Both the position numbers and the translations under genes were made by a program. Shown piece after piece: positions 1 through 64,000 of a DNA stretch of 64,000 bases; the first letter of the stretch is position 1; each line of letters begins with the position of its first letter. The DNA lies in the NCBI GenBank assembly GCA_964019425.1, contig OZ025782.1, positions 1,364,001 through 1,428,000 on the forward strand, in the 5' to 3' direction. The notes beneath the pieces were generated by a model. The model saw nothing but the letters and a program-made list of their open reading frames with translations. It was not told the origin of the DNA and searched no databases. Source of the stretch: Flectonema sp. DT1601 (lineage: Eukaryota).

Positions 1-3000
1 ATCGGCGTTGCAGTCCTGCTCGGTAAGCGCAGGATTCCCAGGAGCAGCCACGCATCTCTTCTTGATGCACTGAGCTCCGTCAGTTACTCCGTCGCACGCA
101 TCCCATTCGCACAGAACGTCGCTGTTGCACGCGCTCGCGTTTGTTTGCTTGCACGGCTTTTCTACACATGTTTGCTGAAGACCGTCCCATTCACACCCCT
201 TCGGATCGAGGTCGCACTCCGCCTCAGTTGGCTGATTGCAGATGCGTTCCTCGCAGTCTGTTTTTGTCTGGTTCCAGTCACACTTCGGGTCCTTCTCACA
301 AGTTGCTGCATCTTGGTATGAGCATAGTGGGTTCTTCCAACATCCCTCTAGACCAACGACCGATGCGTTCCAGAAGCAGTCGTTTAGTGTGTCCGCCGTA
401 CACTGGGTTTGATTGCAATGCTGCACACACGGCGAGTCGACACACTCGAGTCCGACTGAGCTGTACAGACAGCCAGGGTCAGCTGTGCACAGCACCTGAT
501 CTACGTACTGTGGACAAGGCTTGTGTACACCAGACTGATTCTGGGCAGCAGCCCCCGGCATCAAGAGGGCACCCCACTTGCTATTTGGGTCACAAAGTCC
601 GTTCAACACTGTGGCTGGAAGCTCGTCGATAATCAGGTTCTCAAAGTGGTCGTCGTGAGGATCCGACGTAATCGGCTTCAACTTCTCCTCAGCTGCGGTA
701 TCCACTGCCGTGTGCGTCGCCTGTCTACGGAGAACCACTCCAAACACTTCGACACTCTCCTGGTTTAGTGTCGCTCTTGCCGCCGAGAGTTTGTCGTCGT
801 CCTTGATAGCTCCATCCGTGATGATGATTAGCACTCGCTTTCTACCTACGGGGCTGGCACGGAACATGTCACCGGCCCATCCAAGACCCTGGTTGATGTA
901 AGTTCCCGCCTGTAGGTAGTTCGCCTCATGATAATCAATGTCCGCCTGTAACTCAGTTAGCTTTCCTGTCAATGAACCGAACGAACCGACACCGATTGGT
1001 GTCCTGATGGCTGCCTTGTCGATAGCTGTTCCTCCACTAATCGGAATACCAGAGAACTGGATTACTCCCATTCGCATTCCACCGTTAGGAGCGGTGGAGT
1101 TAATCCCCACCTGGTGGCTCTCTCCAGTAAGCGGCAGAGTTTTCACCCAATCACGGATCATCTCCATCATGGCATAGAACCCATTCGGGTGACGGCCAAA
1201 GTTCTGCGACATCGAACCTGAACCATCCACCAACAATACAACATCAAGTGTTGGGCACTGTCCGTAACGGCTCTCTACACACTTTCCAGCCCCTGATGAC
1301 GTATCCCAGAAGCATCTTGGTTCCGCCTTGCAGTCGCATCTGTCAAACGGATCGCACTCCTTATCAACGCAGCGGTTCGCTCCGTCGTCCCACACGCAGT
1401 CGTCCTTGGCGCTGCATGTTGTTGGATCTTTGTTCTTGTTGCAGACCTTCTCCTTGCAGAGTGATGGCGACACGGTTACATCCCAGTGGCATACCGGGTC
1501 CTTGTCACACTCTTTCTCATTCGGGTTTTCAACACACGGCGCTACGACGCATGGCTCGACATTGCCTCCCAACCACTCACACTTAGGGTTTGCTTTGCAG
1601 TCCGTCTCAGTGTCGTTCACACAAACCTTCTCCACACAGACTCCAGGAACCAAGTCTGTTACTCCCGTGGCATCACCCACAGCGACGCACATCTCGCCAA
1701 CACCTCCCCACTCGCAGATGTATCCGTCGATATGATGATGATCCCCTGGGTAGTCATTCCACTCGCCCGACGGAGAGAGGAAGTGTGCGTAATCTTCCCC
1801 ATCCGTTGCACAAGATCCCGGACAAGGTCCACTCCAGTTATTTGGCTCTGCACCCGCCCAGTTTGCGTACATATTTTTTCCAGTAGCTGCGTCGACACGA
1901 AGTACAAAGTTTCCAGCTGTACCCTGTCCGAATGGTAACCCAGCTTCGTTCTGTATATCGCACGAGCTAGTGGTCGGAGTGTACACGCACCCTCCGGCAA
2001 GTCCCTCCGGTCCGGTAACCCAGCTCCACGTACTTTCTTGGTGACGGTCGGTGGCTCCCATCCATCCCTGACCCTCTAATTTCTTCCTTGCGACTTCGTC
2101 TTCTGTCTCACTAGTGATGGTGATAAGGTACCCGAGGAGTCCTAAAATCTTGTTCGAACCCAACGCGCACTGGTCTTGGGCCTCGCTCCACTTGCACGCC
2201 CCACCCGGACAAGTAGACTTCGGGAAGAAGTGGTAGTAGTGTCCCGTGTGTGACGAGAAGAATCCGTGGCCGTAGTTCCAGGTGATTCTCCTCTTACCCG
2301 TGTTGTCCGCCGATGTGCTGAACTCAATGCTGGCGATCGCTTTTGCCAGATCTGCTGCTGTTCCCGATGAAATGCTTAGCATTCCGCTCTGCGCGTGCCA
2401 CTCAGCGGTCAGTCCAAGCGCCTTGCAAGCCACGCACGTCAGTGTGTCCTTACCGTTATTGTAGTACCCGTCCTCGATGTCTACAATCGCACCGGGAAGC
2501 ACGTTCGAACCAATCGTTGTTGCGCAGGAGCACCCGTTTTTCCAGCTTCCCGGGGTCTCGCAAGCCAATCCGTCAAAAGGTTTCACTGGAACATCCTTCT
2601 CGAAGGACAGTTGGTTAGCCAAGTTTCCAGCTTTACCGGAACCAGTCGCCCAGTCACACACCGGATCAGCCGCGCAGTCCGACTGCTTGTCGTGCAAGCA
2701 GGGCTTCCTCGTACACCCAGGTGTTGGAAGATCTTTCCACTCACATCCCTCAGGGTCTGCCAAACATGTCTGCTCGTTGTCGTGTTTGCACGGATCGTTT
2801 GTACACTCCGCGGCCTTCGCGATTGCGAAGTCACTCGATGGCGGTGGACACACACACCTCCAGTCGTCTTTACTGCTTACCGTGGTGTTTGGATCGAAGC
2901 AAGTCTGCTGACAGTTTAGGCTTCCCGCCCGGCAGTCTGCTGTGCACTTAAACCCGTTGGTGTCACACTCATCTTCTTCACACTTAGCAGGCTTTCCAGT

Positions 3001-6000
3001 TGCAACGTTTGTTGACGGCGGTTGGCACTTGCAGAGCCAATCGTTCGTCGATTGTGGCGTCATATTTGGATCTTCGCACTCTTGCCCAACATCGGAGCAA
3101 GTTGTACCTGCGCATGTGGGGCACGTTTGCACGCACTCGTCGAGTACACACTTTGCTTGCTGAGTGATAGCGATGCCGACCGATGGCGGTGGGCACAGGC
3201 ATTCCCAGTCATTCAACTTAGTGGTGTTCTGGTCCCTGCATGTCTGCCCGACTTGCTTGCAGGTTGCTTCATTCTCAACACACTCGTCTACTGTGCAAGT
3301 TGCCGCAGAGGCCGTCATTACTCCAGATGTAGGAGGTGGACACTCGCATTTAAAGTCGTCTTCTGGAGGACATGTTTTCTTTGCATCATAGCAGGTCTGT
3401 CCAGCAACCAGGCAAATCGTGTTGTTTCGGCACTCGTCGCAAACGCAATCCGCAAGCTTTGCTGTTGCCACTCCCCTCCCAGGGTTGACACATGTGCAGG
3501 TCCAGTCAGAAGTAGAATCAACCGATCTGTCCGGGTCTTCGCACGTCTGCCCTGCGGCAGTACACGTGCTTGGGCCACCTTGCTGCGTCTGTGCGCACGT
3601 TGGACAAACCGCAACACACTCGTCTAATTGACACTTGGCAGGAGCCGCTACTGCAGGAGTTCCCACCTGTGGTGGGATGCATTCACAGGTCCAATCACCG
3701 AGATCCGTGTGAGACTGGTTGTTGTCTACGCATCTCTGTCCCTCTGCAGAACACACGTTCGTGGAGCTGGTGTCAGTCTGCGCACACGTAGGGCAGGTCA
3801 CAACGCACTCATCCAACACGCAGTCGGTCGGCGTCCCCAACGTCACGTTTGTTCCGGTTGCTGGTGGAGCGCACATGCATACCCAGTCTCCAGCAACCAT
3901 AGGGTTCGGGTCATCGCACACGAATCCAAGATCCGTGCACTTCATCTTGGCATCATTACTGGTTGCGCATTCTCCTGGGTACTCGCATTGTGCAGGAACT
4001 TGCTGCCCGCGCATCGCAGCGACCGCAGGTGGCACTATGCACTCGCACTCCCAGGTGCCTCTCGTTTTTTTGTCATCATCCACACAAACCTGCCCAGCGG
4101 CAGTGCACACCTTTTCGTTATTCGGATCGTGACACTCGTCGTCCTCACACGGCGTTGCGGCCGCAGCTACAGCGATGTCCGTTGCTGGAGGAGGACACTT
4201 GCACACCCAGTCCGACAGCGACGTCGCGTCGTGGTTCGGGTCGTGGCAAGTTTGGTTTTGGCTAGAGCACGTGTCATTTGCACAGGTTGGACACACCTTT
4301 ATGCACTCGTCAAGCTTGCAGTGCGCAGGTGCCACAACGCCCACACCAGTCATTGGAGGGATACATTCACACGTCCAGTCGCCAGTCGAAGTTGCAGTCT
4401 TATCTGGGTCATTGCACTTCTGTTCACCGGTTGGAGCCCCCTTGCACACATCCTTCTCGCAGGTTGGGCAGTCTTTCTCGCACTCGTCTAGCAAGCAGAC
4501 AGCCGGACCGGCGGTCATTGTTCCATTTGTTGGTGGAAGACACTCACACTTCCAGTCTCCCTGCTGAAGCGGGTTTGGATCGACGCACTGCTGACCGACG
4601 TTCGTGCAAATGTCTTTGTGGAGTGTGCACTCGTCAATACTGCAGTTCGCCTGACCGGTTACTTGTGTGTTGTTCGAAGGTGGTGGACAGACACACATCC
4701 AGTCGCTCGTCGCAGTTGCGCCTTTGTTCGGGTCAAAGCACGTCTGACCGTCGGTGCACTTCCCACACGTTCGGCAGTCCACCACGCACTCATCGAGTTT
4801 GCAATCCGCTGCCGCAGCTGTGGCTTTCCCGGTCGACGGTGGAGGGCAAGTACATGTCCAGTCACTGTGATGCGTCATTGTTGGATTTGGATCGTTACAC
4901 GTCTGTCCCAGTGCCGTGCACGTGTCGTTGGCGCAAGTCGGACAGCTCGCCACACACTCGTCGAGCCTGCACTCCGCCGGTTGTTGCGAAGGTGGAGTTC
5001 CTGCTGGAAAGACAGTTGACGGTGGGATGCACTCGCACACGTAGTCGTCTGGCGAGCACGGTTCTTTGTTCGGGTCGGTACAGCTCTGGCCTACACCTGT
5101 GCACCCGGCTCCCTTGGTCTTGCACTCATCGTAGATGCACTTGTTGCTTTCCCACGTGCATCTCACGTCGGCGTTGCATTGCTGCTCGTTATACTTCGCG
5201 TCCGTTGTATCGAATTTGCACGGACAGGTTGGATCCTCTGCCTTCGAGCACGTGGCGTTTTGCGAGTCCCAGGTGCAGTTGTTTCCTTTGTCGTTTCTGC
5301 AGTCCGGCTCCAGGCAGTGCAGCAAGCACGGAGAGTTCACGCATAACCCACCGACATCTGACCACACACAACCAGCATCCTGCTCGCACGGAGTCTCTGT
5401 TACGTAGTCTGGACAAGGATGATGTACTCCGGTCGTTGGCTTAGGAGGGTCCTTCACAATCAAGTGTCCCCATGGACCGTTCGGATCGCATATCGATCCA
5501 ATCAGATCTGGAATATCGTCGATCATCAAGTTCTGGAAGTGGTCATCATGCGGGTCCGACGTGATCGGTTTCAGGGTCTTCTCAGCATCTAAATCGGCCT
5601 TCGTATGCTGGTCCCTCTTCCTTACAACAATACCGAAAGTCTGTACTCCCTCCCGGTCGAGCTCAGCGCGAGCCGGCGCCAGCGACTGCTCATCAAAAAT
5701 CCTTCCGTCGGTGAAGATAAACAGGACGCGCTGCCTTCCGTCCACCGGTGAACCGTGGAAGATGTCCCCGGCCATCGTCAGCGCCTTCTCGATCATCGTT
5801 CCCTTCTTGTAGTAGTTGTTCTCGTGGAAGTCGAGATCCGCATCCAGCTCGCCCAACACACCAGAGAGCCTTCCATTGGTCGTCCCAGAGCCTGAGGCTG
5901 CCTTCGCTTCGCTGCGGCGGTAGTTCTTCCCCGAAAATTGGACGAACGCGACACGCACACCGGCATTGTTCGGTGCCGAATTCAGCCCCACAGTCGCATC

Positions 6001-9000
6001 CTCGCCGTTCAGTGGCAGCTTCGTAACCCAGTCTCTTAGCATCTCTACCAGCGCATAGAATCCATGCGGGTGGCTGCCAAACGTAGATGACATTGAACCA
6101 GATCCATCAATGATTACAGCAATATCAATAGTTGGGCACTCACCAAACTCAATTGCCACGCACTGACCCTGGCCGTTCAATCCGGCACCAGGCTTCCAGT
6201 AGCACTTCGAGTTCTTGTCGCAAGGACAGCGGGTCGGGTACTTGCTGCAGTCGAGGTCTGTACACTTGTTATTTGTGTCGTCCCACAAGCAGTCAGTATC
6301 GTTGTTGCAGGTATTCTTGTTGTCGATCTTCGGGCACTTCTTGTCCCCGCACACAGGGGGGGTCACAGTGATGTCCCACTTACACGCATCCTTGTGGTCG
6401 CAGCACCTTTCGTCGAGATATTTCGCACACAAATTCTCCTTGCAGATTCCGACAACTCCAGTCGCGTCCCAAGAGCAGCGCGAATCAGCTGTACAATCAC
6501 CAGCAGTCGTGTGAGTACACAGGATCTCCTTACATGATTGTGCTGTGCCGTTGCACGCGTCGGCCGACCAGTCGCAGTTTGGATCCGTTTTGCAAGTGTT
6601 CTGATCTGGGTATTGACATTTCTTCTCTACGCACTGGTCTTTGCCGTTCACGTTGATCCACTCACAGGTGTCTGGATCGTCCAGGCAATCCTGAAGGTTG
6701 GTATTTGGTGTGCACTTCTCCTTCTCGCACTTCTTCACGTCATCCCACACACACTTCTCAGGCGACTTCTGACACTCAGCTTTCGTAGTGTAGGCACACT
6801 CAGTGGTCTTCCAACAATCACCAGTTGTCGTGTTCCACACACACAGGTTCAATGTGTCCGCTGTGCACTCCGGATTGTGGCAGTGTGCCGTACATGGGGA
6901 GTCCGCACACGCTGCCGATGCTGCGTCCCACACACATCCGGAGTCCTGCGTGCATTCGTGTGTGTCAGTGTAGTGGTCACATGGCTTGTGGACTCCACTC
7001 TGACCAGGTGCGTTGGTTGAGGTTACAATTAAATGTCCCCACACTCCGTTCGGGTCGCAGATGTCGGCAAAAACCTGCGACGCTATCTCATCGATCTGCA
7101 GGTTCTGAAAATGGTCGTCGTGAGGATCTGAGGTGATAGGCTTCAACGTTTTCTCTGCATCCGTGTCTGCCTTCGTGTGACCAGATTGGCGACGAACCAC
7201 TATACCGAAGGTCTGTACCTGTTCCTGGTCTAGCACCTGCCTTGCTGGGGACAACACATCTGGGTCGTAGATCCTTCCGTCGGTGATGATGATCAGAATT
7301 CTCTTCCTCGAGCTCACCTTGTGCGAACGATCAAACATGTCACCGACCATTTCAAGACCCAGCTGGATCATCGTACCCTTTCCGAGGTAGTTGTTCTCAT
7401 GCCAGTCAAGGTCGTCGTTAATCTCCCTTTCGAGACCACTGAGATGCCCTCCAGTGCCAGTATTTCCGCTAGTTTCGATAGCGTTACTCCTTCCCGAAGA
7501 CCACGGCCAAGGCCATCCGCGATTCTTACCGGAAAATTGCACGAAACCAAGACGTACACCACCCGTCACCGGACCGCCCGGCGTAGGCGACGCCGCAGGC
7601 TCTCCGGTAAGTGGTAGGGTCTTCACCCAGTCGCGGAGGATCTCAACCAAAGCGAAGAACCCGTGTGGGTGACGCCCGAAGTTCCTCGACATTGATCCCG
7701 AACCGTCGAGGAGCAGGATGATGTCCATCACAGGGCACTCGCCGTATTTCTTGTCAGCGCACTTCACACCACTCCAGAAGCAGTCTGGATCTTCCTTGCA
7801 TGCGCATTCTTCCATCTTGTTGCACACCTTGTCCACACACTCATTCGTCGTGCTGTTCCACATACACAATCCGTCGGCATTACATGGGTCTAGGTGTGCG
7901 GCACTCGGGTACGTCGATGGGCAATATTTTTGCTTGCACACCGCAGGTGCCTGGCTGACATCCCAGTGGCAGCTGTCGTCGTGGTCACAGCACTTTTCAT
8001 CCGGGTAGTTCACGCACGGAGCAGGCTCGCAAGTCAGCTGCTGGCTCCACACGCAGAAGATGTCTGCCTGGCAACCCGCCTGCGTTTTGTGGCTGTCGAG
8101 GATGCACCTCTTCGGGACGCACTTCTGATCCACTGGGTCTGAGCACACGTCGTCCCACTGGCAGTCTGGATCAGCTACACACTCAGTTTTGTTGTAGTAG
8201 CATGGCGTCTTCACGCAGTCTGGAGGTTGCAGGCTTGTGTCCCACATGCACTTCTCTCCGAGGTTCACGCAAGCATCCTCCGTCGTTGCATCGCACTCTG
8301 GTTCGAAGCACGCAGGGTTCTTCGCCTGATCCCATTGGCAATTGTTAGCCTTGCAGTCCAGCTGGTTCTGGTAATCCGTGCACACAGCCTTCTCGCACGT
8401 GTCACCGTTTGTATTCCACAAGCATTTATTATTCGGGTCATTTGTGCAGTTATTCTCATTACAGTTCGAGAAGCAAGGGTGGTCCTCGCATTTTAGACTG
8501 ATCGAATTCCACTTGCACGTTTTCTCTGAGTCGCAGCTCGCCAATGCACCAATTTGGCTGCAGGACGTCACCTGTGACGATGATCCCTGTGTGATGTACG
8601 TTCCGAATGGACTGTTTGGATCACAGAAACCGTCCATAATCGAGAGTGCCTCGTCTACTTGGAGTGAAAGGGCGTGAGTTGCTTTAGGGGTAGAAACAAT
8701 CTCCTTTAACGTCGCCAAGTTTGCCAAGTCACGTGTGGTCGCGGTCGCTTGGCGCCTAAGGAGGATTCCGAATACCTTTACTCCCTCTGCTGCCAATACC
8801 TGACCGGCAGGCCCAAGCTCATCCTTGTCCATAATCCTTCCATCGGTGATGATCAGCAGCACCTTCTGTCTACTCGCTGGTGATTCCTTGAAGATCTCAC
8901 CTGCCCACTCCTCCGCCTCCTTCACCTTCGTCTGGCAACGGAGAGCTTCTCCCTCGTACCAGTCGAGGTCCGCAAGGAGCTGCGTCCTGTCACCAGTCAA

Positions 9001-12000
9001 CTTTCCGCATGTGTCAGCCACAGTCGGAGTGGTTCCCGTAATGATACTCAGCGATGGGATACCGTCTCCCTTTGTTACCCCGCTATTAGGATTGCATGAG
9101 CACGTAGGGCACTGGGCAACCCGAACTCCTGTGTCCCACGAGTTGAAGGCCACACGAAGCTTTCCTCCCTTGACGTTCGAGTTGATACCCTTGGTTGAAT
9201 CCTCGCCGGTCAGGGGAACCTTCTGTACCCAGTCCCTCATCACTTCCATCAGAGCATCAAACCCGCTAGGGTGACGACCGAACGTCTTGTCCATCGAGCA
9301 CGACGCGTCAAACGACACCACCACGTCGAGGTCAGGGCAGCTCGAGTACTTCTGGTCTACACAAACCGCAGAGCCACTTGATCTGTCAATAATGCAGCGA
9401 GGGTCTTCTTTGCACGGACAAATGAAGTCATTAGGGAACAGGTTGCTGTTGTAGTCACTGCACACCTTGTCAACGCACTTGTTGTTTGCGACGTCCCATC
9501 TGCACACCCCTTTTTGGTCACTGTTGCAGCTGTCCTTGTTTGCGTGCGTGTCAAAGCAGTACTTCTCTGCGCACAACCCACACCCAACAGCGTCCCAATG
9601 GCAGTCCGTGTCGCGGTTACACGACACCTCGTCAGCGTGCGGGTAGCACTTGGTCTCCGAACATGTCGTACCGTCCCAGTTGCAGGCTGTGTCTGCGAGG
9701 CACTCGGCTTGAGTTGTTGTCGTACAGCGTTTCTTGTGGCACAGCGGGTTCGCACCATCGCCCCACTCACATCTAGGTACATTTAGTTGGTTCTCACAAG
9801 AACTCTGATCGGTAAAGAGGCAAACTTTGTTGATACACGAGTCGCTCACGCAGTCCCAGTCGCACAACCCACTCGGGTCAGCAAGGCACTTTTGCTCATC
9901 TTTGATTTCTTTGCAGTCTGGCTTGGTTGGGTTGCATGTTCCCGTTGGTGCATCCCATTTGCACTTGTCATCGGCGTTGCACGGCCCAGGCGCGAAGTGC
10001 TGGCAGTCTTTCGGGTCGCATTCAGCTGGAACCTTTGTCGTATTCCAATCACACAGGTCATCCTGCACGCAATCCTGCTGAGCTGGATGCTTGCATACTT
10101 CACGCTGGCACTTATCCTGGTCCCAGAAGCATCCAGTAGCTAAATCGCAGTCCGGCTTGAGACAGTGCTTCTCGCATTCCGTCGTTACGCACATTCCACT
10201 AGCTGTGTTCCTCGCTCCCGCGGTACACGCCACGGAACCCCCAGCGAGCATGCAGTTCTCACAAACAAACCCAGCAGCCTTCTGTGTTGCTGAAAGCTCT
10301 AGACAGTTCAGGTTCAAGCAACCTTCAGCCGCTGCACATTTCTGGGGAACCACGTCCTGCCAGTCACAAGCCTGATCAGCCCTGCACTCCAGCTTCACTC
10401 CCCATTTTGAGCAAGGGACAACAGCTCCGGTCGCCGGCGGCGGCGTATTTCCTCCCTGGTTCTGGTGCGCTAGGATGGCGGCCCCAAAGCGGCCAGCAGG
10501 ATCACAGAAGTCCTTAAATACCTCATCCAACATGTCGTCCAGTGGAACGTTCACAAAGTGGTCATCGTGCGGGTCCGAAGTGATCGGCTTCAGAGTCTTC
10601 TCTGCATCCAAGTCTGCCTTCGTGTGCGCGGCACTCTTCCTTACAACTACACCGAAGGTGATTACATCCATATTGTCCAAGCTCTGGCGGATAGCTGGGA
10701 TTTCGCTGCTGCTCTGCGGTTCCTTAGGGTTCATAGCTCCATCAGTGATGACGATCAGTACGTGTTGTCTGTGTGATGGCGATCCCTGGAATACGTGCAC
10801 CGCATCCTCCAGTGCTTTTGCCATGTAAGTAACTGACTTCATGTAGTTCGTCTCGTGCCAGTCGAGGTCGACATTCAGCTCGCTGAGATCTCCACTGAGT
10901 TCTCCATCTGTGCATGTACCAGCAGGGGCAGGAGCGCGGCAACCCCTCGTTCCTAAAGTGCATCCCTGGCCGTTGTTCTTGCACACCCAGTATGCGTCAG
11001 TTCTCGAGAATTGTACGAACGCAAGACGGAAAGTTCCACCGATAACCGAGGATTGCTGGCCCACCGTGTGATCCTCACCTGTCAACGGAAGGGTCTGCAT
11101 CCAGTCACGCAGCATCTCTACCATTCCAAAGTATCCGTGAGGGTGGTTTCCGAATCTCGCACTCATGGAGCCAGATCCGTCCAGCACAAACACCACATCG
11201 AGATCTGGGCATGCCGATACGTGCACATCCCTACACTTCGGGTTGGTGGTTGAATCCCAGTAGCAGTCGGGGTTTTTAGTGCAGTCGCAGTTTGTTAGGT
11301 CACCGCATCTTGTCTTCTCACAGTAAGTTCCATTCCCATCGCTTCCTTGCTTACAGTTGGGGTCCGACGAGCACCTTGCATCGACTGTGCTTGCTGGTGG
11401 GTACTTTGTGTTGTACGCCACAGTACATTCCGTTGGCTGGCACGATGCAGGCGCCGTGGTGGTGTTCCAGTGGCAGCGTGGGTCATGGTCGCACGCAACG
11501 ATGTCGTCTCCGAAGCTTGGGCAGTAATCCGTCGTGCACGGGGTTGTTCCATCCCACATACAGAGTGGATCCTGGTCGCAGTTATTCTGAGTTGTGTGCA
11601 CCTTGCACTTATCAACTTCGCATTGCTGGCTGCGGGTGTTCCACTTACAGTTCTCGCATCCAGCCGCGTCACAAGGTTGCTGAGCAGTATACGTGCACGG
11701 TCTCTCTGAGCATGCCCCATTAACCCATTCGCAATTCGAGTCGACGCCGCACGTTGCTGTGATCGTGTATTGACAACGACTGTCGCGGCATTCAGTTGGC
11801 AATGAGCAGTTGTACACACACTGCGGGTCCGCAAGGCAATCCGCCTGCGACTTTCCGTCACATGTTGGGATTTGCAAGCACACAGGCGGGTCAACACCCG
11901 TATCCCACAAGCAGTCGGTCTTGTTAAGGCACGCATCCTGCACAAATATAGCAGCGCACGGTTTCTTCGAGCAGTCCCTGGTATTGTCATCCCACTGGCA

Positions 12001-15000
12001 CAGTGAGTCCGCGTCTCCTTCGCAGTTCGTCTTGTCAGTGTGCTCGCATACCTTTCTGGTACATTCTTTCGGTGTTCCCGACCACGAGCATGCGGGGTCC
12101 TTGTCACAGCAGTCTTTCTCGCAACACTCCTTGCAGTGTGTCGCCGAGCAAGTACCATCAATTGCAGAGACTACTCCAGCACCGCAGATGACCGTTGCCC
12201 GTTGCAGCTTACAGTTCGCGCACTGGTAAATTCCAGCGTATTGGCTCGGCACAGCCCGACAGTTCAATTCAGGACACCCGGTTGGTGAGTCGCACTTGCT
12301 GAGCTTCGGCTGTTTCCATTCGCAGTATTTATCGGCGTTACACTCGTCCTTGAATCCCCAAGTTGCACACGGGAAGTGCGTGCTGTCAACAGGTGGGATG
12401 AGAGACTTTCCGATCGGGCTCGATGGGTCGCAGAATACATTCAGCAGTTGGCTCGGGATCTCGTCCAGCTGCAGGTTCAAGAAGTGGTCATCCTTCGGAT
12501 CCGTAACCAAAGGTTTCAATCTCAGTTCTGCATAGTCATCCTGATAAGTGCGTCCAGTAAATCTGCGCATCACTACACCAAACACAATAACATTCTCTTT
12601 GCGGAGGTCCTGTTGAGCCTTGTCGAGCATACCAGGGTAGGTTGGCTGCCACAACTGATCACATCCGAAAGGACACTGATTGCACGAATTTCTAGCGCTG
12701 CATGCGTCTCCGTTGATATCGGTTAACCCACCGTCGGCGATAATAACCACAATATGCTTTCTGTGAGGTGGTGAGTTTTGAGGCAAGAAGGTGTGATCGG
12801 CAACATCTTGCAAGGCGTCGTGGATGTAGGTCCATTGACGCTGGTAGTTCGCCTCGTGCCAGTCGATATCCCCCATCAGCTCCTGCAGGTTACCAGACAG
12901 CATACCGTCAGTGCACTGACCGATCGCGCAGTTAGTTGGATGGTCTTCATCAGGACGTGCGTTCGCCTTTGAGAACTGGATGAAGGTAATACGAAACGTT
13001 CCACCTGTCACTGCCGAGTTCTGTCTTACAGTATGGTCCTCGCCCGTCAGCGGTAGGGTCTTCACCCAGTCGCGAAGCATTTCCAGAAGGGCAGTGTATC
13101 CGTGCGCATGGCGCCCGAATGATCTCCACATCGATCCTGAACCGTCAATTACAAAGGCAACATCCAGGTCTGGGCATTGGGACAACGAAGGGATCGCACA
13201 GTGCGGGTTGTTTGGGTCTGCCACCCACGTGCAGTCCGGATCTTCGTTACACTTGCACTCATCCTTCGGGTTGTTATATTTGTCACACGTTTTAACAGCG
13301 CAGTACGCAGGGTTCGCGTTCGTTTGCCACATACACTTGTCATCGTTCTGGCACGCCGGCTGCGTTGGGTACCCTCCACATGGTGTCTGTGTGCATACTG
13401 GCGGCGTACCTGTCGTGTCCCAGTGGCACGCGGTATCTGCGTTACACGAACCGGCGTCAGGGTGCTTCACACATGGCCTTTCCACGCACTTGTCGAGTGC
13501 GGTGTCCCATTGACACTTAGTATCGGCATTGCAAGTTGTGTCACTAACGTATTGGCAGATTTTCTCCGCGCAGTACTCAACCAACGTCGATGGCGGGCCA
13601 GGTGGTGGAGGGGTCTGCACAGGAACCCACTCGCATCCGTCCTCAGCATTACAGTCTCCTTCTTTTGTGTGAAGACACTTCTTTGGGTAGCATTTCGGGG
13701 TCTTGCTAGGATCATACTCACACACACTGAGGAAGCAGTAATCTGGATCTCCTGCAGGAGGATTGCACGGAGCTCCCATTTCGACCGCTACTGCTTCACA
13801 TGGTTGTTCGTTCTCGTGTACGCGGCAAGGATCATCGATACATTTGTTTGTTGCCCACATTGCGTTCCACAAGCAGTCTTTATCAGTTTTGCATTGTGCT
13901 TCATCTTTACCACTGCACCCTGGTTGCTCGCGCTTACAGTCGCCATTATCCCACAAGCATCCCGGATGAGCCTTACAGTCAGTCTCTGAACACAACGGGT
14001 AACAGTCTGATTGAGTGCATGATGGCGTAATTGAAGCATCCCACTTGCAGTTCAGGTCCGCCATGCAGTCCGTCTCACTCCCTTTCGGTGCACACCCGCT
14101 CGGTACAGTCACAGTCCCAGCAGCGATTCCCCTTCCAAAAACGCTTGTAGAGTCGCAAATCTGATCCAGTACCTGTTCCTTGAAGTGGTCGAGGTCAACG
14201 TTGAGGAAGTGATCATCCTGTGGGTCAGACACCAGCGGCTTTAGCTTCGCTTCCGCCTGAAGATCTTGGCGTGTGTGCCCAGTCGCCTTCCTCACAACCA
14301 CACCGAAGATTTGCGCGTCATGGTCGTTCTTTAACTTGTCCTCTATCGTACGAATGTCGCTGTCCCGGTCATGTAGCGCACCGTCAGTAATGATCATCAC
14401 AATCTTCTTTCTCGCCTGGCCGCTATTCTGAAAGGTGTCATATGCCACTTGCAATGCCGGAGCTAAAATCGTCTTGCCCTGACTCCACCTCCTGCAGAAG
14501 AAGTTCTCGTGGAAGGTTACGTCGTTCGAAAGGCTGGCGTAGTTTCCAGACAATGCAGCTCCCTGAGTTGTTCCCGCAACTGCGACCCACGGTTTACAGT
14601 TTACGAATCCCGCAGGCGCAGGTGGAGAGTTTTGCGCGGTCTGCGCTTCACCAGGCTTACCAAACTGCACCAACGAGGCACGAATACCGTACGTCGAGGT
14701 CGACGATGGCGCCAACTCAGCAGTGTGCAGAAAGTCTCTCATTTCCTCCATCATTCCGTAAAACCCGACTGCATGTGATCCAAACCTGGCGTCCATCGAA
14801 CCTGATCCGTCAAGCAAGAATGAGATGTCGACAGGTGGACACTGCACATTAGGATCAACACAATGGTTGTTTGCTGAATCCCAAATACAGTCCGGCGAGG
14901 CAGCTAAACAGTCGCACTTGTCGCTGATGTCACCGCACACGCGCTTTTGGCACTCAGCCCCAGCTGGATTGTTAGCATTCCAATAACAAGGTCCCAAATT

Positions 15001-16272
15001 ATCAGCGTTGCACGCATCTCTAGCCTTGTTAGTCGACGGGCAGTATGCATCAACGCACACTGCTGGAGACTTCGTCAGGTCCCAGTCACAAAGCAAGTCC
15101 GCTTCGCAGTTTCCTTCGTTGTCGTGAGCGTGGCATCCGTCTTCTACACATGTCGCAGGGTTTTGGCTGTCGTCCCACTTGCAGGATCCGGCCGGCTGGT
15201 GTCCCTCACACGCACCAATGTTATTATACACATGACATCCGGCGATCAACACCTGCGTTCCGTACACGTCATCCGGGTTCATACAGAGGTCTCCAACTCC
15301 TCCCCATTCGCAAACGAATCCCTTGATGTTGTCGTGTCCGTTTGGGTAGTCGTTCCACGTACCATCTGCGTAGTAGTGCCCGTAGTCTTCTCCAGTAGTA
15401 GCACAGGTTCCCGCACACGGTCTGGACCATTCGTTCGGTTCACCAGATCTCCAGTTGGTAAACGCTCCATTGGCTATCCGAAATCCAGAACCTCTTCCGG
15501 TTCCGATCAGCATACCCTTACCACAGTCTGCTCCAGTGCACGGTGTCTTCGACTCAGGAAGTGGATATCCGAGGTCGCACGCAGAACGCTGTGGCCCAGT
15601 CACCGCTGTATTGTATGGAGGGCAACCTTCTGGACCTGTCAGCCATCTCCATTCTCCTTCCTTAGCTACGTCACCACTTCCAATCCATCCCTGACCGTGA
15701 AGCTTTTCCGAGGCGATCTTTTCTTCCTGCGCATCAGTAATTGTGATCAGGTAACCTACCAGACCAAGGATGTCTTGGCTTTTCGAAGCGCACTCGGCTT
15801 GACCCTGGTCCCAATGACACTTTCCAGCGTTCCCCTGCGCATCCACACATCTTGAGTTGTACTCGTAAAAGTGTCCTGTTGCAGTTGAATACATCGCATG
15901 ACCAAAGTTGTACGTGACACGGCGGGAAGCCCCATTTCCCGAAGATGTCTTGAATTCGATCGATGCCAAGGCCGCTGCATATTGGGAGATTGTCGCGGTC
16001 CCTGAAAGAGTCATGATACCCGTATCAGCATCAAAGTTAGCAGTAATAGGACTAGTGCAGGCAGTGCATTTTAAGGTGTCGGCTCCCTTAACATACCCTT
16101 CCTCGATGTCCATCACAGCTCCCGATATGGTTGTGCTGCAGTCGCATGCCCCGGACGTGAATGTGATTTGGTTGCAATCAACATCCGGAAACGCAGTCAT
16201 TGCAACGCCCTGTTCATACTTCAGGCCGCTGCTGGCTCCTAAGATCCCTAACAACAGAACGAGTTGCCTCAT
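1..16272 (-). CDS. 5' part (first 5,424 codons) of another copy of the same giant gene (copy A); runs off the window start
   Basis: 1..16272 matches 38575..54846 at a constant offset of 38,574, with the ATG at 16272. It is missing from the ORF track, presumably because its stop lies outside the window. No frameshift seen. Confidence 0.93.
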   Translation of the reverse strand, partial: MRQLVLLLGILGASSGLKYEQGVAMTAFPDVDCNQITFTSGACDCSTTISGAVMDIEEGYVKGADTLKCTACTSPITANFDADTGIMTLSGTATISQYAAALASIEFKTSSGNGASRRVTYNFGHAMYSTATGHFYEYNSRCVDAQGNAGKCHWDQGQAECASKSQDILGLVGYLITITDAQEEKIASEKLHGQGWIGSGDVAKEGEWRWLTGPEGCPPYNTAVTGPQRSACDLGYPLPESKTPCTGADCGKGMLIGTGRGSGFRIANGAFTNWRSGEPNEWSRPCAGTCATTGEDYGHYYADGTWNDYPNGHDNIKGFVCEWGGVGDLCMNPDDVYGTQVLIAGCHVYNNIGACEGHQPAGSCKWDDSQNPATCVEDGCHAHDNEGNCEADLLCDWDLTKSPAVCVDAYCPSTNKARDACNADNLGPCYWNANNPAGAECQKRVCGDISDKCDCLAASPDCIWDSANNHCVDPNVQCPPVDISFLLDGSGSMDARFGSHAVGFYGMMEEMRDFLHTAELAPSSTSTYGIRASLVQFGKPGEAQTAQNSPPAPAGFVNCKPWVAVAGTTQGAALSGNYASLSNDVTFHENFFCRRWSQGKTILAPALQVAYDTFQNSGQARKKIVMIITDGALHDRDSDIRTIEDKLKNDHDAQIFGVVVRKATGHTRQDLQAEAKLKPLVSDPQDDHFLNVDLDHFKEQVLDQICDSTSVFGRGIAAGTVTVPSGCAPKGSETDCMADLNCKWDASITPSCTQSDCYPLCSETDCKAHPGCLWDNGDCKREQPGCSGKDEAQCKTDKDCLWNAMWATNKCIDDPCRVHENEQPCEAVAVEMGAPCNPPAGDPDYCFLSVCEYDPSKTPKCYPKKCLHTKEGDCNAEDGCEWVPVQTPPPPGPPSTLVEYCAEKICQYVSDTTCNADTKCQWDTALDKCVERPCVKHPDAGSCNADTACHWDTTGTPPVCTQTPCGGYPTQPACQNDDKCMWQTNANPAYCAVKTCDKYNNPKDECKCNEDPDCTWVADPNNPHCAIPSLSQCPDLDVAFVIDGSGSMWRSFGRHAHGYTALLEMLRDWVKTLPLTGEDHTVRQNSAVTGGTFRITFIQFSKANARPDEDHPTNCAIGQCTDGMLSGNLQELMGDIDWHEANYQRQWTYIHDALQDVADHTFLPQNSPPHRKHIVVIIADGGLTDINGDACSARNSCNQCPFGCDQLWQPTYPGMLDKAQQDLRKENVIVFGVVMRRFTGRTYQDDYAELRLKPLVTDPKDDHFLNLQLDEIPSQLLNVFCDPSSPIGKSLIPPVDSTHFPCATWGFKDECNADKYCEWKQPKLSKCDSPTGCPELNCRAVPSQYAGIYQCANCKLQRATVICGAGVVSAIDGTCSATHCKECCEKDCCDKDPACSWSGTPKECTRKVCEHTDKTNCEGDADSLCQWDDNTRDCSKKPCAAIFVQDACLNKTDCLWDTGVDPPVCLQIPTCDGKSQADCLADPQCVYNCSLPTECRDSRCQYTITATCGVDSNCEWVNGACSERPCTYTAQQPCDAAGCENCKWNTRSQQCEVDKCKVHTTQNNCDQDPLCMWDGTTPCTTDYCPSFGDDIVACDHDPRCHWNTTTAPASCQPTECTVAYNTKYPPASTVDARCSSDPNCKQGSDGNGTYCEKTRCGDLTNCDCTKNPDCYWDSTTNPKCRDVHVSACPDLDVVFVLDGSGSMSARFGNHPHGYFGMVEMLRDWMQTLPLTGEDHTVGQQSSVIGGTFRLAFVQFSRTDAYWVCKNNGQGCTLGTRGCRAPAPAGTCTDGELSGDLSELNVDLDWHETNYMKSVTYMAKALEDAVHVFQGSPSHRQHVLIVITDGAMNPKEPQSSSEIPAIRQSLDNMDVITFGVVVRKSAAHTKADLDAEKTLKPITSDPHDDHFVNVPLDDMLDEVFKDFCDPAGRFGAAILAHQNQGGNTPPPATGAVVPCSKWGVKLECRADQACDWQDVVPQKCAAAEGCLNLNCLELSATQKAAGFVCENCMLAGGSVACTAGARNTASGMCVTTECEKHCLKPDCDLATGCFWDQDKCQREVCKHPAQQDCVQDDLCDWNTTKVPAECDPKDCQHFAPGPCNADDKCKWDAPTGTCNPTKPDCKEIKDEQKCLADPSGLCDWDCVSDSCINKVCLFTDQSSCENQLNVPRCEWGDGANPLCHKKRCTTTTQAECLADTACNWDGTTCSETKCYPHADEVSCNRDTDCHWDAVGCGLCAEKYCFDTHANKDSCNSDQKGVCRWDVANNKCVDKVCSDYNSNLFPNDFICPCKEDPRCIIDRSSGSAVCVDQKYSSCPDLDVVVSFDASCSMDKTFGRHPSGFDALMEVMRDWVQKVPLTGEDSTKGINSNVKGGKLRVAFNSWDTGVRVAQCPTCSCNPNSGVTKGDGIPSLSIITGTTPTVADTCGKLTGDRTQLLADLDWYEGEALRCQTKVKEAEEWAGEIFKESPASRQKVLLIITDGRIMDKDELGPAGQVLAAEGVKVFGILLRRQATATTRDLANLATLKEIVSTPKATHALSLQVDEALSIMDGFCDPNSPFGTYITQGSSSQVTSCSQIGALASCDSEKTCKWNSISLKCEDHPCFSNCNENNCTNDPNNKCLWNTNGDTCEKAVCTDYQNQLDCKANNCQWDQAKNPACFEPECDATTEDACVNLGEKCMWDTSLQPPDCVKTPCYYNKTECVADPDCQWDDVCSDPVDQKCVPKRCILDSHKTQAGCQADIFCVWSQQLTCEPAPCVNYPDEKCCDHDDSCHWDVSQAPAVCKQKYCPSTYPSAAHLDPCNADGLCMWNSTTNECVDKVCNKMEECACKEDPDCFWSGVKCADKKYGECPVMDIILLLDGSGSMSRNFGRHPHGFFALVEILRDWVKTLPLTGEPAASPTPGGPVTGGVRLGFVQFSGKNRGWPWPWSSGRSNAIETSGNTGTGGHLSGLEREINDDLDWHENNYLGKGTMIQLGLEMVGDMFDRSHKVSSRKRILIIITDGRIYDPDVLSPARQVLDQEQVQTFGIVVRRQSGHTKADTDAEKTLKPITSDPHDDHFQNLQIDEIASQVFADICDPNGVWGHLIVTSTNAPGQSGVHKPCDHYTDTHECTQDSGCVWDAASAACADSPCTAHCHNPECTADTLNLCVWNTTTGDCWKTTECAYTTKAECQKSPEKCVWDDVKKCEKEKCTPNTNLQDCLDDPDTCEWINVNGKDQCVEKKCQYPDQNTCKTDPNCDWSADACNGTAQSCKEILCTHTTAGDCTADSRCSWDATGVVGICKENLCAKYLDERCCDHKDACKWDITVTPPVCGDKKCPKIDNKNTCNNDTDCLWDDTNNKCTDLDCSKYPTRCPCDKNSKCYWKPGAGLNGQGQCVAIEFGECPTIDIAVIIDGSGSMSSTFGSHPHGFYALVEMLRDWVTKLPLNGEDATVGLNSAPNNAGVRVAFVQFSGKNYRRSEAKAASGSGTTNGRLSGVLGELDADLDFHENNYYKKGTMIEKALTMAGDIFHGSPVDGRQRVLFIFTDGRIFDEQSLAPARAELDREGVQTFGIVVRKRDQHTKADLDAEKTLKPITSDPHDDHFQNLMIDDIPDLIGSICDPNGPWGHLIVKDPPKPTTGVHHPCPDYVTETPCEQDAGCVWSDVGGLCVNSPCLLHCLEPDCRNDKGNNCTWDSQNATCSKAEDPTCPCKFDTTDAKYNEQQCNADVRCTWESNKCIYDECKTKGAGCTGVGQSCTDPNKEPCSPDDYVCECIPPSTVFPAGTPPSQQPAECRLDECVASCPTCANDTCTALGQTCNDPNPTMTHHSDWTCTCPPPSTGKATAAAADCKLDECVVDCRTCGKCTDGQTCFDPNKGATATSDWMCVCPPPSNNTQVTGQANCSIDECTLHKDICTNVGQQCVDPNPLQQGDWKCECLPPTNGTMTAGPAVCLLDECEKDCPTCEKDVCKGAPTGEQKCNDPDKTATSTGDWTCECIPPMTGVGVVAPAHCKLDECIKVCPTCANDTCSSQNQTCHDPNHDATSLSDWVCKCPPPATDIAVAAAATPCEDDECHDPNNEKVCTAAGQVCVDDDKKTRGTWECECIVPPAVAAMRGQQVPAQCEYPGECATSNDAKMKCTDLGFVCDDPNPMVAGDWVCMCAPPATGTNVTLGTPTDCVLDECVVTCPTCAQTDTSSTNVCSAEGQRCVDNNQSHTDLGDWTCECIPPQVGTPAVAAPAKCQLDECVAVCPTCAQTQQGGPSTCTAAGQTCEDPDRSVDSTSDWTCTCVNPGRGVATAKLADCVCDECRNNTICLVAGQTCYDAKKTCPPEDDFKCECPPPTSGVMTASAATCTVDECVENEATCKQVGQTCRDQNTTKLNDWECLCPPPSVGIAITQQAKCVLDECVQTCPTCAGTTCSDVGQECEDPNMTPQSTNDWLCKCQPPSTNVATGKPAKCEEDECDTNGFKCTADCRAGSLNCQQTCFDPNTTVSSKDDWRCVCPPPSSDFAIAKAAECTNDPCKHDNEQTCLADPEGCEWKDLPTPGCTRKPCLHDKQSDCAADPVCDWATGSGKAGNLANQLSFEKDVPVKPFDGLACETPGSWKNGCSCATTIGSNVLPGAIVDIEDGYYNNGKDTLTCVACKALGLTAEWHAQSGMLSISSGTAADLAKAIASIEFSTSADNTGKRRITWNYGHGFFSSHTGHYYHFFPKSTCPGGACKWSEAQDQCALGSNKILGLLGYLITITSETEDEVARKKLEGQGWMGATDRHQESTWSWVTGPEGLAGGCVYTPTTSSCDIQNEAGLPFGQGTAGNFVLRVDAATGKNMYANWAGAEPNNWSGPCPGSCATDGEDYAHFLSPSGEWNDYPGDHHHIDGYICEWGGVGEMCVAVGDATGVTDLVPGVCVEKVCVNDTETDCKANPKCEWLGGNVEPCVVAPCVENPNEKECDKDPVCHWDVTVSPSLCKEKVCNKNKDPTTCSAKDDCVWDDGANRCVDKECDPFDRCDCKAEPRCFWDTSSGAGKCVESRYGQCPTLDVVLLVDGSGSMSQNFGRHPNGFYAMMEMIRDWVKTLPLTGESHQVGINSTAPNGGMRMGVIQFSGIPISGGTAIDKAAIRTPIGVGSFGSLTGKLTELQADIDYHEANYLQAGTYINQGLGWAGDMFRASPVGRKRVLIIITDGAIKDDDKLSAARATLNQESVEVFGVVLRRQATHTAVDTAAEEKLKPITSDPHDDHFENLIIDELPATVLNGLCDPNSKWGALLMPGAAAQNQSGVHKPCPQYVDQVLCTADPGCLYSSVGLECVDSPCVQHCNQTQCTADTLNDCFWNASVVGLEGCWKNPLCSYQDAATCEKDPKCDWNQTKTDCEERICNQPTEAECDLDPKGCEWDGLQQTCVEKPCKQTNASACNSDVLCEWDACDGVTDGAQCIKKRCVAAPGNPALTEQDCNAD

Positions 16273-16305
16273 TCTAGTATATCGATGTGAAAAACTGCTC
16301 TCAGC

Positions 16306-16540
16306 GGCAATGTTTAACAGTTTTGGTTTTTCTCCTTAACTTTCAGGATCAGAGGTTTTCCTTTCCTAAGATTTTTTTTTTTTTTTTTTACGGTTTTTTT
16401 TTTTTTTAGATCGTATTTACTGAGGAGGGGGGAAAATTTTGATACGATACGAAAAGATTTATCTGGGAAGAATACTGCAGGTCTTTGCACAAAAAAATAA
16501 AAGTACCGTCACCATGAAACAGGAGGCGTTAAACATTGCC
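16306..16540. repeat. Perfect 13-bp inverted repeat just upstream of the start codon
   Basis: GGCAATGTTTAAC (16306..16318) and GTTAAACATTGCC (16528..16540); also at 54880..54892 and 55102..55114. Confidence 0.75.
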
Positions 16541-16581
16541 TGGTTTCTTTGGCGGAGGCCGATCGTATTTACTGAGGAGGG
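16409..16581 (-). promoter_or_regulatory. 21-bp direct repeat; each copy reads as a pyrimidine tract plus CAG on the coding strand (candidate splice or trans-splice acceptors)
   Basis: GATCGTATTTACTGAGGAGGG at 16409..16429 and 16561..16581 (also 54983..55003 and 55135..55155). The repeat is seen directly; the function is inferred. Confidence 0.4.
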
Positions 16582-17346
16582 AGGAGGGGGGGGGAAATAG
16601 CATTAAAAAAAAAAAATCAACTCTCACTCAACTGACAGACTGTTTCGTTCGACAACAGTGTTTGAGGATATTTCTTATCAGCTCTACATTCTTAGGGCGA
16701 GAAACTGTAATAAATTAATGTTCTATCTCCAAGTGTTCCAATGTTGTAATATCTGTAAGTAAATTATAGATAACAATTATTTTTATTAGATTTCAATACA
16801 AACTTTGGAACTTTGGGCACAAACACCCAAAACGATGGAAACGTACGATTTCAGGAAAACAAAAAAAAAGGGAATAGATGAATCAACGATCTTCTTTACG
16901 AATGAAAGGAAAGAGCATTTTGCCCACGAAATCTTATAGCTGCGTATTTCCGGGATAAAAGAGGGGGAAAAAGATGGGGGAAAACGAACACAACTTCTTC
17001 GATAGATAATAATAATGCATGTCCACAATACCAACACAAGGGAGTTCATCAACCATAAAGCATCATCTGGGGACGTTATGACGTAGCCTGTCAGAATTTT
17101 GCCGACACCGACAGTTGGCTTAGATGACACAACGATGATCTTCAGGTTGAGCGTACCTTCACTCGGATACTGTGATCATCTTCTAATCGATATGAAATTA
17201 TAACCACAAGGACGTCAAAAAGTAAATGAAGGAGGGGGGGGGGGGATTCACAAATGGTCAGATCACTAATTCAGCGATACGACCGGTTTTTAACAACTCA
17301 GCGCAGCTGCATTGCCCATAATAGAACATTGCATTGAACAGAGAGA

Positions 17347-17386
17347 GGGGCCTGGGATGGGAGTAGGGTGGTGGGGGGGAGGAGGG
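17347..17386 (+). other. Potential G-quadruplex-forming sequence
   Basis: GGGG-cct-GGG-at-GGG-agta-GGG-tggt-GGGGGGG-agga-GGG matches the (G3+N1-7)3G3+ pattern. A diverged variant lies at 56223..56262. Confidence 0.55.
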
Positions 17387-17420
17387 TTAACATATTTTTG
17401 TTGTTCTCGTTTTTCGATTC

Positions 17421-17451
<31 letters not shown>

Positions 17452-17565
17452 TAGTTGTTTCGATATTTTGTTGATTTCTTTTTAAGGAATCAACTCACTT
17501 CGTAGACTCTTGGGAGTTAAATAAGAGCTTGTATTCATTTCTTTTTCTGTCGTCTTTTTATGACA

Positions 17566-20500
17566 TCACTTATCGGAATTACGATCCGCGTTAACGTTTC
17601 CGTCATCGTCACGGAGCATGGTCTTGTTTCCATCCTCCATGTCGAAGTCGTCGAACTTCCTGTTCTTGTTCTGCTGATCGAGGGCGGCATTCTCGTTTCT
17701 TGACTTAATTAGTGAATACACCATAAAGGCGATGAGGGCAATAATTAAGATCCACAACACTAAGATAAGTGCAGCTGGAAGGCAGGCCTCACCAAGTTTT
17801 AATCCTTCACAACAAGCTTCTCCGGCATTCGTTTGTGGAGCACCACGGGCTCCCGCATCGTCGTTGAACTCCTCGAGAACTTCTAGCTGACTGATTCTGC
17901 TTCCGGACCTATCATGAGTCTCTACAGGTGCCCATTTCCCTCCATCAAGCGCGTAGCAGAGGGTGTACTCTCCTGAAATCTTAGCCGTCACATTCATCAA
18001 CAGCTCCATGCCGACTTCCGGTTCGAGCATAGGGTTCTTAGCCGCCGCGGCCTGGCAGGTGTCGTGAATAGTAATTTGACTTCCGTCCTCCATACAGTTG
18101 GCAACTGAGGCAGAGCAGTCTAATCCCTTCATTAAAGCGAGTTGCCCCGGCTTCTCTTGAGGGAAGCAACCGTGAACAATGACAGTGAACGGCTCATCCT
18201 TCACCGGTTTATTAGGGTACGCCGTGTACCAGTAAGCTCCACCCGGTGCACACATGCGGAGGCTGCAGTCCACACCTCCCCAACCAGCGTCGCAGGCACA
18301 CATGTTGTTGTTCGTACAGTCTCCCTTTCCACTGCAGGTCGCTTCGCGGTCGCACACTACACAGTTTCCGGCAACCTCTACGAAGTCACACTTATCGCAG
18401 TTCTTTCCAGACATTCCTGGAGGACACTGCTTGCACGCCGCAGGATCGACGCACGAGGTTTCGTTCCACACGCAACCTTCGGCCTCACACACTGTCACGT
18501 TATACGACGGGCAACCTCCCACAACACACTCACTTCCTGTCCATTCACATTTGCCATTTGAACGCACAGTGCAGGTTTCCTCAGTACTCCACTCAGAACA
18601 AGGGAGACTGGTGACACACTTGTTGACATCCCAGGTGCACCAGTTCATCTGGTCACAAGCCGGTTTGCCAGCGGCGTCTTCGCACCCGTCATTCTTTTTG
18701 CACGTCGCTTCTTCCCACTTGCATCCCTGGGCATCATCGCAAGCCATGTTGGAAAGTATCGCGCACCTCGTTCCGCAGAGTGGCTGTGTGACTCCTGCCG
18801 GTAGGGCAGCACCTTCGAACCACTCGCAGTTGTCGTTGTCGGAACAAGTGTTAATCTGTGAGTACTTGAAGCAGCCATCCCCATCCTTACACACTACATT
18901 GGTGGCATCCCACTCGCATCGTAGCGCAGGTGCACGGAGCCTCTGACAGGTTGTGGCGTCCTTATAGATCGGGCAACCAGTTCTGTCCTTGCATGTTGTA
19001 CTAGCTGCGTCCCACTCACACGCCAAGTCGTTGATGCATTTCGGTTCCTTTTCGTAAATTGCGCATCCCTTCGGGTCTTCGCAGCGTGGTGTGGTTCCGT
19101 TGGTACCGTCTACCCAATCACAGCGTGCAGCCTCACATTTCGTGCTCTCCACCCAGATTCCGCAGTCCTTATCGATGCATACCCCGCTTGGTGCCCACGT
19201 GCAGTCCTGTAGCTCACACTCACCCTGTTCTGGATACAAACCGCATCCTTCCACGTCGTCGCAAGTAGAGGTAGCTGTGTTCCATACGCACTCCGCAAGG
19301 TCATCGCATTTTGGCTTCGTTCCAATCACGCCGCACTTCGAGCGCTCTTCGCACAATGGCTTCGCAGCGTTCCAGGAGCACGTGTGGTCAGTGATGCAAG
19401 TTGCTTCATCCTCCAACGCATAGCAACCGACGTTCGGCTTACACAGTGCTGCCGACAACGCGCTCGTCTCCCAGCGGCAAGACTCGGCGTCCGTCGTCGA
19501 CTCACATGCCCCCTGGGTAGTGAATTTGCACACCTGCTTCTGGCAGCTTTGAGCAGTCGCGTCCCAACCGCATCTCTCTGCAGATGGCGCTGCGACACAC
19601 TCATTCTCTTGGCAGAAGGTCGGACACACGCTTCTCACACACTTGTTGGCTGCCCACTTGCACAAGCTGTCTACCTCGCACCCAGCCGCTGTGTCCCATT
19701 CCTTGCAAGATCCCTTGTGCAGTGACTCTCCATGTTTCGATACGTAGTATCCGAACGCCGTCGCCTCATTGCACAACCCTTCAAACACGTTTGCGAGGTC
19801 GGACATTTGGATCGACTGAAAGTGGGAGTCGACTGGCTCTGTCACCATCGACTTTATTGTGTCAGCTGCCGATGTGATCTCTGTGCTCTGTGTGGCGAAC
19901 CTCCTCACCTGGATTCCGAATACGGTTGCTCTCTGTGACTCGAGCCTTCCTCGGGTCGCTGTCATCATGTTCGAATCAGGAATAGCTCCGTCTGCTATTA
20001 CTATCACGACCTTCTTTCTGTCCGCCGGTGAGTCATCAAACATCACACTCGCCATTTCCATCGCCTGAGATGCGTACGAGTCTGCAGAGCTGCTTGCCTT
20101 GAACTGATCTTCGTGCCAGTGGAGGTCATCCGCCAATTCCGCACTCGCTCCGGAGAGTAACCCCTTTGTTCCCTGACTAGTGGTCCTCTTTGCTTCACCA
20201 CGTGCCATAAATTGCGCAAACCCAATCCTGAACCCATATGAGCGTGCAGAAGCCGTAGCCACCCCACTCGCTTCTTTGACAGCGAGAGGCAGTGTATTAA
20301 CCCAATCCAACAGCAGCTCAGTTACTGCGAGGAATCCGTGCGGGTGACGTCCGAACGTCTCAGTCATGCTCGTTGATCCATCCAACAGAATTACGATGTC
20401 GACAGCCGGGCAATTCGCGTATAAAGAAGCGATGCATGTATCGTTCCTCCACATGCAACCGGAAGTCTGTCCGCATGCACACGAGCTGCTGAATCTCTTG

Positions 20501-23500
20501 CACTGGGTAACTCCTTCATCGCAAGTGTTTTTGTTGGTGTCCCACACGCACTCGTCTGTTGCATCGCAAGACGTCTTGTCCTTGTTCACTCGGCACACCT
20601 TCACTCCGCAGTGTGCCGGTGAGTGTGCTGTCTTCCACTCACAGTTGTCATCCCCCGCGCAAACTCTCTCGTTGGTATGTGGAACGCATTCCTTCGGCGT
20701 GCATGCGTTACCTTCCCACGTGCAGTCGTACGAGTGCTTGTCGCAGATCGCCTGCGTAGTGTACGGAACGCACGGCTTCTCAACGCAGCTTGAGATTACG
20801 TCGTCCCACTGGCAGATGCTCTTCTGCTCGCACGCTGTCTGGTCAGGGGCGTTACACTTCTTCTCAGTGCACTTGTCTTGATCTGCCGCCTCCTCATCGA
20901 ACTGGCAGCCGAACGGATCGGCAAGACAGTTGTCTTCGGTGGTCGCCGTACAAGGTGGCAGTCTGCACACTGAATCATCATCATACCAACGGCACGCTTC
21001 ATTCGAGTACTGCATCATTTCGCACGCTGCCTTTGTAGTCGCCGAACACTCAACAACGCGGCCACACTCACCGAAAGCTGTATCCCAAACACACCCAGCA
21101 GCGCTGCACTTAGCCTCTGAACACTCGGTGTGGCAAGTAGACCATTCGCACACTAGCGATGTGGCGTTCCAATCACAGGCTGCTTCCCCGTAGCAAGCTC
21201 TCTCCGTCGAGAATGCTCCACAAGGGAGGTGATGTCCCTCCAGTTCTTGGTAATTCAAAATAACCTTTCCGAATTTGCTATTTGGGTTACAGATGTCAAC
21301 CAACACTTCGCTCGAGAAGTCATCGAGTGGGATATTTACGTAGTGGTCTGCCTTTGGCTCGGAAACGATGCTGCTGAGCACCGCCTCTGCCTCAAGATCG
21401 ATCTGCGAATGCGCGTCGAACCTCCTCAGCACCACTCCAAACACTTCAACCCCCTGTCCTCCAAGAGCCGCTCTTGCCGATCCCAGCTCCGCAGCATCGT
21501 GGATTTTTCCGTCGGTTACGATAAGGAGCACCTTACGGCGCCCAGCAGGGCTACCCTGGAACAGGTTAGCCGCAAAGTCCAGAGCCTGCGAAATGTATGT
21601 CGACTCCATCGCGTAGCTCTGTTCGTGGTAGTCGAGGTCTGCAGAAAGCTCAGCAACAACACCAGAAAACCTTCCACCAGTTCCAGTTCCCGCAGGTGCC
21701 CGGATGGCAGATTTTGGTGCCGAGAACTGAATAAATCCAACACGGAGACCCCCGGCGTTTGCTGTCGTTGTTCCAGCTTGCTCTAAGCTCAACGGCAGGG
21801 TCTTCACCCAGTCACGAAGCTGCTCTACCATCGCGTAAAATCCGTGTGGGTGGCGACCGAACGTCTGACTCATCGAACCAGAACCGTCGAACACAACGGC
21901 GATGTCCATCACTGGGCATCCTCCAAATGTCCCTTCCAAGCATGCTGAGCGTTTCGCATCCCACGTGCATCGGTCGACCGCCTTGCAGCCACAGCCATCC
22001 TTCAAATCCGAGCACTTCAACTCAACGCATGCATTGCCAGACCACTTGCACTTTTCAGCATCCGCTTCACAAGGCACCTGCGTGTGCTTGGAGCAGTACT
22101 TCTGAGAGCAACCAGGTGGGGAATTATCAGTGTTCCAGTGACAAGCATCGTCGTGGTCGCATGTCTTTTCGTCAGGATGTGGTGTACACTTCAGTGGCAC
22201 GCACTTAGATGTCTCCGTTTTCCATTCGCAACGCTTCGCGTCCTGTAAGCATTCGGTCTGACTGGTCGCCTGACATGGGATTTCAACACAAGGAGCAAAC
22301 GCCATCATTCCACGGATGTTTGAATCCCAGGTACACGCTGCATCTACATTGCAAGCATCTTGAGATGTGTACGTGCACGGACGGACCACACAAGCATCCC
22401 GATCGCTCTGCCATTCGCATCCCACAAGGTCTTCAACGCATCCAGATTCGGATTCGTGCTGACATTTTTTCTTCTCGCATTTCGCCTCGTTTGCGTTCCA
22501 GTCACAGCCAGGATCAACCGAGCACTCTGACACGTCGGTGTATGAGCAGATTGGCTGCTTAAAGCAGCTGTCATCTTTCCAGGCACACAAGTTTGCATGA
22601 TCTTCAGTGCATGTAGTCTCGTCACAATGCGTGACACAACCAGAATCCGCACACGAGAGCAGACGGTCGCTCCATCTGCACGACAAGTCGACGTCACAGG
22701 CGTTCTTCTCGAGGTGCATTGGACAAGGAATTGACGCAGACGAAGAACCCGTAGCCGACTTGGCAATCAGCGCACCGAACTGTTTATGTGGGTCACACAG
22801 AGCCCACAAGATTGAGTCCAGCTCGTCGATTGTCGCGTCCTCGAAATGCTCGTCCTGCACCGTTGTGGTGATTGACTTTAGCTCTTCTCTTGCGTTCGAG
22901 CTCGCCGAATCGAATGCCACTGTCGGTCTCAGTAAGATACCAAAGGTCTTCACCTGCATACCGAGCAGCGTCCTCAGGTTCTGCACTGTTGCTGTTGTAG
23001 CTGCGTCCTTCAGTTCGCTGTCTGTCAGCACCAATAAAACTCTCTTTCTTGTCACAGTTGCCAACATTCCCTTGGTCAGGTCCAACGCACTCTTAATGTA
23101 CGCGCGGTCCGTACCTACGATGTTTTTCTCGTGGAAGTCGAGATCAATCAGCAATTCACTGAGATCTCCCGTTACGTGTCCCTCACTTCCGACCTTGTTC
23201 GGTGACTTAATCGCTCCAGCTTCAGCGGCAAACTGCACTACTCCTACTCTAACCCCCTGGGTAGGACTGTCTCTGAACATCTTTCCTGGCGTTCCCGAAA
23301 GCGGAATACTCTTCACCCAGTCACGAATCTTCTCAACCATCGCGTAGTATCCATTCGGGTGTCTGCTGAATGCTCCTTGCATCGAAGTCGTGGAGTCAAT
23401 GGCGATGACAATATCCATCAATGGACATCCTCCGAACTGGCCGGTCACACACTCGTTCTTCGAACCATCCCAGAAACACCCGAGATCCTTGTTGCACGGA

Positions 23501-26500
23501 CACGGCATCGTAATCTTCGTACAGTTCTTATCAATGCATTTGTTCATTGACGAGTCCCAACCGCACTTCAGCTCAGGGTCAGTCGAACAGCTTCCTTGCT
23601 CAGTGAACTTGCTACAGTACTTGACCTTGCAAATCGATGGAGACTCGTCGACTGACCAGTGACACTTGTCATCGTGATTGCACGTCACTTCATCCGCGTG
23701 GGTCGCGCATTCACAGCACCACGCGTTAGTTTCGCAAGTCTGTGAATTACAGCGGTCTTTCACGCACAACTTCTCCTCTGCCTTCCATGAACAACTCTCG
23801 GCAGTCGCCTGGGTGCACGCCGATTCATTCGTGTACGTGCAATCCGTTTTAGTGCACACCATATCGTGCGTATCCCACTCACATCCTACTGGATCTGTTG
23901 AGCAACTGTCCTCGGACTTGTGGTTGCACTTCTTCTCTTGGCAACTGGAACCATCCCACTGGCAGCCATTCTCCGTGTCCGCAACGCACGGTGTTTCTGT
24001 AGCATGCGTAGGGCAAACTGGCTGCCTCGAGCAGGACTTTCCATCCCACCCGCAGAAGTCGTCGGTGGCAGCTGTGCAGTTATTCTCATTACATCCAAAC
24101 GACAAACATGGAGAGTTAACGCATCCAAGAAGAGATTCCGACCACACGCACCACGTGTCAGCCAAGCAAACTCCGGCTGATGCATGCACAGCACACGGCT
24201 GGTGCTCCGCTCCTTCACGCTTCGCGATCAGAGCTCCAAACTTCTTTGCAGGATCACAAATGGCATCAAATACTTCAGTTACCAGATCGTCCAACTTCAA
24301 GTTCAAGAAGTGATTGTCAGTTGGTAGGGACACTATCGGCTTTAGCGCGAACTCTGCGTCGATGTCCTCCTGAGTTCTCGTATTGAGGCGACGAATCACT
24401 ACTCCAAAGGTCTGAACTGACAAGGCATCCAATGATCCACGTGCGGCCTTCAACCTGTCCGCATCGTTCAGCTTTCCATCTGTGATCAGGATCAAAACGC
24501 GCTTCCTCGTCGAAGGCGAGGCCCTGAAGATTTCCACCGCGTGCTCAAGGGCTCCCTGAACGAAGGTGCGACCGGCCATTTGATTCTTGTTGTGGTAAAC
24601 AATGTCCTTCTCCAACTCTGACAAGCTTCCGGACAAAAGTCCGTTCGCTGTTCCAGCAAAACCAGCCGTCGTTCTCGGCGCCCCAGGAGTCGAGAACTGG
24701 ACGAACCCAACACGCATGCCCGTTGCCTTAGTATTTTCCTTCGCCGTGTACGAGTCGCCGTTCAGCGGAAGTTTCTTCACCCAGTCCTTTAGGAACGTGG
24801 TGAGCGCCTCGTATCCGTGAGGGTGGCGTCCAAATGCCTGGCTCATCGATCCCGATCCATCGAACACTATTGCTACATCAAGAGGTGGACAAGCTCCAAA
24901 CAATGAAGTCACACACTCATCCGAAGCCGAGCTCCAGAAGCATCCGGACTCTTCTTGGCACTCACACTGTTTTCCGTTGAAACGGTCGCACCTCGATTCC
25001 ATGCAACTGTCCTGCTGGGAGTCCCACGCACACGCCACATCTCCATCACAGTCGTTCTGCTGTGTCCAGCGTGCGCAGTAGGTTTCTGTGCAGTATGCCG
25101 GTGATGAGTCCACGTTCCAGGTGCAGGCCACGTTGGTGTGGCACGATGACTCATCCAGGTATTTGGCACAAGGGCGCTCAATACACTTAGCGTTTTCCCA
25201 CTTACACTGCTTGTCGCCAACGCAAATATCCATTACTACGTGCTGACACGGCTTCTCACTGCACACCGAGGCAACCTGGTCCCAGGTGCACTCCGTGTCT
25301 GCCAGGCAGTCTTGCGAAGTAGTGTAGCTGCACTTCTTCAACGTACACTTATCCTGAACCCAGTGGCATTCATCCTCTGTGTCACTAATGCATGCCACTT
25401 CAGTAATGTGCTTACATGGGCGCGGCTCGCATCGGTCCTTAGGCCACCAGCATGCGGGGTCCAGTCCACAATCGTTCGAGTTCGTTGCCGCACACACCTT
25501 TGTTTTTCCACATGAGTGGTCATTGGCGTCGTACTTGCACAACAGATCCTTATCGGCAGAGGTGCACAAATCTTCCGAGCAAAGCTGCAGGCAAGGAGTG
25601 TTCGCGCACCTCACCAAACTGTCATCCCACTGGCAACCCGAGTCGCGATTGCATTCTGCTGAGTTGTGATGGAAGTCGCACGGAAGGTGTGAGTCGGTAG
25701 TCTTTAGGTCTACTAACCACGTTCCCCATGGGGTACTAGGGTTGCACCACTTCTCGAATACGTTGTCTTGCAATTCATCAATCATATAGTTTGCAAAGTG
25801 CGTCTCCTGTGGCTCCGTCACCAGCGGTTTCAGTGACGACTCTGCCTCCAGGTCACTGGTCTCGTGGAGGTGATGCTTCCTAATTACGATACCGACTGTG
25901 TGTATTCCCATGGCGTCCAGTTTGGACTTTGCGAGTGAGGTCTGGTCAGAGTCTTCAATTTTGCTGTCGATAATCACCATCAGTACCTTCTTCCTTCCAT
26001 CGTTTGGTGCTTTAGATAGCAATCCAGCAGCAATGTCGAATGACTCGGCAAGGAAGGTTCCCTCTCCCATGAAGTTTTTCTCTTGCCAGTCCAAATCCCC
26101 AGTCAACTCCGGCAGGTAGCCAGACAGCCTTCCAGCTGCCCTTCCTTTACCTGTCGGTGCTGAAAGCGACGATCCCTTCACTACGCCGTTTACCTTTCTG
26201 TTTTCGTTTCCACTGAACTGGATGAACGCGATTCTAGTCAGTCCCTTAGCGTAATCAGTTCCGTTGCGATCAGCTCTTCCGTAGTCGTTAGCGAGCGGAA
26301 GCAGGAGTGACCAGTCCCGAATCATCTCTAGTAGCGCCGCGTATCCGCGCGGGTGACGTCCGAATGACTCTGCCATCGAACGCGATCCGTCGAACAACAC
26401 TACGATATCCATCGTCGGACACGCTCCGTAGTGCACGTCTACGCAAACGTTGTCGTGCCAGAAGCACTCCGGGTTGCTGTTGCACGCACAGTGTACCTTA

Positions 26501-29500
26501 TCTGTGTCCGTCGAGTCCTTGGCATAGTCCCCGCACTTCTTTTCCGAACACGTCGAGAAGTCCCAGTGGCAAGCCGGTTCGTTGTTGCAACTGGTAGCAT
26601 CTCCATACCTCGAGCAGAACCTTTCCTTACATTTTCCAGGGGCCACTGCCGCGTCCCACTCGCACACCAGGTCTTCGTGGCACGTTATCTCGTCCGCGTG
26701 CCCGACGCAAGGCTTTTCCTGACACACGTTTGCTGTCGTATTCATCTCACACCACTGTTTGTTGTTCTCGTCTTCAACACAGCAAGTTGAGTTGCTTCCG
26801 CATGACACACACCTTCTCGGCTTACAGATCAATCCGTGTGTATCCCACTCACAGATCTCACTCATCGTGTTACAGTCATCATTCGTCTTCAGCGTCTTAC
26901 ATGGCTCAGGGCTACAGATCTGCTGCAGCGAGTCAAACGTACATCCCTCAGGGTCGGCAAGACAAGCATCTTCGTCGTCGTGAACGCACGGCTTCTCAAC
27001 ACATGTATCATTCTTCCACACGCACTCATTGTCCTGTTTGCAATCTCCCTCGTTTGCGTGTGCGCACAACTTTGATTTCCAGCATACGCTCTCAGTGGCG
27101 TTCCACTCACAGTGGTTGCCCACATCACCATTGCATTGGGTGCTGTTGCAATGCTGGAAGCAAGGAGTGTTTCCGCACACTTGCGCCGAATCTCCCCAGG
27201 CACATGCCTTCTCCTGGTTGCACACACCCTTCGAAGGGAACTGATCGCAAGGCACCGCTCCCGATGGAAGCCCGATGCTTCCGCTCCCCGTGCCGGCGAC
27301 GAACTTACCCCACTTGCTCGCAGGGTCGCACAGACCTGTTAGCACCTCTGTTGGCACCTCGTCGAGCATCAAACTCAAGAAGTGCTCATCAGCAGGGGCG
27401 GAGACCACTGGCTTTAGCGCTGCCTCTGCGTCGATGTCTTCCTGTGTCCTCGCCGAAAAACGACGCACCGCGATACCAAACACCAACACCTGCTGCTGCT
27501 TAAGAGTACTCTTGACTCCAGAGAGCTTGTCTCCGTCCATCAGTACTCCATCTGTGATAATAATGATGATCTTTCTACGTCCATCAACTGGAGAATCCTG
27601 AGCAAACATATTGGAAGCCATGACGAGTCCCTCCTCGATGAAGGTTAGTTGCTTCATGTAGTTATCCTCATGCCACTCGATGTCAGCCTGTAGCTGCGTC
27701 AGGTCTCCGCTCAAGCGCCCGTTGGTACCAACACCTGGAGGTGTGCGCTGTGCCGAGTTCACAACTCCGCCGGTAGGTCCAGTGCTTCCAGCTAATCCAC
27801 TGAACTGGACGAATCCAACACGTACTCCTCCACTTGGTACCGACTTCGAACCGACAGTTGAATCCTCACCGCTGAGAGGAAGAGTCTTTACCCAATCGCG
27901 GATCATCTCCATCATCGCGTAAAATCCGTGTGGGTGGCGACCGAAGCTCTGACTCATTGACCCAGAACCGTCAAGAACAAGAGCCACATCGAGGGTCGGG
28001 CATTTACCGTACGCTTGCTCTTCACATCTTCCACGTCCACCAGTGTTGCTCCAGAAGCAGGTTGGGTCCTGCTGACAATCGCATCTCTCTGGGATCTTGT
28101 GACACGTCTTCTCTACGCACACGTCGTTCTCCCACAGACATCCGGAGTCCGCTTCGCACATCGGCTGGTCGCTGTATTTGGCACAGCGCTTGAGTTGGCA
28201 GCTTCCAGGGGAAGTGCTCGTGTCCCAGTGGCAGCGGCGATCAGCGTCACACGACTTGTCCTCAGTGTACTCGACGCAAGGGCGCACTGTGCAAGTCTGG
28301 TTCGATGTCTGCCAATCACACAAGGCGTCAACGCGGCATTCTACTTCCGTCGTGTATGCGCACTTTGTCTGCACACAAGTGTTATCTCCTGTCCATTTGC
28401 AGCTGTTCTCGGTATCCTGCTGGCATACATCCTGTGATCGGTAGTTTACGCAAGGCATCACTACACAAGTTGCCGGGTCCTTCCACAAGCACGTCGTCTC
28501 GGTGTCCGCCAAACAACTGCCTTCGGTCGTATGATGGCACCTCTTTTCGCTGCAGTCCGAAGCAGTAGCGTTCCATTCGCAACCCTCTTCCGATTCGCAA
28601 GCGACGATGTTGTCCCCTCCGCATACTTCCTCGCGGTAGCAGGTCTTCTCCTGGTCGTTCCACCCTCCGACGCATCCGTTTGTCAGGTCGCCGTTACAGG
28701 CCGCTTCTGAGCAGTGGACCACGCAAGGTGAGTTTACGCATCCCAGGAGGGTCTCAGACCACACGCATCCGACGTCGGACATACAGCTGGTCTTGCCTTC
28801 GTACTTCCTACATGGCTGGTGTTCGCCGCCGACAGGCTGTAATGCAAGGGCACTACCCCAACCGGTTGCAGGGTCGCACATCTTTGTGAGCGGGCCGTTT
28901 TCGTCGGCTAACTCGTCCATGTCAACGTTTTTAAAGTGGTCAACGTGTGGGTCCGAGGTGATTGGCTTGAGCACCTCCTCAGCATCGGAATCCAATTGCG
29001 TGTGAGTCGCAAAGCGGCGCACTACAATACCGAACACTTCGACCTGCTGAGAGCTCAGCTTTGCCTGCGCAGATGCGAGTAGGTTCTTGTCCTGGATCGC
29101 TCCATCCGTGATGATGAAGAGCGCGCGTTTTCTACCGTCAAGGGGAGAGTCCTGGAAGATTCCGACCGCCATGTCGAGACCAGCTCTGATATACGTACCC
29201 TGCCCCATGTAATTCGCCTCGTGCCATGAAAGGTCCGCCAACAACTCTGTCGCGTCCCCGGACAATCTACCTGCAGTTCCGACGTTGCTTGGCGTTTTGA
29301 GAGCTGATCCCGGGATTGGTCCGGTCACTGGTGACCCACTATCTTGTGGAACTCCACTGAACTGAACGAATGCTACTCTTGTCTTGCGGTTCACAGTCGA
29401 AGTCGTTCCTGCCGCCTGGCCGCTGAGAGGAAGCCCCTGTACCCAGGTCTTCAGCATCTCAACCTCTGCGAAGTAGCCGTGTGGATGGCGTCCAAAAGCC

Positions 29501-32500
29501 TTGCTCATCGATCCAGATCCGTCGAACAACACAACGAGGTCGAGGGTTGGACAAGTTCCATAGCGCGTATCCACGCACGCCTGCTCGGATGGAATCCAGA
29601 AGCAGTCAGGGTCGTTGTGGCACGCACAAGGGTCTGAAGACAACTTTTCGCACACCTTTGTTACGCAAGAGTTGCCTTCAGTTAAACATTTCGCATCCGC
29701 GTCACAGGTCGCCTTATTACAACCCTTCTTCGTGCAGTGCCTCCTGCAGTACTTCTCATTACAAATACCTGGAGCAATTGAAGTGTCCCACTCGCAAATC
29801 ACGTCCCCGTTGCACTCCTTCTCGCTTGAGTACTGCTTACATGGAGCCGTCTCGCACAATTCGCCCCCGGCGATCTGCTTGACCCACTCGCACAATCCTG
29901 GAGTCGTTGGCTTCTGCAAGCAATCTTCCTTGTTCAAGTAAGGACTGCATTTCTTAAGTTCGCAGTATTTAGCGTCCGTGTTCCACGTGCAGTTCAGGTC
30001 CTGCTCGCACGTTGGTATCGTGTCATACGTGCACGGCCTGTTTCCACAGGTTTGCGCAAGGTTGTTCCACTCACAAGGGTCAGGGTCTGCCAAACATCCT
30101 TGTTCGTTGTCATGCTCACACTTCTTGCCGATGCAAGTCGTACCATCCTTGGCTACCTCACACTTGTCTTCCTTTTCGCAACGCGCCGTCGGAAAGTTGC
30201 ATACTTCTTCCTTCATGCACGCGCCTCCCTCCCACAAGCACTGGTTCGGCCAGTCTGCCGTACAGTTAGCCTCCTTGCAGTGCTTCAGACACGGAGAGTC
30301 GCCACACGACAGTGTCTCGTCGAACCACACGCAGTGAGACTGCTTGTTGCAAGGGTCCTTCTCTGCTACTGTTGGGCAAGGAAGCACCTCATCCGAAACA
30401 TCAGCGACGTAGCGTCCCCACACATGGCCTGGCTCGCAGATTCCATTCAGTGCCGCAGCCAACTCGTCAACTAGGATGTTCTGGAAATGCGCAGCCCGTG
30501 GTGCGGTTACAATTTGCTTCAAAGTCTCCTCTGCCTTGAGGTCGACGGCCGTGCGTGTTGAAAATGGTCGAATCACTGCTCCAAAGATTCTTACCTGCGC
30601 TTGGTCAAGCTCAGCCATCGCCTGGCCGTACGCGTCCTTGTCGACAAGCTCCCCGTCGGTGACAATGATGAGGACCTTTCTCCTTCCGTCAACTGGGGAC
30701 GAACGGAATAAGCTCACAGCCTTCTCAAGCCCAGCTAACAGGTAAGTCTGCTGGGTTGCTGGCTGTGTCACAACGCTTGCCCCGAGGAACGCTTGCATGT
30801 GGTACTTTGCATCATCGTTAATCTCCGCCAAAGAACCGGTCAAACTGCCCGCACTTCCTGTTCCTTTAGGCGAGAAGGTTGCCTGTCTAGCATCACCTGG
30901 TAACCACTTGCTGCTTCCCGCGAACTGTACCATCGCGAGACGCACGGTCTTCGTGTCAGCCAAAGGTGTTTGTCCAGCGGCATTTTTGCTCAGCGGCAAA
31001 GTAGCTGCCCAGTCCTTCACCACTTCAACAAGGGCGTAGAATCCATTCGGATGGCGTCCAAATGCTCTGCTCATCGACGCACCTCCGTCCAGAAGGAGCA
31101 CAACGTCGAGAGTTGGGCAAGTTCCATAACGTTGGAAGGTACAGTGTGAGTCTGCTGACTTAGCATAGAAGCAGTCGGCATCTCCCTCGCATCGGCACTT
31201 GTCCATCTTACCGCAGTCTTTCTCTATGCACTTGCCCGATTCCCACATGCATTCGTCCTCTCCTTCGCACCCATTTTGATCAAACTTCCTGCAAGGAAGT
31301 TGGGCACATACGGCAGGTGATTGTTGCACGTCCCAGTGACATCCGTCGAATGAGTTACAGCATTTCTCCCCTGGGTACAGCACACATGGCTTGGCTGAGC
31401 AACTTCCGCTGTTCCAATCGCAACGCGAGTCAGCAGTGCATGCCGTCTCAGCTGTCGCTACACACAGCCTTTCGACACAAGCATCATCGGCGCTACTGCC
31501 CGGACACTGGTCCCACTCACAACCTGCTGCATTGCAGCTTGACTCATCCGTGTGCTGGCAAGGGGTCAAAACACAATTCTGAGTACCTGTTTCCCACGTG
31601 CAGTCGAACTCTGTGTCAGCTAGACAGCTGTTTTCGTCCGGGTGCAAGCATGGCTTCTCTCCGCACACAGTTTGGTTCCATGCACACATTGGGTCCTGGT
31701 TGCAGTCCTGCAAATTCGTGTGCGGGCAGATCTCCTTCTTGTAGCAAACTTGCTCCTGCGAGTTCCAATTACAGTGGTTCGATTGGTCATTGTTGCACTC
31801 GGTTTCCAGACAGTGGCGAATGCAAGGTGTGTCCACGCATGCAGTAAGCACTTCCTGGTAAAGGCATCCGGGGTCACTGTCACACTTTGTCTTGTCCACG
31901 TAATTCTGACAAGGTTTGTGCACACCGGCTTGGCTCTGATCGACGACGTACTTGCCCCACAAACTGTTTGGATCACACAGTCCATCAAGAGCTTCAGGGA
32001 TCTCGCTGAGCAAAAGGTTCAGGTAGTGGTCCACCTGTGGCTGCGACGTGATCGGCTTCAGAGTCTCTTCTGCAAGGAGATCCAACTTTGTATGGGCAAG
32101 GAATCTCCTCACCACTATTCCAAAGGTGACCACTCCGGCAGTTTCAAGCCTTCCACGAGCAGGTTGCAGGATCTTGTCATCCAGGATAGCCCCATCTGTG
32201 AAGATCAATAGCACCTTCTTTCTCAAGCTGCCCGGAGATTCCTTGAACATGTCCGCCGCAGTGTCTAGCGCTGAAGCAATGTATGTTCCCCCCTGCATGT
32301 AGTTCGCCTCCTGCCACGTTAGCTCAGAGTCGAGCTCTGCCTTCAAACCTGTCAGCCTTCCGCTCGCGCCCACCTGCGCTGGAGATGTCTGTGCACCGTC
32401 TACGTTTCCATTTGGCAACTTGTTTGTAGGGATTCCACTGAACTGGACAAACCCGACACGCGCCTTACCGTCGAGGGACGGAGATCCCCCAGCAGGCACT

Positions 32501-35500
32501 CCACTCAGCGTCAGTGAACTCGTCCATGTCTTCAACATCTCCATTAGTCCGTAGAAACCGTGAGGGTGAACTCCGAAGCTCTGACTCATCGATCCTGAGC
32601 CGTCGACCAGTAACACAATATCCAGTGTTGGACACTCTCCAAACTTGGATTCCTTGCAAGTTCCCTTGTCCCAGTAGCAATCCCCGTCTTTGCGGCATCT
32701 GCACACTTCGAACTCACCGCAGTTCTTGTCGACGCAAGTGTCGTTCAGCCACATGCACGCACCGTCCTGGTCACACGATCCCTGCTCCCCATACCTTCTG
32801 CAGTACTTCACCTCACAGTCAGTTCCCCACGTGCACAAATCGTCCTCTCCGCAAGTCTTTTCGTCTGGGTGATGCTTACATGGCTTGAACGTACATGTGT
32901 TGTTCTTCCATTCACATGCGTTATCGTCCTTCTCCTCGCAATCAACTTGCTGTGTCCAGCGGCACCTAATCGGTTCACACAGATTTGCGTCGTTGTTCCA
33001 TGTGCACTCAGTGTCGTTGTTGCAGAATACTGGTTCGAAGTACACGCATGGCTGTTTGTCGCAAGTCTTGCTGATTTCGTCCCACAAGCAAGGCCCCTTA
33101 GGATCTGCAAGACATCCTTGTTGGTTGTCATGGTCGCAGATCTTTCCGATACACGTCTGTCGGTCAACGGGGTCGACTTGGCACTTTTTGTCATTTTCGC
33201 AGTCTGTGGTGTCTGCGTGATCGCAGATTTCCTCCTTACGGCACGCACCTAGAGTCTGGTTCCACACGCAGTGGTTCTCTTGGTCTGCCGTGCAGTTGGT
33301 ATCCAGACAGTGTGCGAGGCACGGAGAGTCACCGCACGAAAGCGTGCGGTCAAACCAGACACATCCGTCGTCTTTGTTGCAAGGGTCCTTGCTCGAGTAA
33401 AGCGTGCACGCCACGCTCGAATCCGCGATGAATTTTCCCCACACATGGTTCGGATCGCACAGACCCTTGAGTGCTGATGCCACTTCGTCGATCTGAAGGC
33501 TCTGCAGGTGCTGGTCTTTCGGGTCAGACAAGGCTCCCAATAACGTCTCTTGAGTCTTCACGTCGTCAGCCGATACTGTGCCAAACGGTCTCACTGCTAT
33601 TCCAAACACGTGTACCTGCGCCTGATCGAGGGCTGCTCTTGCTGCCGTGTACGAATCCTTGTCATTCAGCTCTCCATCTGACACAATGATCAGAACTCTC
33701 TTCCTTCCATCAAACGGAGAGGTCTGGAATAGGCTTACTGCTTTCTGCAAGGCTCCGAGCAAGTAAGTTTGCCTCACATCCGGTTGAGCTGTCGCACTCG
33801 CACCCATGAAGCTTCCTTCGTGGAAATCAGCGTCTGCCTTCACCTCGCTCAGCACTCCGCTCAGCCTTCCACCAGTTCCCGTTCCGGACGGGGACGACAG
33901 GGCTTGTTTTTCGTCACTCGAAGGCCACTGGGTGCTTCCTGCGAACTGTACCATCGCCAATCTGATGGCCTTGGTCTGCGGCATAGTCGTTGCGCCTGCA
34001 GCTTCTCCGCTTAGCGGGAGGGTTGCTGCCCAGTCCCTTACAACCTCCACCAACGCGTAGAACCCGTGTGGATGACGTCCGAACGCACGGCTCATCGAAG
34101 CCCCTCCGTCTAAGAGTAGCACTACGTCGAGAGTTGGACACGTAGCGTAACGCTGGAACGTACAGTGCGAACCGCCATTCGCGGTAGTGAAAAAGCAGTC
34201 GGGATCAGCGTCGCAATCACACTTCTCAAACTCCCCGCAATCCTTTTCCAGGCACTTATTGTTTTTCCACATGCACTCCCTCTCAGCATCGCATGCTACG
34301 TTGTCATCAAATTTCCTGCATGGTAGCTGCGCGCATACCGCAGGGGCTTGCTGCACATCCCAGTGACACCCGTCTTTTTGGTTACAGCACTTCTCGTCAG
34401 GGTACACCGCGCACAACCTTCTCGAGCAGCTCTGCTGGCTCCACTTACACAGTACATCCTTAGAACACTCCGTCTCTTCAGCGTGCTGGCAAGGGATAGC
34501 TTCGCAGCTGGCGTCTCCACAGGCTTCGTTCCACTCGCAGCCAGGCTCCTGGTTGCAGTTCGTCTTGTCCACAGCCTGACATGGGGTTTGGGTACACGTT
34601 CCGTTCACCGTGTCCCACGTGCACTTGAAAGTACTGTCTGCGATACAACTCGATTCATCCGGGTGCAGACAAGGAGTGTCAATGCATTCATTTGTCGTTG
34701 CGTTCCACGAACACTTGTCGTTCTGGTTGCACGCGTTCGAATCAAGGATCCCTGGACACACTTCCTTGTTGAAGCACTCCAGAACTGTCGTGTTCCACCT
34801 GCAGTCAGTCGAGTTTGCACATTGATTTTCGGTGCAGTGCTTAACACACGGAGAGTCCAAGCAAGCGATCAGCACATCCGACCAGATGCATCCCATATCC
34901 GCCGAACACGGTATCTTGTTATCATAGTTTGGGCAAGGGCGATGTACTCCAGCCTGCTGTGCCTGTGTCGCTGCCTGATCGACGATGAGGTGTCCCCACG
35001 GACCATTTGGGTCACAGATTCCATTCAGCGCCTGGTCTGGGATCTGGTCGATCAACAGATTCAAGAAGTGGTCGTCGTGTGGATCCGAAGTGATTGGCTT
35101 CAGCGAATCCTCTGCCGCAACGTCGCTCGCTGTCAGTTGATCTGTTCTCCTGACTACGATACCGAACGTCTGCACATCCATTCCCTCAAGGTCTTTTACT
35201 ACCTGCGCAAGCTTGTCGTCGTCTTGAATCTTTCCGTCGGTGATGATGATTAACACTCTCTTTCTTCCATCGACAGGCGATGAGGTCTTGAATATGCTAC
35301 CAGCGCGCACCATTGCCTTCTCGATGTACGTTCCGGCTTCGAGGTAGTTTGCTTCATGCCAGTCGACATCATCTGACAGCTCTGAAAGATCTCCCGTCAA
35401 GCGCCCGCCGGCACCGACTCCCACTGGCGGGAACGCAACCGAGTTTACGATGTTCGATGAAGGGACTAAGAACTCTGGGTGTCCAGAGAACTGTACAAGC

Positions 35501-38500
35501 GCCACTCGGAGCTTCTCTGTTCCTGCAGCCGAGTTTATTCCGACAACCGCCTTTTCCCCGCTGAGCGGTAGGGTCTTCACCCAATCGCGCACCATCTCCA
35601 TCAGCGCGTAGAACCCGTGTGGATGGCGTCCAAAGTTGCGTGACATCGAACCAGATCCATCAAGGATCATTACCACGTCGAGTGTCGGGCACTCCCCGTA
35701 AGTGACCTTCCTGCAAGATCCTTGTGGCGCTTGTTCCACCTTCCAGTAGCACTTCTCGTCATCAACGCAATCGCACTTATCGAGTTTGTTGCAGTCTTTG
35801 TCGATACATTTTGATCTGTCCTTGTCCCATGCACAGTCACTATCAGCCTCGCACGTTGCTACATCCTGGAGCTTCGCGCACGGCTTTTCGACGCACATCG
35901 CTGGCGAGATCGACGGGTTCCAGTGGCAATCCTCAATCTTGTCGCACTGGATCTCTGTCATGTACTCTGTGCACTTCTTCTGTACGCACTCTGTCGTGTT
36001 GTCCTTCCACTCACAGTATGGGTCCGCCACGCAAGGATCCTTCCTGCCTGCCTTACACTTCTCCTCCACGCACGTTCCGGCAGTGATCTCAACGTGTCCG
36101 CTTGCATCTTCCGGATTAACACACAACTGTCCGACTCCTCCCCACTCGCAGATGTACCCGTCGATGCGTTGGTGGTCTCCCGGGAAGTCGTTCCACTCGC
36201 CTGAAGGCCAGCGGAAGTGCGCGTAGTTCTCTCCACTAGCTGCGCAGGATCCAGGGCAAGCTCCTCTGTAGTTGTTCGGTTCTCCGGCCTCCCAGTTCGT
36301 GTACATTGGTTTCCCAGTCTTCGAATTGGTTGCTACGGCGAAGCTTCCCCCAGTTCCGCTTCCGATCAACAGACCCACTTGGCTCGACAGGTCGCACCCG
36401 CTCTTTTGTGCGGCATAGGTGCATCCGCTCTCTAGACCTTCCGGTCCCACTACCCATCCCCATTGTCCCTCGTCTTTCAAATCTGCAGCTCCCATCCAAC
36501 CCTGGCCTTCGAGCTTCAATTTAGCTACTCGATCCTCCTCATCAGAGGTGATTGTAATTAGATAACCAGTGAGTCCAAGGATCATGTTGTCGGCAGATTC
36601 GCATTCTGCCTGTGCCTGGCCCCAGTGGCACTCGGTCGCCGTCGGGTCGACATTCAAGCACTCGCTCTTCGAGAAGTAATGGTAGTAATGCCCAGTCACC
36701 GTTGATAGGAATCCGTGTCCATAGTTCCAGGTGATAGTTCTCGGAGAACCGGCATCCGAAGTGGTCGTGAAGGTCACCGTTGCAAGCGCTGCTGCATACT
36801 CAGTCAACGTCTTTGGGGTTTTCGATTTCAAGTACAACACTCCAGGAATATCGTGCCATTCAGCCTCAAAACCAAGGGCTGCGCACTGGTCACAGGCTAG
36901 CACGTCCTTGCCCTTCACGTATCCTTCCTCAACGTCAACCGCCGCTCCCTTAACAGTGTCCGAGCAGCTGCATGTTCCGGAAACAGTGCAGGTCAGGGTC
37001 GGGAAAGGAACCATCGGTTGTCCACGAGCGTATGCGGAAACAGTCGAGTTCAAAGGAATCGTTGTTTGCCACACGCATCCATCTTGGGAGGCAACGCATT
37101 TTCCTTCGTCGGTCTCTTTACAAGGTGGCTCAGTACATTTCTGATTCAAATTGTTCCACACGCAGTCATCTGGGTCAGCAAGGCATCCTTGTTCGTTGTC
37201 TCGGTTGCATTTCTTGTCGATGCATGTCGACCCGTTCTTGTCAACCTGACAGTCTTTTTGAGCTTCACATTCTGTCGGCTTTCCAGTGTAGATATCACAC
37301 CCTGTCTTAGGCTCGCGCAAGCAAATAGTTCCGTTCGTCCACGCGCATCCGTTCGCGGCGTCGGCAGTGCAGTTTTGCTCTTCGCAGTGGTGCAGGCACG
37401 GACTGTCACCACATGAAAGAGAGTTGTCGAACCATACACACCCAGGGTCTGCTAGGCAGCCTACCTGTTGCAGGTGCTGCGGGCAAGGTTGGTGCACACC
37501 TCCGCTTGCTGGGTTCGCTGCACCGGCTCCCTGCTGCGCAGCCTGTCCAAGAACTAGTGATCCAAACACTCCATTCGGATCGCATATGTCACCAAGCACC
37601 TTGTCCGGAATTTCATCAATCTGCAGATTCTGGAAATGAGCGTCGTGTGGGTTTGACGTGATAGGTTTTAGCGTGTTTTCAGCGTCAAGGTCAGCCTTCG
37701 TGTGCTGCGTATTCTTTCGGACTACTACACCAAACACCTGCACCTTCTCGGTGTCCAGCTCTGACCGCGCAGCCTGCAGCTGTTCCGGGTCGTAGATTCT
37801 TCCGTCGGTAATGATGATCAGCACTCTTTGTCTTCCATCGTTCGGTGACTGATGGAAGACGTCAGCCGCCATCTGGAGACCCTTCTGGATCATTGTACCT
37901 CTCGAGTAGAAGTTTGCCTCGTGCCAGTCAACATCCGTACTTAACTCATCAAAGTCTCCCGAGAGACTTCCACCAGTTCCGGTTCCTGCTGGTGTTCCCT
38001 TAGCGTCTGCCCTTCCGGCCGAAGCTCCGCGTTTGTTCTTTCCCGAAAATTGGATCAACCCCACACGCACTTCACCCGTGTTAGGTGCTGAGTTCAGCCC
38101 CACATTTGCCTTCTCACCGTTCAGTGGTAACGTCTTGATCCAATCGCGCAGCATCTCCATCAGTCCGTAGAACCCGTGAGGGTGTCGACCGAAGGTAGCG
38201 GACATCGATCCTGATCCATCAAGAAGAAGAACCAGATCCAGTGTAGGGCATTGACCAAACTTGGTTTCGGTACAGAATTGTTTCGGGGCAAGAGAGTTCC
38301 AGAAACACTTCGTTTCTGCCAGACAATCGCATCGGTCAAGGTTCTTGCATTCTTTGTCAACACACTCGGTCGAGCTATCGTTGAAAGTGCATAGTGGGTC
38401 CGTGTCACAAGCTGGTTTGTTCTGGTTCATCCTTGCACAGTGCTTGATACTGCACTGTGACGGGGTAAGTGACAGATCCCAATGACATTTTGGGTCCTTG

Positions 38501-41500
38501 TCACAGCATCTCTCATCAGAGTGGTGGGTACACAGCTTCAGGGCACACGCGTTGCTCTGCCACTCGCAGTGCTGATCGGCGTTGCAGTCCTGCTCGGTAA
38601 GCGCAGGATTCCCAGGAGCAGCCACGCATCTCTTCTTGATGCACTGAGCTCCGTCAGTTACTCCGTCGCACGCATCCCATTCGCACAGAACGTCGCTGTT
38701 GCACGCGCTCGCGTTTGTTTGCTTGCACGGCTTTTCTACACATGTTTGCTGAAGACCGTCCCATTCACACCCCTTCGGATCGAGGTCGCACTCCGCCTCA
38801 GTTGGCTGATTGCAGATGCGTTCCTCGCAGTCTGTTTTTGTCTGGTTCCAGTCACACTTCGGGTCCTTCTCACAAGTTGCTGCATCTTGGTATGAGCATA
38901 GTGGGTTCTTCCAACATCCCTCTAGACCAACGACCGATGCGTTCCAGAAGCAGTCGTTTAGTGTGTCCGCCGTACACTGGGTTTGATTGCAATGCTGCAC
39001 ACACGGCGAGTCGACACACTCGAGTCCGACTGAGCTGTACAGACAGCCAGGGTCAGCTGTGCACAGCACCTGATCTACGTACTGTGGACAAGGCTTGTGT
39101 ACACCAGACTGATTCTGGGCAGCAGCCCCCGGCATCAAGAGGGCACCCCACTTGCTATTTGGGTCACAAAGTCCGTTCAACACTGTGGCTGGAAGCTCGT
39201 CGATAATCAGGTTCTCAAAGTGGTCGTCGTGAGGATCCGACGTAATCGGCTTCAACTTCTCCTCAGCTGCGGTATCCACTGCCGTGTGCGTCGCCTGTCT
39301 ACGGAGAACCACTCCAAACACTTCGACACTCTCCTGGTTTAGTGTCGCTCTTGCCGCCGAGAGTTTGTCGTCGTCCTTGATAGCTCCATCCGTGATGATG
39401 ATTAGCACTCGCTTTCTACCTACGGGGCTGGCACGGAACATGTCACCGGCCCATCCAAGACCCTGGTTGATGTAAGTTCCCGCCTGTAGGTAGTTCGCCT
39501 CATGATAATCAATGTCCGCCTGTAACTCAGTTAGCTTTCCTGTCAATGAACCGAACGAACCGACACCGATTGGTGTCCTGATGGCTGCCTTGTCGATAGC
39601 TGTTCCTCCACTAATCGGAATACCAGAGAACTGGATTACTCCCATTCGCATTCCACCGTTAGGAGCGGTGGAGTTAATCCCCACCTGGTGGCTCTCTCCA
39701 GTAAGCGGCAGAGTTTTCACCCAATCACGGATCATCTCCATCATGGCATAGAACCCATTCGGGTGACGGCCAAAGTTCTGCGACATCGAACCTGAACCAT
39801 CCACCAACAATACAACATCAAGTGTTGGGCACTGTCCGTAACGGCTCTCTACACACTTTCCAGCCCCTGATGACGTATCCCAGAAGCATCTTGGTTCCGC
39901 CTTGCAGTCGCATCTGTCAAACGGATCGCACTCCTTATCAACGCAGCGGTTCGCTCCGTCGTCCCACACGCAGTCGTCCTTGGCGCTGCATGTTGTTGGA
40001 TCTTTGTTCTTGTTGCAGACCTTCTCCTTGCAGAGTGATGGCGACACGGTTACATCCCAGTGGCATACCGGGTCCTTGTCACACTCTTTCTCATTCGGGT
40101 TTTCAACACACGGCGCTACGACGCATGGCTCGACATTGCCTCCCAACCACTCACACTTAGGGTTTGCTTTGCAGTCCGTCTCAGTGTCGTTCACACAAAC
40201 CTTCTCCACACAGACTCCAGGAACCAAGTCTGTTACTCCCGTGGCATCACCCACAGCGACGCACATCTCGCCAACACCTCCCCACTCGCAGATGTATCCG
40301 TCGATATGATGATGATCCCCTGGGTAGTCATTCCACTCGCCCGACGGAGAGAGGAAGTGTGCGTAATCTTCCCCATCCGTTGCACAAGATCCCGGACAAG
40401 GTCCACTCCAGTTATTTGGCTCTGCACCCGCCCAGTTTGCGTACATATTTTTTCCAGTAGCTGCGTCGACACGAAGTACAAAGTTTCCAGCTGTACCCTG
40501 TCCGAATGGTAACCCAGCTTCGTTCTGTATATCGCACGAGCTAGTGGTCGGAGTGTACACGCACCCTCCGGCAAGTCCCTCCGGTCCGGTAACCCAGCTC
40601 CACGTACTTTCTTGGTGACGGTCGGTGGCTCCCATCCATCCCTGACCCTCTAATTTCTTCCTTGCGACTTCGTCTTCTGTCTCACTAGTGATGGTGATAA
40701 GGTACCCGAGGAGTCCTAAAATCTTGTTCGAACCCAACGCGCACTGGTCTTGGGCCTCGCTCCACTTGCACGCCCCACCCGGACAAGTAGACTTCGGGAA
40801 GAAGTGGTAGTAGTGTCCCGTGTGTGACGAGAAGAATCCGTGGCCGTAGTTCCAGGTGATTCTCCTCTTACCCGTGTTGTCCGCCGATGTGCTGAACTCA
40901 ATGCTGGCGATCGCTTTTGCCAGATCTGCTGCTGTTCCCGATGAAATGCTTAGCATTCCGCTCTGCGCGTGCCACTCAGCGGTCAGTCCAAGCGCCTTGC
41001 AAGCCACGCACGTCAGTGTGTCCTTACCGTTATTGTAGTACCCGTCCTCGATGTCTACAATCGCACCGGGAAGCACGTTCGAACCAATCGTTGTTGCGCA
41101 GGAGCACCCGTTTTTCCAGCTTCCCGGGGTCTCGCAAGCCAATCCGTCAAAAGGTTTCACTGGAACATCCTTCTCGAAGGACAGTTGGTTAGCCAAGTTT
41201 CCAGCTTTACCGGAACCAGTCGCCCAGTCACACACCGGATCAGCCGCGCAGTCCGACTGCTTGTCGTGCAAGCAGGGCTTCCTCGTACACCCAGGTGTTG
41301 GAAGATCTTTCCACTCACATCCCTCAGGGTCTGCCAAACATGTCTGCTCGTTGTCGTGTTTGCACGGATCGTTTGTACACTCCGCGGCCTTCGCGATTGC
41401 GAAGTCACTCGATGGCGGTGGACACACACACCTCCAGTCGTCTTTACTGCTTACCGTGGTGTTTGGATCGAAGCAAGTCTGCTGACAGTTTAGGCTTCCC

Positions 41501-44500
41501 GCCCGGCAGTCTGCTGTGCACTTAAACCCGTTGGTGTCACACTCATCTTCTTCACACTTAGCAGGCTTTCCAGTTGCAACGTTTGTTGACGGCGGTTGGC
41601 ACTTGCAGAGCCAATCGTTCGTCGATTGTGGCGTCATATTTGGATCTTCGCACTCTTGCCCAACATCGGAGCAAGTTGTACCTGCGCATGTGGGGCACGT
41701 TTGCACGCACTCGTCGAGTACACACTTTGCTTGCTGAGTGATAGCGATGCCGACCGATGGCGGTGGGCACAGGCATTCCCAGTCATTCAACTTAGTGGTG
41801 TTCTGGTCCCTGCATGTCTGCCCGACTTGCTTGCAGGTTGCTTCATTCTCAACACACTCGTCTACTGTGCAAGTTGCCGCAGAGGCCGTCATTACTCCAG
41901 ATGTAGGAGGTGGACACTCGCATTTAAAGTCGTCTTCTGGAGGACATGTTTTCTTTGCATCATAGCAGGTCTGTCCAGCAACCAGGCAAATCGTGTTGTT
42001 TCGGCACTCGTCGCAAACGCAATCCGCAAGCTTTGCTGTTGCCACTCCCCTCCCAGGGTTGACACATGTGCAGGTCCAGTCAGAAGTAGAATCAACCGAT
42101 CTGTCCGGGTCTTCGCACGTCTGCCCTGCGGCAGTACACGTGCTTGGGCCACCTTGCTGCGTCTGTGCGCACGTTGGACAAACCGCAACACACTCGTCTA
42201 ATTGACACTTGGCAGGAGCCGCTACTGCAGGAGTTCCCACCTGTGGTGGGATGCATTCACAGGTCCAATCACCGAGATCCGTGTGAGACTGGTTGTTGTC
42301 TACGCATCTCTGTCCCTCTGCAGAACACACGTTCGTGGAGCTGGTGTCAGTCTGCGCACACGTAGGGCAGGTCACAACGCACTCATCCAACACGCAGTCG
42401 GTCGGCGTCCCCAACGTCACGTTTGTTCCGGTTGCTGGTGGAGCGCACATGCATACCCAGTCTCCAGCAACCATAGGGTTCGGGTCATCGCACACGAATC
42501 CAAGATCCGTGCACTTCATCTTGGCATCATTACTGGTTGCGCATTCTCCTGGGTACTCGCATTGTGCAGGAACTTGCTGCCCGCGCATCGCAGCGACCGC
42601 AGGTGGCACTATGCACTCGCACTCCCAGGTGCCTCTCGTTTTTTTGTCATCATCCACACAAACCTGCCCAGCGGCAGTGCACACCTTTTCGTTATTCGGA
42701 TCGTGACACTCGTCGTCCTCACACGGCGTTGCGGCCGCAGCTACAGCGATGTCCGTTGCTGGAGGAGGACACTTGCACACCCAGTCCGACAGCGACGTCG
42801 CGTCGTGGTTCGGGTCGTGGCAAGTTTGGTTTTGGCTAGAGCACGTGTCATTTGCACAGGTTGGACACACCTTTATGCACTCGTCAAGCTTGCAGTGCGC
42901 AGGTGCCACAACGCCCACACCAGTCATTGGAGGGATACATTCACACGTCCAGTCGCCAGTCGAAGTTGCAGTCTTATCTGGGTCATTGCACTTCTGTTCA
43001 CCGGTTGGAGCCCCCTTGCACACATCCTTCTCGCAGGTTGGGCAGTCTTTCTCGCACTCGTCTAGCAAGCAGACAGCCGGACCGGCGGTCATTGTTCCAT
43101 TTGTTGGTGGAAGACACTCACACTTCCAGTCTCCCTGCTGAAGCGGGTTTGGATCGACGCACTGCTGACCGACGTTCGTGCAAATGTCTTTGTGGAGTGT
43201 GCACTCGTCAATACTGCAGTTCGCCTGACCGGTTACTTGTGTGTTGTTCGAAGGTGGTGGACAGACACACATCCAGTCGCTCGTCGCAGTTGCGCCTTTG
43301 TTCGGGTCAAAGCACGTCTGACCGTCGGTGCACTTCCCACACGTTCGGCAGTCCACCACGCACTCATCGAGTTTGCAATCCGCTGCCGCAGCTGTGGCTT
43401 TCCCGGTCGACGGTGGAGGGCAAGTACATGTCCAGTCACTGTGATGCGTCATTGTTGGATTTGGATCGTTACACGTCTGTCCCAGTGCCGTGCACGTGTC
43501 GTTGGCGCAAGTCGGACAGCTCGCCACACACTCGTCGAGCCTGCACTCCGCCGGTTGTTGCGAAGGTGGAGTTCCTGCTGGAAAGACAGTTGACGGTGGG
43601 ATGCACTCGCACACGTAGTCGTCTGGCGAGCACGGTTCTTTGTTCGGGTCGGTACAGCTCTGGCCTACACCTGTGCACCCGGCTCCCTTGGTCTTGCACT
43701 CATCGTAGATGCACTTGTTGCTTTCCCACGTGCATCTCACGTCGGCGTTGCATTGCTGCTCGTTATACTTCGCGTCCGTTGTATCGAATTTGCACGGACA
43801 GGTTGGATCCTCTGCCTTCGAGCACGTGGCGTTTTGCGAGTCCCAGGTGCAGTTGTTTCCTTTGTCGTTTCTGCAGTCCGGCTCCAGGCAGTGCAGCAAG
43901 CACGGAGAGTTCACGCATAACCCACCGACATCTGACCACACACAACCAGCATCCTGCTCGCACGGAGTCTCTGTTACGTAGTCTGGACAAGGATGATGTA
44001 CTCCGGTCGTTGGCTTAGGAGGGTCCTTCACAATCAAGTGTCCCCATGGACCGTTCGGATCGCATATCGATCCAATCAGATCTGGAATATCGTCGATCAT
44101 CAAGTTCTGGAAGTGGTCATCATGCGGGTCCGACGTGATCGGTTTCAGGGTCTTCTCAGCATCTAAATCGGCCTTCGTATGCTGGTCCCTCTTCCTTACA
44201 ACAATACCGAAAGTCTGTACTCCCTCCCGGTCGAGCTCAGCGCGAGCCGGCGCCAGCGACTGCTCATCAAAAATCCTTCCGTCGGTGAAGATAAACAGGA
44301 CGCGCTGCCTTCCGTCCACCGGTGAACCGTGGAAGATGTCCCCGGCCATCGTCAGCGCCTTCTCGATCATCGTTCCCTTCTTGTAGTAGTTGTTCTCGTG
44401 GAAGTCGAGATCCGCATCCAGCTCGCCCAACACACCAGAGAGCCTTCCATTGGTAGTCCCAGAGCCTGAGGCTGCCTTCGCTTCGCTGCGGCGGTAGTTC

Positions 44501-47500
44501 TTCCCCGAAAATTGGACGAACGCGACACGCACACCGGCATTGTTCGGTGCCGAATTCAGCCCCACAGTCGCATCCTCGCCGTTCAGTGGCAGCTTCGTAA
44601 CCCAGTCTCTTAGCATCTCTACCAGCGCATAGAATCCATGCGGGTGGCTGCCAAACGTAGATGACATTGAACCAGATCCATCAATGATTACAGCAATATC
44701 AATAGTTGGGCACTCACCAAACTCAATTGCCACGCACTGACCCTGGCCGTTCAATCCGGCACCAGGCTTCCAGTAGCACTTCGAGTTCTTGTCGCAAGGA
44801 CAGCGGGTCGGGTACTTGCTGCAGTCGAGGTCTGTACACTTGTTATTTGTGTCGTCCCACAAGCAGTCAGTATCGTTGTTGCAGGTATTCTTGTTGTCGA
44901 TCTTCGGGCACTTCTTGTCCCCGCACACAGGGGGGGTCACAGTGATGTCCCACTTACACGCATCCTTGTGGTCGCAGCACCTTTCGTCGAGATATTTCGC
45001 ACACAAATTCTCCTTGCAGATTCCGACAACTCCAGTCGCGTCCCAAGAGCAGCGCGAATCAGCTGTACAATCACCAGCAGTCGTGTGAGTACACAGGATC
45101 TCCTTACATGATTGTGCTGTGCCGTTGCACGCGTCGGCCGACCAGTCGCAGTTTGGATCCGTTTTGCAAGTGTTCTGATCTGGGTATTGACATTTCTTCT
45201 CTACGCACTGGTCTTTGCCGTTCACGTTGATCCACTCACAGGTGTCTGGATCGTCCAGGCAATCCTGAAGGTTGGTATTTGGTGTGCACTTCTCCTTCTC
45301 GCACTTCTTCACGTCATCCCACACACACTTCTCAGGCGACTTCTGACACTCAGCTTTCGTAGTGTAGGCACACTCAGTGGTCTTCCAACAATCACCAGTT
45401 GTCGTGTTCCACACACACAGGTTCAATGTGTCCGCTGTGCACTCCGGATTGTGGCAGTGTGCCGTACATGGGGAGTCCGCACACGCTGCCGATGCTGCGT
45501 CCCACACACATCCGGAGTCCTGCGTGCATTCGTGTGTGTCAGTGTAGTGGTCACATGGCTTGTGGACTCCACTCTGACCAGGTGCGTTGGTTGAGGTTAC
45601 AATTAAATGTCCCCACACTCCGTTCGGGTCGCAGATGTCGGCAAAAACCTGCGACGCTATCTCATCGATCTGCAGGTTCTGAAAATGGTCGTCGTGAGGA
45701 TCTGAGGTGATAGGCTTCAACGTTTTCTCTGCATCCGTGTCTGCCTTCGTGTGACCAGATTGGCGACGAACCACTATACCGAAGGTCTGTACCTGTTCCT
45801 GGTCTAGCACCTGCCTTGCTGGGGACAACACATCTGGGTCGTAGATCCTTCCGTCGGTGATGATGATCAGAATTCTCTTCCTCGAGCTCACCTTGTGCGA
45901 ACGATCAAACATGTCACCGACCATTTCAAGACCCAGCTGGATCATCGTACCCTTTCCGAGGTAGTTGTTCTCATGCCAGTCAAGGTCGTCGTTAATCTCC
46001 CTTTCGAGACCACTGAGATGCCCTCCAGTGCCAGTATTTCCGCTAGTTTCGATAGCGTTACTCCTTCCCGAAGACCACGGCCAAGGCCATCCGCGATTCT
46101 TACCGGAAAATTGCACGAAACCAAGACGTACACCACCCGTCACCGGACCGCCCGGCGTAGGCGACGCCGCAGGCTCTCCGGTAAGTGGTAGGGTCTTCAC
46201 CCAGTCGCGGAGGATCTCAACCAAAGCGAAGAACCCGTGTGGGTGACGCCCGAAGTTCCTCGACATTGATCCCGAACCGTCGAGGAGCAGGATGATGTCC
46301 ATCACAGGGCACTCGCCGTATTTCTTGTCAGCGCACTTCACACCACTCCAGAAGCAGTCTGGATCTTCCTTGCATGCGCATTCTTCCATCTTGTTGCACA
46401 CCTTGTCCACACACTCATTCGTCGTGCTGTTCCACATACACAATCCGTCGGCATTACATGGGTCTAGGTGTGCGGCACTCGGGTACGTCGATGGGCAATA
46501 TTTTTGCTTGCACACCGCAGGTGCCTGGCTGACATCCCAGTGGCAGCTGTCGTCGTGGTCACAGCACTTTTCATCCGGGTAGTTCACGCACGGAGCAGGC
46601 TCGCAAGTCAGCTGCTGGCTCCACACGCAGAAGATGTCTGCCTGGCAACCCGCCTGCGTTTTGTGGCTGTCGAGGATGCACCTCTTCGGGACGCACTTCT
46701 GATCCACTGGGTCTGAGCACACGTCGTCCCACTGGCAGTCTGGATCAGCTACACACTCAGTTTTGTTGTAGTAGCATGGCGTCTTCACGCAGTCTGGAGG
46801 TTGCAGGCTTGTGTCCCACATGCACTTCTCTCCGAGGTTCACGCAAGCATCCTCCGTCGTTGCATCGCACTCTGGTTCGAAGCACGCAGGGTTCTTCGCC
46901 TGATCCCATTGGCAATTGTTAGCCTTGCAGTCCAGCTGGTTCTGGTAATCCGTGCACACAGCCTTCTCGCACGTGTCACCGTTTGTATTCCACAAGCATT
47001 TATTATTCGGGTCATTTGTGCAGTTATTCTCATTACAGTTCGAGAAGCAAGGGTGGTCCTCGCATTTTAGACTGATCGAATTCCACTTGCACGTTTTCTC
47101 TGAGTCGCAGCTCGCCAATGCACCAATTTGGCTGCAGGACGTCACCTGTGACGATGATCCCTGTGTGATGTACGTTCCGAATGGACTGTTTGGATCACAG
47201 AAACCGTCCATAATCGAGAGTGCCTCGTCTACTTGGAGTGAAAGGGCGTGAGTTGCTTTAGGGGTAGAAACAATCTCCTTTAACGTCGCCAAGTTTGCCA
47301 AGTCACGTGTGGTCGCGGTCGCTTGGCGCCTAAGGAGGATTCCGAATACCTTTACTCCCTCTGCTGCCAATACCTGACCGGCAGGCCCAAGCTCATCCTT
47401 GTCCATAATCCTTCCATCGGTGATGATCAGCAGCACCTTCTGTCTACTCGCTGGTGATTCCTTGAAGATCTCACCTGCCCACTCCTCCGCCTCCTTCACC

Positions 47501-50500
47501 TTCGTCTGGCAACGGAGAGCTTCTCCCTCGTACCAGTCGAGGTCCGCAAGGAGCTGCGTCCTGTCACCAGTCAACTTTCCGCATGTGTCAGCCACAGTCG
47601 GAGTGGTTCCCGTAATGATACTCAGCGATGGGATACCGTCTCCCTTTGTTACCCCGCTATTAGGATTGCATGAGCACGTAGGGCACTGGGCAACCCGAAC
47701 TCCTGTGTCCCACGAGTTGAAGGCCACACGAAGCTTTCCTCCCTTGACGTTCGAGTTGATACCCTTGGTTGAATCCTCGCCGGTCAGGGGAACCTTCTGT
47801 ACCCAGTCCCTCATCACTTCCATCAGAGCATCAAACCCGCTAGGGTGACGACCGAACGTCTTGTCCATCGAGCACGACGCGTCAAACGACACCACCACGT
47901 CGAGGTCAGGGCAGCTCGAGTACTTCTGGTCTACACAAACCGCAGAGCCACTTGATCTGTCAATAATGCAGCGAGGGTCTTCTTTGCACGGACAAATGAA
48001 GTCATTAGGGAACAGGTTGCTGTTGTAGTCACTGCACACCTTGTCAACGCACTTGTTGTTTGCGACGTCCCATCTGCACACCCCTTTTTGGTCACTGTTG
48101 CAGCTGTCCTTGTTTGCGTGCGTGTCAAAGCAGTACTTCTCTGCGCACAACCCACACCCAACAGCGTCCCAATGGCAGTCCGTGTCGCGGTTACACGACA
48201 CCTCGTCAGCGTGCGGGTAGCACTTGGTCTCCGAACATGTCGTACCGTCCCAGTTGCAGGCTGTGTCTGCGAGGCACTCGGCTTGAGTTGTTGTCGTACA
48301 GCGTTTCTTGTGGCACAGCGGGTTCGCACCATCGCCCCACTCACATCTAGGTACATTTAGTTGGTTCTCACAAGAACTCTGATCGGTAAAGAGGCAAACT
48401 TTGTTGATACACGAGTCGCTCACGCAGTCCCAGTCGCACAACCCACTCGGGTCAGCAAGGCACTTTTGCTCATCTTTGATTTCTTTGCAGTCTGGCTTGG
48501 TTGGGTTGCATGTTCCCGTTGGTGCATCCCATTTGCACTTGTCATCGGCGTTGCACGGCCCAGGCGCGAAGTGCTGGCAGTCTTTCGGGTCGCATTCAGC
48601 TGGAACCTTTGTCGTATTCCAATCACACAGGTCATCCTGCACGCAATCCTGCTGAGCTGGATGCTTGCATACTTCACGCTGGCACTTATCCTGGTCCCAG
48701 AAGCATCCAGTAGCTAAATCGCAGTCCGGCTTGAGACAGTGCTTCTCGCATTCCGTCGTTACGCACATTCCACTAGCTGTGTTCCTCGCTCCCGCGGTAC
48801 ACGCCACGGAACCCCCAGCGAGCATGCAGTTCTCACAAACAAACCCAGCAGCCTTCTGTGTTGCTGAAAGCTCTAGACAGTTCAGGTTCAAGCAACCTTC
48901 AGCCGCTGCACATTTCTGGGGAACCACGTCCTGCCAGTCACAAGCCTGATCAGCCCTGCACTCCAGCTTCACTCCCCATTTTGAGCAAGGGACAACAGCT
49001 CCGGTCGCCGGCGGCGGCGTATTTCCTCCCTGGTTCTGGTGCGCTAGGATGGCGGCCCCAAAGCGGCCAGCAGGATCACAGAAGTCCTTAAATACCTCAT
49101 CCAACATGTCGTCCAGTGGAACGTTCACAAAGTGGTCATCGTGCGGGTCCGAAGTGATCGGCTTCAGAGTCTTCTCTGCATCCAAGTCTGCCTTCGTGTG
49201 CGCGGCACTCTTCCTTACAACTACACCGAAGGTGATTACATCCATATTGTCCAAGCTCTGGCGGATAGCTGGGATTTCGCTGCTGCTCTGCGGTTCCTTA
49301 GGGTTCATAGCTCCATCAGTGATGACGATCAGTACGTGTTGTCTGTGTGATGGCGATCCCTGGAATACGTGCACCGCATCCTCCAGTGCTTTTGCCATGT
49401 AAGTAACTGACTTCATGTAGTTCGTCTCGTGCCAGTCGAGGTCGACATTCAGCTCGCTGAGATCTCCACTGAGTTCTCCATCTGTGCATGTACCAGCAGG
49501 GGCAGGAGCGCGGCAACCCCTCGTTCCTAAAGTGCATCCCTGGCCGTTGTTCTTGCACACCCAGTATGCGTCAGTTCTCGAGAATTGTACGAACGCAAGA
49601 CGGAAAGTTCCACCGATAACCGAGGATTGCTGGCCCACCGTGTGATCCTCACCTGTCAACGGAAGGGTCTGCATCCAGTCACGCAGCATCTCTACCATTC
49701 CAAAGTATCCGTGAGGGTGGTTTCCGAATCTCGCACTCATGGAGCCAGATCCGTCCAGCACAAACACCACATCGAGATCTGGGCATGCCGATACGTGCAC
49801 ATCCCTACACTTCGGGTTGGTGGTTGAATCCCAGTAGCAGTCGGGGTTTTTAGTGCAGTCGCAGTTTGTTAGGTCACCGCATCTTGTCTTCTCACAGTAA
49901 GTTCCATTCCCATCGCTTCCTTGCTTACAGTTGGGGTCCGACGAGCACCTTGCATCGACTGTGCTTGCTGGTGGGTACTTTGTGTTGTACGCCACAGTAC
50001 ATTCCGTTGGCTGGCACGATGCAGGCGCCGTGGTGGTGTTCCAGTGGCAGCGTGGGTCATGGTCGCACGCAACGATGTCGTCTCCGAAGCTTGGGCAGTA
50101 ATCCGTCGTGCACGGGGTTGTTCCATCCCACATACAGAGTGGATCCTGGTCGCAGTTATTCTGAGTTGTGTGCACCTTGCACTTATCAACTTCGCATTGC
50201 TGGCTGCGGGTGTTCCACTTACAGTTCTCGCATCCAGCCGCGTCACAAGGTTGCTGAGCAGTATACGTGCACGGTCTCTCTGAGCATGCCCCATTAACCC
50301 ATTCGCAATTCGAGTCGACGCCGCACGTTGCTGTGGTCGTGTATTGACAACGACTGTCGCGGCATTCAGTTGGCAATGAGCAGTTGTACACACACTGCGG
50401 GTCCGCAAGGCAATCCGCCTGCGACTTTCCGTCACATGTTGGGATTTGCAAGCACACAGGCGGGTCAACACCCGTATCCCACAAGCAGTCGGTCTTGTTA

Positions 50501-53500
50501 AGGCACGCATCCTGCACAAATATAGCAGCGCACGGTTTCTTCGAGCAGTCCCTGGTATTGTCATCCCACTGGCACAGTGAGTCCGCGTCTCCTTCGCAGT
50601 TCGTCTTGTCAGTGTGCTCGCATACCTTTCTGGTACATTCTTTCGGTGTTCCCGACCACGAGCATGCGGGGTCCTTGTCACAGCAGTCTTTCTCGCAACA
50701 CTCCTTGCAGTGTGTCGCCGAGCAAGTACCATCAATTGCAGAGACTACTCCAGCACCGCAGATGACCGTTGCCCGTTGCAGCTTACAGTTCGCGCACTGG
50801 TAAATTCCAGCGTATTGGCTCGGCACAGCCCGACAGTTCAATTCAGGACACCCGGTTGGTGAGTCGCACTTGCTGAGCTTCGGCTGTTTCCATTCGCAGT
50901 ATTTATCGGCGTTACACTCGTCCTTGAATCCCCAAGTTGCACACGGGAAGTGCGTGCTGTCAACAGGTGGGATGAGAGACTTTCCGATCGGGCTCGATGG
51001 GTCGCAGAATACATTCAGCAGTTGGCTCGGGATCTCGTCCAGCTGCAGGTTCAAGAAGTGGTCATCCTTCGGATCCGTAACCAAAGGTTTCAATCTCAGT
51101 TCTGCATAGTCATCCTGATAAGTGCGTCCAGTAAATCTGCGCATCACTACACCAAACACAATAACATTCTCTTTGCGGAGGTCCTGTTGAGCCTTGTCGA
51201 GCATACCAGGGTAGGTTGGCTGCCACAACTGATCACATCCGAAAGGACACTGATTGCACGAATTTCTAGCGCTGCATGCGTCTCCGTTGATATCGGTTAA
51301 CCCACCGTCGGCGATAATAACCACAATATGCTTTCTGTGAGGTGGTGAGTTTTGAGGCAAGAAGGTGTGATCGGCAACATCTTGCAAGGCGTCGTGGATG
51401 TAGGTCCATTGACGCTGGTAGTTCGCCTCGTGCCAGTCGATATCCCCCATCAGCTCCTGCAGGTTACCAGACAGCATACCGTCAGTGCACTGACCGATCG
51501 CGCAGTTAGTTGGATGGTCTTCATCAGGACGTGCGTTCGCCTTTGAGAACTGGATGAAGGTAATACGAAACGTTCCACCTGTCACTGCCGAGTTCTGTCT
51601 TACAGTATGGTCCTCGCCCGTCAGCGGTAGGGTCTTCACCCAGTCGCGAAGCATTTCCAGAAGGGCAGTGTATCCGTGCGCATGGCGCCCGAATGATCTC
51701 CACATCGATCCTGAACCGTCAATTACAAAGGCAACATCCAGGTCTGGGCATTGGGACAACGAAGGGATCGCACAGTGCGGGTTGTTTGGGTCTGCCACCC
51801 ACGTGCAGTCCGGATCTTCGTTACACTTGCACTCATCCTTCGGGTTGTTATATTTGTCACACGTTTTAACAGCGCAGTACGCAGGGTTCGCGTTCGTTTG
51901 CCACATACACTTGTCATCGTTCTGGCACGCCGGCTGCGTTGGGTACCCTCCACATGGTGTCTGTGTGCATACTGGCGGCGTACCTGTCGTGTCCCAGTGG
52001 CACGCGGTATCTGCGTTACACGAACCGGCGTCAGGGTGCTTCACACATGGCCTTTCCACGCACTTGTCGAGTGCGGTGTCCCATTGGCACTTAGTATCGG
52101 CATTGCAAGTTGTGTCACTAACGTATTGGCAGATTTTCTCCGCGCAGTACTCAACCAACGTCGATGGCGGGCCAGGTGGTGGAGGGGTCTGCACAGGAAC
52201 CCACTCGCATCCGTCCTCAGCATTACAGTCTCCTTCTTTTGTGTGAAGACACTTCTTTGGGTAGCATTTCGGGGTCTTGCTAGGATCATACTCACACACA
52301 CTGAGGAAGCAGTAATCTGGATCTCCTGCAGGAGGATTGCACGGAGCTCCCATTTCGACCGCTACTGCTTCACATGGTTGTTCGTTCTCGTGTACGCGGC
52401 AAGGATCATCGATACATTTGTTTGTTGCCCACATTGCGTTCCACAAGCAGTCTTTATCAGTTTTGCATTGTGCTTCATCTTTACCACTGCACCCTGGTTG
52501 CTCGCGCTTACAGTCGCCATTATCCCACAAGCATCCCGGATGAGCCTTACAGTCAGTCTCTGAACACAACGGGTAACAGTCTGATTGAGTGCATGATGGC
52601 GTAATTGAAGCATCCCACTTGCAGTTCAGGTCCGCCATGCAGTCCGTCTCACTCCCTTTCGGTGCACACCCGCTCGGTACAGTCACAGTCCCAGCAGCGA
52701 TTCCCCTTCCAAAAACGCTTGTAGAGTCGCAAATCTGATCCAGTACCTGTTCCTTGAAGTGGTCGAGGTCAACGTTGAGGAAGTGATCATCCTGTGGGTC
52801 AGACACCAGCGGCTTTAGCTTCGCTTCCGCCTGAAGATCTTGGCGTGTGTGCCCAGTCGCCTTCCTCACAACCACACCGAAGATTTGCGCGTCATGGTCG
52901 TTCTTTAACTTGTCCTCTATCGTACGAATGTCGCTGTCCCGGTCATGTAGCGCACCGTCAGTAATGATCATCACAATCTTCTTTCTCGCCTGGCCGCTAT
53001 TCTGAAAGGTGTCATATGCCACTTGCAATGCCGGAGCTAAAATCGTCTTGCCCTGACTCCACCTCCTGCAGAAGAAGTTCTCGTGGAAGGTTACGTCGTT
53101 CGAAAGGCTGGCGTAGTTTCCAGACAATGCAGCTCCCTGAGTTGTTCCCGCAACTGCGACCCACGGTTTACAGTTTACGAATCCCGCAGGCGCAGGTGGA
53201 GAGTTTTGCGCGGTCTGCGCTTCACCAGGCTTACCAAACTGCACCAACGAGGCACGAATACCGTACGTCGAGGTCGACGATGGCGCCAACTCAGCAGTGT
53301 GCAGAAAGTCTCTCATTTCCTCCATCATTCCGTAAAACCCGACTGCATGTGATCCAAACCTGGCGTCCATCGAACCTGATCCGTCAAGCAAGAATGAGAT
53401 GTCGACAGGTGGACACTGCACATTAGGATCAACACAATGGTTGTTTGCTGAATCCCAAATACAGTCCGGCGAGGCAGCTAAACAGTCGCACTTGTCGCTG

Positions 53501-54846
53501 ATGTCACCGCACACGCGCTTTTGGCACTCAGCCCCAGCTGGATTGTTAGCATTCCAATAACAAGGTCCCAAATTATCAGCGTTGCACGCATCTCTAGCCT
53601 TGTTAGTCGACGGGCAGTATGCATCAACGCACACTGCTGGAGACTTCGTCAGGTCCCAGTCACAAAGCAAGTCCGCTTCGCAGTTTCCTTCGTTGTCGTG
53701 AGCGTGGCATCCGTCTTCTACACATGTCGCAGGGTTTTGGCTGTCGTCCCACTTGCAGGATCCGGCCGGCTGGTGTCCCTCACACGCACCAATGTTATTA
53801 TACACATGACATCCGGCGATCAACACCTGCGTTCCGTACACGTCATCCGGGTTCATACAGAGGTCTCCAACTCCTCCCCATTCGCAAACGAATCCCTTGA
53901 TGTTGTCGTGTCCGTTTGGGTAGTCGTTCCACGTACCATCTGCGTAGTAGTGCCCGTAGTCTTCTCCAGTAGTAGCACAGGTTCCCGCACACGGTCTGGA
54001 CCATTCGTTCGGTTCACCAGATCTCCAGTTGGTAAACGCTCCATTGGCTATCCGAAATCCAGAACCTCTTCCGGTTCCGATCAGCATACCCTTACCACAG
54101 TCTGCTCCAGTGCACGGTGTCTTCGACTCAGGAAGTGGATATCCGAGGTCGCACGCAGAACGCTGTGGCCCAGTCACCGCTGTATTGTATGGAGGGCAAC
54201 CTTCTGGACCTGTCAGCCATCTCCATTCTCCTTCCTTAGCTACGTCACCACTTCCAATCCATCCCTGACCGTGAAGCTTTTCCGAGGCGATCTTTTCTTC
54301 CTGCGCATCAGTAATTGTGATCAGGTAACCTACCAGACCAAGGATGTCTTGGCTTTTCGAAGCGCACTCGGCTTGACCCTGGTCCCAATGACACTTTCCA
54401 GCGTTCCCCTGCGCATCCACACATCTTGAGTTGTACTCGTAAAAGTGTCCTGTTGCAGTTGAATACATCGCATGACCAAAGTTGTACGTGACACGGCGGG
54501 AAGCCCCATTTCCCGAAGATGTCTTGAATTCGATCGATGCCAAGGCCGCTGCATATTGGGAGATTGTCGCGGTCCCTGAAAGAGTCATGATACCCGTATC
54601 AGCATCAAAGTTAGCAGTAATAGGACTAGTGCAGGCAGTGCATTTTAAGGTGTCGGCTCCCTTAACATACCCTTCCTCGATGTCCATCACAGCTCCCGAT
54701 ATGGTTGTGCTGCAGTCGCATGCCCCGGACGTGAATGTGATTTGGTTGCAATCAACATCCGGAAACGCAGTCATTGCAACGCCCTGTTCATACTTCAGGC
54801 CGCTGCTGGCTCCTAAGATCCCTAACAACAGAACGAGTTGCCTCAT
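17566..54846 (-). CDS. Giant (12,426 aa) type I membrane adhesin-like protein with 19 vWA domains, 3 C-type lectin cassettes, 14 cbEGF-like repeats, many Cys-rich CxW repeats, EGF, TM and short tail (complete copy B)
   Basis: Single uninterrupted 37,281-bp ORF from ATG (54846) to TGA (17566-17568). Hydrophobic N-terminus, repeated DGSGS MIDAS motifs, EPN/WND lectin motifs and a C-terminal hydrophobic helix. Flanked by AT-rich, homopolymer-rich non-coding DNA. Confidence 0.95.
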   Translation of the reverse strand: MRQLVLLLGILGASSGLKYEQGVAMTAFPDVDCNQITFTSGACDCSTTISGAVMDIEEGYVKGADTLKCTACTSPITANFDADTGIMTLSGTATISQYAAALASIEFKTSSGNGASRRVTYNFGHAMYSTATGHFYEYNSRCVDAQGNAGKCHWDQGQAECASKSQDILGLVGYLITITDAQEEKIASEKLHGQGWIGSGDVAKEGEWRWLTGPEGCPPYNTAVTGPQRSACDLGYPLPESKTPCTGADCGKGMLIGTGRGSGFRIANGAFTNWRSGEPNEWSRPCAGTCATTGEDYGHYYADGTWNDYPNGHDNIKGFVCEWGGVGDLCMNPDDVYGTQVLIAGCHVYNNIGACEGHQPAGSCKWDDSQNPATCVEDGCHAHDNEGNCEADLLCDWDLTKSPAVCVDAYCPSTNKARDACNADNLGPCYWNANNPAGAECQKRVCGDISDKCDCLAASPDCIWDSANNHCVDPNVQCPPVDISFLLDGSGSMDARFGSHAVGFYGMMEEMRDFLHTAELAPSSTSTYGIRASLVQFGKPGEAQTAQNSPPAPAGFVNCKPWVAVAGTTQGAALSGNYASLSNDVTFHENFFCRRWSQGKTILAPALQVAYDTFQNSGQARKKIVMIITDGALHDRDSDIRTIEDKLKNDHDAQIFGVVVRKATGHTRQDLQAEAKLKPLVSDPQDDHFLNVDLDHFKEQVLDQICDSTSVFGRGIAAGTVTVPSGCAPKGSETDCMADLNCKWDASITPSCTQSDCYPLCSETDCKAHPGCLWDNGDCKREQPGCSGKDEAQCKTDKDCLWNAMWATNKCIDDPCRVHENEQPCEAVAVEMGAPCNPPAGDPDYCFLSVCEYDPSKTPKCYPKKCLHTKEGDCNAEDGCEWVPVQTPPPPGPPSTLVEYCAEKICQYVSDTTCNADTKCQWDTALDKCVERPCVKHPDAGSCNADTACHWDTTGTPPVCTQTPCGGYPTQPACQNDDKCMWQTNANPAYCAVKTCDKYNNPKDECKCNEDPDCTWVADPNNPHCAIPSLSQCPDLDVAFVIDGSGSMWRSFGRHAHGYTALLEMLRDWVKTLPLTGEDHTVRQNSAVTGGTFRITFIQFSKANARPDEDHPTNCAIGQCTDGMLSGNLQELMGDIDWHEANYQRQWTYIHDALQDVADHTFLPQNSPPHRKHIVVIIADGGLTDINGDACSARNSCNQCPFGCDQLWQPTYPGMLDKAQQDLRKENVIVFGVVMRRFTGRTYQDDYAELRLKPLVTDPKDDHFLNLQLDEIPSQLLNVFCDPSSPIGKSLIPPVDSTHFPCATWGFKDECNADKYCEWKQPKLSKCDSPTGCPELNCRAVPSQYAGIYQCANCKLQRATVICGAGVVSAIDGTCSATHCKECCEKDCCDKDPACSWSGTPKECTRKVCEHTDKTNCEGDADSLCQWDDNTRDCSKKPCAAIFVQDACLNKTDCLWDTGVDPPVCLQIPTCDGKSQADCLADPQCVYNCSLPTECRDSRCQYTTTATCGVDSNCEWVNGACSERPCTYTAQQPCDAAGCENCKWNTRSQQCEVDKCKVHTTQNNCDQDPLCMWDGTTPCTTDYCPSFGDDIVACDHDPRCHWNTTTAPASCQPTECTVAYNTKYPPASTVDARCSSDPNCKQGSDGNGTYCEKTRCGDLTNCDCTKNPDCYWDSTTNPKCRDVHVSACPDLDVVFVLDGSGSMSARFGNHPHGYFGMVEMLRDWMQTLPLTGEDHTVGQQSSVIGGTFRLAFVQFSRTDAYWVCKNNGQGCTLGTRGCRAPAPAGTCTDGELSGDLSELNVDLDWHETNYMKSVTYMAKALEDAVHVFQGSPSHRQHVLIVITDGAMNPKEPQSSSEIPAIRQSLDNMDVITFGVVVRKSAAHTKADLDAEKTLKPITSDPHDDHFVNVPLDDMLDEVFKDFCDPAGRFGAAILAHQNQGGNTPPPATGAVVPCSKWGVKLECRADQACDWQDVVPQKCAAAEGCLNLNCLELSATQKAAGFVCENCMLAGGSVACTAGARNTASGMCVTTECEKHCLKPDCDLATGCFWDQDKCQREVCKHPAQQDCVQDDLCDWNTTKVPAECDPKDCQHFAPGPCNADDKCKWDAPTGTCNPTKPDCKEIKDEQKCLADPSGLCDWDCVSDSCINKVCLFTDQSSCENQLNVPRCEWGDGANPLCHKKRCTTTTQAECLADTACNWDGTTCSETKCYPHADEVSCNRDTDCHWDAVGCGLCAEKYCFDTHANKDSCNSDQKGVCRWDVANNKCVDKVCSDYNSNLFPNDFICPCKEDPRCIIDRSSGSAVCVDQKYSSCPDLDVVVSFDASCSMDKTFGRHPSGFDALMEVMRDWVQKVPLTGEDSTKGINSNVKGGKLRVAFNSWDTGVRVAQCPTCSCNPNSGVTKGDGIPSLSIITGTTPTVADTCGKLTGDRTQLLADLDWYEGEALRCQTKVKEAEEWAGEIFKESPASRQKVLLIITDGRIMDKDELGPAGQVLAAEGVKVFGILLRRQATATTRDLANLATLKEIVSTPKATHALSLQVDEALSIMDGFCDPNSPFGTYITQGSSSQVTSCSQIGALASCDSEKTCKWNSISLKCEDHPCFSNCNENNCTNDPNNKCLWNTNGDTCEKAVCTDYQNQLDCKANNCQWDQAKNPACFEPECDATTEDACVNLGEKCMWDTSLQPPDCVKTPCYYNKTECVADPDCQWDDVCSDPVDQKCVPKRCILDSHKTQAGCQADIFCVWSQQLTCEPAPCVNYPDEKCCDHDDSCHWDVSQAPAVCKQKYCPSTYPSAAHLDPCNADGLCMWNSTTNECVDKVCNKMEECACKEDPDCFWSGVKCADKKYGECPVMDIILLLDGSGSMSRNFGRHPHGFFALVEILRDWVKTLPLTGEPAASPTPGGPVTGGVRLGFVQFSGKNRGWPWPWSSGRSNAIETSGNTGTGGHLSGLEREINDDLDWHENNYLGKGTMIQLGLEMVGDMFDRSHKVSSRKRILIIITDGRIYDPDVLSPARQVLDQEQVQTFGIVVRRQSGHTKADTDAEKTLKPITSDPHDDHFQNLQIDEIASQVFADICDPNGVWGHLIVTSTNAPGQSGVHKPCDHYTDTHECTQDSGCVWDAASAACADSPCTAHCHNPECTADTLNLCVWNTTTGDCWKTTECAYTTKAECQKSPEKCVWDDVKKCEKEKCTPNTNLQDCLDDPDTCEWINVNGKDQCVEKKCQYPDQNTCKTDPNCDWSADACNGTAQSCKEILCTHTTAGDCTADSRCSWDATGVVGICKENLCAKYLDERCCDHKDACKWDITVTPPVCGDKKCPKIDNKNTCNNDTDCLWDDTNNKCTDLDCSKYPTRCPCDKNSKCYWKPGAGLNGQGQCVAIEFGECPTIDIAVIIDGSGSMSSTFGSHPHGFYALVEMLRDWVTKLPLNGEDATVGLNSAPNNAGVRVAFVQFSGKNYRRSEAKAASGSGTTNGRLSGVLGELDADLDFHENNYYKKGTMIEKALTMAGDIFHGSPVDGRQRVLFIFTDGRIFDEQSLAPARAELDREGVQTFGIVVRKRDQHTKADLDAEKTLKPITSDPHDDHFQNLMIDDIPDLIGSICDPNGPWGHLIVKDPPKPTTGVHHPCPDYVTETPCEQDAGCVWSDVGGLCVNSPCLLHCLEPDCRNDKGNNCTWDSQNATCSKAEDPTCPCKFDTTDAKYNEQQCNADVRCTWESNKCIYDECKTKGAGCTGVGQSCTDPNKEPCSPDDYVCECIPPSTVFPAGTPPSQQPAECRLDECVASCPTCANDTCTALGQTCNDPNPTMTHHSDWTCTCPPPSTGKATAAAADCKLDECVVDCRTCGKCTDGQTCFDPNKGATATSDWMCVCPPPSNNTQVTGQANCSIDECTLHKDICTNVGQQCVDPNPLQQGDWKCECLPPTNGTMTAGPAVCLLDECEKDCPTCEKDVCKGAPTGEQKCNDPDKTATSTGDWTCECIPPMTGVGVVAPAHCKLDECIKVCPTCANDTCSSQNQTCHDPNHDATSLSDWVCKCPPPATDIAVAAAATPCEDDECHDPNNEKVCTAAGQVCVDDDKKTRGTWECECIVPPAVAAMRGQQVPAQCEYPGECATSNDAKMKCTDLGFVCDDPNPMVAGDWVCMCAPPATGTNVTLGTPTDCVLDECVVTCPTCAQTDTSSTNVCSAEGQRCVDNNQSHTDLGDWTCECIPPQVGTPAVAAPAKCQLDECVAVCPTCAQTQQGGPSTCTAAGQTCEDPDRSVDSTSDWTCTCVNPGRGVATAKLADCVCDECRNNTICLVAGQTCYDAKKTCPPEDDFKCECPPPTSGVMTASAATCTVDECVENEATCKQVGQTCRDQNTTKLNDWECLCPPPSVGIAITQQAKCVLDECVQTCPTCAGTTCSDVGQECEDPNMTPQSTNDWLCKCQPPSTNVATGKPAKCEEDECDTNGFKCTADCRAGSLNCQQTCFDPNTTVSSKDDWRCVCPPPSSDFAIAKAAECTNDPCKHDNEQTCLADPEGCEWKDLPTPGCTRKPCLHDKQSDCAADPVCDWATGSGKAGNLANQLSFEKDVPVKPFDGLACETPGSWKNGCSCATTIGSNVLPGAIVDIEDGYYNNGKDTLTCVACKALGLTAEWHAQSGMLSISSGTAADLAKAIASIEFSTSADNTGKRRITWNYGHGFFSSHTGHYYHFFPKSTCPGGACKWSEAQDQCALGSNKILGLLGYLITITSETEDEVARKKLEGQGWMGATDRHQESTWSWVTGPEGLAGGCVYTPTTSSCDIQNEAGLPFGQGTAGNFVLRVDAATGKNMYANWAGAEPNNWSGPCPGSCATDGEDYAHFLSPSGEWNDYPGDHHHIDGYICEWGGVGEMCVAVGDATGVTDLVPGVCVEKVCVNDTETDCKANPKCEWLGGNVEPCVVAPCVENPNEKECDKDPVCHWDVTVSPSLCKEKVCNKNKDPTTCSAKDDCVWDDGANRCVDKECDPFDRCDCKAEPRCFWDTSSGAGKCVESRYGQCPTLDVVLLVDGSGSMSQNFGRHPNGFYAMMEMIRDWVKTLPLTGESHQVGINSTAPNGGMRMGVIQFSGIPISGGTAIDKAAIRTPIGVGSFGSLTGKLTELQADIDYHEANYLQAGTYINQGLGWAGDMFRASPVGRKRVLIIITDGAIKDDDKLSAARATLNQESVEVFGVVLRRQATHTAVDTAAEEKLKPITSDPHDDHFENLIIDELPATVLNGLCDPNSKWGALLMPGAAAQNQSGVHKPCPQYVDQVLCTADPGCLYSSVGLECVDSPCVQHCNQTQCTADTLNDCFWNASVVGLEGCWKNPLCSYQDAATCEKDPKCDWNQTKTDCEERICNQPTEAECDLDPKGCEWDGLQQTCVEKPCKQTNASACNSDVLCEWDACDGVTDGAQCIKKRCVAAPGNPALTEQDCNADQHCEWQSNACALKLCTHHSDERCCDKDPKCHWDLSLTPSQCSIKHCARMNQNKPACDTDPLCTFNDSSTECVDKECKNLDRCDCLAETKCFWNSLAPKQFCTETKFGQCPTLDLVLLLDGSGSMSATFGRHPHGFYGLMEMLRDWIKTLPLNGEKANVGLNSAPNTGEVRVGLIQFSGKNKRGASAGRADAKGTPAGTGTGGSLSGDFDELSTDVDWHEANFYSRGTMIQKGLQMAADVFHQSPNDGRQRVLIIITDGRIYDPEQLQAARSELDTEKVQVFGVVVRKNTQHTKADLDAENTLKPITSNPHDAHFQNLQIDEIPDKVLGDICDPNGVFGSLVLGQAAQQGAGAANPASGGVHQPCPQHLQQVGCLADPGCVWFDNSLSCGDSPCLHHCEEQNCTADAANGCAWTNGTICLREPKTGCDIYTGKPTECEAQKDCQVDKNGSTCIDKKCNRDNEQGCLADPDDCVWNNLNQKCTEPPCKETDEGKCVASQDGCVWQTTIPLNSTVSAYARGQPMVPFPTLTCTVSGTCSCSDTVKGAAVDVEEGYVKGKDVLACDQCAALGFEAEWHDIPGVLYLKSKTPKTLTEYAAALATVTFTTTSDAGSPRTITWNYGHGFLSTVTGHYYHYFSKSECLNVDPTATECHWGQAQAECESADNMILGLTGYLITITSDEEDRVAKLKLEGQGWMGAADLKDEGQWGWVVGPEGLESGCTYAAQKSGCDLSSQVGLLIGSGTGGSFAVATNSKTGKPMYTNWEAGEPNNYRGACPGSCAASGENYAHFRWPSGEWNDFPGDHQRIDGYICEWGGVGQLCVNPEDASGHVEITAGTCVEEKCKAGRKDPCVADPYCEWKDNTTECVQKKCTEYMTEIQCDKIEDCHWNPSISPAMCVEKPCAKLQDVATCEADSDCAWDKDRSKCIDKDCNKLDKCDCVDDEKCYWKVEQAPQGSCRKVTYGECPTLDVVMILDGSGSMSRNFGRHPHGFYALMEMVRDWVKTLPLSGEKAVVGINSAAGTEKLRVALVQFSGHPEFLVPSSNIVNSVAFPPVGVGAGGRLTGDLSELSDDVDWHEANYLEAGTYIEKAMVRAGSIFKTSSPVDGRKRVLIIITDGKIQDDDKLAQVVKDLEGMDVQTFGIVVRRTDQLTASDVAAEDSLKPITSDPHDDHFLNLLIDQIPDQALNGICDPNGPWGHLIVDQAATQAQQAGVHRPCPNYDNKIPCSADMGCIWSDVLIACLDSPCVKHCTENQCANSTDCRWNTTVLECFNKEVCPGILDSNACNQNDKCSWNATTNECIDTPCLHPDESSCIADSTFKCTWDTVNGTCTQTPCQAVDKTNCNQEPGCEWNEACGDASCEAIPCQHAEETECSKDVLCKWSQQSCSRRLCAVYPDEKCCNQKDGCHWDVQQAPAVCAQLPCRKFDDNVACDAERECMWKNNKCLEKDCGEFEKCDCDADPDCFFTTANGGSHCTFQRYATCPTLDVVLLLDGGASMSRAFGRHPHGFYALVEVVRDWAATLPLSGEAAGATTMPQTKAIRLAMVQFAGSTQWPSSDEKQALSSPSGTGTGGRLSGVLSEVKADADFHEGSFMGASATAQPDVRQTYLLGALQKAVSLFQTSPFDGRKRVLIIVSDGELNDKDSYTAARAALDQAQVHVFGIAVRPFGTVSADDVKTQETLLGALSDPKDQHLQSLQIDEVASALKGLCDPNHVWGKFIADSSVACTLYSSKDPCNKDDGCVWFDRTLSCGDSPCLAHCLDTNCTADQENHCVWNQTLGACRKEEICDHADTTDCENDKKCQVDPVDRQTCIGKICDHDNQQGCLADPKGPCLWDEISKTCDKQPCVYFEPVFCNNDTECTWNNDANLCEPIRCRWTQQVDCEEKDDNACEWKNNTCTFKPCKHHPDEKTCGEDDLCTWGTDCEVKYCRRYGEQGSCDQDGACMWLNDTCVDKNCGEFEVCRCRKDGDCYWDKGTCKESKFGECPTLDIVLLVDGSGSMSQSFGVHPHGFYGLMEMLKTWTSSLTLSGVPAGGSPSLDGKARVGFVQFSGIPTNKLPNGNVDGAQTSPAQVGASGRLTGLKAELDSELTWQEANYMQGGTYIASALDTAADMFKESPGSLRKKVLLIFTDGAILDDKILQPARGRLETAGVVTFGIVVRRFLAHTKLDLLAEETLKPITSQPQVDHYLNLLLSEIPEALDGLCDPNSLWGKYVVDQSQAGVHKPCQNYVDKTKCDSDPGCLYQEVLTACVDTPCIRHCLETECNNDQSNHCNWNSQEQVCYKKEICPHTNLQDCNQDPMCAWNQTVCGEKPCLHPDENSCLADTEFDCTWETGTQNCVLTPCQHTDESSCNAAGCEWDQCPGSSADDACVERLCVATAETACTADSRCDWNSGSCSAKPCVLYPGEKCCNSFDGCHWDVQQSPAVCAQLPCRKFDQNGCEGEDECMWESGKCIEKDCGKMDKCRCEGDADCFYAKSADSHCTFQRYGTCPTLDVVLLLDGGASMSRAFGRHPNGFYALVEVVKDWAATLPLSKNAAGQTPLADTKTVRLAMVQFAGSSKWLPGDARQATFSPKGTGSAGSLTGSLAEINDDAKYHMQAFLGASVVTQPATQQTYLLAGLEKAVSLFRSSPVDGRRKVLIIVTDGELVDKDAYGQAMAELDQAQVRIFGAVIRPFSTRTAVDLKAEETLKQIVTAPRAAHFQNILVDELAAALNGICEPGHVWGRYVADVSDEVLPCPTVAEKDPCNKQSHCVWFDETLSCGDSPCLKHCKEANCTADWPNQCLWEGGACMKEEVCNFPTARCEKEDKCEVAKDGTTCIGKKCEHDNEQGCLADPDPCEWNNLAQTCGNRPCTYDTIPTCEQDLNCTWNTDAKYCELKKCSPYLNKEDCLQKPTTPGLCEWVKQIAGGELCETAPCKQYSSEKECNGDVICEWDTSIAPGICNEKYCRRHCTKKGCNKATCDADAKCLTEGNSCVTKVCEKLSSDPCACHNDPDCFWIPSEQACVDTRYGTCPTLDLVVLFDGSGSMSKAFGRHPHGYFAEVEMLKTWVQGLPLSGQAAGTTSTVNRKTRVAFVQFSGVPQDSGSPVTGPIPGSALKTPSNVGTAGRLSGDATELLADLSWHEANYMGQGTYIRAGLDMAVGIFQDSPLDGRKRALFIITDGAIQDKNLLASAQAKLSSQQVEVFGIVVRRFATHTQLDSDAEEVLKPITSDPHVDHFKNVDMDELADENGPLTKMCDPATGWGSALALQPVGGEHQPCRKYEGKTSCMSDVGCVWSETLLGCVNSPCVVHCSEAACNGDLTNGCVGGWNDQEKTCYREEVCGGDNIVACESEEGCEWNATASDCSEKRCHHTTEGSCLADTETTCLWKDPATCVVMPCVNYRSQDVCQQDTENSCKWTGDNTCVQTKCAYTTEVECRVDALCDWQTSNQTCTVRPCVEYTEDKSCDADRRCHWDTSTSPGSCQLKRCAKYSDQPMCEADSGCLWENDVCVEKTCHKIPERCDCQQDPTCFWSNTGGRGRCEEQAYGKCPTLDVALVLDGSGSMSQSFGRHPHGFYAMMEMIRDWVKTLPLSGEDSTVGSKSVPSGGVRVGFVQFSGLAGSTGPTGGVVNSAQRTPPGVGTNGRLSGDLTQLQADIEWHEDNYMKQLTFIEEGLVMASNMFAQDSPVDGRRKIIIIITDGVLMDGDKLSGVKSTLKQQQVLVFGIAVRRFSARTQEDIDAEAALKPVVSAPADEHFLSLMLDEVPTEVLTGLCDPASKWGKFVAGTGSGSIGLPSGAVPCDQFPSKGVCNQEKACAWGDSAQVCGNTPCFQHCNSTQCNGDVGNHCEWNATESVCWKSKLCAHANEGDCKQDNECVWKNDTCVEKPCVHDDEDACLADPEGCTFDSLQQICSPEPCKTLKTNDDCNTMSEICEWDTHGLICKPRRCVSCGSNSTCCVEDENNKQWCEMNTTANVCQEKPCVGHADEITCHEDLVCEWDAAVAPGKCKERFCSRYGDATSCNNEPACHWDFSTCSEKKCGDYAKDSTDTDKVHCACNSNPECFWHDNVCVDVHYGACPTMDIVVLFDGSRSMAESFGRHPRGYAALLEMIRDWSLLLPLANDYGRADRNGTDYAKGLTRIAFIQFSGNENRKVNGVVKGSSLSAPTGKGRAAGRLSGYLPELTGDLDWQEKNFMGEGTFLAESFDIAAGLLSKAPNDGRKKVLMVIIDSKIEDSDQTSLAKSKLDAMGIHTVGIVIRKHHLHETSDLEAESSLKPLVTEPQETHFANYMIDELQDNVFEKWCNPSTPWGTWLVDLKTTDSHLPCDFHHNSAECNRDSGCQWDDSLVRCANTPCLQLCSEDLCTSADKDLLCKYDANDHSCGKTKVCAATNSNDCGLDPACWWPKDRCEPRPCKHITEVACISDTEDECHWVQDKCTLKKCSYTTSQDCLADTECTWDQVASVCSEKPCQHVVMDICVGDKQCKWENAKCIERPCAKYLDESSCHTNVACTWNVDSSPAYCTETYCARWTQQNDCDGDVACAWDSQQDSCMESRCDRFNGKQCECQEESGCFWSSASDECVTSLFGACPPLDVAIVFDGSGSMSQAFGRHPHGYEALTTFLKDWVKKLPLNGDSYTAKENTKATGMRVGFVQFSTPGAPRTTAGFAGTANGLLSGSLSELEKDIVYHNKNQMAGRTFVQGALEHAVEIFRASPSTRKRVLILITDGKLNDADRLKAARGSLDALSVQTFGVVIRRLNTRTQEDIDAEFALKPIVSLPTDNHFLNLKLDDLVTEVFDAICDPAKKFGALIAKREGAEHQPCAVHASAGVCLADTWCVWSESLLGCVNSPCLSFGCNENNCTAATDDFCGWDGKSCSRQPVCPTHATETPCVADTENGCQWDGSSCQEKKCNHKSEDSCSTDPVGCEWDTHDMVCTKTDCTYTNESACTQATAESCSWKAEEKLCVKDRCNSQTCETNAWCCECATHADEVTCNHDDKCHWSVDESPSICKVKYCSKFTEQGSCSTDPELKCGWDSSMNKCIDKNCTKITMPCPCNKDLGCFWDGSKNECVTGQFGGCPLMDIVIAIDSTTSMQGAFSRHPNGYYAMVEKIRDWVKSIPLSGTPGKMFRDSPTQGVRVGVVQFAAEAGAIKSPNKVGSEGHVTGDLSELLIDLDFHEKNIVGTDRAYIKSALDLTKGMLATVTRKRVLLVLTDSELKDAATTATVQNLRTLLGMQVKTFGILLRPTVAFDSASSNAREELKSITTTVQDEHFEDATIDELDSILWALCDPHKQFGALIAKSATGSSSASIPCPMHLEKNACDVDLSCRWSDRLLSCADSGCVTHCDETTCTEDHANLCAWKDDSCFKQPICSYTDVSECSVDPGCDWNANEAKCEKKKCQHESESGCVEDLVGCEWQSDRDACVVRPCTYTSQDACNVDAACTWDSNIRGMMAFAPCVEIPCQATSQTECLQDAKRCEWKTETSKCVPLKCTPHPDEKTCDHDDACHWNTDNSPPGCSQKYCSKHTQVPCEADAEKCKWSGNACVELKCSDLKDGCGCKAVDRCTWDAKRSACLEGTFGGCPVMDIAVVFDGSGSMSQTFGRHPHGFYAMVEQLRDWVKTLPLSLEQAGTTTANAGGLRVGFIQFSAPKSAIRAPAGTGTGGRFSGVVAELSADLDYHEQSYAMESTYISQALDFAANLFQGSPAGRRKVLLIVTDGKIHDAAELGSARAALGGQGVEVFGVVLRRFDAHSQIDLEAEAVLSSIVSEPKADHYVNIPLDDFSSEVLVDICNPNSKFGKVILNYQELEGHHLPCGAFSTERACYGEAACDWNATSLVCEWSTCHTECSEAKCSAAGCVWDTAFGECGRVVECSATTKAACEMMQYSNEACRWYDDDSVCRLPPCTATTEDNCLADPFGCQFDEEAADQDKCTEKKCNAPDQTACEQKSICQWDDVISSCVEKPCVPYTTQAICDKHSYDCTWEGNACTPKECVPHTNERVCAGDDNCEWKTAHSPAHCGVKVCRVNKDKTSCDATDECVWDTNKNTCDEGVTQCKRFSSSCACGQTSGCMWRNDTCIASLYANCPAVDIVILLDGSTSMTETFGRHPHGFLAVTELLLDWVNTLPLAVKEASGVATASARSYGFRIGFAQFMARGEAKRTTSQGTKGLLSGASAELADDLHWHEDQFKASSSADSYASQAMEMASVMFDDSPADRKKVVIVIADGAIPDSNMMTATRGRLESQRATVFGIQVRRFATQSTEITSAADTIKSMVTEPVDSHFQSIQMSDLANVFEGLCNEATAFGYYVSKHGESLHKGSCKEWDTAAGCEVDSLCKWAANKCVRSVCPTFCQENECVAAPSAERCGWDATAQSCQKQVCKFTTQGACESTTDAESCRWETSALSAALCKPNVGCYALEDEATCITDHTCSWNAAKPLCEERSKCGVIGTKPKCDDLAECVWNTATSTCDDVEGCGLYPEQGECELQDCTWAPSGVCIDKDCGIWVESTKCEAARCDWVDGTNGTTPRCEDPKGCAIYEKEPKCINDLACEWDAASTTCKDRTGCPIYKDATTCQRLRAPALRCEWDATNVVCKDGDGCFKYSQINTCSDNDNCEWFEGAALPAGVTQPLCGTRCAILSNMACDDAQGCKWEEATCKKNDGCEDAAGKPACDQMNWCTWDVNKCVTSLPCSEWSTEETCTVRSNGKCEWTGSECVVGGCPSYNVTVCEAEGCVWNETSCVDPAACKQCPPGMSGKNCDKCDFVEVAGNCVVCDREATCSGKGDCTNNNMCACDAGWGGVDCSLRMCAPGGAYWYTAYPNKPVKDEPFTVIVHGCFPQEKPGQLALMKGLDCSASVANCMEDGSQITIHDTCQAAAAKNPMLEPEVGMELLMNVTAKISGEYTLCYALDGGKWAPVETHDRSGSRISQLEVLEEFNDDAGARGAPQTNAGEACCEGLKLGEACLPAALILVLWILIIALIAFMVYSLIKSRNENAALDQQNKNRKFDDFDMEDGNKTMLRDDDGNVNADRNSDK
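17707..17775 (-). other. Single transmembrane helix followed by a 46-aa acidic cytoplasmic tail (copy C: 56584..56652)
   Basis: AALILVLWILIIALIAFMVYSLI followed by KSR (positive-inside rule), then a D/N-rich tail to the stop. Confidence 0.9.
18265..18336 (-). other. Tenascin-type EGF-like domain
   Basis: CSGKGDCTNNNMCACDAGWGGVDC matches CSGxGxC...CxCxxGWxGxxC. Confidence 0.8.
18440..19710 (-). repeat. Membrane-proximal run of short (about 25-30 aa) Cys-rich CxW repeats with no vWA domain
   Basis: Repeating C...C....CxW...C units, e.g. GCYALEDEATCITDHTCSWNAAKPLC and GCAIYEKEPKCINDLACEWDAASTTC. Boundaries are approximate. Confidence 0.8.
36076..37068 (-). other. Ig/cadherin-like plus C-type lectin cassette 3
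   Basis: GYLITITSD...GWMGAAD...WGWVVGPEG...YTNWEAGEPNNY...WNDF...GYICEWGG. Confidence 0.85.
40216..41223 (-). other. Ig/cadherin-like plus C-type lectin cassette 2 (copy A: 1642..2649)
   Basis: GYLITITSE...GWMGATD...WSWVTGPEG...YANWAGAEPNNW...GEDYAHF...WNDY...GYICEWGG. Confidence 0.85.
41380..43713 (-). repeat. 14 tandem calcium-binding-EGF-like repeats of about 55 aa (copy A: 2806..5139)
   Basis: Consensus CxxDEC...C...GQxCxDP(N/D)...DWxCxCxPP...AxC, which resembles the cbEGF pattern DEC...CxD/N...aromatic-xCxC. Confidence 0.7.
53812..54798 (-). other. Ig/cadherin-like plus C-type lectin cassette 1, at the N-terminus (copy A: 15238..16224)
   Basis: GYLITIT...GWIG...EGEWRWLTGPEG...NWRSGEPN (EPN at 54007-54015)...WND (53923-53931)...FVCEWGG. 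Confidence 0.85.
54799..54846 (-). other. Predicted signal peptide MRQLVLLLGILGASSG (copy A: 16225..16272)
   Basis: Basic n-region, hydrophobic core LVLLLGILG and small residues (S-S-G) at the likely cleavage site. Confidence 0.8.
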
Positions 54847-56296
54847 TCTAGTATATCGATGTGAAAAACTGCTCTCAGCGGCAATGTTTAACAGTTTTGG
54901 TTTTTCTCCTTAACTTTCAGGATCAGAGGTTTTCCTTTCCTAAGATTTTTTTTTTTTTTTTTTACGGTTTTTTTTTTTTTTAGATCGTATTTACTGAGGA
55001 GGGGGGAAAATTTTGATACGATACGAAAAGATTTATCTGGGAAGAATACTGCAGGTCTTTGCACAAAAAAATAAAAGTACTGTCACCATGAAACAGGAGG
55101 CGTTAAACATTGCCTGGTTTCTTTGGCGGAGGCCGATCGTATTTACTGAGGAGGGAGGAGGGGGGGGGAAATAGCATTAAAAAAAAAAAATCAACTCTCA
55201 CTCAACTGACAGACTGTTTCGTTCGACAACAGTGTTTGAGGATATTTCTTATCAGCTCTACATTCTTAGGGCGAGAAACTGTAATAAATTAATGTTCTAT
55301 CTCCAAGTGTTCCAATGTTGTAATATCTGTAAGTAAATTATAGATAACAATTATTTTTATTAGATTTCAATACAAACTTTGGAACTTTGGGCACAAACAC
55401 CCAAAACGATGGAAACGTACGATTTCAGGAAAACAAAAAAAAAGGGAATAGATGAATCAACGATCTTCTTTACGAATGAAAGGAAAGAGCATTTTGCCCA
55501 CGAAATCTTATAGCTGCGTATTTCCGGGATAAAAGAGGGGGAAAAAGATGGGGGAAAACGAACACAACTTCTTCGATAGATAATAATAATGCATGTCCAC
55601 AATACCAACACAAGGGAGTTCATCAACCATAAAGCATCATCTGGGGACGTTATGACGTAGCCTGTCAGAATTTTGCCGACACCGACAGTTGGCTTAGATG
55701 ACACAACGATGATCTTCAGGTTGAGCGTACCTTCACTCGGATACTGTGATCATCTTCTAATCGATATGAAATTATAACCACAAGGACGTCAAAAAGTAAA
55801 TGAAGGGGAGACTTGGATATATGAGGGGGGGGTTAACTGTTTGATTTTGTACGTAAAATACAAATGTATTGTATCATAAACAACATAACGATAATTTAAC
55901 ATTAGTTCTGAGATACAGTGACTAAAGGTAATGTTAGTGTAGGTATACACTCTGCGATTATAATAAATGTTTCTAACTTAGCTGCAGACACATCTCTTTT
56001 TCCGTGTTGTCCTTCAGTGCAGTACGGAATCGAGTTATTCAATTTTGAATTAATCGTGAGCCCTGGAAAACCAAAACCAGGGTATAATGAAAGAAGGGGT
56101 GGATTCACAAATGGTCAAATCACTAATTCAGCGATTTACGACCGGTTTTTAACAACTCAGCGCAGCTGTCCATAATGGAAAATCATTCACAGAACGTTGC
56201 ATTGAACAGAGAGAGGCACAAAGGGGACCTGGGATGGGGGTAGGACGCTGGGGGGAGGAGGGTTGACATATTTTTGTTGTTCTCGTTTTTCGATTC

Positions 56297-56328
<32 letters not shown>

Positions 56329-56442
56329 TAGTTGTTTCGATATTTTGTTGATTTCTTTTTAAGGAATCAACTCACTTCGTAGACTCTTGGGAGTTAAATA
56401 AGAGCTTGTATTCATTTCTTTTTCTGTCGTCTTTTTATGACA
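54847..56442. other. Intergenic spacer 2 (1596 bp), with a 287-bp segment absent from spacer 1
   Basis: Matches spacer 1 except for 55805..56266, the substitution at 55081 and one extra T in the poly-T run. Confidence 0.9.
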
Positions 56443-59400
56443 TCACTTATCGGAATTACGATCCGCGTTAACGTTTCCGTCATCGTCACGGAGCATGGTC
56501 TTGTTTCCATCCTCCATGTCGAAGTCGTCGAACTTCCTGTTCTTGTTCTGCTGATCGAGGGCGGCATTCTCGTTTCTTGACTTAATTAGTGAATACACCA
56601 TAAAGGCGATGAGGGCAATAATTAAGATCCACAACACTAAGATAAGTGCAGCTGGAAGGCAGGCCTCACCAAGTTTTAATCCTTCACAACAAGCTTCTCC
56701 GGCATTCGTTTGTGGAGCACCACGGGCTCCCGCATCGTCGTTGAACTCCTCGAGAACTTCTAGCTGACTGATTCTGCTTCCGGACCTATCATGAGTCTCT
56801 ACAGGTGCCCATTTCCCTCCATCAAGCGCGTAGCAGAGGGTGTACTCTCCTGAAATCTTAGCCGTCACATTCATCAACAGCTCCATGCCGACTTCCGGTT
56901 CGAGCATAGGGTTCTTAGCCGCCGCGGCCTGGCAGGTGTCGTGAATAGTAATTTGACTTCCGTCCTCCATACAGTTGGCAACTGAGGCAGAGCAGTCTAA
57001 TCCCTTCATTAAAGCGAGTTGCCCCGGCTTCTCTTGAGGGAAGCAACCGTGAACAATGACAGTGAACGGCTCATCCTTCACCGGTTTATTAGGGTACGCC
57101 GTGTACCAGTAAGCTCCACCCGGTGCACACATGCGGAGGCTGCAGTCCACACCTCCCCAACCAGCGTCGCAGGCACACATGTTGTTGTTCGTACAGTCTC
57201 CCTTTCCACTGCAGGTCGCTTCGCGGTCGCACACTACACAGTTTCCGGCAACCTCTACGAAGTCACACTTATCGCAGTTCTTTCCAGACATTCCTGGAGG
57301 ACACTGCTTGCACGCCGCAGGATCGACGCACGAGGTTTCGTTCCACACGCAACCTTCGGCCTCACACACTGTCACGTTATACGACGGGCAACCTCCCACA
57401 ACACACTCACTTCCTGTCCATTCACATTTGCCATTTGAACGCACAGTGCAGGTTTCCTCAGTACTCCACTCAGAACAAGGGAGACTGGTGACACACTTGT
57501 TGACATCCCAGGTGCACCAGTTCATCTGGTCACAAGCCGGTTTGCCAGCGGCGTCTTCGCACCCGTCATTCTTTTTGCACGTCGCTTCTTCCCACTTGCA
57601 TCCCTGGGCATCATCGCAAGCCATGTTGGAAAGTATCGCGCACCTCGTTCCGCAGAGTGGCTGTGTGACTCCTGCCGGTAGGGCAGCACCTTCGAACCAC
57701 TCGCAGTTGTCGTTGTCGGAACAAGTGTTAATCTGTGAGTACTTGAAGCAGCCATCCCCATCCTTACACACTACATTGGTGGCATCCCACTCGCATCGTA
57801 GCGCAGGTGCACGGAGCCTCTGACAGGTTGTGGCGTCCTTATAGATCGGGCAACCAGTTCTGTCCTTGCATGTTGTACTAGCTGCGTCCCACTCACACGC
57901 CAAGTCGTTGATGCATTTCGGTTCCTTTTCGTAAATTGCGCATCCCTTCGGGTCTTCGCAGCGTGGTGTGGTTCCGTTGGTACCGTCTACCCAATCACAG
58001 CGTGCAGCCTCACATTTCGTGCTCTCCACCCAGATTCCGCAGTCCTTATCGATGCATACCCCGCTTGGTGCCCACGTGCAGTCCTGTAGCTCACACTCAC
58101 CCTGTTCTGGATACAAACCGCATCCTTCCACGTCGTCGCAAGTAGAGGTAGCTGTGTTCCATACGCACTCCGCAAGGTCATCGCATTTTGGCTTCGTTCC
58201 AATCACGCCGCACTTCGAGCGCTCTTCGCACAATGGCTTCGCAGCGTTCCAGGAGCACGTGTGGTCAGTGATGCAAGTTGCTTCATCCTCCAACGCATAG
58301 CAACCGACGTTCGGCTTACACAGTGCTGCCGACAACGCGCTCGTCTCCCAGCGGCAAGACTCGGCGTCCGTCGTCGACTCACATGCCCCCTGGGTAGTGA
58401 ATTTGCACACCTGCTTCTGGCAGCTTTGAGCAGTCGCGTCCCAACCGCATCTCTCTGCAGATGGCGCTGCGACACACTCATTCTCTTGGCAGAAGGTCGG
58501 ACACACGCTTCTCACACACTTGTTGGCTGCCCACTTGCACAAGCTGTCTACCTCGCACCCAGCCGCTGTGTCCCATTCCTTGCAAGATCCCTTGTGCAGT
58601 GACTCTCCATGTTTCGATACGTAGTATCCGAACGCCGTCGCCTCATTGCACAACCCTTCAAACACGTTTGCGAGGTCGGACATTTGGATCGACTGAAAGT
58701 GGGAGTCGACTGGCTCTGTCACCATCGACTTTATTGTGTCAGCTGCCGATGTGATCTCTGTGCTCTGTGTGGCGAACCTCCTCACCTGGATTCCGAATAC
58801 GGTTGCTCTCTGTGACTCGAGCCTTCCTCGGGTCGCTGTCATCATGTTCGAATCAGGAATAGCTCCGTCTGCTATTACTATCACGACCTTCTTTCTGTCC
58901 GCCGGTGAGTCATCAAACATCACACTCGCCATTTCCATCGCCTGAGATGCGTACGAGTCTGCAGAGCTGCTTGCCTTGAACTGATCTTCGTGCCAGTGGA
59001 GGTCATCCGCCAATTCCGCACTCGCTCCGGAGAGTAACCCCTTTGTTCCCTGACTAGTGGTCCTCTTTGCTTCACCACGTGCCATAAATTGCGCAAACCC
59101 AATCCTGAACCCATATGAGCGTGCAGAAGCCGTAGCCACCCCACTCGCTTCTTTGACAGCGAGAGGCAGTGTATTAACCCAATCCAACAGCAGCTCAGTT
59201 ACTGCGAGGAATCCGTGCGGGTGACGTCCGAACGTCTCAGTCATGCTCGTTGATCCATCCAACAGAATTACGATGTCGACAGCCGGGCAATTCGCGTATA
59301 AAGAAGCGATGCATGTATCGTTCCTCCACATGCAACCGGAAGTCTGTCCGCATGCACACGAGCTGCTGAATCTCTTGCACTGGGTAACTCCTTCATCGCA

Positions 59401-62400
59401 AGTGTTTTTGTTGGTGTCCCACACGCACTCGTCTGTTGCATCGCAAGACGTCTTGTCCTTGTTCACTCGGCACACCTTCACTCCGCAGTGTGCCGGTGAG
59501 TGTGCTGTCTTCCACTCACAGTTGTCATCCCCCGCGCAAACTCTCTCGTTGGTATGTGGAACGCATTCCTTCGGCGTGCATGCGTTACCTTCCCACGTGC
59601 AGTCGTACGAGTGCTTGTCGCAGATCGCCTGCGTAGTGTACGGAACGCACGGCTTCTCAACGCAGCTTGAGATTACGTCGTCCCACTGGCAGATGCTCTT
59701 CTGCTCGCACGCTGTCTGGTCAGGGGCGTTACACTTCTTCTCAGTGCACTTGTCTTGATCTGCCGCCTCCTCATCGAACTGGCAGCCGAACGGATCGGCA
59801 AGACAGTTGTCTTCGGTGGTCGCCGTACAAGGTGGCAGTCTGCACACTGAATCATCATCATACCAACGGCACGCTTCATTCGAGTACTGCATCATTTCGC
59901 ACGCTGCCTTTGTAGTCGCCGAACACTCAACAACGCGGCCACACTCACCGAAAGCTGTATCCCAAACACACCCAGCAGCGCTGCACTTAGCCTCTGAACA
60001 CTCGGTGTGGCAAGTAGACCATTCGCACACTAGCGATGTGGCGTTCCAATCACAGGCTGCTTCCCCGTAGCAAGCTCTCTCCGTCGAGAATGCTCCACAA
60101 GGGAGGTGATGTCCCTCCAGTTCTTGGTAATTCAAAATAACCTTTCCGAATTTGCTATTTGGGTTACAGATGTCAACCAACACTTCGCTCGAGAAGTCAT
60201 CGAGTGGGATATTTACGTAGTGGTCTGCCTTTGGCTCGGAAACGATGCTGCTGAGCACCGCCTCTGCCTCAAGATCGATCTGCGAATGCGCGTCGAACCT
60301 CCTCAGCACCACTCCAAACACTTCAACCCCCTGTCCTCCAAGAGCCGCTCTTGCCGATCCCAGCTCCGCAGCATCGTGGATTTTTCCGTCGGTTACGATA
60401 AGGAGCACCTTACGGCGCCCAGCAGGGCTACCCTGGAACAGGTTAGCCGCAAAGTCCAGAGCCTGCGAAATGTATGTCGACTCCATCGCGTAGCTCTGTT
60501 CGTGGTAGTCGAGGTCTGCAGAAAGCTCAGCAACAACACCAGAAAACCTTCCACCAGTTCCAGTTCCCGCAGGTGCCCGGATGGCAGATTTTGGTGCCGA
60601 GAACTGAATAAATCCAACACGGAGACCCCCGGCGTTTGCTGTCGTTGTTCCAGCTTGCTCTAAGCTCAACGGCAGGGTCTTCACCCAGTCACGAAGCTGC
60701 TCTACCATCGCGTAAAATCCGTGTGGGTGGCGACCGAACGTCTGACTCATCGAACCAGAACCGTCGAACACAACGGCGATGTCCATCACTGGGCATCCTC
60801 CAAATGTCCCTTCCAAGCATGCTGAGCGTTTCGCATCCCACGTGCATCGGTCGACCGCCTTGCAGCCACAGCCATCCTTCAAATCCGAGCACTTCAACTC
60901 AACGCATGCATTGCCAGACCACTTGCACTTTTCAGCATCCGCTTCACAAGGCACCTGCGTGTGCTTGGAGCAGTACTTCTGAGAGCAACCAGGTGGGGAA
61001 TTATCAGTGTTCCAGTGACAAGCATCGTCGTGGTCGCATGTCTTTTCGTCAGGATGTGGTGTACACTTCAGTGGCACGCACTTAGATGTCTCCGTTTTCC
61101 ATTCGCAACGCTTCGCGTCCTGTAAGCATTCGGTCTGACTGGTCGCCTGACATGGGATTTCAACACAAGGAGCAAACGCCATCATTCCACGGATGTTTGA
61201 ATCCCAGGTACACGCTGCATCTACATTGCAAGCATCTTGAGATGTGTACGTGCACGGACGGACCACACAAGCATCCCGATCGCTCTGCCATTCGCATCCC
61301 ACAAGGTCTTCAACGCATCCAGATTCGGATTCGTGCTGACATTTTTTCTTCTCGCATTTCGCCTCGTTTGCGTTCCAGTCACAGCCAGGATCAACCGAGC
61401 ACTCTGACACGTCGGTGTATGAGCAGATTGGCTGCTTAAAGCAGCTGTCATCTTTCCAGGCACACAAGTTTGCATGATCTTCAGTGCATGTAGTCTCGTC
61501 ACAATGCGTGACACAACCAGAATCCGCACACGAGAGCAGACGGTCGCTCCATCTGCACGACAAGTCGACGTCACAGGCGTTCTTCTCGAGGTGCATTGGA
61601 CAAGGAATTGACGCAGACGAAGAACCCGTAGCCGACTTGGCAATCAGCGCACCGAACTGTTTATGTGGGTCACACAGAGCCCACAAGATTGAGTCCAGCT
61701 CGTCGATTGTCGCGTCCTCGAAATGCTCGTCCTGCACCGTTGTGGTGATTGACTTTAGCTCTTCTCTTGCGTTCGAGCTCGCCGAATCGAATGCCACTGT
61801 CGGTCTCAGTAAGATACCAAAGGTCTTCACCTGCATACCGAGCAGCGTCCTCAGGTTCTGCACTGTTGCTGTTGTAGCTGCGTCCTTCAGTTCGCTGTCT
61901 GTCAGCACCAATAAAACTCTCTTTCTTGTCACAGTTGCCAACATTCCCTTGGTCAGGTCCAACGCACTCTTAATGTACGCGCGGTCCGTACCTACGATGT
62001 TTTTCTCGTGGAAGTCGAGATCAATCAGCAATTCACTGAGATCTCCCGTTACGTGTCCCTCACTTCCGACCTTGTTCGGTGACTTAATCGCTCCAGCTTC
62101 AGCGGCAAACTGCACTACTCCTACTCTAACCCCCTGGGTAGGACTGTCTCTGAACATCTTTCCTGGCGTTCCCGAAAGCGGAATACTCTTCACCCAGTCA
62201 CGAATCTTCTCAACCATCGCGTAGTATCCATTCGGGTGTCTGCTGAATGCTCCTTGCATCGAAGTCGTGGAGTCAATGGCGATGACAATATCCATCAATG
62301 GACATCCTCCGAACTGGCCGGTCACACACTCGTTCTTCGAACCATCCCAGAAACACCCGAGATCCTTGTTGCACGGACACGGCATCGTAATCTTCGTACA

Positions 62401-64000
62401 GTTCTTATCAATGCATTTGTTCATTGACGAGTCCCAACCGCACTTCAGCTCAGGGTCAGTCGAACAGCTTCCTTGCTCAGTGAACTTGCTACAGTACTTG
62501 ACCTTGCAAATCGATGGAGACTCGTCGACTGACCAGTGACACTTGTCATCGTGATTGCACGTCACTTCATCCGCGTGGGTCGCGCATTCACAGCACCACG
62601 CGTTAGTTTCGCAAGTCTGTGAATTACAGCGGTCTTTCACGCACAACTTCTCCTCTGCCTTCCATGAACAACTCTCGGCAGTCGCCTGGGTGCACGCCGA
62701 TTCATTCGTGTACGTGCAATCCGTTTTAGTGCACACCATATCGTGCGTATCCCACTCACATCCTACTGGATCTGTTGAGCAACTGTCCTCGGACTTGTGG
62801 TTGCACTTCTTCTCTTGGCAACTGGAACCATCCCACTGGCAGCCATTCTCCGTGTCCGCAACGCACGGTGTTTCTGTAGCATGCGTAGGGCAAACTGGCT
62901 GCCTCGAGCAGGACTTTCCATCCCACCCGCAGAAGTCGTCGGTGGCAGCTGTGCAGTTATTCTCATTACATCCAAACGACAAACATGGAGAGTTAACGCA
63001 TCCAAGAAGAGATTCCGACCACACGCACCACGTGTCAGCCAAGCAAACTCCGGCTGATGCATGCACAGCACACGGCTGGTGCTCCGCTCCTTCACGCTTC
63101 GCGATCAGAGCTCCAAACTTCTTTGCAGGATCACAAATGGCATCAAATACTTCAGTTACCAGATCGTCCAACTTCAAGTTCAAGAAGTGATTGTCAGTTG
63201 GTAGGGACACTATCGGCTTTAGCGCGAACTCTGCGTCGATGTCCTCCTGAGTTCTCGTATTGAGGCGACGAATCACTACTCCAAAGGTCTGAACTGACAA
63301 GGCATCCAATGATCCACGTGCGGCCTTCAACCTGTCCGCATCGTTCAGCTTTCCATCTGTGATCAGGATCAAAACGCGCTTCCTCGTCGAAGGCGAGGCC
63401 CTGAAGATTTCCACCGCGTGCTCAAGGGCTCCCTGAACGAAGGTGCGACCGGCCATTTGATTCTTGTTGTGGTAAACAATGTCCTTCTCCAACTCTGACA
63501 AGCTTCCGGACAAAAGTCCGTTCGCTGTTCCAGCAAAACCAGCCGTCGTTCTCGGCGCCCCAGGAGTCGAGAACTGGACGAACCCAACACGCATGCCCGT
63601 TGCCTTAGTATTTTCCTTCGCCGTGTACGAGTCGCCGTTCAGCGGAAGTTTCTTCACCCAGTCCTTTAGGAACGTGGTGAGCGCCTCGTATCCGTGAGGG
63701 TGGCGTCCAAATGCCTGGCTCATCGATCCCGATCCATCGAACACTATTGCTACATCAAGAGGTGGACAAGCTCCAAACAATGAAGTCACACACTCATCCG
63801 AAGCCGAGCTCCAGAAGCATCCGGACTCTTCTTGGCACTCACACTGTTTTCCGTTGAAACGGTCGCACCTCGATTCCATGCAACTGTCCTGCTGGGAGTC
63901 CCACGCACACGCCACATCTCCATCACAGTCGTTCTGCTGTGTCCAGCGTGCGCAGTAGGTTTCTGTGCAGTATGCCGGTGATGAGTCCACGTTCCAGGTG
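56443..64000 (-). CDS. 3' part (about 2,519 codons) of a third copy of the same giant gene (copy C); start lies beyond the window end
   Basis: The ORF-track protein 56443..63990 matches the C-terminus of copy B at an offset of 38,877. Its GTG 'start' at 63990 is an internal Val codon and the frame stays open to the window edge. Confidence 0.93.
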   Translation of the reverse strand, partial: TWNVDSSPAYCTETYCARWTQQNDCDGDVACAWDSQQDSCMESRCDRFNGKQCECQEESGCFWSSASDECVTSLFGACPPLDVAIVFDGSGSMSQAFGRHPHGYEALTTFLKDWVKKLPLNGDSYTAKENTKATGMRVGFVQFSTPGAPRTTAGFAGTANGLLSGSLSELEKDIVYHNKNQMAGRTFVQGALEHAVEIFRASPSTRKRVLILITDGKLNDADRLKAARGSLDALSVQTFGVVIRRLNTRTQEDIDAEFALKPIVSLPTDNHFLNLKLDDLVTEVFDAICDPAKKFGALIAKREGAEHQPCAVHASAGVCLADTWCVWSESLLGCVNSPCLSFGCNENNCTAATDDFCGWDGKSCSRQPVCPTHATETPCVADTENGCQWDGSSCQEKKCNHKSEDSCSTDPVGCEWDTHDMVCTKTDCTYTNESACTQATAESCSWKAEEKLCVKDRCNSQTCETNAWCCECATHADEVTCNHDDKCHWSVDESPSICKVKYCSKFTEQGSCSTDPELKCGWDSSMNKCIDKNCTKITMPCPCNKDLGCFWDGSKNECVTGQFGGCPLMDIVIAIDSTTSMQGAFSRHPNGYYAMVEKIRDWVKSIPLSGTPGKMFRDSPTQGVRVGVVQFAAEAGAIKSPNKVGSEGHVTGDLSELLIDLDFHEKNIVGTDRAYIKSALDLTKGMLATVTRKRVLLVLTDSELKDAATTATVQNLRTLLGMQVKTFGILLRPTVAFDSASSNAREELKSITTTVQDEHFEDATIDELDSILWALCDPHKQFGALIAKSATGSSSASIPCPMHLEKNACDVDLSCRWSDRLLSCADSGCVTHCDETTCTEDHANLCAWKDDSCFKQPICSYTDVSECSVDPGCDWNANEAKCEKKKCQHESESGCVEDLVGCEWQSDRDACVVRPCTYTSQDACNVDAACTWDSNIRGMMAFAPCVEIPCQATSQTECLQDAKRCEWKTETSKCVPLKCTPHPDEKTCDHDDACHWNTDNSPPGCSQKYCSKHTQVPCEADAEKCKWSGNACVELKCSDLKDGCGCKAVDRCTWDAKRSACLEGTFGGCPVMDIAVVFDGSGSMSQTFGRHPHGFYAMVEQLRDWVKTLPLSLEQAGTTTANAGGLRVGFIQFSAPKSAIRAPAGTGTGGRFSGVVAELSADLDYHEQSYAMESTYISQALDFAANLFQGSPAGRRKVLLIVTDGKIHDAAELGSARAALGGQGVEVFGVVLRRFDAHSQIDLEAEAVLSSIVSEPKADHYVNIPLDDFSSEVLVDICNPNSKFGKVILNYQELEGHHLPCGAFSTERACYGEAACDWNATSLVCEWSTCHTECSEAKCSAAGCVWDTAFGECGRVVECSATTKAACEMMQYSNEACRWYDDDSVCRLPPCTATTEDNCLADPFGCQFDEEAADQDKCTEKKCNAPDQTACEQKSICQWDDVISSCVEKPCVPYTTQAICDKHSYDCTWEGNACTPKECVPHTNERVCAGDDNCEWKTAHSPAHCGVKVCRVNKDKTSCDATDECVWDTNKNTCDEGVTQCKRFSSSCACGQTSGCMWRNDTCIASLYANCPAVDIVILLDGSTSMTETFGRHPHGFLAVTELLLDWVNTLPLAVKEASGVATASARSYGFRIGFAQFMARGEAKRTTSQGTKGLLSGASAELADDLHWHEDQFKASSSADSYASQAMEMASVMFDDSPADRKKVVIVIADGAIPDSNMMTATRGRLESQRATVFGIQVRRFATQSTEITSAADTIKSMVTEPVDSHFQSIQMSDLANVFEGLCNEATAFGYYVSKHGESLHKGSCKEWDTAAGCEVDSLCKWAANKCVRSVCPTFCQENECVAAPSAERCGWDATAQSCQKQVCKFTTQGACESTTDAESCRWETSALSAALCKPNVGCYALEDEATCITDHTCSWNAAKPLCEERSKCGVIGTKPKCDDLAECVWNTATSTCDDVEGCGLYPEQGECELQDCTWAPSGVCIDKDCGIWVESTKCEAARCDWVDGTNGTTPRCEDPKGCAIYEKEPKCINDLACEWDAASTTCKDRTGCPIYKDATTCQRLRAPALRCEWDATNVVCKDGDGCFKYSQINTCSDNDNCEWFEGAALPAGVTQPLCGTRCAILSNMACDDAQGCKWEEATCKKNDGCEDAAGKPACDQMNWCTWDVNKCVTSLPCSEWSTEETCTVRSNGKCEWTGSECVVGGCPSYNVTVCEAEGCVWNETSCVDPAACKQCPPGMSGKNCDKCDFVEVAGNCVVCDREATCSGKGDCTNNNMCACDAGWGGVDCSLRMCAPGGAYWYTAYPNKPVKDEPFTVIVHGCFPQEKPGQLALMKGLDCSASVANCMEDGSQITIHDTCQAAAAKNPMLEPEVGMELLMNVTAKISGEYTLCYALDGGKWAPVETHDRSGSRISQLEVLEEFNDDAGARGAPQTNAGEACCEGLKLGEACLPAALILVLWILIIALIAFMVYSLIKSRNENAALDQQNKNRKFDDFDMEDGNKTMLRDDDGNVNADRNSDK

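Follow-up and report, generated by a model that had tools for sequence, protein, structure and literature searches.

A megadalton vWA and C-type lectin membrane protein encoded in a tandem gene array of Flectonema sp. DT1601, a candidate capture receptor of diplonemids

Members of the mannose receptor family combine CysR and FNII domains with 8–10 tandem C-type lectin domains (CTLDs), and TRAP/CTRP proteins have a vWA and TSR ectodomain and an acidic cytoplasmic tail with a subterminal Trp. The protein analyzed in this study, encoded in a 64,000-nt stretch of contig OZ025782.1 of Flectonema sp. DT1601 (hereafter the window), partly resembles both. It shares type I topology and several Ca-dependent C-type lectin domains with MRC1/Endo180, and its structural matches include mannose receptor CTLDs and Endo180; animal endocytic receptors likewise end in a short tail that carries an aromatic sorting motif. 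Different from these receptors, the window protein has neither CysR/FNII nor LDLa/YWTD domains but contains 19 vWA domains, lineage-specific CxW repeats and EGF-like arrays, and its lectin, unlike those of animal lectin receptors, sits in a prokaryote-type beta domain. Megalin/LRP2 is comparable in size and logic, the window protein being about 2.7 times its length. Both MRC1/Endo180 and megalin/LRP2 are analogues, not homologues. Membership in the mannose receptor family was rejected because CysR/FNII Pfam domains are absent and the three lectins are dispersed.

The vWA fold with a MIDAS is common to the window protein, integrin I domains, vWF A3, collagen VI/matrilin and TRAP/CTRP, whereas TSR, collagen and integrin beta-propeller parts of such adhesion proteins are missing from the window protein. 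CTRP has six vWA domains compared with 19 here, and assignment to TRAP/CTRP was rejected on the basis of no TSP_1 Pfam match and no Trp in the tail. Nematode "clec" proteins also combine vWA and C-type lectin domains (Atlas score 0.81, a lead only). The beta-domain/C-type-lectin module recurs in prokaryotic surface proteins, including T9SS/gliding-associated proteins of Bacteroidota and proteins of Myxococcota, Bacillota, Actinomycetota and Halorubrum, but the eukaryotic cassettes have gained many cysteines and the prokaryotic host proteins lack vWA-CxW arrays. In bodonins, the ectodomain is rich in Ser, Thr and Asn and the number of TM helices is about seven (PMC4728078); a bodonin identity was rejected because the window protein has one TM helix and is Cys-rich.

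The minus-strand ORF, with 12,426 codons and a single stop, encodes a 1.35-MDa product with 8.3% cysteine, the modules of which run from signal peptide to tail in the order given in Table 1. By hydropathy, which identified a hydrophobic N-terminus and one TM helix, the product is a type I single-pass membrane protein with a predicted signal peptide. Judged from its length and conserved domain order, this frame cannot be chance. The uninterrupted ORF, signal peptide, single TM helix and short tail described in an earlier note on this DNA were thus all recovered. The same note had also pointed to N-glycosylation sequons as a notable feature, which is unsupported: 68 sequons were observed against 70 ± 8 in shuffles. 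The product contains no RGD and no furin-type site, the latter absence being expected by chance.

Table 1. Features of the analyzed window; positions are counted from its first nucleotide.
Feature	Position	Strand	Basis
Copy B, full-length ORF of 12,426 aa for a type I membrane protein	17566..54846	-	ORF, hydropathy
Signal peptide, predicted (aa 1-16)	54799..54846	-	hydropathy
Lectin cassette 1, prokaryote-type; C-type lectin (EPN/WND) inserted into a beta-rich domain	53812..54798	-	
vWA 1-6, spaced by CxW (PSI/Paramecium-SA-like) repeat arrays	44056..53415	-	
14 EGF-like repeats (DEC...C-x-D...W-x-C-x-C), outside cbEGF criteria	41380..43710	-	
Lectin cassette 2	40219..41181	-	
vWA 7-8 and CxW spacer	37576..39831	-	
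Lectin cassette 3	36079..37056	-	
vWA 9-19 and CxW spacers; MIDAS altered in 10, 12, 17, 19	19765..35691	-	
CxW repeat array, membrane-proximal	18352..19764	-	
Single teneurin/EGF_2-like repeat	18259..18351	-	weak Pfam match, E 0.003
Conserved juxtamembrane domain, no Pfam family, common to orthologues	17812..18258	-	
TM helix (aa 12358-12376)	17719..17775	-	hydropathy
Cytoplasmic tail, 50 aa, F-D-D-F at column of orthologue YxxΦ	17569..17718	-	
Copy A (downstream), 5′ part of 5,424 codons, extends beyond window	1..16272	-	
Spacer B-to-A (short variant, 1,293 nt), contains poly(A) and pyrimidine-rich tracts	16273..17565	-	
Spacer C-to-B (long variant, 1,596 nt), about 290 extra bases	54847..56442	-	
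Copy C (upstream), 3′ part of 2,518 codons, extends beyond window	56443..64000	-	

All 19 vWA modules previously proposed were recognized by motif (19/19; 212–251 aa each, 26–66% mutual identity), and each third of the protein matches Pfam VWA with E values of 1e-57 to 1e-72. The AlphaFold2 model of vWA7, the one vWA domain folded, reached a pLDDT of 93, and its best Foldseek matches were vWF A3 (E 7e-10), integrin I domains and SpaC, with 14–19% identity. A canonical five-residue MIDAS (DxSxS...T...D) is present in 15 of the 19 domains; domains 10 and 12 have DGS, domain 17 has DTS with A for T, and domain 19 has S for T. Following the established chemistry of the family, the MIDAS sites would bind acidic residues with Mg2+/Mn2+. 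Compared with solved vWA domains, those of the window protein contain additional loops, and their MIDAS is followed by an FGRHPHG signature.

The many CxW repeats listed in the earlier note are real, with 172 motifs against 23 ± 5 in 200 shuffles. The consensus of calcium-binding EGF domains (cbEGF, fibrillin/Notch type) is D/N-x-D/N-E/Q-C plus C-x-D/N-x4-Y/F-x-C. The 14 repeats formerly called cbEGF-like are present and EGF-like, but their cbEGF identity was rejected because none of the 14 fits these patterns and aa 3700–4500, which cover the array, match no Pfam family even at an E cut-off of 5. NCBIfam gave nothing meaningful on eight proteins.

The three proposed C-type lectin cassettes were confirmed by motif in all three and by fold in the modeled one. 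Each carries EPN, a following E and WND, the ligands of Ca site 2, and these are invariant or near-invariant over 33 aligned cassette rows; Pfam Lectin_C matches the cassettes weakly (E 2e-4 to 2e-3). The model of cassette 1 (pLDDT 92.6) adopts a C-type lectin fold (Foldseek E 1e-5; VIA Z 15.3, rmsd 1.8, 122 residues aligned), inserted ahead of the last strand of a beta-rich domain. Matches to the lectin occupied the structure search listings, which gave none for the beta-rich domain on its own. As deduced from the known chemistry of EPN/WND lectins, the cassettes probably bind mannose/fucose/GlcNAc-type sugars with Ca2+. Animal-type CTLDs are characterized by an inner disulfide flanking the WND strand. 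In the window protein, the corresponding EDY-x-H...WNDYP segment lacks those cysteines, as in the prokaryotic relatives, and the outer pair is present.

The cassette of approximately 330 aa is homologous from end to end to a prokaryotic surface-protein module (26–37% identity), with the common blocks TGH.Y, GYL.TIT, GQGW.GA.D, WVTGPE, GEPN, EDY.H, WNDYP and GY..E[YW]GG. In searches covering word-sharing candidates of 182–2,000 aa, all cassette relatives found other than euglenozoan-type ones are prokaryotic or prokaryote-type, and these account for 27 of 30 matches among longer proteins and 6 of 15 among near-length proteins. We identified 27 prokaryotic cassette loci, from Bacteroidota, Myxococcota, Bacillota, Actinomycetota, Pseudomonadota and archaea. 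In an unrooted tree of 111 cassette rows (17 near-duplicates dropped), prokaryotic rows fall on one side (SH-aLRT 86), and diplonemids group together in an unrooted 44-row tree (100/100); no donor can be named from these unrooted trees. Because the cassette is widely spread in prokaryotes and narrowly in eukaryotes, the simplest reading of these comparisons is that it was acquired from prokaryotes.

Among proteins of 5,500–17,500 aa, 15 of 538 candidates matched the window protein; 12 of these contain eukaryotic modules, the longest has 6,545 aa, and the named giants derive from Rhynchopus euleeides, Flectonema neradi and a Hemistasia-labelled transcript. A transcript product of F. neradi is 83% identical to aa 3583–4763, and the protein P0098 shows 75% identity over the final 2,330 aa. 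Alignments of two transcript products of R. euleeides (6,530 and 6,951 aa) start at aa 4563 and reach the tail. The vWA profile retrieved 550 representatives at E 0.001 and 77 at 1e-30; seven of ten representatives looked up had an organism name, in every case a diplonemid, and all named eukaryotic relatives found are diplonemid.

The vWA domains 1–10 of P0001 each have the window domain of the same number as best match (10/10), and vWA domains also occur in matching order in P0090 (6/6), P0089 (8/8) and P0098 (4/4). A protein of Namystynia (Hemistasiidae; P0094) with the arrangement E15-W-BL-W-V...TM corresponds to the half from EGF array to TM, in the same order. Since vWA positions and order are kept in Diplonemidae and Hemistasiidae, these alignments indicate that the giant layout is old and predates the split of the two families. 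Other arrangements exist as well, family members combining the same modules in many orders. The architecture, for which the earlier note knew no protein, is therefore not unique, as colinear orthologues occur in other diplonemids, although none was found described. Binding motifs have decayed in some relatives: DxSxS is kept in about 4 of 11 vWA domains of Rhynchopus P0007, and EPN/WND is lost in the cassettes of P0024 and P0001. Part of the family may therefore be structural.

Three head-to-tail gene copies lie in the window, the complete copy B being flanked by the partial copies A and C in an array of at least three. The earlier note did not mention this array. Copy A differs from copy B by three substitutions in 16,272 nt (two synonymous, one T>I), and copy C shows none in 7,558 nt of coding sequence. 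With copies 99.98–100% identical, the array could have been mis-assembled from one locus, or the 37-kb ORF might never form one protein but be cleaved or read in smaller units; among the transcript-derived relatives found, the longest has 6,951 aa, and the whole junction is spanned by no contig of sequencing run X1, which covers the gene in scattered contigs. However, the two spacers differ by indels, one of about 290 bases, and both forms are present in contigs of this run, which may be the source sample; this argues against a simple assembly duplication. Two of the three coding differences are synonymous, relatives align without gaps of eight or more residues over aa 3583–4763 (F. neradi transcript) and 10090–12422 (P0098), and the unbroken frame with its conserved domain order is beyond chance. 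Even a partial artefact is thus very unlikely in our estimation. A polycistronic layout is reported for Diplonema papillatum, and the same-strand copies and A-/pyrimidine-rich spacers would fit such a layout here (PMC10161547, in part). The array shows that a eukaryote can maintain, in tandem, several near-identical genes of 37 kb that each consist of a single frame.

A smaller class of approximately 2,700 aa belongs to the same family. Eight representatives (2,633–2,720 aa) are built as cassette-W-V-W-V-W-cassette-TM with 31–42% mutual identity, and align to the window protein with E values no higher than 1e-97; the whole class ranges from 2,633 to 2,760 aa (BL-W-V-W-V-W-BL). DxSxS occurs in no vWA domain of this class where readable. 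Genes for such proteins, each in a single frame, were found at five metagenome loci, one of which has a tandem pair. A spliced-leader end is found at the start of two of the five: L032 carries a 17-mer given as prokinetoplastid leader (PMC7859406, in part), and L029 carries the conserved 3′ leader part given for T. brucei (PMC11613528, in part). Rfam did not match the leader on three loci. These ends mark L032 and L029 as whole trans-spliced mRNAs, which are probably of kinetoplastid origin to judge from the leaders. The class probably extends the family to free-living kinetoplastids.

In the proteome table of P. papillatum, a protein with a signal peptide, 7 VWA domains and a TM helix repeatedly matches the 2,654-aa BSAL_88760 of Bodo saltans (PMC12697944, in part). 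Bsal_88760 belongs to the 17-gene B. saltans cluster ORTHOMCL169, which the consulted portion of the supplement of PMC4728078 lists among trypanosomatid gene losses. Similar to the family described here, this cluster (Bsal_88760 and 16 more) comprises multi-copy "membrane-associated protein" genes of a free-living euglenozoan with adjacent gene numbers (PMC4728078, in part), and the length of 2,654 aa agrees with the ~2,700-aa class. From size, copy number and annotation, we infer that the cluster and the ~2,700-aa class are the same. The Bodo cluster was probably lost together with phagotrophy.

Tentatively, and as one possible history, the family could go back to the ancestor shared by diplonemids and kinetoplastids and would comprise undescribed feeding receptors with a prokaryote-derived lectin cassette. 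It would then have expanded to megadalton tandem genes in diplonemids, with the window protein as the largest member found, and have been lost in trypanosomatids abandoning phagotrophy.

Data on cellular location come from relatives in P. papillatum, in which two family members have been detected by mass spectrometry (PMC12697944, in part). In the LOPIT data of this species, at least four entries have BSAL_88760 as best match, their membership in the family being inferred from annotation, size and copy number (PMC12697944 S1 Data, in part). Among the four entries listed, two are predicted as "multivesicular body" (MVB), one of these having a signal peptide, 7 VWA domains and a TM helix, and both are enriched in nutrient-poorer medium; the other two are classed as unknown, one leaning to the MVB cluster and one to the glycosome; none of the four is in the cell-membrane cluster (PMC12697944, in part). 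The MVB cluster is rich in V-ATPases and lysosomal membrane parts, according to excerpts of the same source. DIPPA_12261, a family member by vWA profile, correlates with two MVB rows at r 0.90–0.91 and with a tagged cell-membrane protein at r 0.37, and DIPPA_09731 correlates with MVB rows at r only 0.71–0.79 (seven rows in this comparison; low-speed pelleting is common to many organelles); neither has a row among the listed entries of the LOPIT prediction table (PMC12697944, in part).

Eight distinct tails were compared in the family. YxxΦ is present in four (Rhynchopus, Namystynia, P. papillatum and P0092), FxxF in two (window protein and P0098), and the motif is absent in two; the window protein thus has F in place of Y. 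The tail motif, the MVB-leaning relatives and the loss of the probable Bodo cluster with phagotrophy are three indirect lines that favor uptake over static adhesion; surface receptors of any kind, however, also traverse endosomes. We propose with moderate confidence that the 1.35-MDa protein is a multivalent capture-and-uptake receptor, the role itself being a prediction. Many weak metal-dependent sites would grip food particles or polymers, and the disulfide-rich CxW and EGF-like arrays would form a long spacer, roughly estimated at several hundred nm if extended. According to a review, most diplonemids are eukaryovores, bacterivory being uncommon (PMC8061765, in part). The tail motif would recruit a clathrin adaptor, the receptor would carry bound particles into the endo-lysosomal system, and low vacuolar pH would release the ligand; the tandem array may raise gene dosage. 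Of the multivalent protein- and glycan-binding surface filament of a protist suggested by the earlier note, the multivalent membrane protein with its predicted protein and glycan binding and the protist stand, as folds are confirmed, motifs are mostly intact and the nearest named relatives are diplonemid, but the balance of evidence shifts away from a static filament on the surface and towards a receptor entering the endo-lysosomal system.

A static or gliding adhesin, which like TRAP/CTRP would stay on the plasma or flagellar membrane and fasten the cell onto surfaces, the walls of algae or a host, ranks behind a capture receptor and appears somewhat unlikely. Type I topology, vWA domains and a short acidic tail do resemble the TRAP family, and the vWA7 model also matches the pilus adhesin SpaC; the nearest prokaryotic cassette relatives are T9SS/gliding-motility-associated surface proteins. 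Classic diplonemids glide and live as epibionts (PMC8061765, in part), and an adhesin would suit such habits. However, the tail lacks the subterminal Trp that is a TRAP hallmark, a sorting-type motif is kept in orthologue tails, and the absence of all four listed BSAL_88760-matching entries from the cell-membrane cluster (PMC12697944, in part) speaks against a static position on the surface.

The MVB/lysosomal co-fractionation (PMC12697944, in part) is also compatible with a structural lining or matrix, that is, a protease-resistant, disulfide-rich scaffold coating the cytopharynx, food vacuole, lysosome or a secretory organelle, in which the domains serve mainly as cross-linkers or spacers. 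The cysteine content of 8.3% suits such a scaffold, several gene copies suit a high-dosage product, and MIDAS and lectin motifs have decayed in several orthologues and the ~2,700-aa class. The window protein nevertheless keeps 15 of 19 MIDAS sets and all three lectin Ca sites, its sequons are not enriched, unlike in a glycan shield, and the position-specific conservation of its vWA domains suggests distinct ligands. We consider this lining role unlikely for the window protein and retain the capture-and-uptake receptor as the preferred reading.

The protein is real, very large, undescribed and a member of a modular family. No description of the family was found in full-text searches of non-subscription literature, and the word "lectin" is absent from the main text, as far as available, of a diplonemid gene-transfer preprint (10.64898/2026.01.29.702485). 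For P. papillatum, digestion at the surface and subsequent uptake via the cytopharynx have been proposed in the proteome paper, a receptor being unnamed in the portion used here (PMC12697944). The family provides a concrete candidate receptor for diplonemid food recognition, in the model species P. papillatum. If true, an ancestral feeding-receptor family would offer a molecular handle on prey recognition in a protist group that is among the most diverse in the ocean. The lectin module is common to a eukaryote and prokaryotic adhesins, and the family is a possible marker for phagotrophy loss in trypanosomatids. Family members are listed just as hypothetical in the supplement of the genome paper, and one of them carries the label "Halomucin" at NCBI.

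Two further near-identical copies of the 12,426-aa gene are present in the window, and the gene array leaves the window at both edges, so that its total span exceeds 64 kb; should both flanking copies be complete, the figure would rise above 110 kb. Contigs of sequencing run X1, which may derive from the source sample, match the inter-copy spacers partially and then continue into different sequence, which indicates that spacer pieces recur elsewhere in that genome. Judged from these matches, the recurring pieces may represent either a dispersed repeat or the spacers of further paralogues.

Coordinates of the features discussed
Feature	Location	Remark
Flanking gene copies	1-16272; 56443-64000	window
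Spacers between copies	16273-17565; 54847-56442	window
vWA 10	33451-34140	window
vWA 12	30430-31119	window
Two ~2,700-aa family genes in tandem	L030:2-4015; 4499-12673	one metagenome contig
Same-strand gene neighbourhood	L028:151-3409	
Halorubrum protein	L001:1474-2286	

Within the gene, vWA 10 and vWA 12 are 62% identical and have in common a DGGAS variant of the MIDAS motif and an insertion, a likeness left by the internal duplication of a pair of domains. In Rhynchopus there is one domain of this type.

P0002-P0006 and P0008-P0012 form a sister subfamily whose members combine 53-67 EGF-like repeats with 0-4 vWA domains. Several of the 11 members of one cluster in this EGF-rich subfamily are near-identical and paired on equally long contigs, suggesting further tandem arrays. 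In L028, a Prp3-domain gene and an ORF of unknown function precede the ~2,700-aa family gene, all on the same strand and in single frames.

In the family members P0114 and P0120 the N-terminal domain is of the CAP (cysteine-rich secretory) type, and a vWA domain plus beta-domain/C-type-lectin cassette lies close to the membrane; P0129 ends in a trefoil domain. The cassette is complete in the Halorubrum protein, with EPN/WND intact; an NCBIfam scan of three relatives returned no model for this prokaryotic module.

DIPPA_09731 of P. papillatum (P0091; 5,132 aa) consists of approximately 21 short units of a CxW array and a vWA domain, with low cysteine content and no detectable TM helix. Mass spectrometry detects this protein in low-speed fractions only.
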